DNA of 64,000 nucleotides from Heterodontus francisci (Eukaryota): the NCBI RefSeq assembly GCF_036365525.1, contig NC_090374.1, positions 14,735,168 through 14,799,167 of the forward strand, written 5' to 3'. This document shows positions 1-64,000 of the stretch, in pieces (within the stretch, counting starts at the first letter, position 1; each line of letters starts with the position of its first letter). The translations under genes were made by a program, and so were the position numbers. The notes beneath the pieces are model-generated. The model searched no databases and was not told the origin of the DNA. It saw only the letters and a program-made list of their open reading frames with translations.

Positions 1-905
1 ATCCTATTCATGTATTTGTCAAGATGCCTCTTAAGCGTCATTATCGTACCTGCTTCCACCACCTCCCCCGGCAGCAAGTTCCAGGCGCTCACCACCCTCT
101 GTGTAAAGAACTTGCCCCGCACATCCCCTCTAAACTTTGCCCCTCGCACCTTAAACCTATGTCCCCTAGTAACTGACTCTTCCACCCTGGGAAAAAGCTT
201 CTGACTATCCACTCTGTCCATGCCTCTCATAAACCTCTATCATGTCGCCCCTCCACCTCCGTCATTCCAGTGAAAACAATCCGAGTTTATCCAACGTCTC
301 CTCATAGCTAATGCCCTCCAGACCAGGCAACATCCTGGTAAACCTCTTCTGTACCCTCTCCAAAGCCTCCACATCCTTCTGGTAGTGTGGCGACCAGAAT
401 TGCACGCAATATTCTAAGTGTGGCCTAACTAAAGTTCTGTACAGCTGCAGCATGACTTGCCAATTTTTATACTCTATGCCCCGACCGATGAAGGCAAGCA
501 TGCCGTATACCTTCTTGACTACCTTATCCACCTGTGTTGCCACTTTCAGTGACCTGTGGACCTGTATGCCCAGATCTCTCTGCCTGTCAATACTCCTAAG
601 GGTTCTGCCATTTACTGTATACTTCCCACCTGTATTAGATTGTCCAAAATGCAGTACCTCACATTTGTCCGAATTATACCCCTTCTGCCATTTCTCCGCC
701 CAAGTCTCCAACCGATCTATATCCTGCTGTATCCTCTGACAATCCTCATCACTGTCCGCAACACCACCAGCCTTTGTGTCGTCCGCAAACTTACTAATCA
801 GACCAGCTACATTTTCCTCCAAATCATTTATATATACTACAAAGAGCAAAGGTCCCAGCACTGATCCCTGCGGAACACCACTAGTCACATCCCTCCATTC
901 AGAAA
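1..905 (-). mobile_element. CR1 LINE ORF2 3' fragment (RT C-terminal)
   Basis: ORF 262-888 with [29 protein letters not shown]. Confidence 0.92.
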
Positions 906-1320
906 AGCACCTATTAGGAGGACCCTCCAGCAGAGGGCTGGTGAGGGACCCCCGCCGAGATCAAAAAGGGACAGGCAGGCACAAGGCTGGCAAAAGGTTA
1001 GACAGGGAAGGGGAAAAAGTGACCAAGAGGGCAGGTTAAAGGAAGTCAGGGAGGAATTCCAGATGAAAACCCCTACTGTCCGGTCAGCCTACCCTGAAAA
1101 ATGTGAAAAGTTAGACCCCACATCCTCCTACATAAATGCAAACACTAGAAGCACCCCACTGGAGTTGCTAACAGTATTTACAGGAACCTGCAGAAACAAA
1201 GAAAGACCTCTAGGGGGCAGAGAAACCATGAGGTTGATGCCTCACCTAGTCGAAGGGCCATACGGGAGTGCAGTAGAGTCTGCGCAAACACCTGCAGGCA
1301 GGAGTGTTCTCTGGGACAAA

Positions 1321-4300
1321 CAAAGAACAAAGATAATTACAGCACAGGAACAGGCCCTTCGGCCCTCCAAGCCTGCGCCGATCCAGATCCTCTCTCTAAA
1401 CATGTCGCCTATTTTCTAAGGTTCTGTATCTCTTTTCTTCCTGCCCATTCATGTATCTGTCTGGATACATCTTAAAAGACTCCATCGTGCCCGCATCTAC
1501 CACCTCTGCTGGCAATGCGTTCCAGGTGCCCACCACCCTCTGCGTAAAGAACTTTCCACGCATATCCCCCCTAAACTTTTCCCCTTTCACTTTGAACTCG
1601 TGTCCTCCAGTAATTGAAACCCCCACTCTGGGAAAAAGCCTCTTGCTATCCACCCTGTCTATACCTCTCATGATTTTGTACACCTCAATCAGGTCCCCCC
1701 TCAACCTCCGTCTTTCTAATGAAAATAATCCTAATCTACTCAACCTCTCTTCATAGCTAGCGCCCTCCATACCAGGCAACATCCTGGTGAACCTCCTCTG
1801 CACCCTCTCCAAAGCATCCACATCCTTTTGATAATGTGGCGACCAGAACTGTACGCAGTATTCCAAATGTGGCCGAACCAAAGTCCTATACAACTGTAAC
1901 ATGACCTGCCAACTCTTGTACTCAATACCCCGTCCGATGAAGGAAAGCATGCCGTATGCCTTCTTGACCACTCTATTTACCTGCGTTGCCACCTTCAGGG
2001 AACAGTGGACCTGAACACCCAAATCTCTCTGGACATCAATTTTCCCCAGGACTTTTCCATTTACTGTATAGTTCACTCTTGAATTGGATCTTCCAAAATG
2101 CATCACCTCGCATTTGCCCTGATTGAACTCCATCTGCCATTTCTCTGCCCAACTCTCCAGTCTATCTATATTCTGCTGTATTCTCTGACAGTCCCCTTCA
2201 CTATCTGCTACTCCACCAATCTTAGTGTCGTCTGCAAACTTGCTAATCAGACCACCTATACTTTCCTCCAAATCATTAATGTATATCACAAACAACAGTG
2301 GTCCCAGCACGGATCCCTGTGGAACACCACTGGTCACACGTCTCCATTTTGAGAAACTCCCTTCTACTGCTACTCTCTGTCTCCTGTTGCCCAGCCAGTT
2401 CTTTATCCATCTAGCTAGTACACCTTGGACCCCATGCGCCTTCACTTTCTCCATCAGCCTGCCATGGGGAACCTTATCAAACGCCTTACTGAAGTCCATG
2501 TATATGACATCGACAGCCCTTCCCTCATCAATCAACTTTGTCACTTCCTCAAAGAATTCTATTAAGTTGGTAAGACATGACCTTCCCTGCACAAAACCAT
2601 GTTGCCTATCACTGATAAGCCCATTTTCTTCCAAATGGGAATAGATCCTATCCCTCAGTAACTTCTCCAGCAGCTTCCCTACCACTGACGTCAGGCTCAC
2701 CGGTCTATAATTACCTGGATTACCCCTGCTACCCTTCTTAAACAAGGGGACAACATTAGCAATTCTCCAGTCCTCCGGGACCTCACCCGTGTTTAAGGAT
2801 GCTGCAAAGATATCTGTTAAGGCCCCAGCTATTTCCTCTCTCGCTTCCCTCAGTAACCTGGGATAGATCCCATCCGGACCTGGGGACTTGTCCACTTTAA
2901 TGCCCTTTAGAATACCCAACACTTCCTCCCTCCTTATGCCGACTTGACCTAGAGTAATCAAACATCTGTTCCTAACCTCAACATCCGTCATGTCCCTCTC
3001 CTCGGTGAATACCGATGCAAAGTACTCGTTTAGAATCTCACCCATTTTCTCTGAGTCCAAGCATAACATTCCTCCTTTGTCCTTTAGTGGGCCAATCCTT
3101 TCTCTAGTTACCCTCTTTCTCCTTATATATGAATAAAAGGCTTTGGGATTTTCCTTAACCCTGTTTGCTAAAGATATTTCATGACCCCTTTTAGCCCTCT
3201 TAATTCCTCGTTTCAGATTGGTCCTACATTCCCGATATTCTTTCAAAGCTTCGTCTTTCATCAGCCGCCTACACCTTATGTATGCTTCCTTTTTCCTCTT
3301 AGCTAGTCTCACAATTTCACCTGTCATCCATGGTTCCCTAATCTTGCCATTTCTATCCCTCATTTTCACAGGAACATGTCTCTCCTGCACGCTAATCAAC
3401 CTCTCTTTAAAAGCCTCCCACATATCACATGTGGATTTACCTTCAAACAGCTGCTCCCAATCTACATTTCCCAGCTCCTGCCGAATTTTGGTATAGTTGG
3501 CCTTCCCCCAATTTAGCACTCTTCCTTTAGGACCACTCTCGTCTTTGTCCATGAGTATTTTAAAACTTACGGAATTGTGATCACTATTCCCAAAGTAGTA
3601 CCCTACTGAAACTTCAACAACCTGGCCGGGCTCATTCCCCAACACCAGGTCCAGTATGGCCCCTTCCCGAGTTGGACTATTTACATACTGCTCTAGAAAA
3701 CCCTCCTGGATGCTCCTTACAAATTCTGCTCCATCTGGACCTCTAACACTAAGCGAATCCCAGTCAATGTTGGGAAAATTAAAATCTCCTATCACCACCA
3801 CCCTGTTGCTCCTACATCTTTCAATAATCTGTTTACATATTTGTACCTCTATCTCACGCTCGCTGTTGGGAGGCCTGTAGTACAGCCCCAACATTGTTAC
3901 CGCACCCTTCCTATTTCTGAGTTCTGTCCATATTGCCTCACTGCTCGAGTCCTCCATAGTGCCCTCCTTCAGCACAGCTGTGATATCCTTTTTGACCAGT
4001 AATGCAACTCCTCCACCCCTTTTACCTCCCTCTCTATCCCGCCTGAAGCATCGATATCCTGGGATATTTAGTTGCCAATCATGCCCTTCCCTCAACCAAG
4101 TCTCAGTAATAGCAATAACATCATACTCCCAGGTACTAATCCAAGCCCTAAGTTCATCTGCCTTACCTACTACACTTCTTGCATTAAAACAAATGCACCT
4201 CAGACCACCAGTCCCTTTATATTCATCATCTGCTCCCTGCCTGCTCTTCCCCTTAGTCACACTGACTTCATTATCTAGTTCCTTACAGGCTTTTGTTACT

Positions 4301-4714
4301 ACCTCCTTACTGTCAACTGACCTCAATTGGTTCCCATCCCCCTGCCACATTAGTTTAAACCCTCCCCAACAGCGTTAGCAAAAGCACCTCCAAGGACATT
4401 GGTTCCAGTCCGGCCCAGGTGTAGACCGTCCAATTTGTAATAGTCCCACCTCCCCCAGAACCGGTCCCAATGTCCCAAAAATCTGAACCCCTCCTTCCTG
4501 CACCATCTCTCAAGCCACGCATTCATCCTGACTATTCTTTCATTTTTACTCTGACTATCACGTGGCACTGGTAGTAATCCTGAGATTACTACCTCTGAGG
4601 TCCTACTTTTTAACTTGGCTCCTAACTCCCTAAACTCTGCTTGTAGGACCTCATCCCGTTTTTTACCTATATCATTAGTGCCTATGTGCACAATGACAAC
4701 TGGCTGTTCACCAG
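1321..4714 (-). mobile_element. Young 5'-truncated CR1 LINE with intact ORF2 and ORF1 esterase C-terminus
   Basis: GGGACAAA flanks both ends (1313-1320, 4715-4722). (tctttgt)-type tail. ORF1 stop and ORF2 start overlap as TAATG. Confidence 0.93.
1396..4350 (-). CDS. CR1 ORF2: APE endonuclease + reverse transcriptase, 984 aa, uninterrupted
   Basis: NARS, ITETW, GDFNFP, LDLVL, SDHN (endonuclease); [30 protein letters not shown] (RT). Confidence 0.95.
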   Translation of the reverse strand: MWQGDGNQLRSVDSKEVVTKACKELDNEVSVTKGKSRQGADDEYKGTGGLRCICFNARSVVGKADELRAWISTWEYDVIAITETWLREGHDWQLNIPGYRCFRRDREGGKRGGGVALLVKKDITAVLKEGTMEDSSSEAIWTELRNRKGAVTMLGLYYRPPNSEREIEVQICKQIIERCRSNRVVVIGDFNFPNIDWDSLSVRGPDGAEFVRSIQEGFLEQYVNSPTREGAILDLVLGNEPGQVVEVSVGYYFGNSDHNSVSFKILMDKDESGPKGRVLNWGKANYTKIRQELGNVDWEQLFEGKSTCDMWEAFKERLISVQERHVPVKMRDRNGKIREPWMTGEIVRLAKRKKEAYIRCRRLMKDEALKEYRECRTNLKRGIKRAKRGHEISLANRVKENPKAFYSYIRRKRVTRERIGPLKDKGGMLCLDSEKMGEILNEYFASVFTEERDMTDVEVRNRCLITLGQVGIRREEVLGILKGIKVDKSPGPDGIYPRLLREAREEIAGALTDIFAASLNTGEVPEDWRIANVVPLFKKGSRGNPGNYRPVSLTSVVGKLLEKLLRDRIYSHLEENGLISDRQHGFVQGRSCLTNLIEFFEEVTKLIDEGRAVDVIYMDFSKAFDKVPHGRLMEKVKAHGVQGVLARWIKNWLGNRRQRVAVEGSFSKWRRVTSGVPQGSVLGPLLFVIYINDLEESIGGLISKFADDTKIGGVADSEGDCQRIQQNIDRLESWAEKWQMEFNQGKCEVMHFGRSNSRVNYTVNGKVLGKIDVQRDLGVQVHCSLKVATQVNRVVKKAYGMLSFIGRGIEYKSWQVMLQLYRTLVRPHLEYCVQFWSPHYQKDVDALERVQRRFTRMLPGMEGASYEERLSRLGLFSLERRRLRGDLIEVYKIMRGIDRVDSKRLFPRVGVSITGGHEFKVKGEKFRGDMRGKFFTQRVVGTWNALPAEVVDAGTMESFKMYPDRYMNGQEEKRYRTLENRRHV

Positions 4715-6375
4715 GGGACAAAGGGGAGATTAGCAAAGAATCCTCCCCCACAGTCAGAATCAAATAGAAACCACCCATCCCCCTTTTGAGACCTCAACAG
4801 GAACAAAGACCCCAGCAAGCTATGGAAAGGGGCAAACAGAAGAGAAACTTCCCAAAAAAAGAGAACCACATGTTCATTGGGATGCTAAAAAGGGGGCAAT
4901 TCAAGCAGCACTGGCACCACGAGAGGACAGGCTATAATAAGTTTTAGGATTTATGAATGAATTGGACTGAATGTTTTGTTTCTGTATTTTACATTTTTCT
5001 CTCGACCCTTTTAATGAAATATGCATTTCTCAAATCACATTTCATTCCACTGGGTCTGGAAGTGTCATGCAGGCACCCACTTGCCAAGCATGAGGCATAT
5101 TAATTTCGCCACATGGACATTAAATTTCAAACTGTTGTTGAAGTGAAGAAAGGACTTGCTTTAAAAAATTGCCAGATCTTGGCTGGAAAGATATTTGCAT
5201 ATTAACAGACAGTGTTTGGAAGGACAAAGCAGCCATTCCCTGACACATTCAACCCACAATGGACCCTTGGCTGGAAAGACATTTGCATATTAACAGAGAG
5301 TGCTTAGAAAGGACAAAGGACCATTCCCTGACACATTTAGCCCACAATGGACTTTTGTTCACCAGACTTTGAAGGTGGAGGTGCTTGCATTCCAGGTTGA
5401 CTGCTAAGATGGCTGAATACATAAATGGACATGGTTAAACCAGCTAGTCACATGACTAACCTGCTGGGCAACCTGAGTTTTTTGAATTTGTGCAAACAGT
5501 TTGGGCAGAAGGTCAGTTTGCTCCTGGACTGAGAAGATCTCTCCTGTCTGCTCCCATTTCTTTCTCACAAGCCTCTGAATCCACTGAAGACACATGAACC
5601 CCAAGAGAGAAAAGTCTCCTACAGTGAACAAAGTTTAAGAAGAATACTGGGTCCCAACAAAAAGCAAGATCTACCTGCAATCAAGGACTCTACAGTGAGC
5701 TCAAAGAACTGTAACAACAATTCTTCAGATATTGCCTCAAACTTTTCCACTTTATTTTTCTTCTGCTCTTTTCTGTCTCTATTTGCATGTGTATCGCATG
5801 TGCATGCTAGCGTGGGTGTGTCGTGTATCCGTAGGCGTTAACCAAATTAGAGTTTAAGTTTAATAAATTTAAACTTTTCTTCTTTAAACCTAAGAAAGCC
5901 TGTTTGTGCTGGTTTCTTTGCCTTATAATTGGAAAGCGGTGAACATGGATTCACTAAAGGGGAGCTAAAAACATGGTGTGTTTAAAATTAAACCCTGTTA
6001 CAGTAAGACCGGGTGAAGGCTGAGAGGGAACCCTAGACACCTTTCTCTCTTGGTCGTAACAAGTGATGGATACCTGAGTTACAGGCTGGAAGCTAATCAC
6101 AGGGGGTGAGTGGTTGTCATGTTGGGATTGAGAATCCAGTCTGGATGCGGTGACACTTGCATCTTCCTCTTCAGACACAGTGCTCTCCGATCACATCAGG
6201 GGAGAAATCACATACGGTGTCAACTCATTTACATCTGTAACAACAGATGATCTAATTGAGGTATTTAATATGATTAAAGGATTTCCTCTGGTTGGGGGAG
6301 TGCAGAAGAAGGGGCATAATCTTAAAATTAGAATTCGGGTCAGACAGGGGTGATGCCAGGAAGCACTTCTTCACA

Positions 6376-8170
6376 TGATCTTTATGTCGTCATTGTCGAC
6401 AGGAATAGTGCCGGAAGACTGGAGGATAGCAAATGTTGTCCCCTTGTTCAAGAAGGGGAGTAGAGACAGCCCTGGTAATTAGATTAGAGATACAGCACTG
6501 AAACAGGCCCTTTGGCCCCCCGAGTCTGTGCCGAACATCAACCACCCATTTTTTATACTAATCCTACACTAATCCCATATTCCCAACAAACATCCCCACC
6601 TGTCCCTATATTTCCCTACCACCTACCTATACTAGTGACAATTTATAATGGCCAATTTACCTATCAACCTGCAAGTCTTTTGGCTTGTGGGAGGAAACCG
6701 GAGCACCCGGAGAAAACCCACGCAGACACAGGGAGAACTTGCAAACTCCACACAGGCAGTACCCGGAATCGAACCCGGGTCCCTGGAGCTGTGAGGCTGC
6801 GGTGCTAACCACTGCGCCACTGTGCCGCCCTGTGAGCCTTACTTCGGTTGTGGGTAAAATGTTGGAAAAGGTTATAAGAGATAGGATTTATAATCATCTT
6901 GAAAAGAATAAGTTCATTAGCGCTAGTCAGCATGGTTTTGTGAAGGGTAGGTCGTGCCTCACAAACCTTATTGAGTTTTTCGAGAAGGTGACCAAACAGG
7001 TGGATGAGGGTAAAGCCGTGGATGTGGTGTATATGGATTTCAGTAAGGCGTTTGATAAGGTTCCCCACGGTAGGCTATTGCAGAAAATACGGAAGTATGG
7101 GGTTGAAGGTGATTTAGAGCTTTGGATCAGAAATTGGCTAGCTGAAAGAAGACAGAGGGTGGTGGTTGATGGCAAATGTTCATCCTGGAGTTTAGTTACT
7201 AGTGGTGTACCGCAAGGATCTGTTTTGGGGCCACTGCTGTTTGTCATTTTTATAAATGACCTGGAAGAGGGTGTAGAAGGGTGGGTTAGTAAATTTGCGG
7301 ATGACACGAAGGTCGGTGGAGTTGTGGATAGTGTCGAAGGGTGTTGTAGGGTACAGAGGGACATAGATAGGCTGCAGAGCTGGGCTGAGAGATGGCAAAT
7401 GGAGTTTAATGCGGAGAAGTGTGAGGTGATTCACTTTGGAAGGAGTAACAGCAATGCAGAGTACTGGGCTAATGGGAAGATTCTTGGTAGTGTAGATGAG
7501 CAGAGAGATCTTGGTGTCCAGGTACATAAATCCCTGAAAGTTGCTACCCAGGTTAATAGGGCTGTTAAGAAGGCATATGGTGTGTTAGCTTTTATTAGTA
7601 GGGGGATCGAGTTTCGGAGCCACGAGGTCATGATGCAGCTGTACAAAACTCTGGTGAGGCCGCACCTTGAGTATTGTGTGCAGTTCTGGTCACCGCATTA
7701 TAGGAAGGATGTGGAAGCTTTGGAAAGGGTGCAGAGGAGATTTACTAGGATGTTGCCTGGTATGGAAGGAAGGTCTTACGAGGAAAGGCTGAGGGACTTG
7801 GGGTTGTTTTCGTTAGAGAGAAGGAGGAGGAGAGGTGACTTAATAGAGACATATAAGATAATCAGAGGGTTAGATAGGGTGGATAGTGAGAGTCTTTTTC
7901 CTCGGATGGTGATGGCAAACACGAGGGGACATAGCTTTAAGTTGGGGGGTGAAAGATATAGGACAGATGTCAGAGGTAGTTTCTTTACACAGAGAGTAGT
8001 AGGGGCGTGGAACGCCCTGCCTGCAACAGTAGTAGACTCGCCAACTTTAAGGGCATTTAAGTGGTCATTGGATAGACATATGGATGAAAATGGAATAGTG
8101 TAGGTCAGATGGTCGGCGCAACATCGAGGGCCGAAGGGCCTGTACTGCGCTGTAATGTTCTAATTCTAAT
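6376..8170 (+). mobile_element. 5'-truncated CR1 (RT region) with a SINE inserted at 6478-6829
   Basis: ORF 6685-8103 RT motifs. (ttctaa) tail. Same subfamily as 15003-18855. Confidence 0.92.
6478..6829 (-). mobile_element. tRNA-derived V-SINE (HE1-like)
   Basis: Head ggcggcacagtggcgcagtggttagcac, B-box gggttcgattcc, V core gcgtgggttttctccgggtgctccggtttcctccca, CR1-like 3' end. Confidence 0.88.
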
Positions 8171-8371
8171 AAAGGGCGGTAGAAATCTGGAACCTTCTCC
8201 CGCAAAAAAGCTGCTGGTTTGGGAGTCAATTGAGATGGATAGCTTTTTGTTTGGAATGGGTGTTGATAGTTATGAAACCAAGGCAGGTAGATGCAGTTAG
8301 GACACTGTTCAGCCATGATCTACGGCACAGGATCGAGCGACTGAATGGCCTTTTCGTGTTGCAGATTCCTT

Positions 8372-9094
8372 GGCCGGAATTGTACAGTGGGCGGACGGGA
8401 GCTGGACTCTGACGTAAGGGTTGGTGCCGAACCCACTTCCGCCCAGCCTGGGGATCCGTCCCGTATTTTACGGATTCCCAGGCTTTAATTGGCCCGAGGC
8501 AGGACTTCCATCCACTTGAGGGAGGAGGTCCTGCCTCAGTGAGCTGCCGGCCAATCAGCGGGCCAGCAGCTCTTAGTCTCAGCAGCACCACCGGGAGTGG
8601 TGGCCACTGCTGGGACTGCAGCCCAGCCGACTGAGCCGGATACCATGGAGCCGGGACTGAAGGTAAGTTTTGGTTGCCTCACCAGGGGAATCGGTCGTGC
8701 CCTGGTGAGGCTAGGGTGGTCGTTTGGGGGGAGGGGGGCATCTTGGATCGCGGGGTTGGGTTGGGAGGCGGGGGTGGCCCTCAATCGGGCACTCAGTGCC
8801 CGATTGCCAGGCACCCCCCCCCCCCCCCCCACCCGGGGTGCGGAAAGGCCGGCAGCTATAGCTGGCCGGCTTTTCACGTCCCCTGCACACCCGCTTGCCA
8901 CTGGTAAAATACCCATGGAGGCGGGCGAGGGCCCTTAAGTGGCCGTTAAGTGGCCGAACCCCCCCCGCCGTCGGACCTCCGTAAACATGGTCGGAGGTGG
9001 AATTGGGGTGGTTAGGTCTCCCGGAGCCTGCCAGTCAATTTTACGCTGCCCCCACGCCATCATGCAACCCGCCGGGCGGTGTAAAATTCCGGCC
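8372..9094. mobile_element. GC-rich MITE / non-autonomous DNA transposon (Harbinger-like)
   Basis: TIRs ggccggaattgtac...gtaaaattccggcc, CTT on both flanks, related copy at 60823-61466. Confidence 0.7.
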
Positions 9095-9174
9095 CTTGTG
9101 TTTTGCTAGGAATCTGACAGACTCTATCCCTCTCTGTTTCTCTGACTCTGACGGCTGCCCCCCTGGACTTTTAC

Positions 9175-9186
9175 CCACTCGTGATC
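9175..9186 (-). CDS. Paralog A 12-nt micro-exon (R-S-R-V)
   Basis: ttttattgtttcagtacag|GATCACGAGTGG|gtaaaa on the - strand, homologous to 26936-26947. Confidence 0.6.
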
Positions 9187-9265
9187 CTGTACTGAAACAA
9201 TAAAAAAACAATAAAATTTTGTGCAACAAAATGAATTTGAACAGTTAATATTAGAAAGCACCTAC

Positions 9266-9326
9266 TGTAACCCCGCACCGATACCGACAACAGGACAGTG
9301 GAAAGCCAAACGTAGAGAGAACTCAT
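9266..9326 (-). CDS. SIGLEC15-like: Paralog A leader exon (MSSLYVWLSTVLLSVSVRGY), divergently oriented
   Basis: Reverse complement closely matches 26800-26860. ATG and A|gtaggt donor are intact. Ig exons not seen; they may lie left of the window. Confidence 0.72.
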
Positions 9327-9419
9327 CGCCAACTCTTCGGTGTTTCGTCCTTCTCAGTCGCTGCTTCTTGTCTCTTTACACTGAAATATAGAAGTTGCTC
9401 AAAGTGTTTCTTCACTTCC

Positions 9420-9725
9420 TAAGAAACTTTGCAAAAACTGATGGAAATCTTCCTGAATTTACTGGCTAACAGGAAGTCTATTCATGTTGATTTGAAAAAG
9501 AGAGCAAAGTGTTGCTGACTAACAGACCAGGGATATTTATATAACTGTTGGCAAAAAGAGGGACAAACCACAGCATCAAGTGAGAATGAAAGATGCTGCA
9601 TTAGCTTCCAGTATTGTCAGAATGTCCATCAAACTCTATGGGGGTTAAATTGATTAGCAGGGAGGAGGAGTGTTGGGATGGCGTTAGGCGAATAACCCAC
9701 ATCCGTAGATTGTGCTGCACACAGC
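9420..9725 (-). promoter_or_regulatory. Putative promoter of paralog A (RUNX TGTGGTT, ETS GGAA cores, TGCTGACTAA MARE/AP-1-like, TATA-like)
   Basis: Block directly upstream of the leader, conserved with 58557-58850 and 63085-63256. Motifs read by eye. Confidence 0.45.
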
Positions 9726-9854
9726 AGATAGAATCTCTGCTGTCTACTGATTTCCATGATTACTGTGTGCAGGCAGTGTTACTCAAGCTGTTAATTGGCT
9801 GCAGGCATCGGAAGTGAGATTGAAATTGGAAGTCTGTAACGCCACTTAAGGCAT

Positions 9855-10285
9855 TTTTAAAAATTATTTCATGTGATGTGAACGTCACTGGCAAGTCCAG
9901 CATTTATTGCCTCCCTAAATGCCCTTGAGAAGGTGATGGTGAGACACCCTCTTGAACTGTTGCAGTCTGTGTACACCCACAATGCGGTTAGGAAGGGAAT
10001 CCAGGATTTTGACCCAGCAACAGTGAAGGAATGGCGATATAGTTCCAAGTCAGAATGGTGTGTGGCTTGGAGGGGAATTTGCAGGTGGTGGTGTTCCCAT
10101 GGGTCTGCTACACTTGTCCTTCTGGGTGGTAGACGATCGTAAGCTTGGAAGGTGCTGTTGAAGGATCCTTACTGAGTTGCAGCAATGCATCTTGTAGATG
10201 GTACACACTGCTGCTGTGGTGGGTTAGTGGTGAAGGGATTGAATGTTGAAGGTGGTGGATGGGTGCCAGTCAAGCGGGCTTCTTG
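9855..10285 (-). mobile_element. Old CR1-clade LINE 3' fragment
   Basis: Similar to 62640-62940 and to the rc of 27985-28150. Confidence 0.55.
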
Positions 10286-10289
10286 AGGT

Positions 10290-10690
10290 CTGCACTGAGT
10301 GCTGCTGGAGGGCACAGAGTGGGAAGAAGGCAGTTTGGTAAGTGAGGGAGTTGGCTAAGGATGGGAACTATAAATTAATTCAGAGAAAATAAATTAAATT
10401 AACAGAATAAAGATAGCAGGAGAGGTGATGTGTCGTGGCTGCAGTATGTGGGAGCTCTGGATGCCACTGAAATCCATGACAACCACTTGTGTAGTAAGTG
10501 TCAGCAGCTTGAGGAGCTTCGGTTCAGAGTCATTGAACTGGAGATCAAGCTGCAGACACTACGATGCATCAGGGAGGGGGAATGTTACCTGGATACTTTG
10601 TTTCAGAAGGCAGACCTCTTAGGATAGGGTCATCTGTTTTGGTCCGTGGCCAGCGACAGGAGGGTGTGACTGTGAATCTGGCAGGTACAT
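10290..10690 (+). mobile_element. Degenerate CR1 5' end / ORF1 zinc-finger fragment
   Basis: CRGCSMWE..CSKCQQLEELRFRVIELE, like the ORF1 at 17850-18791. Confidence 0.75.
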
Positions 10691-10704
10691 CTACAGGTTC
10701 CCGT

Positions 10705-11038
10705 TTTTATTTTTTAAATTTTTTTTATTTAGAGACACAGCACTGAAACAGGCCCTTCAGCCCACCGAGTCTGTGCCGACCAACAGCCACCCATTTATAC
10801 TAACCCTACAGTAATCCCATATTCCCTATCACCTCCCTACACTAGGGGCAATTTACAACGGCCAATTTACCTATCACCTGCAAGTTTTTTGGTGGTGGAA
10901 GGAAACCGGAGCACCCGGCGAAAACCCACGCAGACACAGGGAGAACTTGCAAACTCCGCACAGGCAGTACCCAGAATTGAACCCGGGTCCCTGGAGCTGT
11001 GAGGCTGCGGTGCTAACCACTGCGCCACTGTGCTGCCC
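10705..11038 (-). mobile_element. V-SINE (HE1-like)
   Basis: Same family as 6478-6829. Confidence 0.88.
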
Positions 11039-11089
11039 ATGAACAATTGGAGGAGAGGGCTCAGCGACACGGGGTCAAAGTGAAAGGGT

Positions 11090-11410
11090 TATTTATTTTA
11101 TTTAGAGATACAGCACTGAAACAGGCCCTTCGGCTCACCGAGCCTGTGCCGACCAACAACCACCCATTTATACTAACCCTACAGTAATCCCATATTCCCT
11201 ACCACCTACCTACACTAGGGGCAATTTACTATGGCCAATTTACCTATCACCTGCAAGTCTTTGGCTGTGAGAGGAAACCGGAGCACCCAGCGAAAACCCA
11301 CGCGGTCACAGGAAAAACTTGCAAACTCCACACAGGCAGTACGCAGAATTGGACCCAGGTCCCTGGAGCTGTGAGGCTGCGGTGCTAACCACTGCGTCAC
11401 TGTGCCACCC
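11090..11410 (-). mobile_element. V-SINE (HE1-like)
   Basis: Same family as 6478-6829. Confidence 0.88.
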
Positions 11411-13945
11411 TTTAATTCACCTTTATCCACCTTGCTTGCTACTTCCTCGAAGAACTCTAATAAATTGGTTAAACACAATTTCCCTTTCACAAAACCATGT
11501 TGACTCTGTCTGATTCCATAACGATTTTCTAAGTATCCTACAATAACCTCCTTAATAATGGATTCTAGTCCTAGGACAGATGTTAGGCTAACTGGCCGAT
11601 AGTTTCTTGCTTTCTGTCTCCTTCCTTTCTTGAATAGTTACATTTACTACTTTCCAATTCACTGAAACCCTTCCAGAATCTGAGGAATTTTGGAAGATTA
11701 TAACCAAAGCCTCTACTATCTCTGCAGGCACTTCTTTTAAGACCCTAGGTTGCAGACCATCTGATCCTGGGGACTTGTCAACTTTAGGTCTAATAGTTTT
11801 CCCAGCAGCTTTTCCCTGGTGATGGTGATTGTTTTAAGTTTCTCCCTCCCTTTCGCCTCTTGATTTTCAAGTATTTTTGACAGGTTTTCTAAATCTTCTA
11901 CAGTGAAACAGACACAAAATTCCCATTCAACGCCTCTGCCATTTCCTTGTTTTCCATCATCAATTCCCCAGACTCAATCTCTAGATTAGTAACTAGCTTT
12001 AGTTACTCTTTTCCTATTTAAATACTTGTAGAAACTCTGACTGTTTTTCTATTACTAGCTAGTTTTTTCTCATACTCTACTTTCTCCCTCTTAATTTTTT
12101 TCTGTCATTTATTGCTGGTTCTTAAAATCTGTCCAATCTTCTGACCAACCACTAATCTTTGCAGACTTGTACAGTATTTGATACTAACCTTAACTTTCGC
12201 ATTTGGCCATGGATGATGCAGCCTTCTCAAATAATTTTTCTTTCTCACTGGGATAAATATTTGCTGAGAGTTATTAAATATCTCCTTAAAAGTCTGCAAC
12301 TTCCTCTCTGCTTATTTTCCTTTGTTTCCCAATTCACTTTGCCTTCATACCCTGTAGTTACCTTTATTTAGGTTTAAAACACTAGTCTTAGACCCACACC
12401 TCTCCCTTCAAACTGAGCGTGAAATTCTATCATGTTATGATCGCTGTCGCCTGGAGGCTCCTTTACCATGAGTTTATTGATTAATCACGTCTCATTGCAC
12501 GTTACCAGGTCTAGAATAGCCTGCTCCCTAGTTGGATTTACAACAAACTGCTGTAAGAAATTGTCCCAAATATACACTATGAACTCATTTTCCAGGTTAC
12601 CTTTACCAATCTGATTCGCCCAATCTACATGTAGATTAAGGTCACCCATGATTATTGTGTTACCTTTCTTACACAGCCCATTTATTTCTTCTCATATACT
12701 CTGTCCTAGCGTGTAGCAACTGTTAGGGGCCTATAAACTACTCTCTTACCTTTCTGATTTCTTATCTCTACCCAAACTGATTCTACATCTTGCTGTTCCA
12801 AGCTAAGGTCATCTCCTGCTACTGTACTAATGACATCCAAAATGTCAAATTCCCTTCAATATTCAGGTTGCAGCCTTAGTCACCTTGCAACAATGTCTCT
12901 GTAATGGCTATCAGGTCATGCATATTTATTTCTATCTGTGCCAACAATTCATCCATTTTGTTTTGAAAGCTGCATGCATTCAGATACAGAGTGTTTGTAT
13001 GCTCTGACTCTTACTGCCTTATCATTACCCAAATCTGTACCTTGCTCTATTACCTCATTGTTTCCCTGGGATTTAGCACATCTCCTCTCACATGAACCCT
13101 TCCTCCCACTATTTGGTTTCAAGCCCTCTATAAGACCTTAGTTATACAACTCATCAGAACACTCATCCCAGAATGGTTCAGGTGAAGACCATCCCAATAG
13201 TCCAGCTTCTACTTTCCCCAGTACTGCTGCCAGTGTCCCATGAATTGAAAACCATTTCTACCACACCAATCTTTGAGCTACTCAAGTAACTGTCTAATCT
13301 CATTTATCCTATGCCAGTTTGCTCGTGGCTCAGGTAATAATTCAGAGATTATTACCTTTGAGGTCCTGCTTTTTACTTTAACCTATAGCTGCTCATACTC
13401 CCTATGGAGAATCTCTTTCCTAGTTCTATCTATGTCACTGGTACCCACGTGGACCACGATAACTGGATCCTCCTCCTCCCATTGCAAGTTCCCTCCAGTC
13501 CCAAGGAGATGTCCCGAACCCTGGCACCGTGCAGGCAACACAGCCTTCTGGACTCTCACTCTTGGCCACAGAGAACTCTGTCTATCCCCCAGACTATACT
13601 GTCCCCTACTACCACGACATTCCTTTTTACTCCTCCACATCTGCCTTCTTGATCCCCTTACCTGCCTTATTCACATTCACACCCTCCTGTCCCTGACCAC
13701 TGACCAAATCAGAAGACCCTATCCTAAGAGGTGTAACTGCCTTCTGGAACAAAGTGTTCAGGTAACATTCCCCCTCCCTGATGCATCACAGTGTCTGCAG
13801 CTCGGCCTCCAGCTCATCTACTCTGAGCCGAATCTCCTGGAGCCACAGACATTTACTGCAGACATGATTGCTGTGGATTACATTGGAGTTCATGAGCTCC
13901 CACATACTGCAGCTGCCATAGATCACTTGCTCTGCCATCCTGATT
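11411..13945 (-). mobile_element. Old degenerate CR1 (ORF1 to mid-RT)
   Basis: Fragments GKLCLTNLLEFFEEV and VVHVGTSDI. Many stops and frameshifts. Confidence 0.8.
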
Positions 13946-13954
13946 AGTTATTTA

Positions 13955-14240
13955 AAACACAAGGGGCCGATCATTTAGGACTGAGATGAAGAGATTACTT
14001 CACTCACAGGGTTATAAATCTTTGGAATTCTCTGCCCCAGAGGGCTGTGGATGCTCCATCATTGAATATATTTAAGGCTGGAGTAGACGGATGTTTGGTC
14101 TCTCAGGAAATCAAGGGTTATGGGGAGCCGGCAGGAAAGTAGGGTTAAATCCTAAGATCAGCCATGATCATTTTGAATGCAGAGCAGGCTCGATGGGCCA
14201 TATGGTCTACTCCTCCTCCTAATTCTTGTGTTCTTGTAAT
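13955..14240 (+). mobile_element. CR1 3'-end fragment
   Basis: ttggaattctctgccccagagggctgtgga..gatcagccatgatc..tcttgtgttcttgt tail. Confidence 0.7.
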
Positions 14241-14837
14241 TAATTATTTTCTTAATTAATTTGAATTAATGCCTCTCCTTGCCAGCACTTACTGTACTAA
14301 TTTAAACCTTGGTATTACAATAAATCTTACCGCTTAAAAATGAAACAATTCATTAGACTCACCAGCTTCTTACTTCCCTTCTACTTGAGTGTCTTAATTA
14401 ATTAGAAGGTAGCTACTTAAATTTTAATTTTAATTTTACATTTTTCTAATTTCCAACTATTAACACAAGCACCCTAACAGCAGTGTACTAACCTAGCTAT
14501 TTACAGATACTCCCTAAAACAGTTACTCACCAATCAATCACCTTCTCACTTTCCTGTGATGTCACTCTCAATCTCTGGGAAGCAATTTGCATGTTCTACA
14601 GCTACTGGAGGCTGAAAACGGAGCATCTCTTTACTCCTCTGCAGCAAATTCCCACATGAACCAAATTCCCACCTTCACACTCTGACTATGTCTCACTCAG
14701 GCTAAGTCTCCTCTCTGTGCAACCCTTACTGAAACTATTTGTTTAACTATCAACTAACTTAATAGAAAAATACCTAAGACTTAAGAACACATTCACCAGC
14801 TACTCACCATTCTTATTTAATCCCTTACACTAAACTT

Positions 14838-15003
14838 GGCAATGCCTCTACCTACTAGACCACAGGGAGAGCTCAGAACTGAAATAAATTAAAGTTCTCA
14901 TCAAGACACTGATCCATTCTGATGTCTGTCCTTTCCTCAGCTGCTGGTGGAAATGTCTCAGTGGTGACGAGGACCGAGGGAGCTTCAGTTACATTGCCCT
15001 GTA
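14838..15003 (+). pseudogene. Orphan fragment of a paralogous V2 exon (AAGGNVSVVTRTEGASVTLPC) with upstream intron, truncated by a CR1
   Basis: Near-identical to 38985-39053 + 39266-39362. Acceptor at 14939-14940. Stops at the CR1 3' tail at 15003. Confidence 0.85.
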
Positions 15004-18000
15004 TTAGAACATTACAGCGCAGGACAAGCCCTTCGGCCCTCGATGTTGCGCCGACCTGTGAAACCATCTGACCTACACTATTCCATTTTCATCCATATGT
15101 CTATCCAATGACCACTTAAATGCCCTTAAAGTTGGCGAGTCTACTACTGTTGCAGGCAGGGCGTTCCACACCCCTACTACTCTCTGAGTAAAGAAACTAC
15201 CTCTAACATCTGTCCTATATCTATCACCCCTCAACTTAAAGCTATGTCCCCTCGTGTTTGCCATCACCATCCGAGGAAAAAAGACTCTCACTATCCACCC
15301 TATCTAACCCTCTGATTATCTTATATGTCTCTATTAAGTCACCTCTCCTCCTCCTTCTCTCCACGAAAACAACCTCAAGTCCCTCAGCCTTTCCTCGTAA
15401 GACCTTCCCTCCATACCAGGCAACATCCTAGTAAACCTCCTCTGCACCCTTTCCATAGCTTCCACATCCTTCCTATAATGCGGTGACCAGAACTGCACGC
15501 AATACTCCAGGTGCGGCCTCACCAGAGTTTTGTACAGCTGCAGCATGACCTCGTGGCTCCGAAACTCGATCCCCCTACTAATAAAAGCTAACACACCATA
15601 TGCCTTCTTAACAGCCCTATTAACCTGGGTAGCAACTTTCAGGGATTTCACACTTTTCCGCATTAAACTCCATTTGCCATCTCTCAGCCCAGCTCTGCAG
15701 CCTATCTATGTCCCTCTGTAACCTACAACATCCTTCGGCACTATCCACAACTCCACCGACCTTCGTGTCATCCGCAAATTTACTAACCCACCCTTCTACA
15801 CCCTCATCCAGGTCATTTATAAAAATGACAAACAGCAGTGGCCCCAAAACAGATCCTTGCGGTACACCACTAGTAACTAAATTCCAGGATGAACATTTGC
15901 CATCAACCACCACCCTCTGTCTTCTTTCAGCTAGCCAATTTCTGATCCAAAGCTCTAAATCACATTCAACCCCATACTTCCGTATTTTCTGCAATAGCCT
16001 ACCGTGGGGAACCTTATCAAACGCCTTACTGAAATCCATATACACCACATCCACTGCTTTACCCTCATCCACCTGTTTGGTCACCTTCTCGAAAAACTCA
16101 ATGAGGTTTGTGAGGCACGACCTACCCTTCACAAAACCGTGCTGACTATCGCTAATGAACTTATTCTTTTCAAGATGATTATAAATCCTACGTCTTATAA
16201 CTTTTTCCAACATTTTACCCACAACCGAAGTAAGGCTCACAGGTCTATAATTACCAGGGTTGTCTCTACTCCCCTTCTTGAACAAGGGGACAACATTTGC
16301 TATCCTCCAGTCTTCCGGCACTATTCCTGTCGACAATGACGACATAAAGATCAAGGACAAAGGCTCTGCAATCTCCTCCCTGGCTTCCCACCGAATCCTA
16401 GGATATATCCCATCTGGCCCAGGGGACTTATCTATTTTCACACTTTCCAAAATTGCTAACACCTCCTCCTTGTGAACCTCAATCCCATCTAGCCTAGTAG
16501 TCTGAATCTCAGTATTCTCCTCGACAACATTTTCTTTCTCTACTGTAAATACTGACAAAAAATATTCATTTAACGCTTCCCCTATCTCCTCTGATTCCAC
16601 ACACAACTTCCCACTACTATCCTTGATTGGCCCTAATCTAACTCTAGTCATTCTTTTATTCCTGATATACCTATAGAAAGCCTTAGGGTTTTCCCTGATC
16701 CTATCCGCCAATGACTTCTCGTGTCCTCTCCTTGCTCTTCTTAGCTCTCCCTTTAGATCCTTCCTGGCTAGCTTGTAACTCTCAAGCGCCCTAACTGAGC
16801 CTTCATGTCTCATCCTAACATAAGCCTTCTTCTTCCTCTTGACAAGCGCTTCAACTTCTTTAGTAAACCACGGCTCCCTCGCTCGACAACTTCCTCCCTG
16901 CCTCACAGGTACATACTTATCAAGGACACGCAGTAGCTGCTCCTTGAATAAGCTCCACATTTCGATTGTTCACATCCCCTGCAGTTTCCTTCCCCATCCT
17001 ACGCATCCTAAATCTTGCCTAATCGCATCATAATTTCCTTTCCCCCAGCTATAATTGTTGCCCTGCGGTATATACCTGTCCCTGCCCATCGCTAAGGTAA
17101 ACCTAACCGAATTGTGATCACTATCACCAAAGTGCTCACCTACATCTTAATCTAACACCTGGCTGGGTTCATTACCCAGTACCAAATCCAATGTGGCATT
17201 GCCCCTGGTTGGCATGTCTACATACTGTGTCAGAAAACCCTCCTGCACACACTGGACAAAAACTGACCCATCTAAAGTACTCGAACTATAGTATTTCCAG
17301 TCAATATTTGGAAAGTTAAAGTCCCCCATAACAACTACCCTGTTACTCTCGCCCCTGTCGAGAATCATCTTCGCTATCCTTTCCTCTACATCTCTGGAAC
17401 TATTCAGAGTTCTATAGAAGACTCCCAACAGGGTGACCTCTCCTCTCTTGTTTCTAACCTCGGCCCATACTACCTCAGTGAACGAGTCCTCAAACGTCCT
17501 TTCTGTCGCTGTAATACTCTCCTTGATTAACAATGCCACACCCCCCCTCTTTTACCATCTTCTCTGTTCTTACTGAAACATCTAAATCCCGGAACCTGCA
17601 ACATCCATTCCTGCCCCTGCTCTACCCATGTCTCCGAAATGGCCACAACATCGAGATCCCAGGTACCAACCCATGCTGCAAGCTCACCCACCTTATTCCG
17701 GATGCTCCTGGCGTTGAAGTAGACACACTTTAAACCAAGTTCTTGCTTGCCAGTGCCCTCTTGCGTCCTTGTAACCTTATCCCTGACCTCACTACTCTCA
17801 ACATCCTGTACACTGGAACTACAATTTAGGTTCCCATCCCCCTGCTGTATTAGTTTAAACCCCCCCGAAGAACACTGGCAAATCTCCCCCCCAGGATATT
17901 GGTACCCCTCTGGTTCAGGTGAAGACCATCCTGTTTGTAGGGGTCCCACCTACCCCAGAAAGAGCCCCAATTATCCAGGAAACCAAAACCCTCCCTCCTA

Positions 18001-18855
18001 CACCATCCCTGCAGCCACGTGTTCAACTCCTCTCTCTCCCTATTCCTTGCTTCGCTATGACGTGGCACGGGCAACAACCCAGAGATAACAACTCTATTTG
18101 TTCTCGCTCTAAGCTTCCACCCTAGCTCCCTGAATTTCTGTCTTAAATCCCCATCTCTCTTCCTACCTATGTCGTTGGTGCCTATGTGGACCACGACTTG
18201 GGGCTGCTCCCCCTCCCCCTTAAGGATCCCAAAAACACGATCCGAGACATCACGAACCCTGGCACCTGGGAGGCAACACACCAACCGTGAGTCTCTCTCG
18301 CTCCCACAGAACCTCCTATCTGCTCCCCTAACTATGGAGTCCCCAATGACTAATGCTCTGCTCCTCTTCCCCCTTCCCTTCTGAGCAACAGGGACAGACT
18401 CTGTGCCAGATACCTGTACCCCATTGCTTACCCCTGGTAAGTCGTCCCCTGCAACGGTATCCAAAACGGTATACCTGTTGTTGAGGGAAACGGCCTTAGG
18501 GGATCCCTGCACTGCCTGCTGGTTCCCTCTCCTTCCCCTGACGGTAACCCATCTACCTACTTCTTTTACCTGAGGTGTGACTACCTCCCCATAACTCCTC
18601 TCAATAACCCCCTCCGCCTCCCGAATGATCCGAAGTTCATCCAGCTCCAGCTCCAGTTCCCTAACGCGGTTCTCGAGGAGCTGGAGTTGGGTGCACTTCC
18701 CGCAGATGCAGTCAGCAGGGACACTCTTGGCGACCCTTACCTCCCACATTCTGCAGGAGGAACATACAACTGCCTTAACCTCCATTCCCACTATTCTAAA
18801 TTCCCAACAAATCTACTGAAAAACCAAAACAAAAAGTCAAAACTTGTTAGGTTAG
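15003..18855 (-). mobile_element. Near full-length CR1: ORF1 intact, ORF2 frameshifted with a small internal deletion near 15645
   Basis: ORF1 17850-18791. ORF2 pieces 17527-17949, 17147-17539, 15620-16960, 15334-15663, 15073-15291. Confidence 0.93.
17850..18791 (-). CDS. CR1 ORF1 (zinc finger, coiled coil, SGNH/GDSL esterase), 313 aa
   Basis: CSSC..CGKC, LENRVRELELELDEL, LVIGDSIV, HIGTND, DGLHLN. Confidence 0.9.
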   Translation of the reverse strand: MGMEVKAVVCSSCRMWEVRVAKSVPADCICGKCTQLQLLENRVRELELELDELRIIREAEGVIERSYGEVVTPQVKEVGRWVTVRGRRGNQQAVQGSPKAVSLNNRYTVLDTVAGDDLPGVSNGVQVSGTESVPVAQKGRGKRSRALVIGDSIVRGADRRFCGSERDSRLVCCLPGARVRDVSDRVFGILKGEGEQPQVVVHIGTNDIGRKRDGDLRQKFRELGWKLRARTNRVVISGLLPVPRHSEARNREREELNTWLQGWCRREGFGFLDNWGSFWGRWDPYKQDGLHLNQRGTNILGGRFASVLRGGLN

Positions 18856-21800
18856 CAACCTCATGGAGGTTGCAGCAGAAAAGGTCTGTTGGCACTTGCC
18901 CATCCTCTGCAAGTCAACACGATCTGTGACCATGAGGAGTATGTCATCGACGTAAGCCGAGAGGACGACCTGCATGCCTGGCTCATACAGAGCCAAACCC
19001 GCCAATCTCCTGTGACTCAGACACAGGAATGGCTGCACGCAGATGGTATATAATTGGCCGGAGATGGGGCATCCCTGACACACTTCTCTCCCAAAGCAAA
19101 GGGACGCCGTCAAGGACCCGTTAACTTTGACCAGACACTCTGCGGCGGTGTATAACAGTTGGACCCGGGCCACAAACTGCGGCCCGAGTCTGAATGCACG
19201 CAGATTCCCGAAAAGGTATTCGTGATCCACCCTGTCGAACGCCTTCTCCCAATTGAGGGAGATAAAGGCGACCGACAGACCAGTCCTCTGGGAAAGATGG
19301 ATCAGGTCCAGGACCAGGTGGATGTTTCCTGGATGGACCGGCCCGGGACCGTGTAGGACTGGTCGGGGTGGATCATGTGGGCAACCACGGAGCCCAGGCG
19401 GGTAGACATAGCCCGGGCAAAGATCTTATAATCCGTGCTGAGGAGGGAGACTGGACACCAGTTTTTAAGCAGACGGAGATCGCCCCTCTTCGGCAGCAGG
19501 ATGATGATCGCCCTGCGCCATGAGAGGGGCATCTCCCCAGTCGCCAGTCTTCCCCCCAATCCTACGACGCCCTCCGGGCTGACCTGCGGCAGGTCGTCCC
19601 ACAAACTCTGCATGCGTCCTCGCTGGACGGATCCGGAAAGAACAACGCACTGTAATAAATATAGACCAGGAGGTCCATTCCCTCCAGATCCTTGACGGAG
19701 GATCCGTCGTCGGCCAGCAGCTCAGCGAGCTCTTTACGACACCCCGCCATTTTTCTAGCGAGTAGAAGAAGGGTGAGGCGTTGTCCAAATCTTCCAGGAT
19801 CTGGATCCATGACTTCACATACTCACCTCAGGACCCTATGAGCTGCAGGTCCCTCAGTGTGCCCTTCTCTTTGTATGCCTACCACAGGGCCAGGTCCGCA
19901 ACGCCATGACCGATGCGGGACTCCAAGTCGAGCACCTCCCACTCTAGGCACCCGATCTCGGCTTCCCGCCTCTTGGTCGACCCCTTCGCGTACTCCTGAC
20001 AGAAGACATAGATGTGAGTTTTGCCCACATCCCACCATAGCCTCAAGGTGGGGAAGCCCCTCTGCTTCCTTCTCCAGTCGGCCCAGAATTGACGGAATGA
20101 GTCCCGGAATCGCTCGTCCTCCAGCAGCCGTTGTTAAAGTAACAGTCCTCGGACCCTGTCTGCGTGCGGAGCGGAGTGAACTCCGCCCACACCAGGTGGT
20201 GGTCTGAGCACGGCACCAGCTGCATGGAGGCCGCCGAGACGCAGGAAACGTACGCCTGCGAAAAGTAGAGGCGGTCGATTCGGGACCCTCCTCCTCCAGA
20301 CCTCCACGTGAAGGCGCTGAAGTCGGGATGGAGATTCCGCCAGTCGTCCACCAAGTTGAGGGAGCTGATCAGTTCCCTCAACTTCTCCACCGACGCTTGG
20401 CCGCGCTGGGGGCCGGAGCGATCCCCCACCTCGAGGGTACAGTTAAAATCCCCCACCCCCCCGAGGATGATGCCCTCGCCACTATCAATGGAGCTCAAGA
20501 GAGCGGACACTTCTTCAAAGAAGCGTGCTTGCAACGCGCCAGGCCTTAGCGCGTACACGTTCACAAAGTAGAGCGGCAGGCTACCCAGGCAAACGGTGAG
20601 ATGGAGCAAGCGGCCCGGCACTAGCTCCTTGACCCCCCAAGATCTCCGGCTGGAAAATCAGGGCCAAAAAGATAGCCACCCCACTAGAAATTGGGGTGAG
20701 GTGACTCATGTAGACCCCACCCTGCCACTCCAGGAGCCAGGTGGCTCTGTCTCCCAGAATGGTGTGGGTTTCCTGCAGAAAGCTCACCGCATCCCTTCCC
20801 TGCAGACTGAGAGATTGTGAAATTTGTGGGGAGACCCCCTGCTGCCATTTATGTTGAGGCTGGCTTTGGTTATCTTCATGTACATTGATTCCGTCACCAT
20901 CACCTCACTCTGAGGAGGAAACAGAAGTGCATCTCGCCTTCCACTCACCCAGAAACCTTTTGAGGAATGCTTTAAACTGGCGCCTCTCAACCAGTTTCAC
21001 GCCAGCACTCTTCCCCCCTCTTGAGGGCGGCATGGATGGACTGGATGATCAGTACCAGATTCGAGTGCCAGCTGAATTTTATTGCGGCAACCCATGCAGG
21101 CCTCAAGGAAGTCCCGGAGTTCTACGGTGGAGATGAGAGGAGACTCGGTAGGAGGTATGTGGGTAACTAGTAGGGTAGATAAAGGGGAACCAGTAGATGT
21201 ATACCTCAATTTTGAAAAGGCATTCGATAAGATGCCACATAAAAAAATAGGCAAGATATGGGCTCATGGTGTTGGGGGTAATATATTCGCATGGATAGAA
21301 GATTGCTTAACAGATAGGAAGCAGAGAGTGCGCATAAATGTGACATTTTCAAGTTGGCAGGCAGTGAATAGTGGGATGCTGCAAGGATTAGTGCTGGGGC
21401 CTCAGCTATTTACACTCAATATTAATGACTTGGATAAAGAGACAGTGAGAAATGTATCTGAGTTTGCTGACGATACAAAACTCGGTGGAAAGGTAAGCTG
21501 CAGGGAGGACATAGAGGCTGCAAAGAGATATAGACAGGTTAAGTGAGTGGGCAACAAGATGGCAAATGGAGAATAATGTAGGGAAGTGTGAAGTGATTCA
21601 CTTTGGTCATAAAAATAGAAAAGCAGAATCTTTTTTAAAAGGTGTGAGAATGATAAGTATTGATGTTCAGAGAGACTTGGGAATACTCGTACAAGGAATG
21701 CACAAAGTTAACATGTATGTGCAGCAGACTATTAGGAAGGCAAATGGCTTGTTGACCTTTATTGCAAGTGGATTGGAGTACAGGAATAAAGAAGTCTTCC

Positions 21801-23230
21801 TAAAATTGTACAGGGCTTTGGTGAGACCGCACCTGGAACACTGTGTGCAGTTTTGGTCTCCACATTTAAGAAAGGACATACTTGCACTGGAGGCAGTGCA
21901 GTGAAGATTTACTAAATTGGTCCCTGGGATGAGGGGGTTGTCCTAGGATAAGAGGCTGAGTAAATTGGGCCTGCATTCTCTGGAGTTTAGAAGAATGAGT
22001 GGTGATCTAATTGAGACATACAAGATTATGAAAGGGCTTGATAAGGTAGAAGCTGAGAGATTGTTTCCACTGGTCAGGGAATCAAGAACACGGGGACACA
22101 GTCTCAGGATAAGGGACCAATCATTCAGGACTGAGATGAGGAGAAATTACTTCGCTCAAAGTGGGAAGTGCAGCGGCACCACTCTGGGCCACCGAGGTGG
22201 AGTTGATGGCCCAGAGGTTGGGGCTCTTCCAAACATGCACCACCCCCTTATAGGCATGGCACCACGCCCTGTCTGAAGTTCAGAAAATACAGTTGGCTGC
22301 CCCCTGGAACTCGACACTAAATTGGGTCTCTGTGACCTCCTCCTGCCCCAGCAGCATAAATAACCAGCGGCGGAAGGAGTACACATGCTGGAGGTTGTCT
22401 CATGAAGACCGAGTTGGACTGGGGTGATGTCCGACCTCACCTCCCCCCAAATGGTGCAGGTGGGGGAGGAGAAGCTCACCGAGAATAAAGGGTGGGATGT
22501 TGGAGAATATTACTTGCTGATAGGGGGTCCACTGGCAGGTAAGTCCCACCGGCTATGAGCTCTTACTCAGGGCCAGGGACACTGCCTGCTTGGTCTTCAG
22601 GAAAAACACTGCCTTCCTTTACATTTTTGAGGCTATAACAATGGCCAAGGGGCCGACAACATCGGCCATTGCCTTTACTCATGCCTCAAATGTCATATTT
22701 GGGTGGGTGTAACTGTTCAGCCCATGCTTTATTGTCAAAAGGTTGAAAGGTGCTGCAGCATAGGAAGATCCCGCCACCGGAGAGGACTGAGAAGTCGTGG
22801 GGCAGAAGAGTTACACCCACCGTGTGTTGAGAGAGAGGGGAAAAACAATTATCAAATATAACAATAACTTGATAGTGTGAGGAGTGAGAAGCAAAGGGGA
22901 AGAGGCTGAGGGAGAGAAAGGCCAGGAGGAATCAGTCTTTTGCAACTGCAAAATTACAGAGCAGTCTTATCGCTGGTCTTCTGGTTGGAGGAGGCATGAT
23001 TTCTGTACCTGGGACAGCTGAAGGTACCTAGGCACACATTTTTCCGGGTGTTATCAAACAACAATAAAGTCTCTTCACCAGGGCAGCTCCTGATGTCCCA
23101 GGCCAAGTGGTTGGGGTGGGGAGGGAGCTCCCTATCTGATGGTAACAACACAGGAGTCCCTGACTGAAACAGGCAGCCCCACCCTGGATCTTCTTCTTGC
23201 ATCTTCTTCCCCCCCCCTCCAACAATCAAA
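18856..23230 (-). mobile_element. Degenerate Tx1-clade LINE, interrupted by a CR1 at 21155-22157
   Basis: SLNINGSR, FLQETH, GDFNCTL, SRIDRLY, CSDHHLV, LKNWCPVSLLSTDYKI, HPDQSYTVPGRSI, QGCPISG, SAYVDD. Confidence 0.8.
21155..22157 (+). mobile_element. Degenerate CR1 RT fragment
   Basis: ORFs 21082-21546, 21566-21904 and 21965-22276 with CR1 RT motifs. Confidence 0.85.
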
Positions 23231-23559
23231 TACAAAAAGACTGCAATGTTAAACCAAACTCATAGAAGAGCTTTCAGTTCCTTTGTCTTCCTGTTCCTTT
23301 TCCTTGTTGACAGAATAAATGGAAAAATCTTCCTTTCAGTTTCTGTCTCTCTCCCTGCAGCAGTTTCACAGCCTTCAACTCACAGCCCACAATCAGCTGT
23401 CAGCTGAGACTCATTGTGCACCCAGCAGTCAGTGGTCCCAATTAGGCAGCAGCCAAACCCCGTGCCCTGGGAGTATTTGATGGGGACAGTGTAGATGGAG
23501 CTTTCCTCTGTATCTTATCCATGCTTTATCTATCCTGGCAGTATCCACAGGCACCAGAA

Positions 23560-25950
23560 ACACCGCGCATCAACAGTGACAGAATTTCTTTTCCACAGCT
23601 GTTACATAAGTTTCTAAATTCCTTTGAAAAAGCCCTTCAAAACACTCCCACAGGGGATGCAGAGACCAAGTGGGCCCACATCAGAGATGCCATCTATGAC
23701 TCAGCAATGACCACCTTTGGCAAACGTGAGAAGCAGAATGCAGACTGGTTTCAATCTCACTTTGAAGAGCTGGAACCTGTCATAGCCGCTAAGTGCATTG
23801 CACTGTTGAAATACAAGTAAGCCCCCAGCGGGTTAACATCCGTAGCACTTAAAGTAGCCAGAAGCACTGCACAAAGAACAGCCAGGCGCTGTGCAAATGA
23901 CTACTGGCAACACCTATGCAGTCATATTCAGCTAGCCTCCGACACCGGAAACATCAGAGGAATGTATGATGGCATTAAGAGAGTTTTTGGGCCAACGATC
24001 AAGAAAACCACCCCCCTCAAATCTAAATCAGGGGACACGATCACTGACCAACGCAAGCAAATGGACCGCTGGGTGGAGCACTACCTAGAACTGTACTCCT
24101 GGGAGAATGTTGTCACTGATACCGCCCTTAATGCAGCCCAGTCTCTGCCAGTCATGGATGAGCTGGACGAACAGCCAACAAAATCGGAACTCAGTGAGGC
24201 CATTGATTCTCTAGCCAGTGGAAGAGCCGCTGGGAAGGACGGCATTACCCCTGAAATAATCAAGAGTGCCAAGCCTGCTATACTCTCAGCACTCCATGAA
24301 CTGCTTTGCCTGTGCTGGGACGAGGGAGCAGTACCACAGGACATGCGTAATGCCAATATCATCACCCTCTATAAGAACAAGGGTGACCGCGGTGACTGCA
24401 ACAATTACCGTGGAATCTCCCTGCTCAGCACAGTGGGGAATGTTTTCACTCAAGTCATTTTAAACAGACTCCAGAAGCTGGCTGAGTGTGTCTACCCTGA
24501 GGCACATTGAGGCTTTTGAGCAGAGAGATCCACCATTGACATGCTGATCTCCCTTCGCCAGCTACAGGAGAAATGCCGTGAACAACAGATGCCCCTCTAC
24601 ATTGCTTTCATAGATCTCGCCAAAGTCTTCGACTTCGTCAGCAGACGTGGCCTCTTCAGCCTACTAGAAAAGATTGCATGTCCACCAAAGCTACTAATTA
24701 TCATCATCTCATTCCAGGCACAATACAGAATAGCGGTGCCTCATCAGACCCCTTTCCTATCCTGAGTGGCGTGAAACAGGGCTGTGTTCTCGCACCCACA
24801 CTGTTTGGGATCTTCTTCTCACTGCAGCTCTCATTTGCGTTCAAGTCTTCAGAAGAAGGAATTTTCCTCCACACAAGATCAGATGGCAGGTTGTTCAACC
24901 TTGCCCGTCTAAGAGTGAAGACCAAAGTACGGGAAGTCCTCATCAGGGAACTCCTCTTTGCTGACGATGCTGCATTAACATCTCACACTGAAGAGTGCCT
25001 GCAGAGTCTCATCGACAGGTTTGCGGCTGCCTGCAACGAATTTGGCCTAACCATCAGCCTCAAGAAAACGAACATCATGGGACAGGACGTCAGAAATGCT
25101 CCATCCATCAATATCGGCGACCACACTCTGGAAGTGGTTCAAGAGTTCACCTACCTAGGCTCAACTATCACCAGTAACCTGTCTCCAGATGCAGAAATCA
25201 ATAAGTGCATGGGAAAGGCGTCCGCTGCTATGTCCAGACTGACAAAGAGGGTGTGGGAAAATGGCGCACTGACACAGAACACAAAAGTCCGAGTGTTTCA
25301 AGCCTGTGTCCTCAGTACCTTGCTCTACGGCAGCGAGGCCTGGACAACGTATGTCAGCCAAGAGTGACGTCTCAACTCATTCCATCTTCACTGCCTCTGG
25401 AGAATCCTTGGCATCATGTGGCAGGACCGTATCTCCAACACAGAAGTCCACCAGGCAGCCAACATCCCCAGCATATACACCCTACTGAGCCAGCGGCACT
25501 TGAGATGGCTTGGCCATGTGAGCCGCGTGGAAGATGGCAGGATCCCCAAAGGCACATTGTACAGCGAGCTCGTCACTGGTATCAGACCCACCGGCTGTCC
25601 ATGTCTCCACTTTAAAGACGTCTGCAAACGCAACATGAAGTCCTGTGACATTGACCACAAGTTGTGGGAGTCAGTTGCCAGTGATCGCCAGAGCTGGCGG
25701 AGAGCCATAAAGGCAGGGCTAAAGAGTGGCGAGTTGAAGAGACTTAGCAGTTGGCAGGAGAAAAGACAGAAGTGCAAGGAGAGAGCCAACTGTGTAACAG
25801 CCCTGACAACCATATTTTATCTGCAGCGCCTGTGGAAGTGTCTGTCACTCTAGAATTGGCCTTTATAGCCACTCCAGGCGCTGATCCACAAACCACTGAC
25901 CACCTCTCAGCACTTATCCATTGTCTCTCGAGACAAGGAGGCCAAAGAAG
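23560..25950 (+). mobile_element. RTE-clade LINE, 5'-truncated, degenerate
   Basis: NYRGISLLS, GVKQGCVLAPTLF, LLFADD, gaggccaaagaaga tail. Confidence 0.9.
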
Positions 25951-26799
25951 ATTTGATGGGGACAGTGTAGAGGGAGCTTTACTCTTGATCTAACCTGTGC
26001 TCTATCTGCCCTGCAAGTATTTGACGGGACAGTGTAAAGGGAGATTTATGTGGAGCCAAAATTACTTCCACCTTCTTTGTGATCTCCAATTGCACCCCAC
26101 TGTGCTTGGACAGTGACATATGGAATATGGAGAGGCTGCTGCCTAGGAGATGCCAGTCGATGGAGTTGCCATCTGTACAGAAGATAGAGGAAAGATTTTG
26201 AAGACTGCTGAGGTAACAGAACCCTATGCCTGTCATATCACATATCTTCTTGTGACTTTGATCAGAGAGGGCTCAGTGCTGTGGGCAGAATAGAAACTGG
26301 ACTGAAGCAATTCAAAAGTATAGTTGGATGGGAATGACATGTTAGAGACCTTTGAGTGCAAAGAAAAGTTGAAGATGGGTTGGGAGTTCGAAAAGACAGA
26401 GAGGTTGAGGTTAGGCTTTCAAAGATAGAAGGTGCAGTGACAGCAGTTTTAGAGAAGGGGAAATAAATACTGAGAAATACGAGAAGCTGATGATGTTGGC
26501 AGTTGGAGTTAGGATACAGATCAACGATGATCGAATTGAATGGTGGAGCAGGGTCGAGGGGCAGAATGGCCTCCTATTTCTACCTTCCTTTCTTCTTTCC
26601 CCCTACTGCCTCTTTGCCTTGTGGTATGAAGGCTTCCATTTTAGTTCAAAACAAACTGATTTCCTGTTCACTAATGCATTATGTGTAATTTCCTGTCAGA
26701 ATTTCACAATTAGTGAAGAAACACTTTGACCAACTTCTACATTTTGGATTTGAGACAAGAAGCAGAGAGAGAGAAGGACGAAACACTGAAGAGTTGGCA

Positions 26800-26860
26800 A
26801 TGAGTTCTCTCTACGTTTGGCTTTCTGCTGTTCTGCTGTCGGTCTCGGTGCGGGGTTCCA
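26800..26860 (+). CDS. SIGLEC15-like: Siglec-15-like gene B, exon 1 (signal peptide MSSLYVWLSAVLLSVSVRGS, phase-1 donor)
   Basis: ATG at 26800 in ttggcaATGa context, 20 hydrophobic codons, donor A|gtaggt at 26861. Same exon is conserved in paralogous copies at 9266-9326 (-) and 58959-59019 (+). Phase matches the downstream V exon. Confidence 0.8.
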
Positions 26861-26935
26861 GTAGGTGCTTTCGAATAATAACTGTTCAAATTCATTTTGT
26901 TGCACAAATTGTCCTTTTTTATCATTTCGCTGCAG

Positions 26936-26947
26936 GGTCGCGAATGG
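26936..26947 (+). CDS. SIGLEC15-like: Siglec-15-like gene B, 12-nt micro-exon 2 (R-S-R-M)
   Basis: Pyrimidine tract + tgcag|GGTCGCGAATGG|gtgaaa, phase 1-1. The paralog has tacag|GATCACGAGTGG|gtaaaa (R-S-R-V) with synonymous changes, while the preceding intron differs in length (75 vs 79 nt). Confidence 0.65.
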
Positions 26948-28149
26948 GTGAAAATCCAGGGGAGGGACGGTCAGAGTCAGAGAAATAGTGAGGGGTAGAA
27001 TGAGCGTCAGGTTTCCAGTAAGACACAGGGATACTGTGGTTAACCGCTGTGTGACTGGGTGGGGAGGGTTAAGGGTGTTGGAGATATTCGGTGTGTCTGA
27101 AGGAGCTGAGGGCTGGTATAGGCAGTGTCAGTGTCTGGGAGACGTGATCATTCTCTCTCCCTTTCACTGTTTAAGTTGCCAGTGTAGAGTTCCATATGTA
27201 GAGCAATATTGCAGCCAGTGCCAAATTGGAACATCCAGACAAGGATTTACTTTCAGCGGGCATCACTATGTTGTGTTGCTTGAGTGTTTGTTGAGAGTTT
27301 AATTTCTGATTTCCCTTGTGCATGTCTGAGCTGCTTGGCTCATTGTTCTCCCATTCTCTTTAAGAGGTGAAAACTAACTTCCATCCACCCAACAGCATCC
27401 AGCAATCACCCAGCATCTCCTGCTTTTATTGATTGAAAGTCAAAGGGATGATTTTTGCCTGCTCCTTTAGGCGCTAAAGAGCCTCCGAGTTGGCCAAAGT
27501 CAGACCTATATGTCGTGATCCATGAAAGTTGCTTCTAATCAGTACTTGAGTGTTTAAGCTGCAGGAGTCTGTTCCAGCACATTCAGGCAAAGTTCAAATG
27601 ATGGTAATCAACAATTAGGATCAAGTTTACTTGCTAGAATCAGGGCAAAAAAATTAATTCACGCCAATTTTTGAGAGTGTGGCTGACGATTCATGGTGTG
27701 GCCCCACCCATTCAGATGTGGTGGGTCAGATATAAAATTCAACTATCATCTGAATGATTGTGACTCAAGTTCCTGCCCCCCACCCCAGGACTGGTCTCCT
27801 CTTCAGAAAGCTTCTGGCAAGCTCTGCACACAGCAGGAAGCCCTGGCAGTGTAGCTGGACACCACGTGGTGCAGGCAGCCTGATTTTTTCTTAAACGCAG
27901 GCTGCCTCTTAAAGGGAAGGTGGCAAAAAAGATTGCTGGAATGGAAATTCTTATAAACTGATCATCAGGGCACACAGAAGGATCCAGACTCAGGTATGTG
28001 ACAAGGGCAGCAAACACATGGGAACACCACCAACTGCAGGTTCCCCTCCAAGTCACACACCATCCTGACTTGAAACTATATTGCTGTTTCTTCACTGTCG
28101 CTGAGTCAAAATCCTGGAACTCCCTCCCTGACAGCACTTTGAGTGTACC

Positions 28150-28662
28150 TACATTGAGTACAAGAGTTGGGACGTCATGTTACAGTTGTACATAACGTTG
28201 GTTAGGCCACATTTGGAGTACTGTGTGCAGTTCTGGTCGCCGCACTACAGGAAAGATGTGATTAAGCTAGAGAGGGTGCAGAAAAGATTGACAAGGATGT
28301 TGCCTGGTTTGGAGGGCTTGAGTTATAAAGAGAGATTGGATAGGCTGGGTCTGTTTTCCCTGGAGCGAAGGAGGCTGAGAGGGGACATGATAGAAGTATA
28401 TAAAATTATGAGAGGCATAGATAGGGTAGATAGCCAGAGTCTGTTTCCCATGGTAGGGGTGACTAAAACTAGAGGGCATAGATTTAAGGTGAGAGGGAGG
28501 AGGTTTAAAGGGGATCAAAGGGGTAAATTTTTCACACAAAGAATAGTGGGTATCTGGAATGAGCTGCCTGAGGAGGAGGTGGAGGCAGGAACAGTAGCGA
28601 CATTTAAGAGGCATCTGGACAGGTACTTGAATGAACAAGGCAGGGAGGGATATGGAATTATG
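28150..28662 (+). mobile_element. CR1 3' ORF2 fragment
   Basis: ORF 28177-28665. Confidence 0.88.
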
Positions 28663-28830
28663 TAACAGCCCCGACAACCAATTTTTTCTGCAGCACCTCT
28701 GGAAGAGTCTGTCACTCTGGTTTTGGTCATTATAGCCACTCCAGACGTTGCTCCACAAACCACTGACCACCTTCAGGCATTGACCCATTGTCTCCCGAGA
28801 CAAGGAGGCCAAAGAAGAAGAAGAAGAAGA
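28662..28830 (+). mobile_element. RTE 3' end with (GAA)n tail
   Basis: cacaaaccactgaccacc..gacaaggaggccaaa(gaa)n. Confidence 0.85.
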
Positions 28831-31800
28831 TATATAAACTACCCAAAACCGTCAGTTATATTCCAAACTGTAACTCACTCTTCTTTATCCATTATTCTAT
28901 AAACTACCCAAACTCCTCTGTTATATTCTAGCCTGTAACTCACATTTATTTATCCATTATTCTATCGATAAACTACCCAAACCCCTCTGTTGTATTCCAG
29001 CCCTTAACTCACTGTTAATTATCCTTTATTCTATATGTAAACTACCCAAAGCCTTCTGTTATATTCCAGCCTGTAACTCGCTGTTATTTATCCATTATTC
29101 TATATATAAACTTCCGAAACTCTTCTATTCTATTCCAGCATGTAACTAACTGTTATTGATCCATTAATCTATATATTAACTAGCCAAATTCCTTGGTTAT
29201 ATTCCAGCCTGTAACTCTGTTCTTTATCCATTATTCTATATATAAGTGACCCAAACCCCTCTGTTATATTCCAGCCTGTAACTCACTGTTAAATATCCAT
29301 TATTCTATATATAAACTCCCCAAACCCTTCTATTATAACGTAACTAACTGTTATTGATCCATTAATCTATATATGTACTAGCCAAATTCCTTGGTTATAT
29401 TCCAGCCTGTAACTCTGTTCTTTATCCATTATTCTATATATAAGTGACCCAAACCCCTCTGTTATATTCCAGCCTGTAATTCACTGTTATTTATCCATTA
29501 TTCTATATATAGACTACCCAAACCCTTCTGTTATATTCAAGCTTGTAACTCACTGTTATTTATCCATTATTCTATATATAAACTACCCAAACCCCTCTGT
29601 TATATCCCAGCCTGCAACTCATTTTTATTTTTCCATTATTCTATATATAGACTACCCAAACCCTTCTGTTAGATTCCAGCCTGTAACTCACTGTTATTTA
29701 TCCATTATTCTATATATAATCTACCCCAATGCTTCAGTTATATTCCAGCATGTAATTCACTGTTATTTATCCATTATTCTACATATAAACTACCCAAACT
29801 CCTCTGTTATAGTCCAGCCTGTAACACATTGTTATTTATCCATTATTCTATATATAAACTACACAAAATGATCATTTATATTCCAAACTTTAACTCACTG
29901 TTATTTATCCATTACTCGATAAACTATCCAAACCCTTCTGTTAGATTCCAGCCTGTAACACACTGTTATTTATCCATTACTCTATAAACTACCCAAACCC
30001 TTCTGTTAGATTCCAGCCTGTAACTCACTGTTATTTATCTATAAACTACCCAAACCCTTCTGTTATATTGCAGCCTGTAACACACTGTTACTTTTCGATT
30101 AATTTATATATAAACTTTCAAAACCCCTGTTATATTCCAGCCTGTAACTCACATTTATTTATCCATTATTCTATATATGAACTACCCAAAACAGTCTGTT
30201 ATATTCCAAACTGTAACTCACTGTTCTTTCTCCATTATTCTGTAAACTTTCCAAACCCTTCTGTTATATTCCAGCCTGTAACTCTCTGTTAGTTAGCCAT
30301 TTTTCTATATATAAACTACCCAAAACAGTTTGTTGTATTCCAAACTATAACTCACTGTTCTTTATCCATTATTCTATTTGTAAACTACCCAAACCCTTCT
30401 GTTATATTGCAGCCTGTAACTCACTGTTATCGATCCATTATTCTATGTATAATCCATCCAAACTCCTTGGTTATATTCCAGCCTGTAATCACTGATATTT
30501 ATCCATTATTCTATATGGAAACTACCCAAACCCTTTTTATTTTTTTTATTTAAAGATAAAGCACTGAAACAGGCCCTTTGACCCACCGAGTCTGTGCCGA
30601 CCAACAACCACCCATTTATACTAACTCTACAGTAATCTCATATTCCCTACCTACACTAGGGGCAATTTACAACGGCCAATTTACCTATCACCTGCAAGTC
30701 TTAGGTATTGGGAGGAAACCGGAGCACCTGGCAAAAATCCACACGGTCACAGGGAGAACCTGCAAACTCCGCACAGGCAGTACCCAGAATCGAACCTGGG
30801 TTTCTGGAGCTGTGAGGCTGCAGTGCTAACCACTGCGCCACTGCGCCGCCCAATCCCCTGTTATATTCCACCTGTAACTCACTTATTTATCCATTATTCT
30901 AGATATAAACTACCCAAGCCCCTCTGTTATATTCCAGCCTGTAACTCACTGTTATTTATCTATTATTCTATACATAAACTAACCAAACCCTTCTATTATT
31001 TTACAGCCTGTGACTCACTGTTATTGATCCATTATTCTATATAGAAACTTCCCAAACTCCTCTGTTATATTCCAGCCTGTAACTCACTTTTGTTTACCCA
31101 ATATTCTATATATAGACTACCCAAACCCCTCTGTTATATTCCAGCTTGTAACTCACTGTTATTTATCCATTATTCTATATGGAAACTACCCAAACCCCTC
31201 TGTTATATACCAGCTTGTAACTCAGTTATTTATCCATTATTCTATATGTAAACTACCCAAACCCCTCTGTTATATTCCAGCCCATAACTCACTGTTATTT
31301 ATCCATTATTCTATATATAGACTACCCAAACCCCTCTGTTATATTCCAGCCCATAACTCACTGTTATTTATCCATTATTCTATATGTAAACTACGCAACC
31401 CCCTGTGTTATACCAGCCTGTAACTCACTGTTATTTATCCATTATTCTATATGTAAACTACGCAAACCCTCTGTTATATTCCAGCCCATAACTCACTGTT
31501 ATTTATCCATTATTCTATATGTAAACTACGCAAACCCCTCTGTTATATTCCAGCCCATAACTCACTGTTATTTATCCATTATTCTATATGTAAACTACGC
31601 AAACCCCTCTGTTATATTCCAGCCCATAACTCACTGTTATTTATCCATTATTCTATATGTAAACTACCCAAACCCCTCTGTTATATTCCAGCCCATAACT
31701 CACTGTTATTTATCCATTATTCTATATGTAAACTACGCAACCCCCTGTGTTATACCAGCCTGTAACTCACTGTTATTTATCCATTATTCTATATATAAAT

Positions 31801-34268
31801 GACCCAAACCCCTCTGTTATTATTCCAGCCCATAACTCACTGTTATTTATCCATTATTCTATATGTAAACTACGCAACCCCCTGTGTTATATACCAGCCT
31901 GTAACTCACTGTTATTTATCCATTATTCTATATGTAAACTACGCAACCCCCTGTGTTATATACCAGCCTGTAACTCACTGTTATTTATCCATTATTCTAT
32001 ATGTAAACTACGCAACCCCCTGTGTTATATACCAGCCTGTAACTCACTGTTATTTATCCATTATTCTATATGTAAACTACGCAACCCCCTGTGTTATATA
32101 CCAGCCTGTAACTCACTGTTATTTATCCATTATTCTATATATAAACGACCCACACTCCTCTGTTATATTCCAGCCTACAACGCACTGTTGTTTATCCACT
32201 ATTCAGTATAAAACCTACCCAAACCCCTCGCTAATATTCCAGCCTGTAACTCACTGATATTTATGCATCATTTTACATATAATCTACCCAATCACTTCTG
32301 TTATATTCCAGCCCATAACTCACTGTTATTTATCCATTATTCTATATATAAACTATCCAAGCCCTTCTATTATATTCCAGCCAGTAACTCACTGTTATTT
32401 ATCCATTATTCTAAATTTAAACTACCTAAACCCCGATGTTATATTCACGCCTGCAACTCACATTTATTTATCCATTATTCTATTTCTGAACTACCCAAAC
32501 CCCTCTGTTATATTACAGCATTTAACTCACTGTTATTTATCCATTATTCTACATTTAACCTACCCAAACACTTCTGTTATATTCCAGCCTGTAACTCACT
32601 GCTATATATACATTATTATAGATATATATTTCCCGAAACCTTCTGTTATACACCAGCCCATAACTCACTGTTATTTATTCATTATTCTATATATAAACTA
32701 ACCAAACCCCTCTGTTATATTCCAGCCCATAACTCACTGTTATTTATCCATTATTCTATATGTAAACTACGCAAACCCCTCTGTTATATTCCAGCCCATA
32801 ACTCACTGTTATTTATCCATTATTCTATATGTAAACTACGCAAACCCCTCTGTTATATTCCAGCCCATAACTCACTGTTATTTATCCATTATTCTATATG
32901 TAAACTACCCAAACCCCTCTGTTATATTCCAGCCCATAACTCACTGTTATTTATCCATTATTCTATATGTAAACTACGCAACCCCCTGTGTTATACCAGC
33001 CTGTAACTCACTGTTATTTATCCATTATTCTATATATAAATGACCCAAACCCCTCTGTTATTATTCCAGCCCATAACTCACTGTTATTTATCCATTATTC
33101 TATATGTAAACTACGCAACCCCCTGTGTTATATACCAGCCTGTAACTCACTGTTATTTATCCATTATTCTATATGTAAACTACGCAACCCCCTGTGTTAT
33201 ATACCAGCCTGTAACTCACTGTTATTTATCCATTATTCTATATGTAAACTACGCAACCCCCTGTGTTATATACCAGCCTGTAACTCACTGTTATTTATCC
33301 ATTATTCTATATGTAAACTACGCAACCCCCTGTGTTATATACCAGCCTGTAACTCACTGTTATTTATCCATTATTCTATATATAAACGACCCACACTCCT
33401 CTGTTATATTCCAGCCTACAACGCACTGTTGTTTATCCACTATTCAGTATAAAACCTACCCAAACCCCTCGCTAATATTCCAGCCTGTAACTCACTGATA
33501 TTTATGCATCATTTTACATATAATCTACCCAATCACTTCTGTTATATTCCAGCCCATAACTCACTGTTATTTATCCATTATTCTATATATAAACTATCCA
33601 AGCCCTTCTATTATATTCCAGCCAGTAACTCACTGTTATTTATCCATTATTCTAAATTTAAACTACCTAAACCCCGATGTTATATTCACGCCTGCAACTC
33701 ACATTTATTTATCCATTATTCTATTTCTGAACTACCCAAACCCCTCTGTTATATTACAGCATTTAACTCACTGTTATTTATCCATTATTCTACATTTAAC
33801 CTACCCAAACACTTCTGTTATATTCCAGCCTGTAACTCACTGCTATATATACATTATTATAGATATATATTTCCCGAAACCTTCTGTTATACACCAGCCC
33901 ATAACTCACTGTTATTTATTCATTATTCTATATATAAACTAACCAAACCCCTCTGTTATATTCGCGCCTGTAACTTACCGTCATTTATCCATTATTCTAT
34001 GTATAAACTACCCAAACCCCATTGTTATATTCCAGCCTGTAACTCGCTGTTATTGATCCATTATTCTATATCTAAACTATCCAAACTCCTTGGTTATATT
34101 CCAGCCTTCAACTCATTTTTATTTATCCATTATTCTATATAAAACTGCCCAAACCCCTCTGTTACATTCCAGCCTGTAACTCACTGTTGTGTATCCATTA
34201 TTCTATTTATTATCTACCCAAACCCTTCTGTTATATTTCAGCCTGTAACTCACTGTTATTTATCCATT
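28831..34268. repeat. 69-bp minisatellite (ataaactacccaaacccctctgttatattccagcctgtaactcactgttatttatccattattctatat); remnants also at 36803-36851 and 37246-37332
   Basis: Directly visible; 23-aa periodicity in the spurious ORFs. Confidence 0.97.
30537..30850 (-). mobile_element. V-SINE inserted in the minisatellite
   Basis: Same family as 6478-6829. Confidence 0.88.
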
Positions 34269-34269
34269 C

Positions 34270-36802
34270 GGCTTTGGCCTCCTTACCTCGAGAGACAATG
34301 GGTAAGCGCCTGGAGGTGGTCAGTGGTTTGTGAAACAGCGCCTGAAGTGGCTATAAAGGCCAATTCTAGAGTGACGGGCTCTTCCACAGGTGTTGCAGAA
34401 AAATTTGTTTGTCGGGGCTGTTACACAGTTGGCTCTCCCCTTGCGCCTCTGTCTTTTTTCCTGCCAACTGCTAAGTCTCTTCGACTCGCCACACTTTATC
34501 CCCGCCTTTATGGCTGCCCGCCAGCTCTGGCGAACGCTGGCAACTGACTCCCATGACTTGTGATCAATGTCACAGGATTTCATGTCGCGTTTACAGACGT
34601 CTTTAAAGCGGAGACATGGATGGCCGGTGGGTCTGATACCAGTGGCGAGCGCGCTGTACAATGTGTCTTTGGGGATCCTGCCATCTTCCATGCGGCTCAC
34701 ATGGCCAAACCATCTCAAGCGCCGCTGACTCAGTAGTGTGTATAAGCTGGGGATGTTGGCCACCTCGAGGACTTCTGTGTTGGAGATATGGTCCTGCCAC
34801 CTGATGCCAAGTATTCTCCGGAGGCAGCGAAGATGGAATGAATTGAGACGTCGCTCTTGGCTGACATACGTTGTCCAGGCCTCGCTGCTGTAGAGCAAGG
34901 TACTGAGGACACAGGCTTGATACACTCGGACTTTTGTGTTCCATGTCAGTGCGCCATTTTCCCACACTCTCTTGGCCAGTCTGGACATAGCAGTGGAAGC
35001 CTTTCCCATGCGCTTGTTGATTTCTGCATCTAGAGACAGGTTACTGGTGATAGTTGAGCCTAGGTAGGTGAACTCTTGAACCACTTCCAGAGCGTGGTCG
35101 CCAATATTGATGGATGGAGCATTTCTGACGTCCTGCTCCATGATGTTCGTTTTCTTGAGGCTGATGGTTAGGCCAAATTCATTGCAGGCAGCCGCAAACC
35201 TGTCGATGAGACTCTGCAGGCACTCTTCAGTGTGAGATGTTAAAGCAGCATCGTCAGCAAAGAGGAGTTCCCTGATGAGGACTTTCCGTACTTTGGACTT
35301 CGCTCTTAGACGGGCAAGGTTGAACAACCTGCCCCCTGATCTTGTGTGGAGGAAAATTCCTTCTTCAGAAGACTTGAACGCATGTGAAAGCAGCAGGGAG
35401 AAGAAAATCCCAAAAAGTGTGGGTGCGAGAACACAGCCCTGTTTCACGCCACTCAGGATAGGAAAGGGGTCTGATGAGGAGCCACCATGTTGAATTGTGC
35501 CTTTCATATTGTCATGGAATGAGGTGATGATACTTAGTAGCTTTGGTGGACATCCGATCTTTTCTAGTAGTCTGAAGAGACCACGTCTGCTGACGAGGTC
35601 AAAGGCTTTGGTGAGATCAGTGAAAGCAATGTAGAGGGGCATCTGTTGTTCACGGCATTTCTCCTGTATCTGTCGAAGGGAGAACAGCATGTCAACGGTC
35701 GATCTCTCTGCACGAAAGCCATACAGTGCCTCAGGGTAGACGCGCTCGGCCAGCTTCTGGAGCCTGTTTAGAGCGACTCGAGCAAAGACTTTCCCCACTA
35801 TGCTGAGCAGGGAGATTCCACGGTAGTTGTTGCAGTCACCGCGGTCACCTTTGTTTTTATAGAGGGTAATGATATTGGCATTGTGCATGTCCTGAGGTAC
35901 TGCTCCCTCGTCCCAGCACAGGCATAGCAGATCATGTAGTGCTGAGAGTATAGCAGGCTTGGCACTCTTGATTATTTCAGGGGTAATGCTGTCCTTCCCA
36001 AGGGCTTTTCCGCTGGCTAGAGAATCAATGGCATCACTGAGATCCAATTTGGTTGGCTGTATGTCCAGCTCATCCATAACTGGTAGAGGCTGGGCTGCAT
36101 TGAGGGCAGTCTCAGTGACAACATTCACCCTGGAGTACAGTTCTAGGTAGTGCTCAACCCAGCGGTCCATTTGCTTGCGTTGGTCAGTGATTATGACCCC
36201 TGATTTAGATTTGAGGGGGGCAATCTTCTTGATGGTTGGCCCAAGAGCTCTCTTAATGCCATCATACATTCCTCTGATGTTTCCGGTGTCTGAGGCCAGC
36301 TGAATATGACTGCATAGGTGTTGCCAGTAGTCGTTTGCGCAGCGCCTGACTGTTCTTTGTGCAGTGCTTCTGGCTGCTTTAAGTGCTACGGATGTTAACT
36401 CGCTGGGGGCTTTCTTGTAGTTCAACAGTGCAATGCGCTTCGCGGTTATGACAGGTTCCAGCTCTTCATTATGAGATTGAAACCAGTCTGCATTTCTCTT
36501 CGCACTTTTGCCGTAGGTGGTCAAAGCTGACTAATAGATGGCGTCTCTGATATGGGCCCACTTGGTCTCAGCATCCCCTGTGGGAGTGTTTTGAAGGGTT
36601 GTTACAAGTGAATTTAGAAATTTTTGTAACAGCTGTGGGTGAGAAATTCTGCTCGTGTTGATGCGCGGGTGGCCCTTCTGCTTGGAATGATGCAACTTCT
36701 TTGGTCTGAGTCTAACCTTGCTGCACACCAGGGAGTGGTCGGTGTCGCAGTCCGCACTGTGGAAGCTGCGTGTGATTTGAACACTGTTTAAGGAGGTTCG
36801 CC
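34270..36802 (-). mobile_element. RTE-clade LINE, 5'-truncated; 734-aa ORF (34320-36524) with RT and C-terminal CxxC..H..C motif
   Basis: RT motifs DLTKAFD, GVKQGCVLAP, LFADD; CNTCGRARHSRIGLYSHFRRC. Confidence 0.93.
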
Positions 36803-36851
36803 TTTATTCTATATATAAACCACCCAAACCCCTCTGTTTTATTCCAGCCTG

Positions 36852-37245
36852 TTCTCTTTGGCCTCCTTGTCTCGAGAGACAATGTTTAAGCGCCTGGAGG
36901 TGGTCAGTGGTTTGTGGAGCAGCGCCTGGAGTGGCTATAAATGCCAATTCTAGAGTGACAGACTCTTCCACAGGTGCTGCAGATAACATTGGTTGTTGGG
37001 GCTGTTACACAGTTGCTTCTCTCCTTGCGCTTCTGTCTTTTTTCCTGCCAACTGCTCAGTCTCTTCGACTCGCCATGCTTTAGCCCCGCCTTTAATGGTT
37101 GCCCGCCAGCTCTGGTGATCACTGGCAACTGACTCCCACGACTTGTGATCAATGTCACAGGACTTCATGTCGCGTTTGCAGACATCTTTAAAGCGGAGCC
37201 ATGGACGGCCGGTGGGTCTGGTACCAGTGACGAGCTCGCTGTACA
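36852..37245 (-). mobile_element. RTE 3' fragment
   Basis: ORFs 36904-37158 and 36950-37264. Confidence 0.88.
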
Positions 37246-37454
37246 ATTCCAGCCTGTAACTCACTGTTATTTATCTATTATTCTACATATAACCAGCCAA
37301 ACCGTTCTGTTGTATTCCAGCCTGTAACTCACTCCAGTGACTGATGTCTGTGTATAAACCATCCCAATCTGACCATATGATGTTATATCTGTTGTCACGA
37401 GATCACAATCAGTATATTATCTCAGTTTGATTTTGAAACACTATTCTCTGTCCC

Positions 37455-37560
37455 TGTGGGTTCCGAAGAAGGGTCACTGACCCGAAACGTTAACTCTGCT
37501 TCTCTTTCCACAGATGCTGCCAGACCTGCTGAGTGAATCCAGCATTTCTTGTTTTTGTCT
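37455..37560 (+). mobile_element. Penelope-type pseudo-LTR fragment with a minimal hammerhead ribozyme motif
   Basis: gggtt-CCGAAGA-a-gggtc(act)gaccc-GAAA-cgt-t-aactc, then cacagatgctgccagacctgctgagt. Confidence 0.6.
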
Positions 37561-37602
37561 CCGTCCCTGTGCTGTTTTAATATTCTCTCTCTCTCTCCAC
37601 AG

Positions 37603-37995
37603 AGTTTTCTGAGAATGGTTGGACAATGAGCACTGCGGATGATGTGAGTGTTGAGGAAGGAGGGTCCGCTGTCTTGCCGTGTACTTTCACCCACCCACAC
37701 ACTGATCAGACGGTCACCGGCTCTGTGATATGGTACAACCGCGATTCATGGGATTCTAATGTTATTTTTAAGTGTACATATTCTGGTCCGGGCCATTCAC
37801 AGAGTGAGCTGTGTGAGGATGTGAAACAGCAGGACGGCGGGAATCGATTCAGATTCGTGGGGAACTTCCGTAACAAAGATGTCTCAATCATGATGGAGCG
37901 GCTGATCCGGGCGGACAGCGGTTATTATCGGTGTCGTGTGGAGCTCAATATTGGAAAGATTAATGTACTGAAACTAACGAGTCTGAGAGTGGAAG
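37603..37995 (+). CDS. SIGLEC15-like: Siglec-15-like gene B, V-set Ig domain 1 (sialic-acid-binding type)
   Basis: Acceptor (ct)n-ccacag|, donor G|gtgagg, phase 1-1. WTMSTADDVSVEEGGSAVLPCTFTHPH..IFKC..SELC..RFRFVGN..YYRCRVE matches recalled human Siglec-15 motifs (AVLPCTFTHPH, VFRC..SELC, YFCRVE): four Cys and the essential Arg (37935-37937). Confidence 0.92.
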
Positions 37996-39053
37996 GTGAG
38001 GAACAATATTCAGGGGCTGCAGCTGCCCCGATAGCTCAATGGCTAAAGACTCCACCTGGTCTGGTCCTGAACCACATGGGTAAATAAACTCTCAGCAATC
38101 CCGGGCTTTGAAAGGGGAATATTGCCCGGGATTCCTGCTCCTGATCACTCTCCAGACACTCCTGCTGGAAGGTGTCTTATTGGACATTGAATAAGACAAT
38201 GGGCCAGCCTGTGATGCTCTCCACAGTCAAATAGTCCATTGCCACTCATTGACCAGGCTTGTGCTGTAAGGAAGGCCATCTGGGTGAGATCAGTAATAAT
38301 ATTTTAGGATAATGAGCTATTTCAGTTTGGACATTGGGTAAGTGCAGCATGTCCATCTCAGTCTCAGTGCTGTAGGCCTGCAGTGTCCAGCTCAAAGCTG
38401 ATTGGACCTGTTCCACCACTTCATATATTCTCAGTGGAGAATTGGCGGGTGGATCACAGGGAGACGATGTCAATTGGGTCATTGCTGCTCAGCTCACACT
38501 TCAGGGCAGTACCGAGGGAGTGCTGCACTGGCTGAGGTGCCACTTTAACCTTCCTCCAGTGTTGCCCCTCAAATCGATTGAATCGTCTGGGCATTTCTGG
38601 GACCAATGGGAAATGATATTTAACCGAGACAAATGCAGTGTGATGCGGGTAGGTAGGATCAACACGGAATTCACTGAACATTTACAGGGAATAATACAGA
38701 AAGTGGCTGAGAGAGAAAAGGATCGAGACTGTTAATGTACACACATCACTCAAAATTCACAACCAATGCAGTGAAGCCATTGACAAAACAAACAGGGCAT
38801 TGGGTTGTATTAACAAAACCATTCAGTACAAGTCAAACCACTTCCCACTTTCTGCTAGTCTGAGAAACGTCCCTGACCTCTTACCCTCTGTTTCCTGTTT
38901 TGTCACCATCTTTCAATCTGTTCTGCTACCCGGCCTCCTGAGCCCACAATCCCTGGGATCTCCACTGGCTGAGTACTACACTGGGCAATGCCTCTACCTA
39001 CTGGACCACAGGGAGAGCTCAGAACTGAAATAAATTAAAGTTCTCATCAAGAC

Positions 39054-39260
39054 CTGGATTTTGCTGCCTCACTGTGTGGTGGAGGGAGGTTCAATTGAAA
39101 CATTTAAAAGGGAATTAGATTGAAATAAAGGAAGAATGTGCAGGGTTTTGGGGAGAAGGCGGGGGGAATAGCAGGAAGTGAATTGCTCTTTCGGTGAGCC
39201 GGTGCAGACATGTTGGGCTGAATGGTCTCCTTCTGCAGTGTAACAATTCTGTGATCTGTG
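39054..39260 (+). mobile_element. Short CR1 3'-end insertion with AAGAC target duplication
   Basis: Absent from the paralogous intron near 14903. aagac at 39049-39053 and 39261-39265. Confidence 0.8.
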
Positions 39261-39298
39261 AAGACACTGATCCATTCTAATGTCTGTCCTTTCCTCAG

Positions 39299-39649
39299 CT
39301 GCTAGTGGAAATGTCTCAGTGGTGACTGGGACCGAGGGAGCTTCAGTTACATTGCCCTGTATGTTCACACCCAGGAGTTACCGCACCCTGTCCACTGTTA
39401 CATGGATGAGGAAGGAGCCCTACCAACACATAGTCACATTTAGAAACCAATCAAATGGATCTTGGACAACTGCAAATGGTGGAAATCGGTACGAACTCAT
39501 CGGGAATCCAAAGGAGGGAAACGCCTCAACCAGGATAAACCAGCTGAGTGTGAATGACAATCACACTTACCTGTGTCTGGTGGAATACACATTACGGTCC
39601 AATTATCAACATCTGATCCAGACTGAGACACAGCTGCAGGTTGTACATG
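39299..39649 (+). CDS. SIGLEC15-like: Siglec-15-like gene B, V-set Ig domain 2 (no essential Arg, 5 N-glycosylation sequons)
   Basis: Acceptor ctttcctcag|, donor G|gtaaga, phase 1-1. V-set motifs SVTLPC, VTW, RYELIGNPKEGNAS, D-x-x-TYLC. No stops. Confidence 0.9.
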
Positions 39650-39727
39650 GTAAGAAACCATTCCCACATTCTCCAGTGTATAGGGGTTGTACAGTGAGGG
39701 TGAGCGGTGTAATATAAAACACTCATC

Positions 39728-40030
39728 AGCTGTGGCTCAGTGGTTATCATTCTCACCTCTGAGTCAGTCGGTTGTGGGTTCAAGACACTCCAATGCAATA
39801 CTGATGGAATGTGACACTGTTTAAGGTACTGTGTATGAGAAGAGATATTAAAGTAAGGCCTTATCTGGAAGAGTATGGGAGTTGACCTAATGTCCTGGTC
39901 AATATTTATCTCTGAACCAACATCATCAAACCATAGTCTGATAATTATCTCATTGCTGTTTATGGGATCTTGCTGTGTGCAAATTATCTGCTGTGTATCC
40001 TGCATTAAAACAGTGACTACACTTCAAAAA
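39728..40030 (+). mobile_element. DeuSINE (SacSINE-like) copy
   Basis: tRNA head tgtggctcagtggt..gggttcaag; Deu-like core cattgctgtttatgggatcttgctgtgtgcaaat. Confidence 0.6.
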
Positions 40031-40254
40031 CAAAGTTCTGTCATTCACTGACTTCCTGGCTGACCTGCATCTTAACTCCATTTAATGAACTTGTTTTAAT
40101 GAGGGAGAACTGGGTTTTGATTTATGGGGCACTGGCACCTGTACTGGGGAATGTGGGAGCTGTACCGTTGGCACGGTCTTCATCTGAACCATGTTGGGAC
40201 CAGTGTTCTGTCGAGTCATATAACTAGGGCAGTAGAGAGGGCTTTTACACTAAA

Positions 40255-42945
40255 AGGAAGGATAAATGAGAATGGACAGAGACTGCTTGAGTTGTGTACC
40301 TATCATAACCTCTGCATCACCAACTTGTTCTTTCACACTAAACCCTGTCACCAGGTTTCTTGGAGGCACCCAAGATCACGTCGTTGGCACCAGCTGGACC
40401 TCATCGTCACAAGGCGAGCCTCTCTAAACAGCGTTCAAATCACACGCAGCTTCCACAGTGCGGACTGCGACACCGACCACTCCCTGGTGTGCAGCAAAGT
40501 TAGACTCAAACCAAAAAAGCTGCATCACTCCAAGCAGTAGGGCCGCCCGCGCATCAACACGAGCAGAATTTCTTATCCACAGCTGTTACATAAGTTTCTA
40601 AATTCACTTGAAAAAGCCCTTCAAAACACTCCCTCAGGGGATGCAGAGACCAAGTGGGCCCACATCAGAGACACCATCTATGACTCAGCAATGACCACCT
40701 ATGGCAAACGTGTGAAGCAGAATGCAGACTGGTTTCAATCTCACTTTGAAGAGCTGGAACCTGTCATAGCCGCTAAGTGCATTGCACTGCTGAACGACAA
40801 GAAAGCCCCCAGCGAGTTAACATCCGTAGCACTTAAAGCAGCCAGAAGCACTGCACAAAGAACAGTCAGGCGCTGCACAAATGACTACTGGCAACACCTA
40901 TGCAGTCATATTCAGCTGGCCTCTGACACCGGAAACATCAGAGGAATGTTTGATGGCATTAAGAGAGCTTTTGGGCCAACCATCAAGAAGATCGCCCCCC
41001 CTCAAATCTAAATCAGGGGACACAATCACTGACCAAGGCAAGCAAATGGACCGCTGGGTTGAGCACTACCGAGAGCTGTACTCCAGGGAAAATGTTGTCA
41101 CTGAGACCATCCTCAATGCAGCCCAGTCTCTGCCAGTCATGGATGAGCTGGATGTACAGCCATCAAAATCGGAACTCAGTGATGCCATTGATCCTTTAGC
41201 CAACGGAAAAGCCCCTGGGAAGGACGGCATTACCCCTGAAATAATCAAGAGTGCCAAGACTGCTATACTTTCAGCACTGTACAAACTGCTTTGCCTGTGC
41301 TGGGATGAGGGAGCAGTACCACATGACATGCGCAATGCCAATATCATCAACCTCTGTAAGAACAAAGGTGACCGCGGTGAATGCAACAACTACTGTGAAA
41401 TCTCCCTGCTCAGCATAGTGGGTAAAGTCTTCGCTCGAGTTGCTTTAAACAGGCTCCAGAAGCTGGCTGAGCGTGTCTACCCTGAGGCACAGTGTGGTTT
41501 TCGAGCAGAGAGATCCACCATTGACATGCTGTTCTCCCTTCGTCAGATACAGGAGAAATGCCGTGAACAACAGATGCCCCTCTACGTTGCTGTCATTGAT
41601 CTCACCAAAGCCTTTGACCTCATCAGCAGACGTGGTCTCTTCAGACTACTAGAAAAGATCGGATGTCCACCAAAGCTACTAAATATCATCACCTCATTCC
41701 ATGACAATATGAAAGGCACAATTCAGCATAGCGGCGCCTCATCAGACCCCTTTCCTATCCTGAGTGGCGTGAAACAGGGCTGTGTTCTCGCACCCACACT
41801 GTTTGAGATCTTCTTCTCCCTGCTGCTCTCTCATGTGTTCAAGTCTTCAGAAGAAGGAATTTTCCTCCACGCAAGATCAGATGGCAGGTTGTTCAACCTT
41901 GCCCGTCTAAGAGCGAAGACCAAAGTACAGAAAGTCCTCATCAGGGAACTCCTCTTTGCTGACGATGCTGCTTTAACATCTCACACGGAAGAGTGCCTGC
42001 AGAGTTTCATTGACAGGTTTGCGGCTGCCTGCAATGAATTTGGCCTAACCATCAGCCTCAAGAAAACGAACATCATGGGACAGGACGTCAGAAATGCTCC
42101 ATCCATCAATATCAGTGACCATGCTCTGGAAGTGGTTCAAGAGTTCACCTAGCTGGGCTCAACTATCACCAGTAACCTGTCTCTGGATGCAGAAATCAAC
42201 AAGCGCATGGGAAAGGCTTCCACTGCTATGTCCAGACTGGCCAAGAGAGTGTGGGAAAATGGCGCACTGACACGGAACACAAAAGTCCGAGTGTATCAAG
42301 CCTGTATCCTCAGTACCTTGCTCTACAGCAGCGAGGCCTGGACAAAGTATGTCAGCCAAGAGCGACGTCTCAATTCATTCCATCTTCACTGCCTCCGGAG
42401 AATCCTTGGCATCAGGTGGCAGGACCGTATCTCCAACACAGAAGTGTTCGAGGCGGCCAACATCCCCAGCTTGTACACACTACTGAGTCAGCGGTACTTG
42501 AGATGGCTTGGCCATGTGAGCCGCATGGAAGATGGCAGGATCCCAAAGGACACATTGTACAGCGAGCTCGTCACTGGTATCAGACCCACCAGCTGTCCAT
42601 GTCTCCGCTTTAAAGACGTCTGCAAACGCGACATGACGTCCTGTGACATTATTCACAAGTCGTGGGAGTCAGTTGCCAGTGATCGCCAGAGCTGGCGGGC
42701 AGCCATAAAGGCGGGGTAAAGCGTGGCGAGTCGAAGATACTGAGCAGTTGGCCGGAAAAAGAACAGAAGCGCAAGGGGAGAGCCAACTGTGTAACAGCCC
42801 TGACAACCAATTTTATCTGCAGCGCCTGTGGAAGAGTCTGTCACTCTAGAATTGGCCTTTATAGCCACTCCAGGCGCTGCTCCACAAACCACTGACCACC
42901 TCCAGGCGCTTACCCATTGTCTCTCGAGACAAGTAGGCCAAAGAG
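40255..42945 (+). mobile_element. RTE-clade LINE, 5'-truncated, with stops and frameshifts
   Basis: ORFs 40124-40540, 40691-41011, 40881-42152, 42207-42719. Confidence 0.92.
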
Positions 42946-42959
42946 TGGGGGGAAGAGAT

Positions 42960-45832
42960 CATGTGAGAGGAGATGTGGTAAATCAAATGAAAACGATAAG
43001 GTAATCGAGCAGAGTGGCGAATTAAGTAGTGATAACCAGAGTGCGGCAAGCTTAAGAGTGTACCAGCAGAGAAGACCAGAGATGGCAGAAATGGTATAAA
43101 GAGAGAGTTAAAGGCGCTGTATCTGAATGCACACAGCATTCGTAATGAACAGTTGCTACACTGTATGACAGAGTATACAGGAAGAAATAAATGGGGCCTG
43201 TAAGAAAGGTACTGCAATCACATGGGTGATTTTAATCTATATAGATTGGACGAATCAGATTGGCAAATGTTGCTTGAAAAATGAGTTCACAGAGTGTATT
43301 TCGGACAATTTCACAGAGCAGTACGTTCTGGAACCAACTAGGGAGCATGCTATTCTAGACCTGGTAATGTGCAATGAGACAGGATTGGTCATTAACCTCA
43401 TGGTAAAGGAGCCTCTAGGTGACAGTGATTATAACATGAGAGAATTTCACATTCAGTTTGAAGGGGAGATGTGTGGGCCTAAGACGAGTGTTTAAACCTA
43501 AATAAAGGTAAATACAAGAGTATGCCAGCAAAAAATATAAAATCAGACTGTAAAAGCTTCTACAGGTACGTAAAAAGGAAAAAGACAAATGTGGGTCCAT
43601 TACAGGCAGAGTAAGGACAATTTATAATGGGAATAGAGAAATGGCAGAGAAGCTAAATAATTATTTTGTGTCTGTCTTCCCTGAGGAAGATATAAGAAAT
43701 TTCCCAGAATTAGAGATCCAAGGGGTTAGGGGGAATGAGGAATTGAAGGAAATTAGTATTAGTAAGAAGATTGTATTGGAGAAATTAATGGGGCTGAAGG
43801 TTGATAAGTCCCCGGGACCTGATATTCTACATCCCAGAGTGTTTAAAAAGGTAGCTATGGAGATAGTGGATGCATTGGTGATCATCTTCCAAAATTCTAT
43901 AGATTCTGGAGCAATTCCTGCAGATTGGAAGGTTGCAAATGTCATCCCACTATTTAAGAAGGGAGGGAGAGAAAACAGGGAATTACAGACCTGTTAGCCT
44001 TACATCGGTCATTGGGAAAATGCTAGAATCTATTCTAAAGGATGTGATAAATGGACACTTGGATAATAATGATCTGATTGGGCATAGTCAACATGGATTT
44101 ATGAATGGGAAATCATGTTTGATGAACCTGTTGAAGTTTTTTGAGGATGTTACTAACAGAATTGATAAAGCAGAGTGGTATACCTGGATTTTCAGAAGGC
44201 TTTTGATAAAGTCCCCCACAGGAGGTTGTTTAGCAAAATTAAAGCACATGGGATAGGAGGTAATCTACTGGCATGGATTTCTTTCTTTTTCTTTTTCTTT
44301 TGGGCCTCCTTATCTCGAGAGACAATGGATACGCGCCTGGAGGTGGTCAGTGGTTTGTGAAGCAGCGCCTGGAGTGGCTATAAAGGCCAATTCTGGAGTG
44401 ACAGGCTCTTCCACAGGTGCTGCAGAGAAATTTGTTTGTTGGGGCTGTTGCACAGTTGGCTCTCCCCTTGCGCCTCTGTCTTTTTTCCTGCCAACTACTA
44501 AGTCTCTTCGACTCGCCACAATTTAGCCCTGTCTTTATGGCTGCCCGCCAGCTCTGGCGAATGCTGGCAACTGACTCCCACGACTTGTGATCAATGTCAC
44601 ACGATTTCATGTCGCGTTTGCAGACGTCTTTATAACGGAGACATGGACGGCCGGTGGGTCTGATACCAGTGGCGAGCTCGCTGTACAATGTGTCTTTGGG
44701 GATCCTGCCATCTTCCATGCGGCTCACATGGCCAAGCCATCTCAAGCGCCGCTGACTCAGTAGTGTGTATAAGCTGGGGGTGTTGGCCGCTTCAAGGACT
44801 TCTGTGTTGGAGATATAGTCCTGCCACCTGATGCCAAGTATTCTCCGAAGGCAGCGAAGATGGAATGAATTGAGACGTCGCTCTTGTCTGGCATACGTTG
44901 TCCAGGCCTCGCTGCCGTAGAGCAAGGTACTGAGGACACAGGCCTGATACACTCGGACTTTTGTGTTCCGTGTCAGTGCGCCATTTTCCCACACTCTCTT
45001 GGCCAGTCTGGACATAGCAGTGGAAGCCTTACCCATGCGCTTGTTGATTTCTGCATCTAGAGACAGGTTACTGGTGATAGTTGAGCCTAGGTAGGTGAAC
45101 TCTTGAACCACTTCCAGAGCGTGGTCGCCAATATTGATGGATGGAGCATTTCTGACATCCTGCCCCATGATGTTCGTTTTCTTGAGGCTGATGGTTAGGC
45201 CAAATTCATTGCAGGCAGACGCAAACCTGTCGATGAGACTCTGCAGGCATTCTTCAGTGTGAGATGTTAAAGCAGCATCGTCAGCAAAGAGGAGTTCTCT
45301 GATGAGGACTTTCCGTACTTTGGACTTGGCTCTTAGACGGGCAAGGTTGAACAACCTGCCCCCTGATCTTGTGTGGAGGAAAATTCCTTCTTCAGAGGAT
45401 TTGAACGCATGTGAAAGCAGCAGGGAGAAGAAAATCCCAAAAAGTGTGAAAAAAACTAATTGAAACCTACAAAATACTTAAAGGGATAGACAGAGTAGAT
45501 GCAGCCATGATGTTTCCCCTGGGTGAGGAGTCTCGAACCAGGGGACACAATTTCAAAATAAGCGGGAAGCCACTTAGGACAGAAATGAGGAGAGATTTCT
45601 TTACTCAGAGGGTTGTGAATCGTTGGAATTCTCTACCCCAGAGGGCTGTGGAAGCTCAGTCATTGAGTGTGTTTAAAGCAGAGATTGACAGATTTCTAAA
45701 TACCAATGACATAAGGGGATATGGGGATAATGTGGGAAAAATGCATTGAAGTGGATGATCAGCCATGATCATCTTGAATGGCAGGGCAGGCTGGATGGGC
45801 TGAATGGCCTACTCCTGCTCCTATGTTCCTAT
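42960..45832 (+). mobile_element. Degenerate CR1 (42960-44280 and 45455-45832) split by an antisense RTE
   Basis: [34 protein letters not shown]; 3' tail cctatgttcctatg. Confidence 0.85.
44281..45450 (-). mobile_element. RTE 3' portion (335-aa open frame)
   Basis: ORF 44347-45354. Confidence 0.92.
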
Positions 45833-48200
45833 GAAGGCAGAGTTATCTAAAGTGAACTGGGAAACTAGGTTAAAAGGTAGGACAGTAGAGATGCAGTGGC
45901 AGACTTTTAGGGAGATATTTAATAACTCTCAGCAAAGATTTATTTGAGTGGAAAGAATGGTTCTTTGAGAAACATGCATCATCCGTGGTTAAATAAGCAA
46001 GTTGAGGATAGTATCAAATGAAAGAAACACTGTATAAATCTGCAAAGGTTAGTGCTGTGTCAGAAGCTTGGACAGTCTGAGAGAGAACTAGCTGGTGATA
46101 TAAAAACAGATTGTAAGGGTTTCTACATGTATTTAAATAAGAAAAAAGTAACTAAAGCTAGAATTGGTTCTCTAGAGTGTGAGTCTGGGTAATTGATCAT
46201 GGTAAACAAGGAAATAGCGGAGGTGTTGAACAGGTATTTTGTATCTGTTTTCACTGCAGAAGACTGAGAAAACCTGCCAAAGATACTTGAAAATCAGGAG
46301 GTGAAAGGGAGGGAGAAATTTAAAACAATCACCATCACCAGGGAAAAGCTGCTGGGAAAACTATTAGGCCCAAAGGTTGACAACTCCCCAGGATCAGATG
46401 GTCTGCATCCTAGGGTCTTAAAAGAAGTGGCTGCAGACAGAGTAGAGGCTTTGTTTATAATCTTCCAAAATTCATAGATTCTGGAAGGGTCTGAGCGGAT
46501 TGCAAAATAGCAAATGTAAAATCTTCATTCAAGAAAGGAGGGAGACAGGAAGCAGGAAACTATAGGCCAGTTCGTCTAACATATATCATAGGGAAATTGC
46601 TAGAATCCATTATTAAGGAGTTTATAGAAGGATACTTCGAAAATCATAATGGGATCTGACAGACTCAACATGGTTTTGTAAAAGGGAAATCATGTTTAAC
46701 TAATTTATTAAAGTTCTTTGAGGAATTCACAAGCGAGGTGGATAAAGGGGAATCTGTAGTTGTGGTGTATTTGGACTTCCAAAAGGTATTTGATAAGGTG
46801 TCACATAAAAGGTTACTACACAAGATAAGAGCACATGGTGTAGGAAGTAACATATTAGCATGAATAAAAGACTAGTTAGTTAACATGAAGCAGAGAGTAG
46901 GGATAAATGGGTCTTTTTCAGGTTGACAAGATGTAACAAGTGGAGTGCCACAGGGTTCAGTGCGGGTGCCTCAACTATTTTAAATTTATGTCAATGAATT
47001 GGGGCGGCACAGTGGTTAGCACCGCAACTTCACAGCTCCAGGGACCCGGGTTCGATTCTGGGTACTGCCTGTGTGGAGTTTGCAAGTTCTCCCTGTGACC
47101 GCGTGGGTTTTCGCCGGGTGCTCCGGTTTCCTCCCACAGGTGATAGGTAAATTGGCCATTGTAAGTTGCTCCTAGTGTAGGCAGGTGGTAGGGAATATGG
47201 GATTACTGTAGGGTTAGTCGGGACAGACTCAGTGGGCCAAAGGGCCTGTTTCAGTGCTGTATCGCTAAATAAAATATAAATAAAAAGAGACCAAATGTAT
47301 GGTTGCTAAATTTGCCCAGGACACCAAGATAGGAAGTAAGCTGTCAAGAGGACATAAAGAGTTTACAAAAGGATATAAATAGATTAAGTGAGTGGGTAAA
47401 AATTTAGCAGATGGAGTATAATGTGGGAAAATGTGAACTTGTCCACTTTGACAGGAAGCTTAGAAAAGCGGTATACTATTTAAATGGAGAGAGATTGCAG
47501 AACCCGGTGGTACAGAGGGATCTGGGTGTCCTGGTACATGAATCACAAAAGGTTAATATGCAGGTACAGCAAGTGATTAGGAAGGTAAATGGAACATTGA
47601 TGTTTATTGCAAGGGAAATTGTGTGTCAAAGTGGGTAAGTTTTACTGCAGCTGGACAGGGCCTTGTGAGACCACATCTGGAGAACTGTGTGCAGTTTTGG
47701 TCTCCTTATTTGAAAAGGATATAATTGTGTTAGAAGCAGTTCAGAGACGGATCACTCGACTAATTCTGGGGATGGAGAGCTTATCTTATGAAGAAAGGTT
47801 GAACAGGTTGGGCCGAGACTTGTTGGAGGTTAGAACAATGAGAGGTGATCTTACTGAAACATATAGGTTCCTGAGGGGACGTGATAGAGTGTATACTGGG
47901 AGGGAGAACTTTCTCTTGTGGGGGAGACGAGAACTAGGGGACACAGTTTAAGAATAAGAGCTCTCCCTTTTAAGATGGCGATGAGGAGAATTTCTTTTTC
48001 TCGAACGGTCATTAGTCTGTGGAATTCTGTTCCCCAGAAAGCAGTGGAGGCAGGGTCAATGAGTTTATTCAAAGCTGAGTTAGATGGATTTTTGATAGAC
48101 AAGGGAGTCAAGGGTTATGGGGGGGGGGCAGACAGGAAAGTGGAGTTAGGATCACAACCAGATCAGGAATAATCTTATCGAAAGGCGGAGCAGGCTCACA
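45833..48200 (+). mobile_element. Old degenerate CR1 ORF2, with a V-SINE (+) at 47001-47285
   Basis: Recognisable RT motifs with many stops; SINE head ggggcggcacagtggttagc. Confidence 0.82.
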
Positions 48201-48418
48201 AGAACAAAAGAAATAGCAGCAGGAATAGACCATGTGACCCGTCAAGCCTGCTCCGCCATTCAATATGATCATGGCTGATCTTGGGCTTCAATTCCACTTT
48301 CCCGCCCAGCCTCAGTCTCAGCCTTAAATATATTCAGTGATGGAGCATCCGCAACCCTCTGGGGTAGAGAATTCCAAAGATTCACAACCCCTTGAGTGAA
48401 GTAATTTCTCATCTCAGT

Positions 48419-49257
48419 TGTCATACTGGGCCCCCCACCTGCCAAGAATGAGGCACATTAATTTCACCACACGGACATTAAATTTCAAATTGTTGTTGGG
48501 AAGAAGAGAAGGCCTGTGACAATGGGTTACCAGGCCCCTGGCTGGAAAGATATTTTTGGAACAAAGGAGCTATCCCCTGCTCCAATACAATCCACAAACA
48601 GATGTGGTCAGACCAGTTAGTCACATGACTAACCTGCTTGGTTGGCATCTCGATTTATTTCTGATTTGTACAGTTTTGAACTGAGAATCTGCAGAAAACT
48701 GTTTACTCCCAGACTGAAGAAGACCTCCTGTCTGTCTGTCTGCCTGCTCCCATCGCTTTCTCACCAGCTTCTGAATCCATTGAAGACACATGAACCCCAA
48801 GAGAGAAAAGTCTCCTACAGTGAACAAGGTTTAAGAAGAATACTGGGCCCCAATGAAAAGCAAGATCTGCTTACAAGCAAGGACTCTGCAGTGAGTTCGA
48901 AGACCTGTAACAAAAACTCTTCAGATATTGCTGTAAGCTTTTACGCTTTATTTCTTCTGCTCTTTTCTGTCCCTATCTGCATGTGTATACCACGTATGCA
49001 TGCTAGCATGGGCGCGTCGTGCATCCATAGGCATTAACTGAATTAGAGTTTAAGTTTAATAAAATTTCACTTTTCTTCTTTAAACCTAAGAAAACCTGTT
49101 TGTGCTGGTTTCATTGCCTTATAATTGGAAAGCTGTGAACAAGAGTTCACCAAGGGAGAGCTAAAAACACAGTGTATTTGAAATAAAACCCTGTTACAGT
49201 AATACCAGGTGAAGGCCGAAAGGGAATCCTAGACCTCTTTCTCACCTGATCGTAACA
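48419..49257 (+). mobile_element. Solo LTR (Gypsy-like) with 4-bp TSD CAGT
   Basis: TG..CA ends, cagt at 48415-48418 and 49258-49261, homologous to 5063-6061. Confidence 0.88.
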
Positions 49258-49286
49258 CAGTCCTTATCCTGAGACTGTGCCCCTGT

Positions 49287-50306
49287 TGTTACGAGGGTTT
49301 CCATTTTTTGTTATAACTTGAGAATCTATATTTTAAAAACTGAAAAGGATTCCATGGATGCTGGAATCTTCAAGAAGCTGAACTTTGGATGTTTTTTTAT
49401 GGGAAGGTCAACAGAAGGTTGACCATTAAACAAATTTTACTGAAAAACATCGGTTTGCAAATAACCCAGCAGGGTGTTTGTGCTGTGACTCTGAAAAGGA
49501 TGTTTACAAGGAAATGACAAACCAAGATTTCAGGTTGTCATACAGCCTGCCTCTGGAAAAGCTTTTGTTTCATTTTGAACTCTTAAGAAAGGCCAGTGGT
49601 TGTTTGGCCAAGAACAGAAAGAAATTTGCTTCCTGACCTGCCAGAAGAAAACAGCTCTCTCTTTAAAGAATTCCTGCATCAAGTTGTATTGTTGCCTCCC
49701 TGTATTTGAAGAAATCCTGAATGTTTTCAGAAACCTTGCATCTTTGAAAGAACTTTGCATAGAATGTGCAAGAATTGAAACCTTTGTTACTGCACATCTG
49801 ATGTAAGACTTATGCAATGCCTTCCGTAGCTGCATCTCTTGAAAACCTACCTAGACTGTTCATCAACATTGTTGGAAAGAACTGTTCTAGGACGATTCCC
49901 AGTGGCAGCCACCTATTCGCCTTTGGGACACCTCGCCAACACAGAGGACTTCCATACCTTCTCTTCAGTCTCAGTTTTTTATTCCTTCCAACTGTAACAG
50001 TTGTAAACAAAAATCATTTTTTCTCCCGGTTAACCGGTTGTTTATGTGAGTGTGTGAGGGCGAGGATAAAAATAAAGGGTTTTAATATTTCAATTCGTGC
50101 ATATGTTTACTTCATTATTGGTTAAGACTTAGTTTATAATAAATGGATAATTTTGTTGTTTATTAAAAAATATCTGGTTGGTGTGCTTTATTCTGGAGTA
50201 AAATAGATTGGCTGTTTCAGTAAGTGGGAAAATTTAAATACATGTTGTGACCTGTGGAGAAGTGGGACTGAATTAACAGTGCACTCCTCCTGCCTCGGTT
50301 ATAACA
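49287..50306 (+). mobile_element. Second solo LTR (different family)
   Basis: TGTTAC...ATAACA termini; interrupts the antisense CR1 3' fragment 48200-50690. Confidence 0.7.
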
Positions 50307-50690
50307 TCTTGTTTTAGATTCCCCGCATGGCGGAAACAATCTCTCAGTGTCTACCCGATCCAGAACTTTCAGAATCATGTACATTTCAATGAGATGCCTC
50401 ACATTTTTCGAAACTCCAGAGAATGTAGTCCCAATTTACACAGCCTTTCATCATAGGACAACCCCCTCATCCCAGGGACCAATTTAGTGAACCTTCGCTG
50501 CAACCTCTCCAATGCAAGTATATCCTTTTTTAAATGTGGAGACCAAAAATGCACACAGTGTTCCAGATGTGGTCTCACCAAATCCCTGTACAATTATAGC
50601 AAGACTTCTTTATTCCTGTACTCCAATCCCCTTGCAATAAAGGCCAACATGCCATTTGCCTTCCTAACTGCTTGCTGTACCTGCATGCTA
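50307..50690 (-). mobile_element. CR1 3' fragment (continues at 48200-48418)
   Basis: ORF 50399-50593 RPHLEHCVHFWSP. Confidence 0.8.
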
Positions 50691-50804
50691 TCTTTTTATG
50701 CTCGAAGGGTGACAGTATTAAACCTTTTCATTGTAAATACAACAGTATTAACTTGTCACTGTAAATACTACTGTATTAATCCCTGTCACTGTAAGTTTTT
50801 TTAT

Positions 50805-51097
50805 TAGAGTCATAGAAAGATACAGCACCGAAACAGGCCCTTCGGCCCACCGAGTCAGCACCGACCATCAACCACCCATTTATACTTATCCTACATTAAC
50901 CCCATATTCCCTCTCACATCCCTACCTTCCCTCAATTCTCCTAACATCTACCTACACTGGAGGCAATTTTACAATGGCCAATTTACCTATCAACCCTCAA
51001 GTCTTTGGCTGTGGGAGGAAACCGGAGCACCCGGAGGAAGCCCACACGGTCACAGGGAGAACTTGCAAACTCCGCACAGGCAGTACCCAGAATTGAA
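50805..51097 (-). mobile_element. V-SINE, 5'-truncated
   Basis: Same family as 6478-6829. Confidence 0.85.
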
Positions 51098-51324
51098 TTT
51101 CTACAGGATTAATCCCTGTCAGTGTAAGGAACTATATTATTCATACACTCCAATTGCCATTTTCATTCACAGTCCATACTCTTCGCTTAATTGAGGTCCA
51201 TCACGATATTTCTGTCCTGCAATCGAGATTCACAATTATCCACAGACTTTGATTAATTGTCTCTGCATTGTTGGTCTCTCACCTTTGCTTGTCTCTAATT
51301 TGATTTCTTTCTCTTTCTGTTCAG

Positions 51325-51424
51325 CTGCAGAGACTTTCCCCATTGCGATATTGTGCATTCCACTTGGAGTGAAACTCCTCGCCCTTATAGTGATGTGGAT
51401 TATTTTGTTGAGGGATAAATCCAG
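51325..51424 (+). CDS. SIGLEC15-like: Siglec-15-like gene B, transmembrane exon with intramembrane Lys (AAETFPIAILCIPLGVKLLALIVMWIILLRDKS)
   Basis: Acceptor tttctctttctgttcag|, donor AG|gtatgt. Phase 1 in frame with V2. About 23 hydrophobic residues with LGVKLL resembling Siglec-15 LGFKAL, followed by a basic stop-transfer. Confidence 0.85.
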
Positions 51425-52377
51425 GTATGTAATATTGCTGGGAGACTCTTGTCTTTAAATGCCTGAAGCTTGATTCATGGGTGAGCTTTGGTGGTGATTC
51501 AAACACTTGAGCCATTCTGGTCGATGAACAACCACACAGTGCATGTCCAGCAGAGGTCGCTGGATCCCAGCAGGATCAGGAACTCTGGGCAATGTTTCCT
51601 TTCCCTATCCCAGTAGCTCTTGGACCAATTGGAGAGCCCCGACTGCAGCCCAGCTGGGATTGGCTAACTCAGCCCAGACATGGGATGGAAACTGGCCCCT
51701 TCCTGGTCTGTATGATTCAGCTCCTCACAGCAGGAACTTGCTGAGCTATCGGGGACCTGATTAAATCTCCCAGACCACCTGTATTCACTATTGTCTATTT
51801 TAATCTGCAAGGTTAAGCCCTCAGGGCATATTATGGTTCAAAACTGATTGAGTTGAATTTGATTGCAGTGCTGGGTTATTGACAGTCAGATTCCTGTTCA
51901 CTTTCCAACCTCAGTCTTCCCCCAAGGCTTTCTGGAAAACACCAACCACTCACCTCAAGACCCGGAAAAAGAATAAAACACTCTGGGGATTGGCTGCTGT
52001 TCAGATGATGAGAATGATGGTTATCACAGTGTTGAAAATGATTTGCAGTTCCCTTTGACTCAGTTTTTGGTCACCTGTCCTCATATCTCCTCATGTGACT
52101 CGGTGTTCCATTTTGCCTGATTGTGTTCCTGTGAAGCACATGTTAAAAGTGCTATATAAATGCAAGTTTTTGTTCTTGCTATATAAACAAAGTGACTCCT
52201 GACATCGCAGCGGTCTGCTGACATAATCAGAGCGCTCCAAGCTGTGAACATGTGCAAACGGTCGCCTGCGCTGAGATGCTGCACATACTCAGCCTACGTC
52301 TTGCCAGGACTAACTGGTGCATGCGAAGGAAAACATTCTCCCCCCTCGCCCACTCACTCCCCACTCCTCGCTTCCAG

Positions 52378-52840
52378 CCACCCTGCTCTCCAGCTGCTCA
52401 CTCCCCTCTTCCGCCCACCATCCTGCTCTCCAGCTGCTCACTCCCCTCTTCCGCCCACCATCCTGCTCTCCAGCTGCTCACTCCCCTCTTCCGCCCACCA
52501 TCCTGCTCTCCAGCTGCTCACTCCCCTCTTCCGCCCACCATCCTGCTCTCCAGCTGCTCACTCCCCTCTTCCGCCCACCATCCTGCTCTCCAGCTGCTCA
52601 CTCCCCTCTTCCGCCCACCATCCTGCTCTCCAGCTGCTCACTCCCCTCTTCCGCCCACCATCCTGCTCTCCAGCTGCTCACTCCCCTCTTCCGCCCACCA
52701 TCCTGCTCTCCAGCTGCTCACTCCCCTCTTCCGCCCACCATCCTGCTCTCCGGCCGCTCACACCTCGCTTTCGTCCTCCCCCATCCTGCTCTCCGGCTTC
52801 TCAGTCCCCTCTTCCTCCCACCATCCCACTCTCCGGCCGC
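52378..52840. repeat. 40-bp tandem repeat (ccaccatcctgctctccagctgctcactcccctcttccgc), about 11 copies, followed by inverted copies at 52841-52995
   Basis: Directly visible. Confidence 0.95.
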
Positions 52841-53640
52841 TCGGGGAGTGAGCAGCCGGAGAGCAGGATGGTGGGGGGGGGAAGTGGGGAGTGTGCAGCC
52901 GGAGAGTGGGATGGGGGGGGGGAAGCGGGGAGTGAGCGGCCGGAGAGCAGGATGGGGGGTGAAGCGGGAAGTGAGTGAGCGGACAGCGGGATGGCACTGA
53001 AACCTCACTGAATTACGGAGGGTGTGCAGCACTGTCAGAGGTGCTGTCCTTCTGAGAAAGTTTAAACAGTGCAACGTTCTCCGAGTATCAACCAAAACAT
53101 GTCCATTGTCTGCTGTCATGTTTGCTTATGAAATGACAGTCACTGCTCCTAAAGTAATTCACTTTAGGTGAATTAAGATGACTAGCTACTAAATAACTGG
53201 CGCATGCGCAGGAGGGAGGGGAGACTGTTGGGGGTGGGATGGCGGTGGCAGCATAACAATATTTGAGTGGATCTTTGGGTTGAAGTTGTTTATCTGTGAT
53301 AAACAGATAAACCATCATTAATCCTGGCAGCTGCCTGAACGTCGCAGACACTGATGTTACAGTGGAACAGGCTGCATTTTCGCATGTGCTAGTACTGCGC
53401 CACCTGATGGTTGCGTTGTCAGCAAACGTCGCCCTTTATAAATGCAAGTTGTTGTTCTTGCTGAAAACAGGAACAACAATCAGACCCATTGTGTCAGTGT
53501 TTAACACTGATAATCTAATCTGTTTTTAAATACATGGGGAATCCTATGTAAACAGCTGCAGGTTGTATATGGCGGTTCTGAAAATGCTCTTATTTTACTG
53601 TTAATATGGCTCATTTTATTTAATCTTGTTTTGTCCCCAG

Positions 53641-53656
53641 AAAGGAGCAGGACTGA
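53641..53656 (+). CDS. SIGLEC15-like: Probable terminal coding exon (R-K-E-Q-D-stop if spliced directly to the TM exon), followed by 3' UTR
   Basis: Strong acceptor tcttgttttgtccccag|. Downstream 53766-54067 is homologous to 59205-59340 in the pseudogene copy. An alternative acceptor near 51915 would give SLPQGFLENTNHSPQDPEKE*. Confidence 0.45.
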
Positions 53657-54284
53657 TCCATCGCAGGAGGCTGAGAAACTGAATGTTCAAACCGCAATAT
53701 AAACCTGTTCCACTCGCCCTGCACTGAATCTCATCCAGCAATTTAAACTGGACTTGCTTTGGTCATCATTCACTGTGTGATCCTGGGTACTGAGTACAAA
53801 ATTCGTCCTGTTAATCAGCTATTCAGCAAGGTTCTGCATCACACTGTGATGATCATTTAGACTTAGTGGGACAGTGTAACATGGGTGATAGCGAATCAAC
53901 AGCCCGATTTAAATCCCTGACATTGGCTGGAATGGAAATAAAAATGGGGAGAGATATAAAACAGGCTGCTGATTGGCCGTTTTACACTATCACACAAAGT
54001 CCAGATGACCCCGTTACTCTGAATGGAATCTGAATGTGAACATTCTCAATATCAGTCTGTCTAAATGGCCAGGCTTTATTTATGGTGTAAACAGTGGGAG
54101 AGCTCATGGGGCAGAGGTGACTGTGAGTAGGACAGGTTTGAAACCCCAATTATTCCAGCTGCTTTGCTCAGGGAACTGGCTGCTGTTTCTAGCTCCTCGG
54201 CTGTGACGGGAGATTCTGCTGGAGGTCAGTCAGCTTTCAATAACTGATCTCAGAGTGAATCTGTGCTTTTACTGTCAGTCGATC

Positions 54285-54355
54285 AAAGTTACATGATGGA
54301 GCTGCAATGATTGTGAACACTGTACACAATCCTGGTAGCTCCATCATGTAACTTT
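54285..54355 (+). other. 71-nt hairpin with a perfect 19-bp outer stem (pre-miRNA-like)
   Basis: aaagttacatgatggagct (54285-54303) and its exact rc (54337-54355); inner gattgtg/cacaatc pairing; 9-nt loop. Confidence 0.6.
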
Positions 54356-55602
54356 CATGTGCTCTTGTGAAGTTCCTTTGGGACAATTCGCTACATTAAA
54401 GGTGTTATATAAATGCCAGTTATCGTTGTTGCTTCTACGAGGTGCTCTTAGTGGCTGGGAGCTTGGGCGGAGGAAGTCTGCTGAGCTTCAATTCAGACGG
54501 ACACTGCGGATGGCACTCTGGGCCTCGAGGGCTGGGCTGGAGATTGCACCATTCGGCCTGGGCTGCAGCATTCTGGGCAGCAAGGGCACTGGCAGAGTGT
54601 TTGGGTTGGATGCAGGAATGCTGTCATCATGACAGGGAACAGCAGGCTCCTCTTCTATGGAGCCACTGCCGGTCTCCCAGTGCCTCAGGAACCCTCACCA
54701 TCTGCTGGAGAACTGTTGCTGAACTGCTGCATTGATCTGGAATCCCATTTCAACAGTGGCACCCAGAGGTATATAATGGCAGCAGACTGAGACTCCAAGG
54801 CAGCAGTCTGTGCTGTGTTGGAAGCTCAGATTGTTAATCACACGCTCCAACAGGTTGGGTTCCGCCTGGAATGAATGAGCTCCAAAATCTGTGCAAAGCC
54901 CTGTGCCAAGGTTGGGGACTGACTCCTCCACGCTCCTTGATATTGTGCCCAGGCTTTTGGGCAGGATTTCCAGTTTACCGAGTACTTTGTTGAGCACGCC
55001 CATCAGCCTTCATCTGTAGCCTGGCTCATCCAAACTCCTCACCTGAGTTGTGTGCAGCAGAACTGTCTGCAACCTTCCCTCCGGCGAGCTGGCACATATG
55101 GGATCCTCCCACCGCTCCCCCAACTCCACAGCTCCTTGTGCCCGTGTTCCCTCATCTATACTAGCGTCTGAAGTCCACAGAGAGTCAGTCTCTGAGCTGC
55201 GAGAGTGAAATTAAGCAACAGTACTTCATCATCATCCATCTCCTTCCTCCACTGGCTGAACAGATTCTTCTTTGTGGGAGCTGAAATGAAAAGGCGAAAG
55301 GGTTAAGGTTGTGATTTGGTGAGAGGAGTGAGAGTGCGCTGACACCAGCTGCAATGTTTCATTCAGTCTGAGTGGGGTGGGGAAGAAGTGAGGACCGAGA
55401 AGGAAGATTAGGTTTACAGAAACCCTGATCATTGATCTCTCCAGCTTCACCAATCACCACAGCTTTAGTGATGCCCCTTCCCATTCCCAGTATTGCAAGA
55501 ATTGTCTGTTCCAGTTTCCTGGTGCTGCCTCCTGTTATCCCGCACCTTCTCCCACAAGGAAGAGAAAGTTCGTTAATGAGTGTTCAGCAATATGTCTCAG
55601 TG

Positions 55603-57520
55603 ATGTGGCTGTGTGTGTGTGTGTCTGTATCTGTGTGTGTGTGTGTCTGTATCTTTGTGTGTGTGTTTCTGTGTATCTGTGTGTGTGTCTGTGTGTGTAT
55701 GTTTGTATATCTGTATGTGTGCTGTGTGTGTATCTGTGTTGTATGTGTGTCTGTGTGTGTGTATCTGTTTGTATATCTGTGTGTGTAGATTGTGTGTCTG
55801 TGTGTGTGTGTATCTGTGTGTATCTGTGTCTGTTTGTATATCTGTGTGTGTGGTGTGTGTGTCTGTGTGTGTGTATCTGTTTGTATATCTGTGTGTGTAG
55901 ATTGTGTGTCTGTGTGTGTGTGTATCTGTGTGTATCTGTGTCTGTTTGTATATCTGTGTGTGTGGTGTGTGTGTCTGTGTGTGTGTATCTGTTTGTATAT
56001 CTGTGTGTGTAGATTGTGTNNNNNNNNNNNNNNNNNNNNNNNNNNNNNNNNNNNNNNNNNNNNNNNNNNNNNNNNNNNNNNNNNNNNNNNNNNNNNNNNN
56101 NNNNNNNNNNNNNNNNNNNNNNNNNNNNNNNNNNNNNNNNNNNNNNNNNNNNNNNNNNNNNNNNNNNNNNNNNNNNNNNNNNNNNNNNNNNNNNNNNNNN
56201 NNNNNNNNNNNNNNNNNNNNNNNNNNNNNNNNNNNNNNNNNNNNNNNNNNNNNNNNNNNNNNNNNNNNNNNNNNNNNNNNNNNNNNNNNNNNNNNNNNNN
56301 NNNNTGTATCTCTGTGTGTGTCTGTGTATGTATGTGTGTGTATCTGTTTGTATATCTGTATGTGTGGTGTGTGTGTGTCTCTGTTTGTATATCTGTGTGT
56401 GTGGTGTGTGTGTATCTGTGTTGTGTGTGTGTCTGTGTGTGTGTATCTGTTTGTATATCTGTGTGTGTAGATTGTGTGTCTGTGTGTGTGTGTATCTGTG
56501 TGTATCTGTGTCTGTTTGTATATCTGTGTGTGTGGTGTGTGTGTCTGTGTGTGTGTATCTGTTTGTATATCTGTGTGTGTAGATTGTNNNNNNNNNNNNN
56601 NNNNNNNNNNNNNNNNNNNNNNNNNNNNNNNNNNNNNNNNNNNNNNNNNNNNNNNNNNNNNNNNNNNNNNNNNNNNNNNNNNNNNNNNNNNNNNNNNNNN
56701 NNNNNNNNNNNNNNNNNGTGTGATGTGTGTNNNNNNNNNNNNNNNNNNNNNNNNNNNNNNNNNNNNNNNNNNNNNNNNNNNNNNNNNNNNNNNNNNNNNN
56801 NNNNNNNNNNNNNNNNNNNNNNNNNNNNNNNNNNNNNNNNNNNNNNNNNNNNNNNNNNTGTATCTCTGTGTGTGTCTGTGTATGTATGTGTGTGTATCTG
56901 TTTGTATATCTGTATGTGTGGTGTGTGTGTGTCTCTGTTTGTATATCTGTGTCTGTGGTGTGTGTGTATCTGTGTTGTGTGTGTGTCTGTGTGTGTGTAT
57001 CTATTTGTATATCTGTGTGTGTAGATTGTGTGTCTGTGTGTGTGTGTATCTGTGTCTGTTTGTATATCTGTGTGTGTGGTGTGTGTGTCTGTGTGTATCT
57101 GTTTGTATATCTGTGTGTGTAGATTGAGTNNNNNNNNNNNNNNNNNNNNNNNNNNNNNNNNNNNNNNNNNNNNNNNNNNNNNNNNNNNNNNNNNNNNNNN
57201 NNNNNNNNNNNNNNNNNNNNNNNNNNNNNNNNNNNNNNNNNNNNNNNNNNNNNNNNNGTGTTGTGTGTGTATCTGTTTGTATATCTGTGTGTGGTGTGTG
57301 TATCTGTGCGTGTTTGTGTGTGTGTGTATCTGTTTGTATATCTGTGTGTGTCGTGTGTGTGTGTATCTGTGTGTGTGTATCTGTTTGTATATCTGTGTGT
57401 GTGTGTGTGTATCTGTTTGTGTGTCTGTGTCGGTGTGTATCTCTGTGTGTGTCTGTGTATGTATGTGTGTGTATCTGTTTGTATATCTGTGTATGCGTCT
57501 GTGTGTGGTGTGAGTTGTGG
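55603..57520. repeat. GT-rich compound microsatellite with about 112-bp higher-order period; four N gaps
   Basis: gtagattgt recurs at 112-bp spacing. N runs at 56020-56304, 56588-56717, 56731-56858, 57130-57257. Confidence 0.95.
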
Positions 57521-57814
57521 GTGTAACCTTTTCTACAATGCTGAGTGTGAGAGTGTGATGTCAAGCCTGTTCATTGAAGTGTTCAGTACTGAGTAATAGA
57601 AATTGTGGGTAAGTGGGGGATAGGGATGATGTTAATTCAGCCACTGATGTGGCTAGTAGTGCAGCTGTCATTTGAAGTTTGATCTTAACTCAACAACTCT
57701 TGTCAGATAATTGAACTTCATCGACACTGTATCCAGGTACATGGCTCCACATTCCTTGTGTTTAGCTCCTCTGTAATCTCCTCCCCTTGCTTCCTCAGCA
57801 TGTGCTATGAAGTT

Positions 57815-58170
57815 TCCCTTCTCCTCAGGGATAGAGGATGCCCCATTCCTTCTCCTGAGGATATCCCTCCTCCACCTCCAGACCACCCATTTCTCCTCAG
57901 GGATGGAGAATGTCCCTCCTCCACCTCCAGCCCACCCACTTCCTCTCAGGGATAGAGGATGTCCTTCCTCCACCTCCAGATCACCCACTTCCTCTCAGGG
58001 ATAGAGGATGTCCCTCCTCCACCTCCAGACCACCCACTTCCTCTCAGGGATAGAGGATGTCCCTCCACCACCTCCAGACCACCCACTTCCTCTCAGGGAT
58101 AGAGGATGTCCCTCCTCCACCTCCAGACCACCCACTTCCTCTCAGGGATAGAGGATGTCCCTCCTCCTCT
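57815..58170. repeat. About 49-bp tandem repeat (cctctcagggatagaggatgtccctcctccacctccagaccacccactt), about 7 copies
   Basis: Directly visible. Confidence 0.92.
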
Positions 58171-58556
58171 CCATTTCCGACACCAAGGCCTCCAGTGCAG
58201 CATCAGGGAAACTTTATGTCCGCACTCTCCCAGGCTCAGACATTTGTGATAGGTTTCATTCCACTTCCTCACACCACATCCAGAAGACCAATCCACCTCC
58301 TCTTTAAGAGGTACTGACTATCTTTAAATGGTGTGGGTTACTGGTATAGTAATTGAATATTGAATTGTGTTCAGGTGATGGGCATTAACTGGGGATTCAC
58401 TTGTCTTTACATAGGAGCAGACTGAAACTGTGGTAATGGGGATCAGGAGGTGCATGCTTGTAAAACGTATCTTGGTAAATAAAAGCTTACAAGTGCGTAA
58501 GGTTTGGGCTCCAGTTCTATCCTTCAGGACCCAGCTTTCTGGAACACAAGAATGTG

Positions 58557-59340
58557 TATTTGTGCAGCACAATCTACGGATGTGGGTTATTTGTCGAACG
58601 CCATCCCAACACTCCTCCTCCTCCCCGCTAATCAATTTATCCCCCATAGAGGTTGATGGACATTCTGACAATACTGGAAGCTGATGCAGCATCTGTCCTT
58701 CTCACTTGATGCTGTGGTTTGTCCCTCTTTTTTCCAACAGTTATATAAATATCCCTAGTCTGTTAGTCAGCAACACTTTGCTCTCTTTTTCAAATCAACA
58801 TGAAGAGACTTCCAGTTAGCTAGTAAATTCAGGAAGATTTATAAACTGATTGTGGGCAGGTTTCGCAGGAGGTGAAGGAACGCTTTGAGCAACTTCTGTA
58901 TTTCAGTTTCATGAGACAAGAAGCAGAGTGAGAAGGACGAAATACTGAAGAGTTGGCGATGGGTTCTCTCTACGTTTGGCTTTCCGCTGTCTTATTGTCG
59001 GTCTCGGTACGGAGTTACAGAAGGTGCTTTCGAATAATAACTGTTCAAATTCATTTTGTTGTTAAAGTCATTGAATGGTTACAGCACAGAAGGAGGCAGT
59101 TCAGCCCACCGTGTCTGTGCTGGCTCGCTGCATGAGCAACTCAGCTAGTCCCACTCCCTTGTCCTGTTCCCATAGCTTTGTAAATATTTTCTCTTCAGGT
59201 GTTTAGCATTCACTGTGTGATCCTGATACAGAGTGCAAAGTCCTTCATGTTAAACAACTCTTCAGCTCGTCTCTGATCACACACTCATTTCAAATGGAAT
59301 CTGAAAATGATCTTTCCCAACCTAAGTCTGTATAAATGCA
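58557..59340 (+). pseudogene. Paralog C: promoter + leader exon (58959-59019, MGSLYVWLSAVLLSVSVRSY) with donor GT>GA, gene body deleted, joined to a 3' UTR homolog
   Basis: Homologous to 9220-9725 (rc) and 26712-26901. Donor reads A|gaaggt. Micro-exon absent. 59205-59340 resembles 53766-53845 + 54015-54067. Confidence 0.75.
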
Positions 59341-59504
59341 GGTGGTTATAAATTCTGGTGCAGCCATTTCGGGAAAGCGGGGGCCTCAAGCTACTGCCCT
59401 GTGTTAATGCTGAGTCCTGAGACTCTCCCAATATTCAGCCTTAAGGTTCTCTATAATGGAGCAGGTGAGGTACAAACAGCAGCTGTGCTGAGGAACCTGA
59501 GGGT

Positions 59505-59610
59505 GTGACCGCGGCCCACGTATCCAGTAGTGACCTCAGTCCATGTATCCAATGGTGACCACAGCCATGTATCCAATAGTGACCACAGCCCACGTATCCA
59601 ATAGTGACCC
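59505..59610. repeat. About 24-bp tandem repeat (gtgaccacagcccacgtatccaata), 4 copies
   Basis: Directly visible. Confidence 0.85.
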
Positions 59611-59641
59611 AGTAATAATCTCTGGTTGGACCTATTCCTGC

Positions 59642-60494
59642 TGTTACAACCTCAAGCTCAAGACAAAGCCCCCAATCAAAATATATGATTCTGATTGCAG
59701 TGGGAGAAACATACTTCCGTCCCTCTACAGATCGCCTAACATATCACTTTAAACTTTCCAAATTAAAGAAAACCAGAGCCAAACTGACCATCTATTAACT
59801 GCCGAATGAGGCTAACCAAACCAGGTGTCTTTAGATCAACAAATTAACTGTTTAATTAGAAAAAATAAATTCTTAAAACACTAAGATATAAACAACATTT
59901 AAAATAGAAAAAAGTATTCTCCTTGCAGATTTACCCTCCTGCCAAAGTGGAATCTTCCAATGTGGAACTGACCGAGGTTGATTGAAGTCCTCACAGTCGT
60001 CCAATGGGGATAGAAAAAATGTCCAACATCCAAAACATCAACTCATCTTTCATCCGGTGATGGCCTCAGCCAATCAACAACTCGCAAGCACTTCAATTAA
60101 TCAATTTATTTTAGAATTTTGAGGGGTGAAAAAGTGATCAGCCTAAAATTCACCTTCCTTCAGTTTAAATTACCAGAGATCTCTGTTCCAATCATGCTGG
60201 TCCAGCTGTCTGTCTTAGAACAGTCTATTTCAAAATAAAAAGCCAGTTCAAACAGTTAATCACAACAATGTATATTTAGCCTCAGTTTCTGAGTGGCTGT
60301 ATCTGGGGCAACCATGATGCACATTTGAAGCTAGCTGTTCCACTCTGTAGGGTTGTATCCAACGGCAACTAAAATGCATCTTTTGACTCACAGTCCCCGG
60401 AACCTGTTGCCTTAAAGTTGGCCTGATCCTTTTACAGCCTTAAAGGCACACCGCAAACTTCCCAGAAAAGAAAACAAACTACAGGATCATAACA
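59642..60494 (-). mobile_element. Probable solo LTR
   Basis: TGTTAC...ATAACA ends, near-TSD ctgc/ctgg, rc similarity to the 3' part of 49287-50306. Confidence 0.6.
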
Positions 60495-60822
60495 CTGGCG
60501 ATTTGTGACATTTGGCCAGTTGCGCATCCACTTTAGTCAAGTGTTGTTGGTTAGGAAAGGCCAAGTAAAATATTTCAATATTTCAGTTTTTGTTTTGTAG
60601 AATGCAACAATTTTAGGGCCAAGAATTAAAGCAGAATTTATAAATCAAACGCTAACTGGGTAACCCAATTCCTGAGTTTTCTTTGGGGGGGGGGAGGTGT
60701 TACTGCTCAACCTTTTCTCTCTACCAGAGGTACCAGAGGGAACCAACCCATGTTCAATCCTTTTCTCGCTCACATTCTTGACATTTAACTCACATTCCTG
60801 GTGTTTTCCCCTTACATTCCTG

Positions 60823-61466
60823 GGCTGTAATTTTAGGTCACCCCCACCATCGAGCAGGGTGGTGGCAGGGCCGCTCCTGACACCTTCCTGCCCCCCTGCA
60901 ATTTTATGTGGGGTGGTGGTGAGAAACAGCCCACCCATCCAGGCCAATTAACTGCCACTTAAGGGCCTCCTCCCACCGCCACTATTATTTTACAGCAAAG
61001 GCCCCAAGCACACTGCCAGCCAAAAGCTGGCTGCATTATTATGGGCTGGAAAGGGAGTTCTCCTGATTGGGCACCTTGTGCCCCACAGAGGGCCCCCCCC
61101 ACGACCCAACTCCACAACACTTCCCCCTCACCGCCCCCTACCCAACTGCCTCGTCGGGGCCTGGCTGATTGTCCCTGATGAGTCCCCAAAAACTGACTTT
61201 AATTCCGGGCACAGACTTCCTCGTGCTTCCGCTGGCTGGGTGTAGTCTCAGCTGTGGCCACCACTCCCAGTGACGCTGCTGGGACTACAGCCGATTGGCT
61301 GGCAGCTCCATTAGGCGGGACTTCCTGCCTAAAGCAGGTCGAAGTCCTGCCCGGGGCCAATTAAGGGCTTGGGAAGTGAAAAATCCTGGCTTTGCTCCCC
61401 CCGGGCAGCCACCCCCAACTTTTCGGCCGGTGGGTGGGGCCTCCCGTCCAACATAAAATTCCGGCC
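60823..61466. mobile_element. GC-rich MITE, same family as 8372-9094
   Basis: ggctgtaatttta...taaaattccggcc ends; shared internal motifs (ggccaattaa, gtggccac, gctgctgggact). Confidence 0.65.
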
Positions 61467-61502
61467 TTGATGTTTTTCCTTCGCGTTACTAGCGTTTACG
61501 GG

Positions 61503-61620
61503 TGTGACGGGAGATTCTGCTGGAGGTCAGTCAGCTTTCAATAACTGATCTCAGAGTGAATCTGTGCTTTTACTGTCAGTCGATCAAAGTTACATGATGG
61601 AGCTGCAATGATTGTGAACA
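61503..61620 (+). repeat. 118-bp exact duplicate of 54202-54319, followed by AATAAA
   Basis: Base-by-base comparison found no mismatch. Confidence 0.9.
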
Positions 61621-62271
61621 GTGCAATAAATAATTCTTTGTGTATGTACTTTGGCTCCTCCTTTGCATCGCCTTTTACTACATTTCATAGAATCATACAG
61701 CACAGAAGGAGGCCATTCGGCCAATTGTGCCTGTACTACCTCCTTGAAAGAGAGTTCCAATTAGTTCGACTCAACTGCTCTTTCCCCATAACCCTGCAAA
61801 GTCTTCCCTTTCAAATATTTATCCAATTCCCTTTTGAAAGTTACTATTGAATCAGGCAGAACATTCCAGATCAGAACTCACTGTGTAAAAAATGTCTCCT
61901 CTTGTCACAGATCAGGCAGCATCTGTGGAGTGAGAAACAGAGTTAACATTACTATTGAATCCGCTTCCACTGCCCTTTCAGGCAGTGCATTCCAGATCAC
62001 AACAACTCGCTGTGTAAAATAACTGTCTCCTCATCTCACTTCTGCTTCTGGTTCTTTCTTAGCTCTGTGTCCTTTGGTCACTGAACACTTGAGAACCAAT
62101 TTTGGGATGTGGTAGCCCTGGTAAGGCCAGCATTTATTGCCCATTCTAATATGAATAGGAAGGGAATAGAGGTTTATGGGCCCCGGAAGTGCAGAAGGTG
62201 TTAGTTTCGGCAGGCATCAAGATCGGCGCAGGCTTGGAGGGCCGAATGGCCTGTTCCTGTGCTGTACTGTT

Positions 62272-62621
62272 CTTTTTTTTTAGAGATACAGCACTGAAAC
62301 AGGCCCTTCGGCCCACCGAGTCTGTGCCGACCATCAACCACCCATTTTATACTAATGCTACACTAATCCCATATTCCTACCACATCCCCACCTGTCCCTA
62401 TATTTCCCTACCACCTACCTATACTAGGGGCAATTTATAATGGCCAATTTACCTACCAACCTGCAAGTCTTTTGGCTGTGGGAGGAAACCGGAGCACCCG
62501 GAGAAAACCCACGCAGACACAGGGAGAACTTGCAAACTCCACACAGGCAGTACCCAGAATTGAACCCAGGTCGCTGGAGCTGTGAGGCTGCGGTGCTAAC
62601 CACTGCGCCACTGTGCCGCCG
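62272..62621 (-). mobile_element. V-SINE, full length
   Basis: Same family as 6478-6829. Confidence 0.9.
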
Positions 62622-63084
62622 CTCTTTGTACCCTTGAGAAGGTGGTGGTGGGTCATGTGGGTTCTCTTGTTGAATCACTGCAGGCTGTGTGGTGATGGTC
62701 CTCCCACAATGCTGTCAGGGTAGGAGTTTGAGGAGTTTGACCCAGAGACAATGAAGGAACAACATTTGGATGGAGTGTGACTTAGAGGAGAACGTGGAAG
62801 TGATGGTGTTTCCATATACCTCCTGCCCTTGTTCTTCTAGCTCGTGGCTTTGGGAGGTGCTGCTGAAGAAGCTTTGGTGAGTTGTCCATTCGATATTACA
62901 CGTTGTAGCTACAATTTGCCAGTGATGGAGGGAGTGAATGTTTAACGAATGTAATTGAGATAAATTTATATCCCATCAGGTCAGTATTTGATAGGACTGT
63001 GTAGAAGGAGCGCTACTCTCTATCGAACCCGTGCAGTACCTGCTGTGATGTTTGATGGGACAGAGTACAGGAAGCTAGCTGTTC

Positions 63085-63256
63085 CGTGCAGTGCTATCGA
63101 CGGATGTGGGTTAATCGTCATCCCCACACCCAATCTCCCCATGAATTAATTTAAAGTTTGCTGGACATTCTGATAACAATACTGAAAGCTAATGCAGCAT
63201 CTTTCATTCTCACGTGATGCTGTGGTTTGCGCCTCTTGTTTGCCAACAGTTATATC
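63085..63256 (+). promoter_or_regulatory. Isolated further copy of the family upstream/promoter block, truncated by an LTR fragment
   Basis: ggatgtgggtta..ggacattctga..aatactg..gctaatgcagcatctttcattctcac.tgatgctgtggtttg..ccaacagttatat matches 58562-58746. Confidence 0.65.
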
Positions 63257-63459
63257 AATGCCACACCTCTGCTGTGAGGCCTATCTGGAACCTCTGTTGC
63301 TGCGTTTCTTGGAAAGCCTACCCAAACTGATCTTCAACATCGTCTAGAAAGAACTGTTCTGGGAAGATCCCAGTGACAGCTGTCTGGATGCATTTGGGAC
63401 TCCAAAACAAAGGACATCTTTCCATATCTTCTCTTTTTTTAGTTCATTCATTGGATGTG

Positions 63460-64000
63460 GTGTCAAGCTTCTTGAGTGTTGTTGGAGCTGCACTCATCCA
63501 GGCAAATGGAGAGTATTCCATCACACTCCTGACTTGTGCCTTGTCGTTGGTGGACAAGCTTTGGGGAGTCAGGAGGATTCCGAGCCTCTGACCTGCTCTT
63601 TTAGCCATGGTAGTTATATGGCCACTCCAGTTCAGTTTCTGGTCAATGATAACCCCAGATTGTTGATAGTGCGGGATTCAGCAATCGTAATGCCATTGAA
63701 TGTCAACGGGAGATGTTGGAGGTCTCTCTTTTTGGAGATTGTAATTGCCTGGCGTTTGTGTGGTGGGAATGTTACTTGCCACTTATCAGCCCAAGCTTGG
63801 ATATTGTCCAGGTTTTGCTGCATTTCTACACAGACTGCTTCAGTATCCGAGGAATCGCGAATGGTGCTGAACATTGTGCATTCATCAGCAAGCATCCCAA
63901 CTTCTGACCTTATGACTGAAGGAAGGTCATTGATGAAGCTGCTGAAGGTGGTTGGGCCTAGGACATTACCCTGCAGAACACATGCAGTGCTGTCCTGGGA
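63460..64000 (-). mobile_element. CR1-clade LINE RT fragment (distinct family)
   Basis: LADECTMFSTIRDSSDTEAV..IQAWADKWQVTF. Confidence 0.8.

Follow-up and report, generated by a model that had tools for sequence, protein, structure and literature searches.

The 64,000-nucleotide stretch of Heterodontus francisci (horn shark) DNA analysed here, hereafter the window, is very probably a piece of a cluster of Siglec-15-derived paired receptors, comprising one intact gene (gene A), the 5′ end of a second (gene B) and three dead remains, and shaped by duplication, exchange and loss to retrotransposons. Besides the intact gene, the original prediction had listed five places as parts of a Siglec-15-like cluster. 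Compared with gene A, all five are homologues of its parts, far beyond chance (alignment and tblastn), but two had been misread: the leader at 9175–9326 most likely belongs to a live gene, and 61503–61620 is not an exon. Gene A, the gene B 5′ end and the three relics are physically clustered, all lying within 64 kb, and tblastn detected no further copy of V1, V2 or TM exons within the window.

Gene A is one complete activating gene, encoding a leader, V1, V2, a lysine-bearing TM and a short tail. All coding exons of P0164 (XP_067885291.1, H. francisci SIGLEC15 isoform X1) map to it at 100%, as follows:

26800–26860, forward strand: leader exon, ATG to donor CA/GTAGGT, phase 1; 100% to P0164 residues 1–20
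37603–37995, forward strand: V1 exon, a Siglec-15-type V-set with four Cys and the CRVE arginine; Pfam V-set E 3e-13; maps to P0164
39299–39649, forward strand: V2 exon, a second V-set with Leu at the arginine position; Pfam V-set E 1.7e-16
51325–51424, forward strand: TM exon, with the lysine in …IPLGVKLLAL…; 100% to P0164 residues 269–302
53641–53702, forward strand: tail exon; two acceptor sites, spaced by 4 bases; isoforms P0214 and P0164

The leader peptide is MSSLYVWLSAVLLSVSVRGS, while the tail reads RKEQD-stop from the acceptor at 53641 and RSRTDPSQEAEKLNVQTAI-stop from the acceptor at 53645. A C2 exon is absent from both gene A and P0164 (tblastn and protein mapping).

The best PDB match of V1 is human Siglec-15 (7ZOZ, E 5e-18), with CD33 at E 5e-5 and pIgR at ~E 5e-3. 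Reference features of the human protein include W44, the C64–C142 and C95–C104 disulfides, and the sialic-acid-binding R143 of strand F (PMC10264397). The CRVE arginine of V1 aligns with R143 and is kept in all ten horn-shark paralogues, a V1 tryptophan aligns with W44, and the four V1 cysteines align with the C64–C142 and C95–C104 pairs, the disulfides being predicted by this alignment. The TM motif PLG(V/I)K recurs in bird Siglec-15, with the lysine present in gene A and the other activating paralogues and absent from the ITIM-tailed ones. Judged by these comparisons, V1 descends from the Siglec-15 V domain. The V-set plus C2-set ectodomain that characterises Siglec-15 is nevertheless not seen, given the second domain is itself a V-set (E 1.7e-16), and orthology to Siglec-15 is not one-to-one, with at least 11 models in one species and a separate V-V-C2 lineage coexisting in a shark. 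In the tree, V2 falls together with the second, membrane-proximal V domain of the V-V-C2 proteins from Callorhinchus and Heptranchias (support 100/97). On this topology, the V-V family is an offshoot of a chondrichthyan V-V-C2 Siglec-15-like form that is still present in Callorhinchus and Heptranchias.

SIGLEC15, the textbook conserved Siglec, is single-copy in mammals, where only the CD33-related Siglecs are known to expand. The proposal that Siglec-15 seeded a diversifying family in the shark lineage is borne out by the V1 match to human Siglec-15 and by a survey of public proteins, which returned 59 relatives from sharks and rays at E<=1e-10; six 90% clusters hold 23 horn-shark sequences, equating to at least 11 gene models. 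At least seven of the horn-shark models lie on one 212-Mb chromosome, that of gene A, and at least four on an unplaced 534-kb scaffold. In the databases, the family genes are named 'SIGLEC15', 'uncharacterized', 'JAML-like' or 'pIgR-like' and are never marked as one family, and no paper on this family was found in the literature searched.

Two tail types occur in the family, namely a lysine in the TM, or an uncharged TM followed by an ITIM tail. ITIM-tailed members without the TM lysine, flagged beforehand as worth looking for, are present (P0222/P0161, P0226 and P0163); their tails carry the C-terminal motif V-I/T-Y-A-A-V, and in the ectodomain they share 89–93% identity with the activating genes. 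The suspected pairing of activating and inhibitory members was thus found among the horn-shark models, with near-identical ectodomains on opposite signalling modules, as in paired-receptor families. Overall, ectodomains of the horn-shark paralogues are 89–97% identical and mosaic, and the four-gamete test is failed by 178 of 276 informative site pairs. The ten horn-shark V1s form one clade in the tree (support 97/96), in which activating and inhibitory members are interleaved, and carpet-shark and ray clades are separate. From these site patterns, gene conversion or recombination evidently contributed much to the near-identity of the paralogues, besides recent births.

Beyond gene A, the previously called collapsed pseudogene (58557–59340 with 61503–61620; here copy C) and lone promoter (63085–63256; copy D) resolve into the following pieces:

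55604–57530, no strand: TG-rich tandem array (TRF, T+G profile) between gene A and copy C
58561–59061, forward strand: copy C promoter block, 5′UTR, leader and 40 bases of intron 1; 89.7% to gene B, 87% to gene A
59062–59206, no strand: SINE/LINE-tail fragment at the copy C internal deletion junction; repeat also at 39179–39249, 50796–50856, 61696–61737 and 10737–10776
59207–59338, forward strand: copy C 3′UTR and 3′ flank remnants; 79.5% to gene A 53767–53844 and 80.4% to gene A 54022–54067, collinear
61499–61623, forward strand: copy C 3′-flank block; 98.4% to gene A 54198–54322, ~500 bases beyond the gene A stop codon
63075–63259, forward strand: copy D, an isolated fragment from the TATA-side (upstream) part of the promoter block; 77% to gene B 9535–9731 (E 1e-39), 74% to copy C 58562–58750

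For copy C, the homologous leader block and the 3′ remnants stood up to comparison, but 61499–61623 was rejected as an exon, as its counterpart in gene A is flank. The copy C leader (58959–59019, MGSLYVW…VRSY) is followed by GA in place of the splice donor GT (59020–59021). Copy C would have lost everything from intron 1 to the 3′UTR, plus this donor. Copy D is a real homologue of the block in gene B and copy C, as called, though its promoter label is weakened: the upstream block is a putative promoter in B, C and D, yet the TATA-bearing block common to all three is missing from gene A (alignment). Conceivably, copies C and D could be live alternative promoters or first exons, serving a non-coding transcript or a gene past the window end, and copy C does retain the TATA-bearing block, a 5′UTR and an ATG. 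We consider this improbable, given the GA donor, the SINE piece and 3′UTR remnants within 200 bases of the copy C leader, the finding that this leader begins no RefSeq protein retrieved, and the lack of both a leader and a 5′UTR in copy D (alignment). Both copies are instead predicted to be silent.

Near the start of the window, gene B is represented by two nested features:

9094–9731, reverse strand: gene B promoter/5′UTR/leader/intron-1 block; 82% to gene A 26712–27030, 89.7% to copy C, 77% to copy D
9266–9326, reverse strand: gene B leader exon; 100% over 20 residues to P0216; donor GT kept

The part of the block at 9094–9416 accounts for the gene A match (82% identity, E 5e-88), and TATAAATA lies ~185 bases upstream of the gene B ATG. 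An inverted leader with a micro-exon had been reported here (9175–9326); the leader is a true homologue and is not debris. It encodes MSSLYVWLSTVLLSVSVRGY, which matches at 100% residues 1–20 of P0216, P0219 and P0227 (XP_067885299/300/304), isoforms of a complete V-V-TM(Lys) gene. The candidate micro-exon (12 bases; 9186–9175 in gene B, 26936–26947 in gene A) keeps the reading frame and has usable splice sites in gene A and gene B alike, but none of the RefSeq isoforms retrieved contains it. Most likely, the gene B leader is the live first coding exon of a neighbouring activating paralogue, whose V1, V2 and TM exons precede the window start. Gene B would then be transcribed divergently from gene A, with its body outside the window, and the leader would be used in its transcripts. 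As the match covers only 20 residues and leaders are very alike across the family, the gene B leader might be an orphan, with the first exon of the RefSeq model coming from another, identical copy elsewhere. This is less probable still than live copies C and D, given the gene B leader combines T10 with RGY, a pairing confined to one of the horn-shark models retrieved, its donor and frame are intact, and the RefSeq accession numbers of genes A and B are close together.

Between genes B and A lies the third relic, which abuts a LINE:

14829–15004, forward strand: orphan fragment spanning part of intron 2 and the initial 64 bases of a V2 exon; 96% to gene A; tblastn E 3e-7
15003–18800 (5′ end approximate), reverse strand: young LINE, seen from its ORFs; over its 3′ 650 bases it matches a copy ending at 8164 at 96% identity, with the same terminus

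This V2 fragment agrees with the original call (14838–15003). Positions 14829–14907 and 14903–15004 match gene A 38975–39053 and 39261–39362 at 96% identity, and the exon part (14941–15004) retains an open frame encoding AAGGNVSVVTRTEGASVTLPC, with its own S-to-G and G-to-R changes relative to gene A. An exact, complete LINE 3′ end meets the fragment in codon LPC/M, and insertion of this LINE would have truncated the V2 exon copy.

Fragments of this kind might also arise as assembly artefacts (haplotigs, or contigs that are chimeric or collapsed), since the region is rich in repeats and was duplicated recently, N runs lie between gene A and copy C, and near-identical members of the family are also found on the 534-kb unplaced scaffold. 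We regard this as very unlikely, as the fragments are 4–26% different from gene A, carry their own substitutions, have clean transposon junctions and nowhere touch a gap. All four N runs (56020–57257) lie inside the TG-rich array, which forms both flanks of each gap; the gaps interrupt no reading frame, and >1.3 kb separates them from the closest of the claimed elements. Owing to these N runs, the adjacency, distance and continuity of gene A and copy C are provisional. Although the 64 kb contain three to four copies of the leader/promoter block, copy D is exonless, and LINEs, SINEs and satellites dominate the window, it is scarcely credible that a mobile element or dispersed repeat gave rise to the block and happened to land beside Ig exons, given the leader is the conserved N-terminus of family RefSeq models in many sharks and rays, and the block is without transposon hallmarks and its copies keep the gene-like order of promoter, 5′UTR, ATG and donor. 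The two points on which the prediction was exposed, a dispersed leader repeat and a lack of complete paralogues, thus both fell in its favour, as complete paralogues exist. In the paired-receptor cluster that we favour, the family would expand via local duplication, activating and inhibitory members would exchange sequence by gene conversion or recombination, which would both homogenise and reshuffle the family, and copies would be lost through retrotransposon insertion and repeat-mediated deletion.

Several known systems share features with this family. Siglec-15 of bony vertebrates (human Q6ZMC9, 7ZOZ) shares the aligned V1 residues, a short tail and a TM lysine set in a comparable PLG-x-K motif. 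Its ectodomain is V-C2 (PMC10264397), whereas in the shark family, which has at least 11 genes and includes ITIM-tailed members, a second V takes the place of the C2. The chondrichthyan V-V-C2 genes (Callorhinchus LOC103174418/LOC103188797; Heptranchias XP_067838218) correspond domain by domain, V1 with V1 and V2 with V2, and likewise occur in lysine-TM and ITIM forms. They retain the C2 domain, which has been lost from the elasmobranch V-V family, itself a separate clade with good support. The mammalian CD33-related Siglecs are clustered and fast-turning, with activating (charged TM, DAP12) and inhibitory (ITIM) pairs, gene conversion and pseudogenes. The shark family resembles them as a clustered, fast-turning paired Siglec family with gene conversion and pseudogenes, but they belong to another V-domain lineage (CD33 E 5e-5), have a V-C2n architecture and are of independent origin. 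Near-identical ectodomains on opposite signalling modules, clustering, lineage-specific clades and gene debris are also shared with KIR, LILR, PILR, teleost NITR and skate MDIR. MDIR is an already described elasmobranch activating/inhibitory Ig family with domains reported as CD300/TREM/pIgR-like (PMC3031540). V1 of the shark family scores far better against Siglec-15 than against pIgR, and by this indirect comparison its membership of MDIR is unlikely.

Regarding function, V1 has 27 variable sites, 17 of them concentrated in two patches (63–72 and 128–143), which were picked after viewing the data. These patches align with human Y87 (C-C′ region) and residues 147–155 (G strand), positions at which human Siglec-15 touches sialic acid (PMC10264397). 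V1 would bind sialic acids via its conserved arginine, an adaptor of the DAP12/DAP10 type would carry the signal of lysine-bearing members, and those with an ITIM tail would be inhibitory. The variable loops would reflect selection by ligands or pathogens, though relaxed constraint may lie behind V1 variability. As a tentative suggestion, which we hold with less than even confidence, sharks and rays may have independently made the Siglec-15 lineage their equivalent of the CD33-related Siglecs, that is, fast-evolving sensors of sialic-acid 'self' in inhibitory/activating pairs with a common binding face. The sialic-acid-contact patches would have been diversified and reshuffled under pathogen pressure, with the relics in the window being arms-race losers.

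The family members, scattered under several database names, are relevant to annotation. More broadly, the Siglec-15 branch itself displays three features of paired receptors, namely a new V-V architecture, activating/inhibitory pairs and visible turnover; within 64 kb, the turnover shows in a neighbour that is most likely live, an exon truncated by a LINE, a copy that has collapsed and a promoter piece standing alone. Comparative immunology thus gains a second paired Siglec family of independent origin, and can ask whether sialic-acid sensing repeatedly drives such evolution.

A six-frame scan of the window revealed a pair of V-type Ig exons, one at 37.6 kb and the other at 39.3 kb, both belonging to the intact Siglec-15-like gene (gene A). 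The parts of this gene and the partial copies discussed here are as follows.

Gene A and related sequences in the window
9266–9326 (-): leader exon of B, with an upstream block to 9731
14829–15004: fragment of the second V-set domain (V2)
26800–26860: leader of gene A
37603–37995: first V-set domain (V1) of gene A
39299–39649: V2 of gene A
51325–51424: transmembrane (TM) exon of gene A
53641–53702: tail of gene A
58561–59061: upstream block, 5′UTR and leader of copy C
63075–63259: upstream-block piece, copy D

Gene A is the RefSeq model XP_067885291.1 (P0164). Its exons were searched singly (V1, V2, and TM) rather than as a spliced model, and only database proteins (P0164 and others) were used afterwards. 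V1 (37605–37994) matched the Pfam V-set family (E 3e-13), and its closest solved relative was human Siglec-15 (7ZOZ, E 5e-18), with CD33 at E 5e-5. The V1 query returned 230 relatives from 1.84 billion representatives, and a second search with the nearest V1 match as query listed 59 shark and ray proteins. In the last exon of gene A (53639–53702), a pair of splice acceptors separated by 4 bases leads into differing frames, and the gene is modelled with two short tails, RKEQD (isoform X2, P0214, using the acceptor 4 bases upstream) or RSRTDPSQEAEKLNVQTAI (isoform X1). The isoforms of gene B carry the same pair of tails.

In alignment with human Siglec-15, V1 retains W44, both disulfides, and R143, as defined for the human protein (PMC10264397), and in V2 the arginine position is taken by leucine. 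A PLG-x-K context surrounds the membrane lysine, just as it does in bird Siglec-15. The variable V1 sites fall largely in residues 63–72 and 128–143 (17 of 27, in patches chosen post hoc). The first of these patches aligns to human Y87 and the second to human 147–155 (the G strand by position only), both sialic-acid contact segments of human Siglec-15 (PMC10264397).

Two-V-domain receptors of this type (the V-V family) were considered alongside longer V-V-C2 forms. Callorhinchus has V-V-C2 genes with a lysine-bearing TM (P0029) and with an ITIM tail (P0229), and in the shark Heptranchias a V-V-C2 gene (P0026) occurs alongside V-V genes. The domain tree clusters V2 of the V-V family with the second V of the V-V-C2 proteins (100/97) and places the V1s with the V domains of bony-vertebrate Siglec-15. 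V2 is therefore of old origin, and the V-V family represents an elasmobranch branch in which the C2 domain was lost; gar, lungfish, and newt acquired their multi-V forms independently. No paper describing the V-V family was found in the literature searched.

The original prediction held that Siglec-15 itself had seeded a diversifying innate-receptor family in this lineage, possibly with paired activating and inhibitory members nearby. This reading is supported: other complete paralogs exist, and members of both types are present. Cluster look-ups of the 23 horn-shark sequences resolved at least 11 gene models, comprising activating genes (a lysine in the TM) and inhibitory genes (an ITIM tail and no TM lysine).

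Horn-shark genes of the V-V family by type
Activating genes: A, B, XP_067885083, and XP_067885084; 212-Mb chromosome
Further activating genes: at least four; unplaced 534-kb scaffold
Inhibitory genes: three (XP_067885252-60, -261-64, and -265/66); uncharged membrane span, tail end V-I/T-Y-A-A-V

Ectodomain identity across the activating and inhibitory genes is 89–97%. Given that 178 of 276 informative site pairs fail the four-gamete test, variants have been shuffled among the genes. In the V1 tree, a single clade (97/96) unites all ten horn-shark genes, activating and inhibitory members being interleaved, and carpet sharks and rays form separate clades of their own. Both tail types are present in many sharks and rays.

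The inverted leader and micro-exon at 9175–9326 had been taken for a relic. Homology to gene A was confirmed, with 82% identity between 9094–9416 (-) and A 26712–27030, and the leader, which encodes MSSLYVWLSTVLLSVSVRGY, retains its GT donor. It is 100% identical to the first 20 residues of P0216, P0219, and P0227 (XP_067885299, -300, and -304), isoforms of one complete V-V-TM(Lys) gene, and this N-terminus is unique to that gene among the horn-shark models retrieved. On the strength of this exact match, leader B most likely serves a divergently transcribed neighbour gene as its live first exon and is no relic. The candidate 12-base micro-exon (A 26936–26947, B 9186–9175) is in frame in both copies, so the sequence permits its use, yet it is absent from every isoform and homologue seen, and we rejected it.

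Gene A is without the ~310-base TATA-bearing upstream block common to B (9416–9731), C (58561–58871), and D (63075–63259). Its own upstream homology (26400–26712 compared) fades at ~26625–26712, and a transposon-like piece lies at 26518–26575; gene A may rely on another promoter. The lone promoter proposed at 63085–63256 proved to be a homologous 185-base piece of this block (copy D), with neither 5′UTR nor leader found after it. Directly after D, 63293–63435 resembles 49823–49965, which lies in gene A intron 3 and 1.4 kb short of the TM exon, over 143 bases at 74.5%; the stretch may represent either a repeat of low copy number or another remnant of the same dead copy.

Copy C shares 89.7% identity with B and 87% with A, and its leader has three amino-acid changes and a GA donor site. 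Past the leader lie a SINE piece and then collinear remnants of the gene A 3′UTR and flank (59207–59282, 59293–59338, and 61499–61623); C is thus a family copy from which nearly everything between intron 1 and the 3′UTR has gone. The pseudogene predicted at 58557–59340 with 61503–61620 therefore stands as a collapsed copy, except that the second block is flank, not exon. This block (61499–61623) is 98.4% identical to A 54198–54322 over 125 bases, where adjacent collinear blocks reach only ~80%, and may have been converted recently or be a small, young repeat. In gene A, the 125-base block forms a hairpin with 54318–54358.

The predicted orphan V2 fragment (14838–15003) was upheld. The homologous stretch (14829–15004) is 96% identical to gene A intron 2 and the first 64 V2 bases, and gene A has an extra 207-base SINE within the matched region. 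The fragment breaks off at codon LPC|M, precisely where it meets a LINE (15003–18800) with a complete 3′ terminus, and the remaining V2 sequence was not found in the window, including past the LINE. A second copy (6685–8164) is 96% identical to this LINE over the 3′ 650 bases and has the same terminus. The LINE is young and was probably active recently, one copy having struck a family exon; the V2 piece might alternatively have been carried by LINE 3′ transduction. No V1, V2, or TM copies beyond those described occur within the window.

The window is vertebrate DNA made up mostly of LINEs, SINEs, and satellites. Gene A intron 1 is filled by a 69-base satellite (28830–34268, ~79 units), at the end of which lies a LINE (34320–36524, -); the satellite has a 1241-base higher-order repeat, the sequence from 31747 being the same as that from 32988. 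The intron separating the TM and tail exons holds a 40-base tandem repeat (52353–52994; 12 copies, 92% alike), directly followed by a 41-base array resembling its reverse complement. Just upstream of copy C is a 49-base tandem repeat (57857–58167; 6.3 copies, 94% alike), and a SINE tRNA-like end lies at 62477–62522. Two apparent homologies were rejected: 10711–13265, a candidate further pseudogene by inverted collinear homology to gene A intron 3 (40100–47286), is a LINE with esterase- and RT-like ORFs, and the likeness of 60942–61460 to B intron 1 (8475–9093) reflects two insertions of the same transposon rather than shared descent.

Four N runs (56020–56304, 56588–56717, 56731–56858, and 57130–57257) all lie within a TG-rich tandem array (55604–57530) with a higher-order unit of ~550 bases; both flanks of each run are array, often at the same unit phase. 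Within 1.3 kb of any N run we found no exons, reading frames, or claimed elements. The spacing from gene A to copy C runs across all four, so the A–C distance and continuity are those of the assembly.

Overall, all five places in the proposed birth-and-death cluster at 9090–63256 hold real homologues, although two of the labels were wrong. The family pattern fits lineage-specific births with gene conversion, and the window's relics record the deaths of family members. Together, these observations support a paired, birth-and-death Ig receptor family on the Siglec-15 lineage.

What the first reader, a model, noticed from the sequence alone, without database searches (positions are those of the whole stretch)
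26800..53656. Siglec-15-like activating receptor with a non-canonical tandem V-V ectodomain
Seen: five exons spread over about 25 kb of repeats join in frame with canonical GT-AG sites (phases 1-1-1-1-2), giving signal peptide, V1, V2, TM and a short tail (about 310 aa with the probable terminal exon). Known: Siglec-15 is V-set + C2-set with a TM Lys that binds DAP12. Seen: no C2-set exon lies between V2 and the TM exon; that interval is almost all transposon. Inference: this is a lineage-specific Siglec-15-derived receptor in which a second V domain replaces C2. I do not know whether it has been described.
Basis: partly seen in the sequence, partly recalled or inferred. Interest (0 to 1): 0.9.

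Follow-up and report, generated by a model that had tools for sequence, protein, structure and literature searches.

The report
Horn shark Siglec-15-like V-V activating receptor
This is a real, transcribed horn-shark immune-receptor gene that NCBI already lists as "Siglec-15", and it is one member of a large family of paired activating and inhibitory receptors in sharks and rays that kept an old second V domain and lost the C2 domain.

Summary
The gene is real. The translations of four exons (signal peptide, V1, V2, transmembrane with Lys) and of the terminal exon tile exactly onto two Heterodontus francisci RefSeq proteins. These are "sialic acid-binding Ig-like lectin 15" isoform X1 (XP_067885291.1, 320 aa) and isoform X2 (XP_067885293.1, 306 aa).

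RNA-like contigs from four runs show exon-restricted depth and the exact V1/V2 junction. Seven C2 probes find no C2 exon, and the V2-TM intron is full of LINE remains.

V1 is Siglec-15-like: the best solved-structure match is human Siglec-15 at E 5e-18, and the CRVEL arginine and four Cys are kept. The TM carries the Siglec-15 PLGxK motif.

"V2 replaces C2" is wrong. Chimaera, sharks and rays, including H. francisci itself (P0302), also have V1-V2-C2-TM(Lys) genes. Domain trees make V1 and V2 of the two architectures sister groups, so V2 is older and C2 was lost later.

The V-V form is an elasmobranch-wide multigene family. It has Lys-TM members and ITIM-tailed members whose ectodomains cluster by species. 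The scan has flagged this architecture at many other loci of this genome. I found no paper on it. The architecture is a new variant of a known kind; the gene itself is already annotated. Moderate interest.

The parts
26800..26860 (+). Coding exon 1: start codon and signal peptide MSSLYVWLSAVLLSVSVRGS. It ends in phase 1 with donor GTAGGT.
   Evidence: It is identical to residues 1-20 of RefSeq P0196 and P0267.
37603..37995 (+). V1 exon (393 nt, phase 1-1). It encodes a Siglec-15-type V-set domain with the CRVEL arginine (Arg132 of the protein) and four Cys.
   Evidence: RNA-like contigs cover this exon but not its flanks.
39299..39649 (+). V2 exon (351 nt, phase 1-1). It encodes an arginine-less V-set domain (CLVEY) that carries all five N-glycosylation sequons of the protein.
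   Evidence: The splice joint 37995/39299 (GT..AG) is seen in contigs of all four runs.
51325..51424 (+). Transmembrane exon (100 nt, phase 1 in, phase 2 out). The helix AILCIPLGVKLLALIVMWIILL carries Lys285 in the Siglec-15 PLGxK motif.
   Evidence: The AlphaFold model has a helix at residues 274-305.
53641..53702 (+). Terminal coding exon with two acceptors 4 nt apart. Starting at 53641 the tail is RKEQD* (stop 53654-53656, isoform X2, 306 aa). Starting at 53645 the tail is RSRTDPSQEAEKLNVQTAI* (stop 53700-53702, isoform X1, 320 aa).

Best explanation
The locus is a five-coding-exon gene of the horn shark Heterodontus francisci for a type I membrane glycoprotein. Its layout is signal peptide, V1, V2, a transmembrane helix with a central lysine, and a very short tail.

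It is an activating-type member of a Siglec-15-related V1-V2 receptor family that is present throughout sharks, skates and rays. The family descends from a cartilaginous-fish V1-V2-C2-TM(Lys) gene that is collinear with Siglec-15 and still exists in the same species. The V-V lineage lost the C2 exon, which is frame-neutral because Ig exons are phase 1-1. It then multiplied into clusters that contain both Lys-TM (activating) and ITIM-tailed (inhibitory) genes with near-identical ectodomains, that is, paired receptors.

Inferred mechanism:
- V1 binds a sialylated glycan through Arg132, the equivalent of human Siglec-15 R143.
- The heavily glycosylated V2 serves as the membrane-proximal spacer in place of C2.
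- Lys285 pairs with the transmembrane aspartate of DAP12 or DAP10, which then signals through its ITAM or YINM motif.

Shown here: the gene structure, the domain identities, the conserved residues, the V1-V2 splicing in transcripts and the family relationships. Inferred and not tested: ligand, adaptor and cell type.
For: - Gene model: the exon translations tile RefSeq XP_067885291.1 exactly, and isoform X2 XP_067885293.1 ends RKEQD.
- Transcription: the four runs show exon-restricted depth and the GT..AG joint at 37995/39299. One 103-nt contig crosses the joint with no mismatch.
- Domain type: both domains pass Pfam V-set. The AlphaFold model has mean pLDDT 82.9, and its best fold matches are tandem V-V proteins such as JAML, pIgR and VCBP3.
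- V1 kinship: E 5e-18 to human Siglec-15 with all four Cys and CRVE aligned, and 38% identity to bird Siglec-15 V.
- TM kinship: the lysine sits in the same (P)LGxK context as in lungfish, frog, bird, mammal and teleost Siglec-15. Lysine to alanine abolishes DAP10/12 binding, and R143A abolishes sialic-acid binding, in mammalian Siglec-15 (as summarised in PMC7226832).
- No C2 exon in the window.
- V-V-C2-TM(Lys) relatives exist, including H. francisci P0302. P0302 aligns collinearly with the window protein over V1+V2 (35% over 268 aa, E 5e-40) and then continues into C2. Callorhinchus P0029 aligns to 7ZOZ in V1 and in C2+TM, with V2 as an insert.
- Domain tree: the V2 clade has support 100/99 and the V1 clade 97/90, and each splits into a V-V group and a V-V-C2 group.
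- Family composition: of 60 representatives, 31 have the TM Lys and 19 have an uncharged TM with ITIM tails. Activating and inhibitory ectodomains cluster by species; the eight H. francisci rows form a clade at 100/98.
Against: - No binding or signalling data exist for any member.
- The runs are only guessed to be RNA. Some contigs laid on V2 come from paralogues: a loose end after 39649 continues with a different sequence, which I read as the start of an inhibitory paralogue's TM exon. Locus-specific expression and the SP-V1, V2-TM and TM-tail junctions therefore rest on RefSeq's automated models, not on reads I saw.
- The backbone of the V-domain tree is unresolved. Monophyly of cartilaginous-fish V1 with canonical Siglec-15 V is merely not rejected (p-AU 0.40).
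- About a third of family members have lost the arginine, so sialic-acid binding is not a family constant.
- I did not check whether a shark DAP12 exists.
Confidence: 0.8

Rival explanations
1. One reading: this is the shark's Siglec-15 orthologue, a single lineage-specific gene in which a duplicated V domain took the place of C2.
For: V1 and the TM are clearly Siglec-15-like. V2 also matches the Siglec-15 V domain best (E 6e-9; E 5e-15 to bird Siglec-15 V). NCBI names the gene Siglec-15.
Against: H. francisci has a separate V1-V2-C2-TM(Lys) gene on a chromosome record of the same length, 212,062,168 bases (P0302). P0302 is the form collinear with Siglec-15. V2 is shared with V-V-C2 genes as far out as the chimaera. 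The V-V form has many copies per genome.
Confidence: 0.07
2. The protein is a receptor with a Siglec fold that no longer acts as a lectin. V1 would recognise a protein or pathogen ligand, and the arginine is only an ancestral leftover.
For: The arginine is replaced in 19 of 60 family representatives, and also in the H. francisci, Cetorhinus and Mobula V-V-C2 proteins. As reported in PMC7226832, cloned zebrafish Siglec-15 bound the tested glycans poorly. V1 differs more than V2 between H. francisci paralogues (88% against 97%), as expected of a fast-evolving ligand face.
Against: This gene keeps the full YxCRVEL motif and all four Cys. All 19 inhibitory representatives keep the arginine, which suggests constraint.
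Confidence: 0.2
3. The main product is a secreted decoy rather than a membrane receptor. Skipping the TM exon would join V2 in frame to the 19-residue tail.
For: TM-less V-V models ending in the same tail exist in Heptranchias (P0005) and Pristiophorus (P0210). That reading frame of the terminal exon is conserved between species.
Against: Both RefSeq isoforms of this gene include the TM exon. No skipping read was seen, but the reads I laid did not cover that junction.
Confidence: 0.08
4. The gene is silent or a pseudogene copy, and all the transcripts come from paralogues.
For: Paralogue cross-mapping is evident. The window also holds decayed pieces: a signal-peptide exon copy with a GT-to-GA donor at 58959-59019 and a V2 fragment at 14919-15020.
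Against: All reading frames and all splice sites are intact. Mismatch-free contigs lie on V1, on V2 and on the joint (table 8).
Confidence: 0.04

Closest known systems
Siglec-15 of bony vertebrates (human structure 7ZOZ; V-set + C2-set + TM Lys; pairs with DAP12/DAP10)
   Same: The N-terminal V domain is 38-42% identical, with the same four Cys and the Y-x-C-R-V-E-L arginine. The transmembrane lysine sits in the same PLGxK context. The tail is short and has no ITIM.
   Different: There is a second V domain and no C2. It belongs to a multigene family with inhibitory twins, whereas bony-vertebrate Siglec-15 is classed among the highly conserved Siglecs (PMC7226832). It is not the form collinear with Siglec-15 in its own genome.
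Cartilaginous-fish V1-V2-C2-TM(Lys) genes (H. francisci P0302, Callorhinchus P0029, Mobula P0050, Heptranchias P0026), which RefSeq calls Siglec-15, Siglec-12 or uncharacterized
   Same: The same V1 and V2 types in the same order, with sister clades for both domains, and the same kind of Lys-bearing TM helix (LCLIPLVK against LCIPLGVK).
   Different: They keep the C2 exon. Several of them, including P0302, have lost the V1 arginine, which the window gene keeps.
Mammalian paired Siglecs (Siglec-5/14, Siglec-11/16) and PILR alpha/beta
   Same: Activating (charged TM, short tail) and inhibitory (ITIM tail) genes lie in clusters with near-identical ectodomains that group by species, the usual sign of gene conversion or recent duplication.
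   Different: The Ig lineage is different (Siglec-15-derived, not CD33-related) and so is the domain make-up. The parallel is one of organisation, not of descent. What I say about the mammalian pairs comes from my own knowledge, not from a test here.
JAML (AMICA1), a tandem V-V receptor
   Same: It is the best Foldseek match to the two-domain model (E 8e-17). NCBI names some family members "junctional adhesion molecule-like".
   Different: Identity is only 17%. The match reflects the shared V-V fold, not kinship, and JAML has neither the Siglec motifs nor a TM lysine of this kind.

Membership tests
Siglec-15 | An N-terminal V-set domain closest in sequence to the Siglec-15 V domain | tested here: met
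   phmmer against PDB gives Siglec-15 at E 5e-18, with CD33 next at 5e-5. BLASTP to bird Siglec-15 gives 38% identity, E 6e-24. Monophyly with canonical Siglec-15 V is not rejected but also not shown (p-AU 0.40).
Siglec-15 | The essential F-strand arginine (human R143) for sialic-acid binding | tested here: met
   CRVEL aligns with human CRVEF, and the motif is shared with lungfish, frog, bird, mammal and teleost. This tests presence of the residue only. Binding was not tested.
Siglec-15 | The four conserved cysteines of the V domain | tested here: met
   LPC, FKC, ELC and YRC align with human LPC, FRC, ELC and YFC. All four are invariant or nearly invariant in the family alignment.
Siglec-15 | A single C2-set domain between the V domain and the membrane | tested here: not met
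   No C2 exon was found with seven probes. The RefSeq protein goes from V2 straight to the TM, and the second domain is V-set.
Siglec-15 | A transmembrane lysine that recruits DAP12 or DAP10 | tested here: met
   Lys285 lies in the PLGVK context, at the position conserved in Siglec-15 TMs. The association itself cannot be tested with these tools.
Siglec-15 | One-to-one orthology or synteny with SIGLEC15 | tested here: inconclusive
   A V-V-C2-TM(Lys) gene collinear with Siglec-15 (P0302) exists in the same species, on a record of the same length. The V-V genes form a separate sister clade with many copies.
Paired activating/inhibitory receptor family | Clustered genes with near-identical ectodomains but opposite signalling modules (charged TM with a short tail against ITIM tails) | tested here: met
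   H. francisci P0211, P0205 and P0228 (uncharged TM; tails with VxYxxV) are 86-91% identical to the window's V1 and V2 exons. Activating and inhibitory rows intermix inside species clades. The counts are 31 Lys-TM against 19 uncharged-TM among 60 representatives.

The most novel reading that the evidence does not exclude
In sharks and rays the Siglec-15 lineage, which bony vertebrates keep as one of the conserved Siglecs, became the fast-evolving paired-receptor family. That would make it the functional counterpart of the mammalian CD33-related Siglecs. The supporting signs are V-V ectodomains homogenised between activating and inhibitory genes within each species, and loss of the sialic-acid arginine only in non-inhibitory members (all 19 inhibitory representatives keep it; 16 of 31 activating ones do). 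This would be an independent replay of the host-pathogen dynamics proposed for primate Siglecs.
Probability: 0.4. Interest if true: 0.65.

Novelty: new variant of a known kind. Interest (0 to 1): 0.45.

Why it matters
Siglec-15 is treated as one of the "conserved" Siglecs, with a fixed V-C2-TM(Lys) layout from fish to man, and it is a drug target in bone disease and cancer.

The cartilaginous-fish data show that this layout is not universal:
- The oldest jawed-vertebrate branch carries V-V-C2 genes.
- In elasmobranchs there is also a C2-less V-V offshoot that expanded into activating and inhibitory pairs.

This gives comparative immunologists a second, independent system for studying how paired lectin-type receptors evolve. 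It also shows that automated names such as "Siglec-15", "sialoadhesin-like", "JAML-like" and "pIgR-like" are being scattered over a single family.

The individual gene in this window adds little, because it is already an annotated RefSeq model.

Tried and rejected
- Micro-exon 26936-26947: rejected. It is absent from both RefSeq isoforms and from every homologue.
- Hidden C2 exon: searched with seven C2 probes at E up to 50 and word size 2. Nothing was found.
- tblastn hits at 13729-13911 and 18561-18785 (minus strand) to the C-terminus of Narcine isoforms looked like ITIM-tail exons. They are a transposon ORF (CSSCRMWEV...; the ORF 17850-18791 also has a GDSL-lipase/OSK-like domain) that has been drawn into the Narcine gene model.
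- The C-terminal half of P0034, which matches 43247-43492 at 99%, is likewise read-through into a repeat.
- Arginine loss against activating status: a phylogenetically controlled test gave only 6 independent pairs, of which 2 showed the trend and none the opposite. It has no power (p 0.5), so this stays a lead.
- Literature searches (Siglec-15 or siglec with shark, cartilaginous fish, Callorhinchus, elasmobranch; DAP12 with shark or cartilaginous) found no description of this family or of a shark DAP12.
Exons were searched one by one by reference. Full-length work used the database proteins P0196 and P0267, which the tools returned.
- Complex prediction was not used because no shark DAP12 sequence was at hand.
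- The N blocks (56020-57257) were left alone.
Full report
**What is in the sequence**

Its exons are:
- Exon 1 (26800-26860): starts with ATG and encodes MSSLYVWLSAVLLSVSVRGS.
- V1 exon (37603-37995): 131 codons.
- V2 exon (39299-39649): 117 codons.
- TM exon (51325-51424): encodes AETFPIAILCIPLGVKLLALIVMWIILLRDKS.
- Terminal exon (from 53641): supplies RKEQD and a stop.

Every intron begins GT and ends AG, and the phases are 1, 1, 1 and 2. Both Ig exons pass the Pfam V-set threshold, at 50.3 and 60.8 bits against a cutoff of 26.

**The gene is already annotated**

A HMMER scan of 1.84 billion representatives with V1 and a word-indexed search led to Heterodontus francisci RefSeq proteins. The five exon translations are exact substrings of P0196 (XP_067885291.1, "sialic acid-binding Ig-like lectin 15 isoform X1", 320 aa). 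They lie at residues 1-20, 22-151, 153-268, 270-301 and 303-320, and the junction codons give K21, A152, A269 and R302. The window is therefore horn-shark DNA and the gene is a public model.

The two isoforms differ only in the last acceptor. CAG|A at 53640/53641 gives RKEQD*. AAG|G at 53644/53645 shifts the frame to RSRTDPSQEAEKLNVQTAI*.

Exons were searched by reference, and the full-length analyses used P0196 and P0267 as returned by the tools.

**The micro-exon**

It is absent from both RefSeq isoforms. All homologues from sharks, skates and rays have the 20-residue signal peptide, one junction residue and then the V1 start (...GWTM...). I treat it as spurious.

**Transcript evidence**

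One read-laying run was allowed, and I spent it on 37300-39900. The four runs, from one sample, are recorded only as "RNA?". Even so, their contigs cover the two exons and not the intron. In run X1 the depth is in the hundreds to about 1,600 over the exons, against 0 to 55 over most of the intron. The last roughly 170 bases before V2 (39127-39300) are also deep. All four runs contain the joint 37995/39299 with GT..AG ends. In three runs (X1-X3) the same 103-nt contig crosses the joint, with no mismatch over its listed piece.

Some contigs laid on V2 are from paralogues. A 593-nt contig has 25 differences. A loose end after 39649 continues AGAAACAGACTGCCCCCAGC..., which I read as the start of an inhibitory paralogue's TM exon. 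V1-V2 splicing in this family is therefore shown. Locus-specific expression and the other junctions rest on the RefSeq models.

**No C2 exon**

C2 segments from Callorhinchus, Mobula, Heptranchias, lungfish, mammal, bird and a teleost were run by tblastn against the whole window at a very loose threshold. The best hit anywhere is E 0.096, outside the gene, and nothing credible lies between V2 and the TM exon. That 11.7-kb intron contains LINE reverse-transcriptase ORFs (40881-42152 on +, 44347-45354 on -) and a 922-nt inverted LINE pair.

**Kinship with Siglec-15**

Against all PDB sequences, V1 hits human Siglec-15 (7ZOZ) at E 5e-18. The next family, CD33, is at 5e-5. The alignment lines up LPCTFTHPH, all four cysteines and CRVE(L/F), the strand that carries human R143. 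V1 is 38% identical to bird Siglec-15 V.

V2 also matches the Siglec-15 V domain best (E 6e-9; E 5e-15 to bird), but it has Leu where the arginine should be. V2 also carries all five N-glycosylation sequons of the protein.

The TM lysine sits in IPLGVK-LLAL. The same (P)LGxK context is seen in lungfish, frog, bird, mammal and teleost Siglec-15. The functional meaning of R143 and of the TM lysine in mammalian Siglec-15 is summarised in PMC7226832.

An AlphaFold model built on a 60-sequence family alignment has mean pLDDT 82.9. It shows two beta-sandwich domains and a helix at residues 274-305. Its best Foldseek matches are tandem V-V proteins: JAML, pIgR and VCBP3.

**Why "V2 replaces C2" is wrong**

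The HMMER hit list contains cartilaginous-fish proteins with V1, V2, a C2 domain and a Lys-bearing TM:
- Callorhinchus P0029
- Mobula P0050

Heptranchias P0026 has the same V1-V2-C2 ectodomain but an uncharged TM.

A search with P0026 added Cetorhinus, Mustelus, Pristis, Rhincodon and others. It also added H. francisci P0302 (401 aa), which lies on a record of the same length (212,062,168 bases) as the window's gene.

Three pairwise comparisons place these forms relative to each other:
- P0302 aligns collinearly with the window protein through V1 and V2 (35% over 268 aa, E 5e-40). It then continues into C2 exactly where the window protein enters its TM segment.
- P0302 aligns with bird Siglec-15 through C2 and the TM.
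- P0029 aligns with 7ZOZ in V1 and again in C2+TM, with V2 as an insert between them.

In a maximum-likelihood tree of 79 V domains, all V2 domains form one clade (support 100/99). That clade splits into V2 of the V-V genes (96/99) and V2 of the V-V-C2 genes (97/95). The V1 domains do the same (97/90, splitting at 100/100 and 98/90).

The simplest history has three steps:
1. A Siglec-15-type V exon was duplicated before chimaeras and elasmobranchs split.
2. The resulting V1-V2-C2 gene was duplicated.
3. One copy lost C2 and then multiplied.

The tree also shows independent V duplications in lungfish, gar, salamanders and a characiform, so a V-V layout in Siglec-15 relatives is not rare. The deep backbone is unresolved. 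Holding all Siglec-15-like V1 domains together costs 2.7 log-likelihood units (p-AU 0.40), which is compatible with the grouping but is not proof.

**The family**

The V-V architecture occurs in at least 20 elasmobranch species, under a scatter of automated names. Among 60 representatives:
- 31 have the TM lysine and tails like RDKSRKEQD.
- 19 have an uncharged TM and long tails ending in VxYxxV motifs.
- Some lack a TM altogether.

On an ectodomain tree, activating and inhibitory forms intermix within species clades. The eight H. francisci rows group at 100/98, and the signalling type changes at least 10 times on the tree. That is the pattern of paired receptors kept alike by recent duplication or gene conversion.

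The scan's own notes list more than ten loci of this genome flagged as Siglec-15-like V-V receptors. Two are Lys-TM copies, 7.8 kb upstream and 142 kb downstream of this window. Two are uncharged-TM copies, 1.07 and 1.18 Mb upstream. A further note records a V-V-C2 locus 411 kb downstream. These are unchecked AI notes, but they agree with the RefSeq proteins I examined.

**Mechanism and confidence**

Structure, residues and relationships are shown. The following are inferences from mammalian Siglec-15:
- V1 binds sialoglycans through Arg132.
- V2 is a glycosylated spacer.
- Lys285 recruits DAP12 or DAP10.

I give the identity and history of the gene about 0.8, and the lectin and DAP12 steps about 0.5 each.

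**Novelty**

No paper in the searchable library describes Siglec-15 relatives of cartilaginous fish. The fish Siglec paper does not mention them. The gene is a public automated model, so the object itself is known. The architecture history and the paired family appear to be undescribed. I class it as a new variant of a known kind, of moderate interest.

**Limits**

- Only one read-laying run was available.
- The N blocks at 56020-57257 were not touched.

Noticed in passing
window 9267-9326 (-): This is a second signal-peptide exon on the opposite strand. It encodes MSSLYVWLSTVLLSVSVRGY, which matches the N-terminus of the H. francisci paralogue P0269/P0272 (XP_067885299.1 and XP_067885300.1, also named Siglec-15). 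The two Lys-TM genes therefore sit head to head about 17.5 kb apart, and the rest of the neighbour lies before the window start.
   Followed up: partly
window 58959-59019 (+): This is a third copy of the signal-peptide exon (MGSLYVWLSAVLLSVSVRSY). The donor GT has become GA, and no V exon follows within the window. It is either a decayed first exon or one that uses another donor.
   Followed up: no
window 14919-15020 (+): An isolated fragment matches the first 30 or so residues of V2 (62-71% identity to shark V2 domains). It lies between the two head-to-head genes and is probably a relic of a lost copy.
   Followed up: no
window 53641-53702 (+): The terminal exon is read in two frames, and both are conserved in other species. 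The frame RKEQD*SIAGG matches the skate and ray tails KREDGSIAGS and RKEEDRSITGS. The frame RSRTDPSQEAEKLNVQTAI matches the C-termini of TM-less V-V models in Heptranchias (P0005) and Pristiophorus (P0210). Skipping the 100-nt TM exon would put V2 in frame with the long tail and give a soluble form.
   Followed up: partly
family alignment A1 (60 proteins); Arg132 of P0267 = window 37935-37937: All 19 inhibitory representatives keep the V1 arginine, but only 16 of 31 Lys-TM representatives do. The tree needs 9 changes of the arginine state. After allowing for relatedness there are too few independent pairs to test this (6 pairs: 2 with the trend, 0 against; p 0.5).
   Followed up: partly
P0302, P0301, P0050 (V-V-C2 proteins of H. 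francisci, Cetorhinus, Mobula): The genes collinear with Siglec-15 have Leu in place of the V1 arginine in these three species (ICLVDL, ICLVNL, TCLVEL). Callorhinchus, Heptranchias and Mustelus keep Arg. In the horn shark, the C2-less family is therefore the one that retains the canonical sialic-acid residue.
   Followed up: no
window 17850-18791 (-) and 13729-13911 (-); Narcine P0014 residues ~480-555: This transposon ORF has a CSSCRMWEV... N-terminus and a GDSL-lipase/OSK-like domain. It matches the C-terminal 75 residues of several Narcine bancroftii RefSeq isoforms of this family at 51%. Those isoforms probably end in an exonised or mis-annotated repeat.
   Followed up: partly
window 37387-37560: A stretch of about 170 bases just upstream of the V1 exon has contig depth of 10^4 to 10^5 or more in all four runs, against 10^2 to 10^3 on the exons, with many loose ends. 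It is a very abundant repeat, possibly an expressed SINE. A second, weaker pile lies at 39127-39300, just before V2.
   Followed up: no
window 1396-4350 (-), 6685-8103 (+), 15620-16960 (-), 34320-36524 (-), 40881-42152 (+), 41795-42716 / 44527-45448: The window is dominated by LINE remains with reverse transcriptase, and with an endonuclease in the 984-aa ORF. One pair is an inverted repeat of 922 nt at 93% inside the V2-TM intron.
   Followed up: partly
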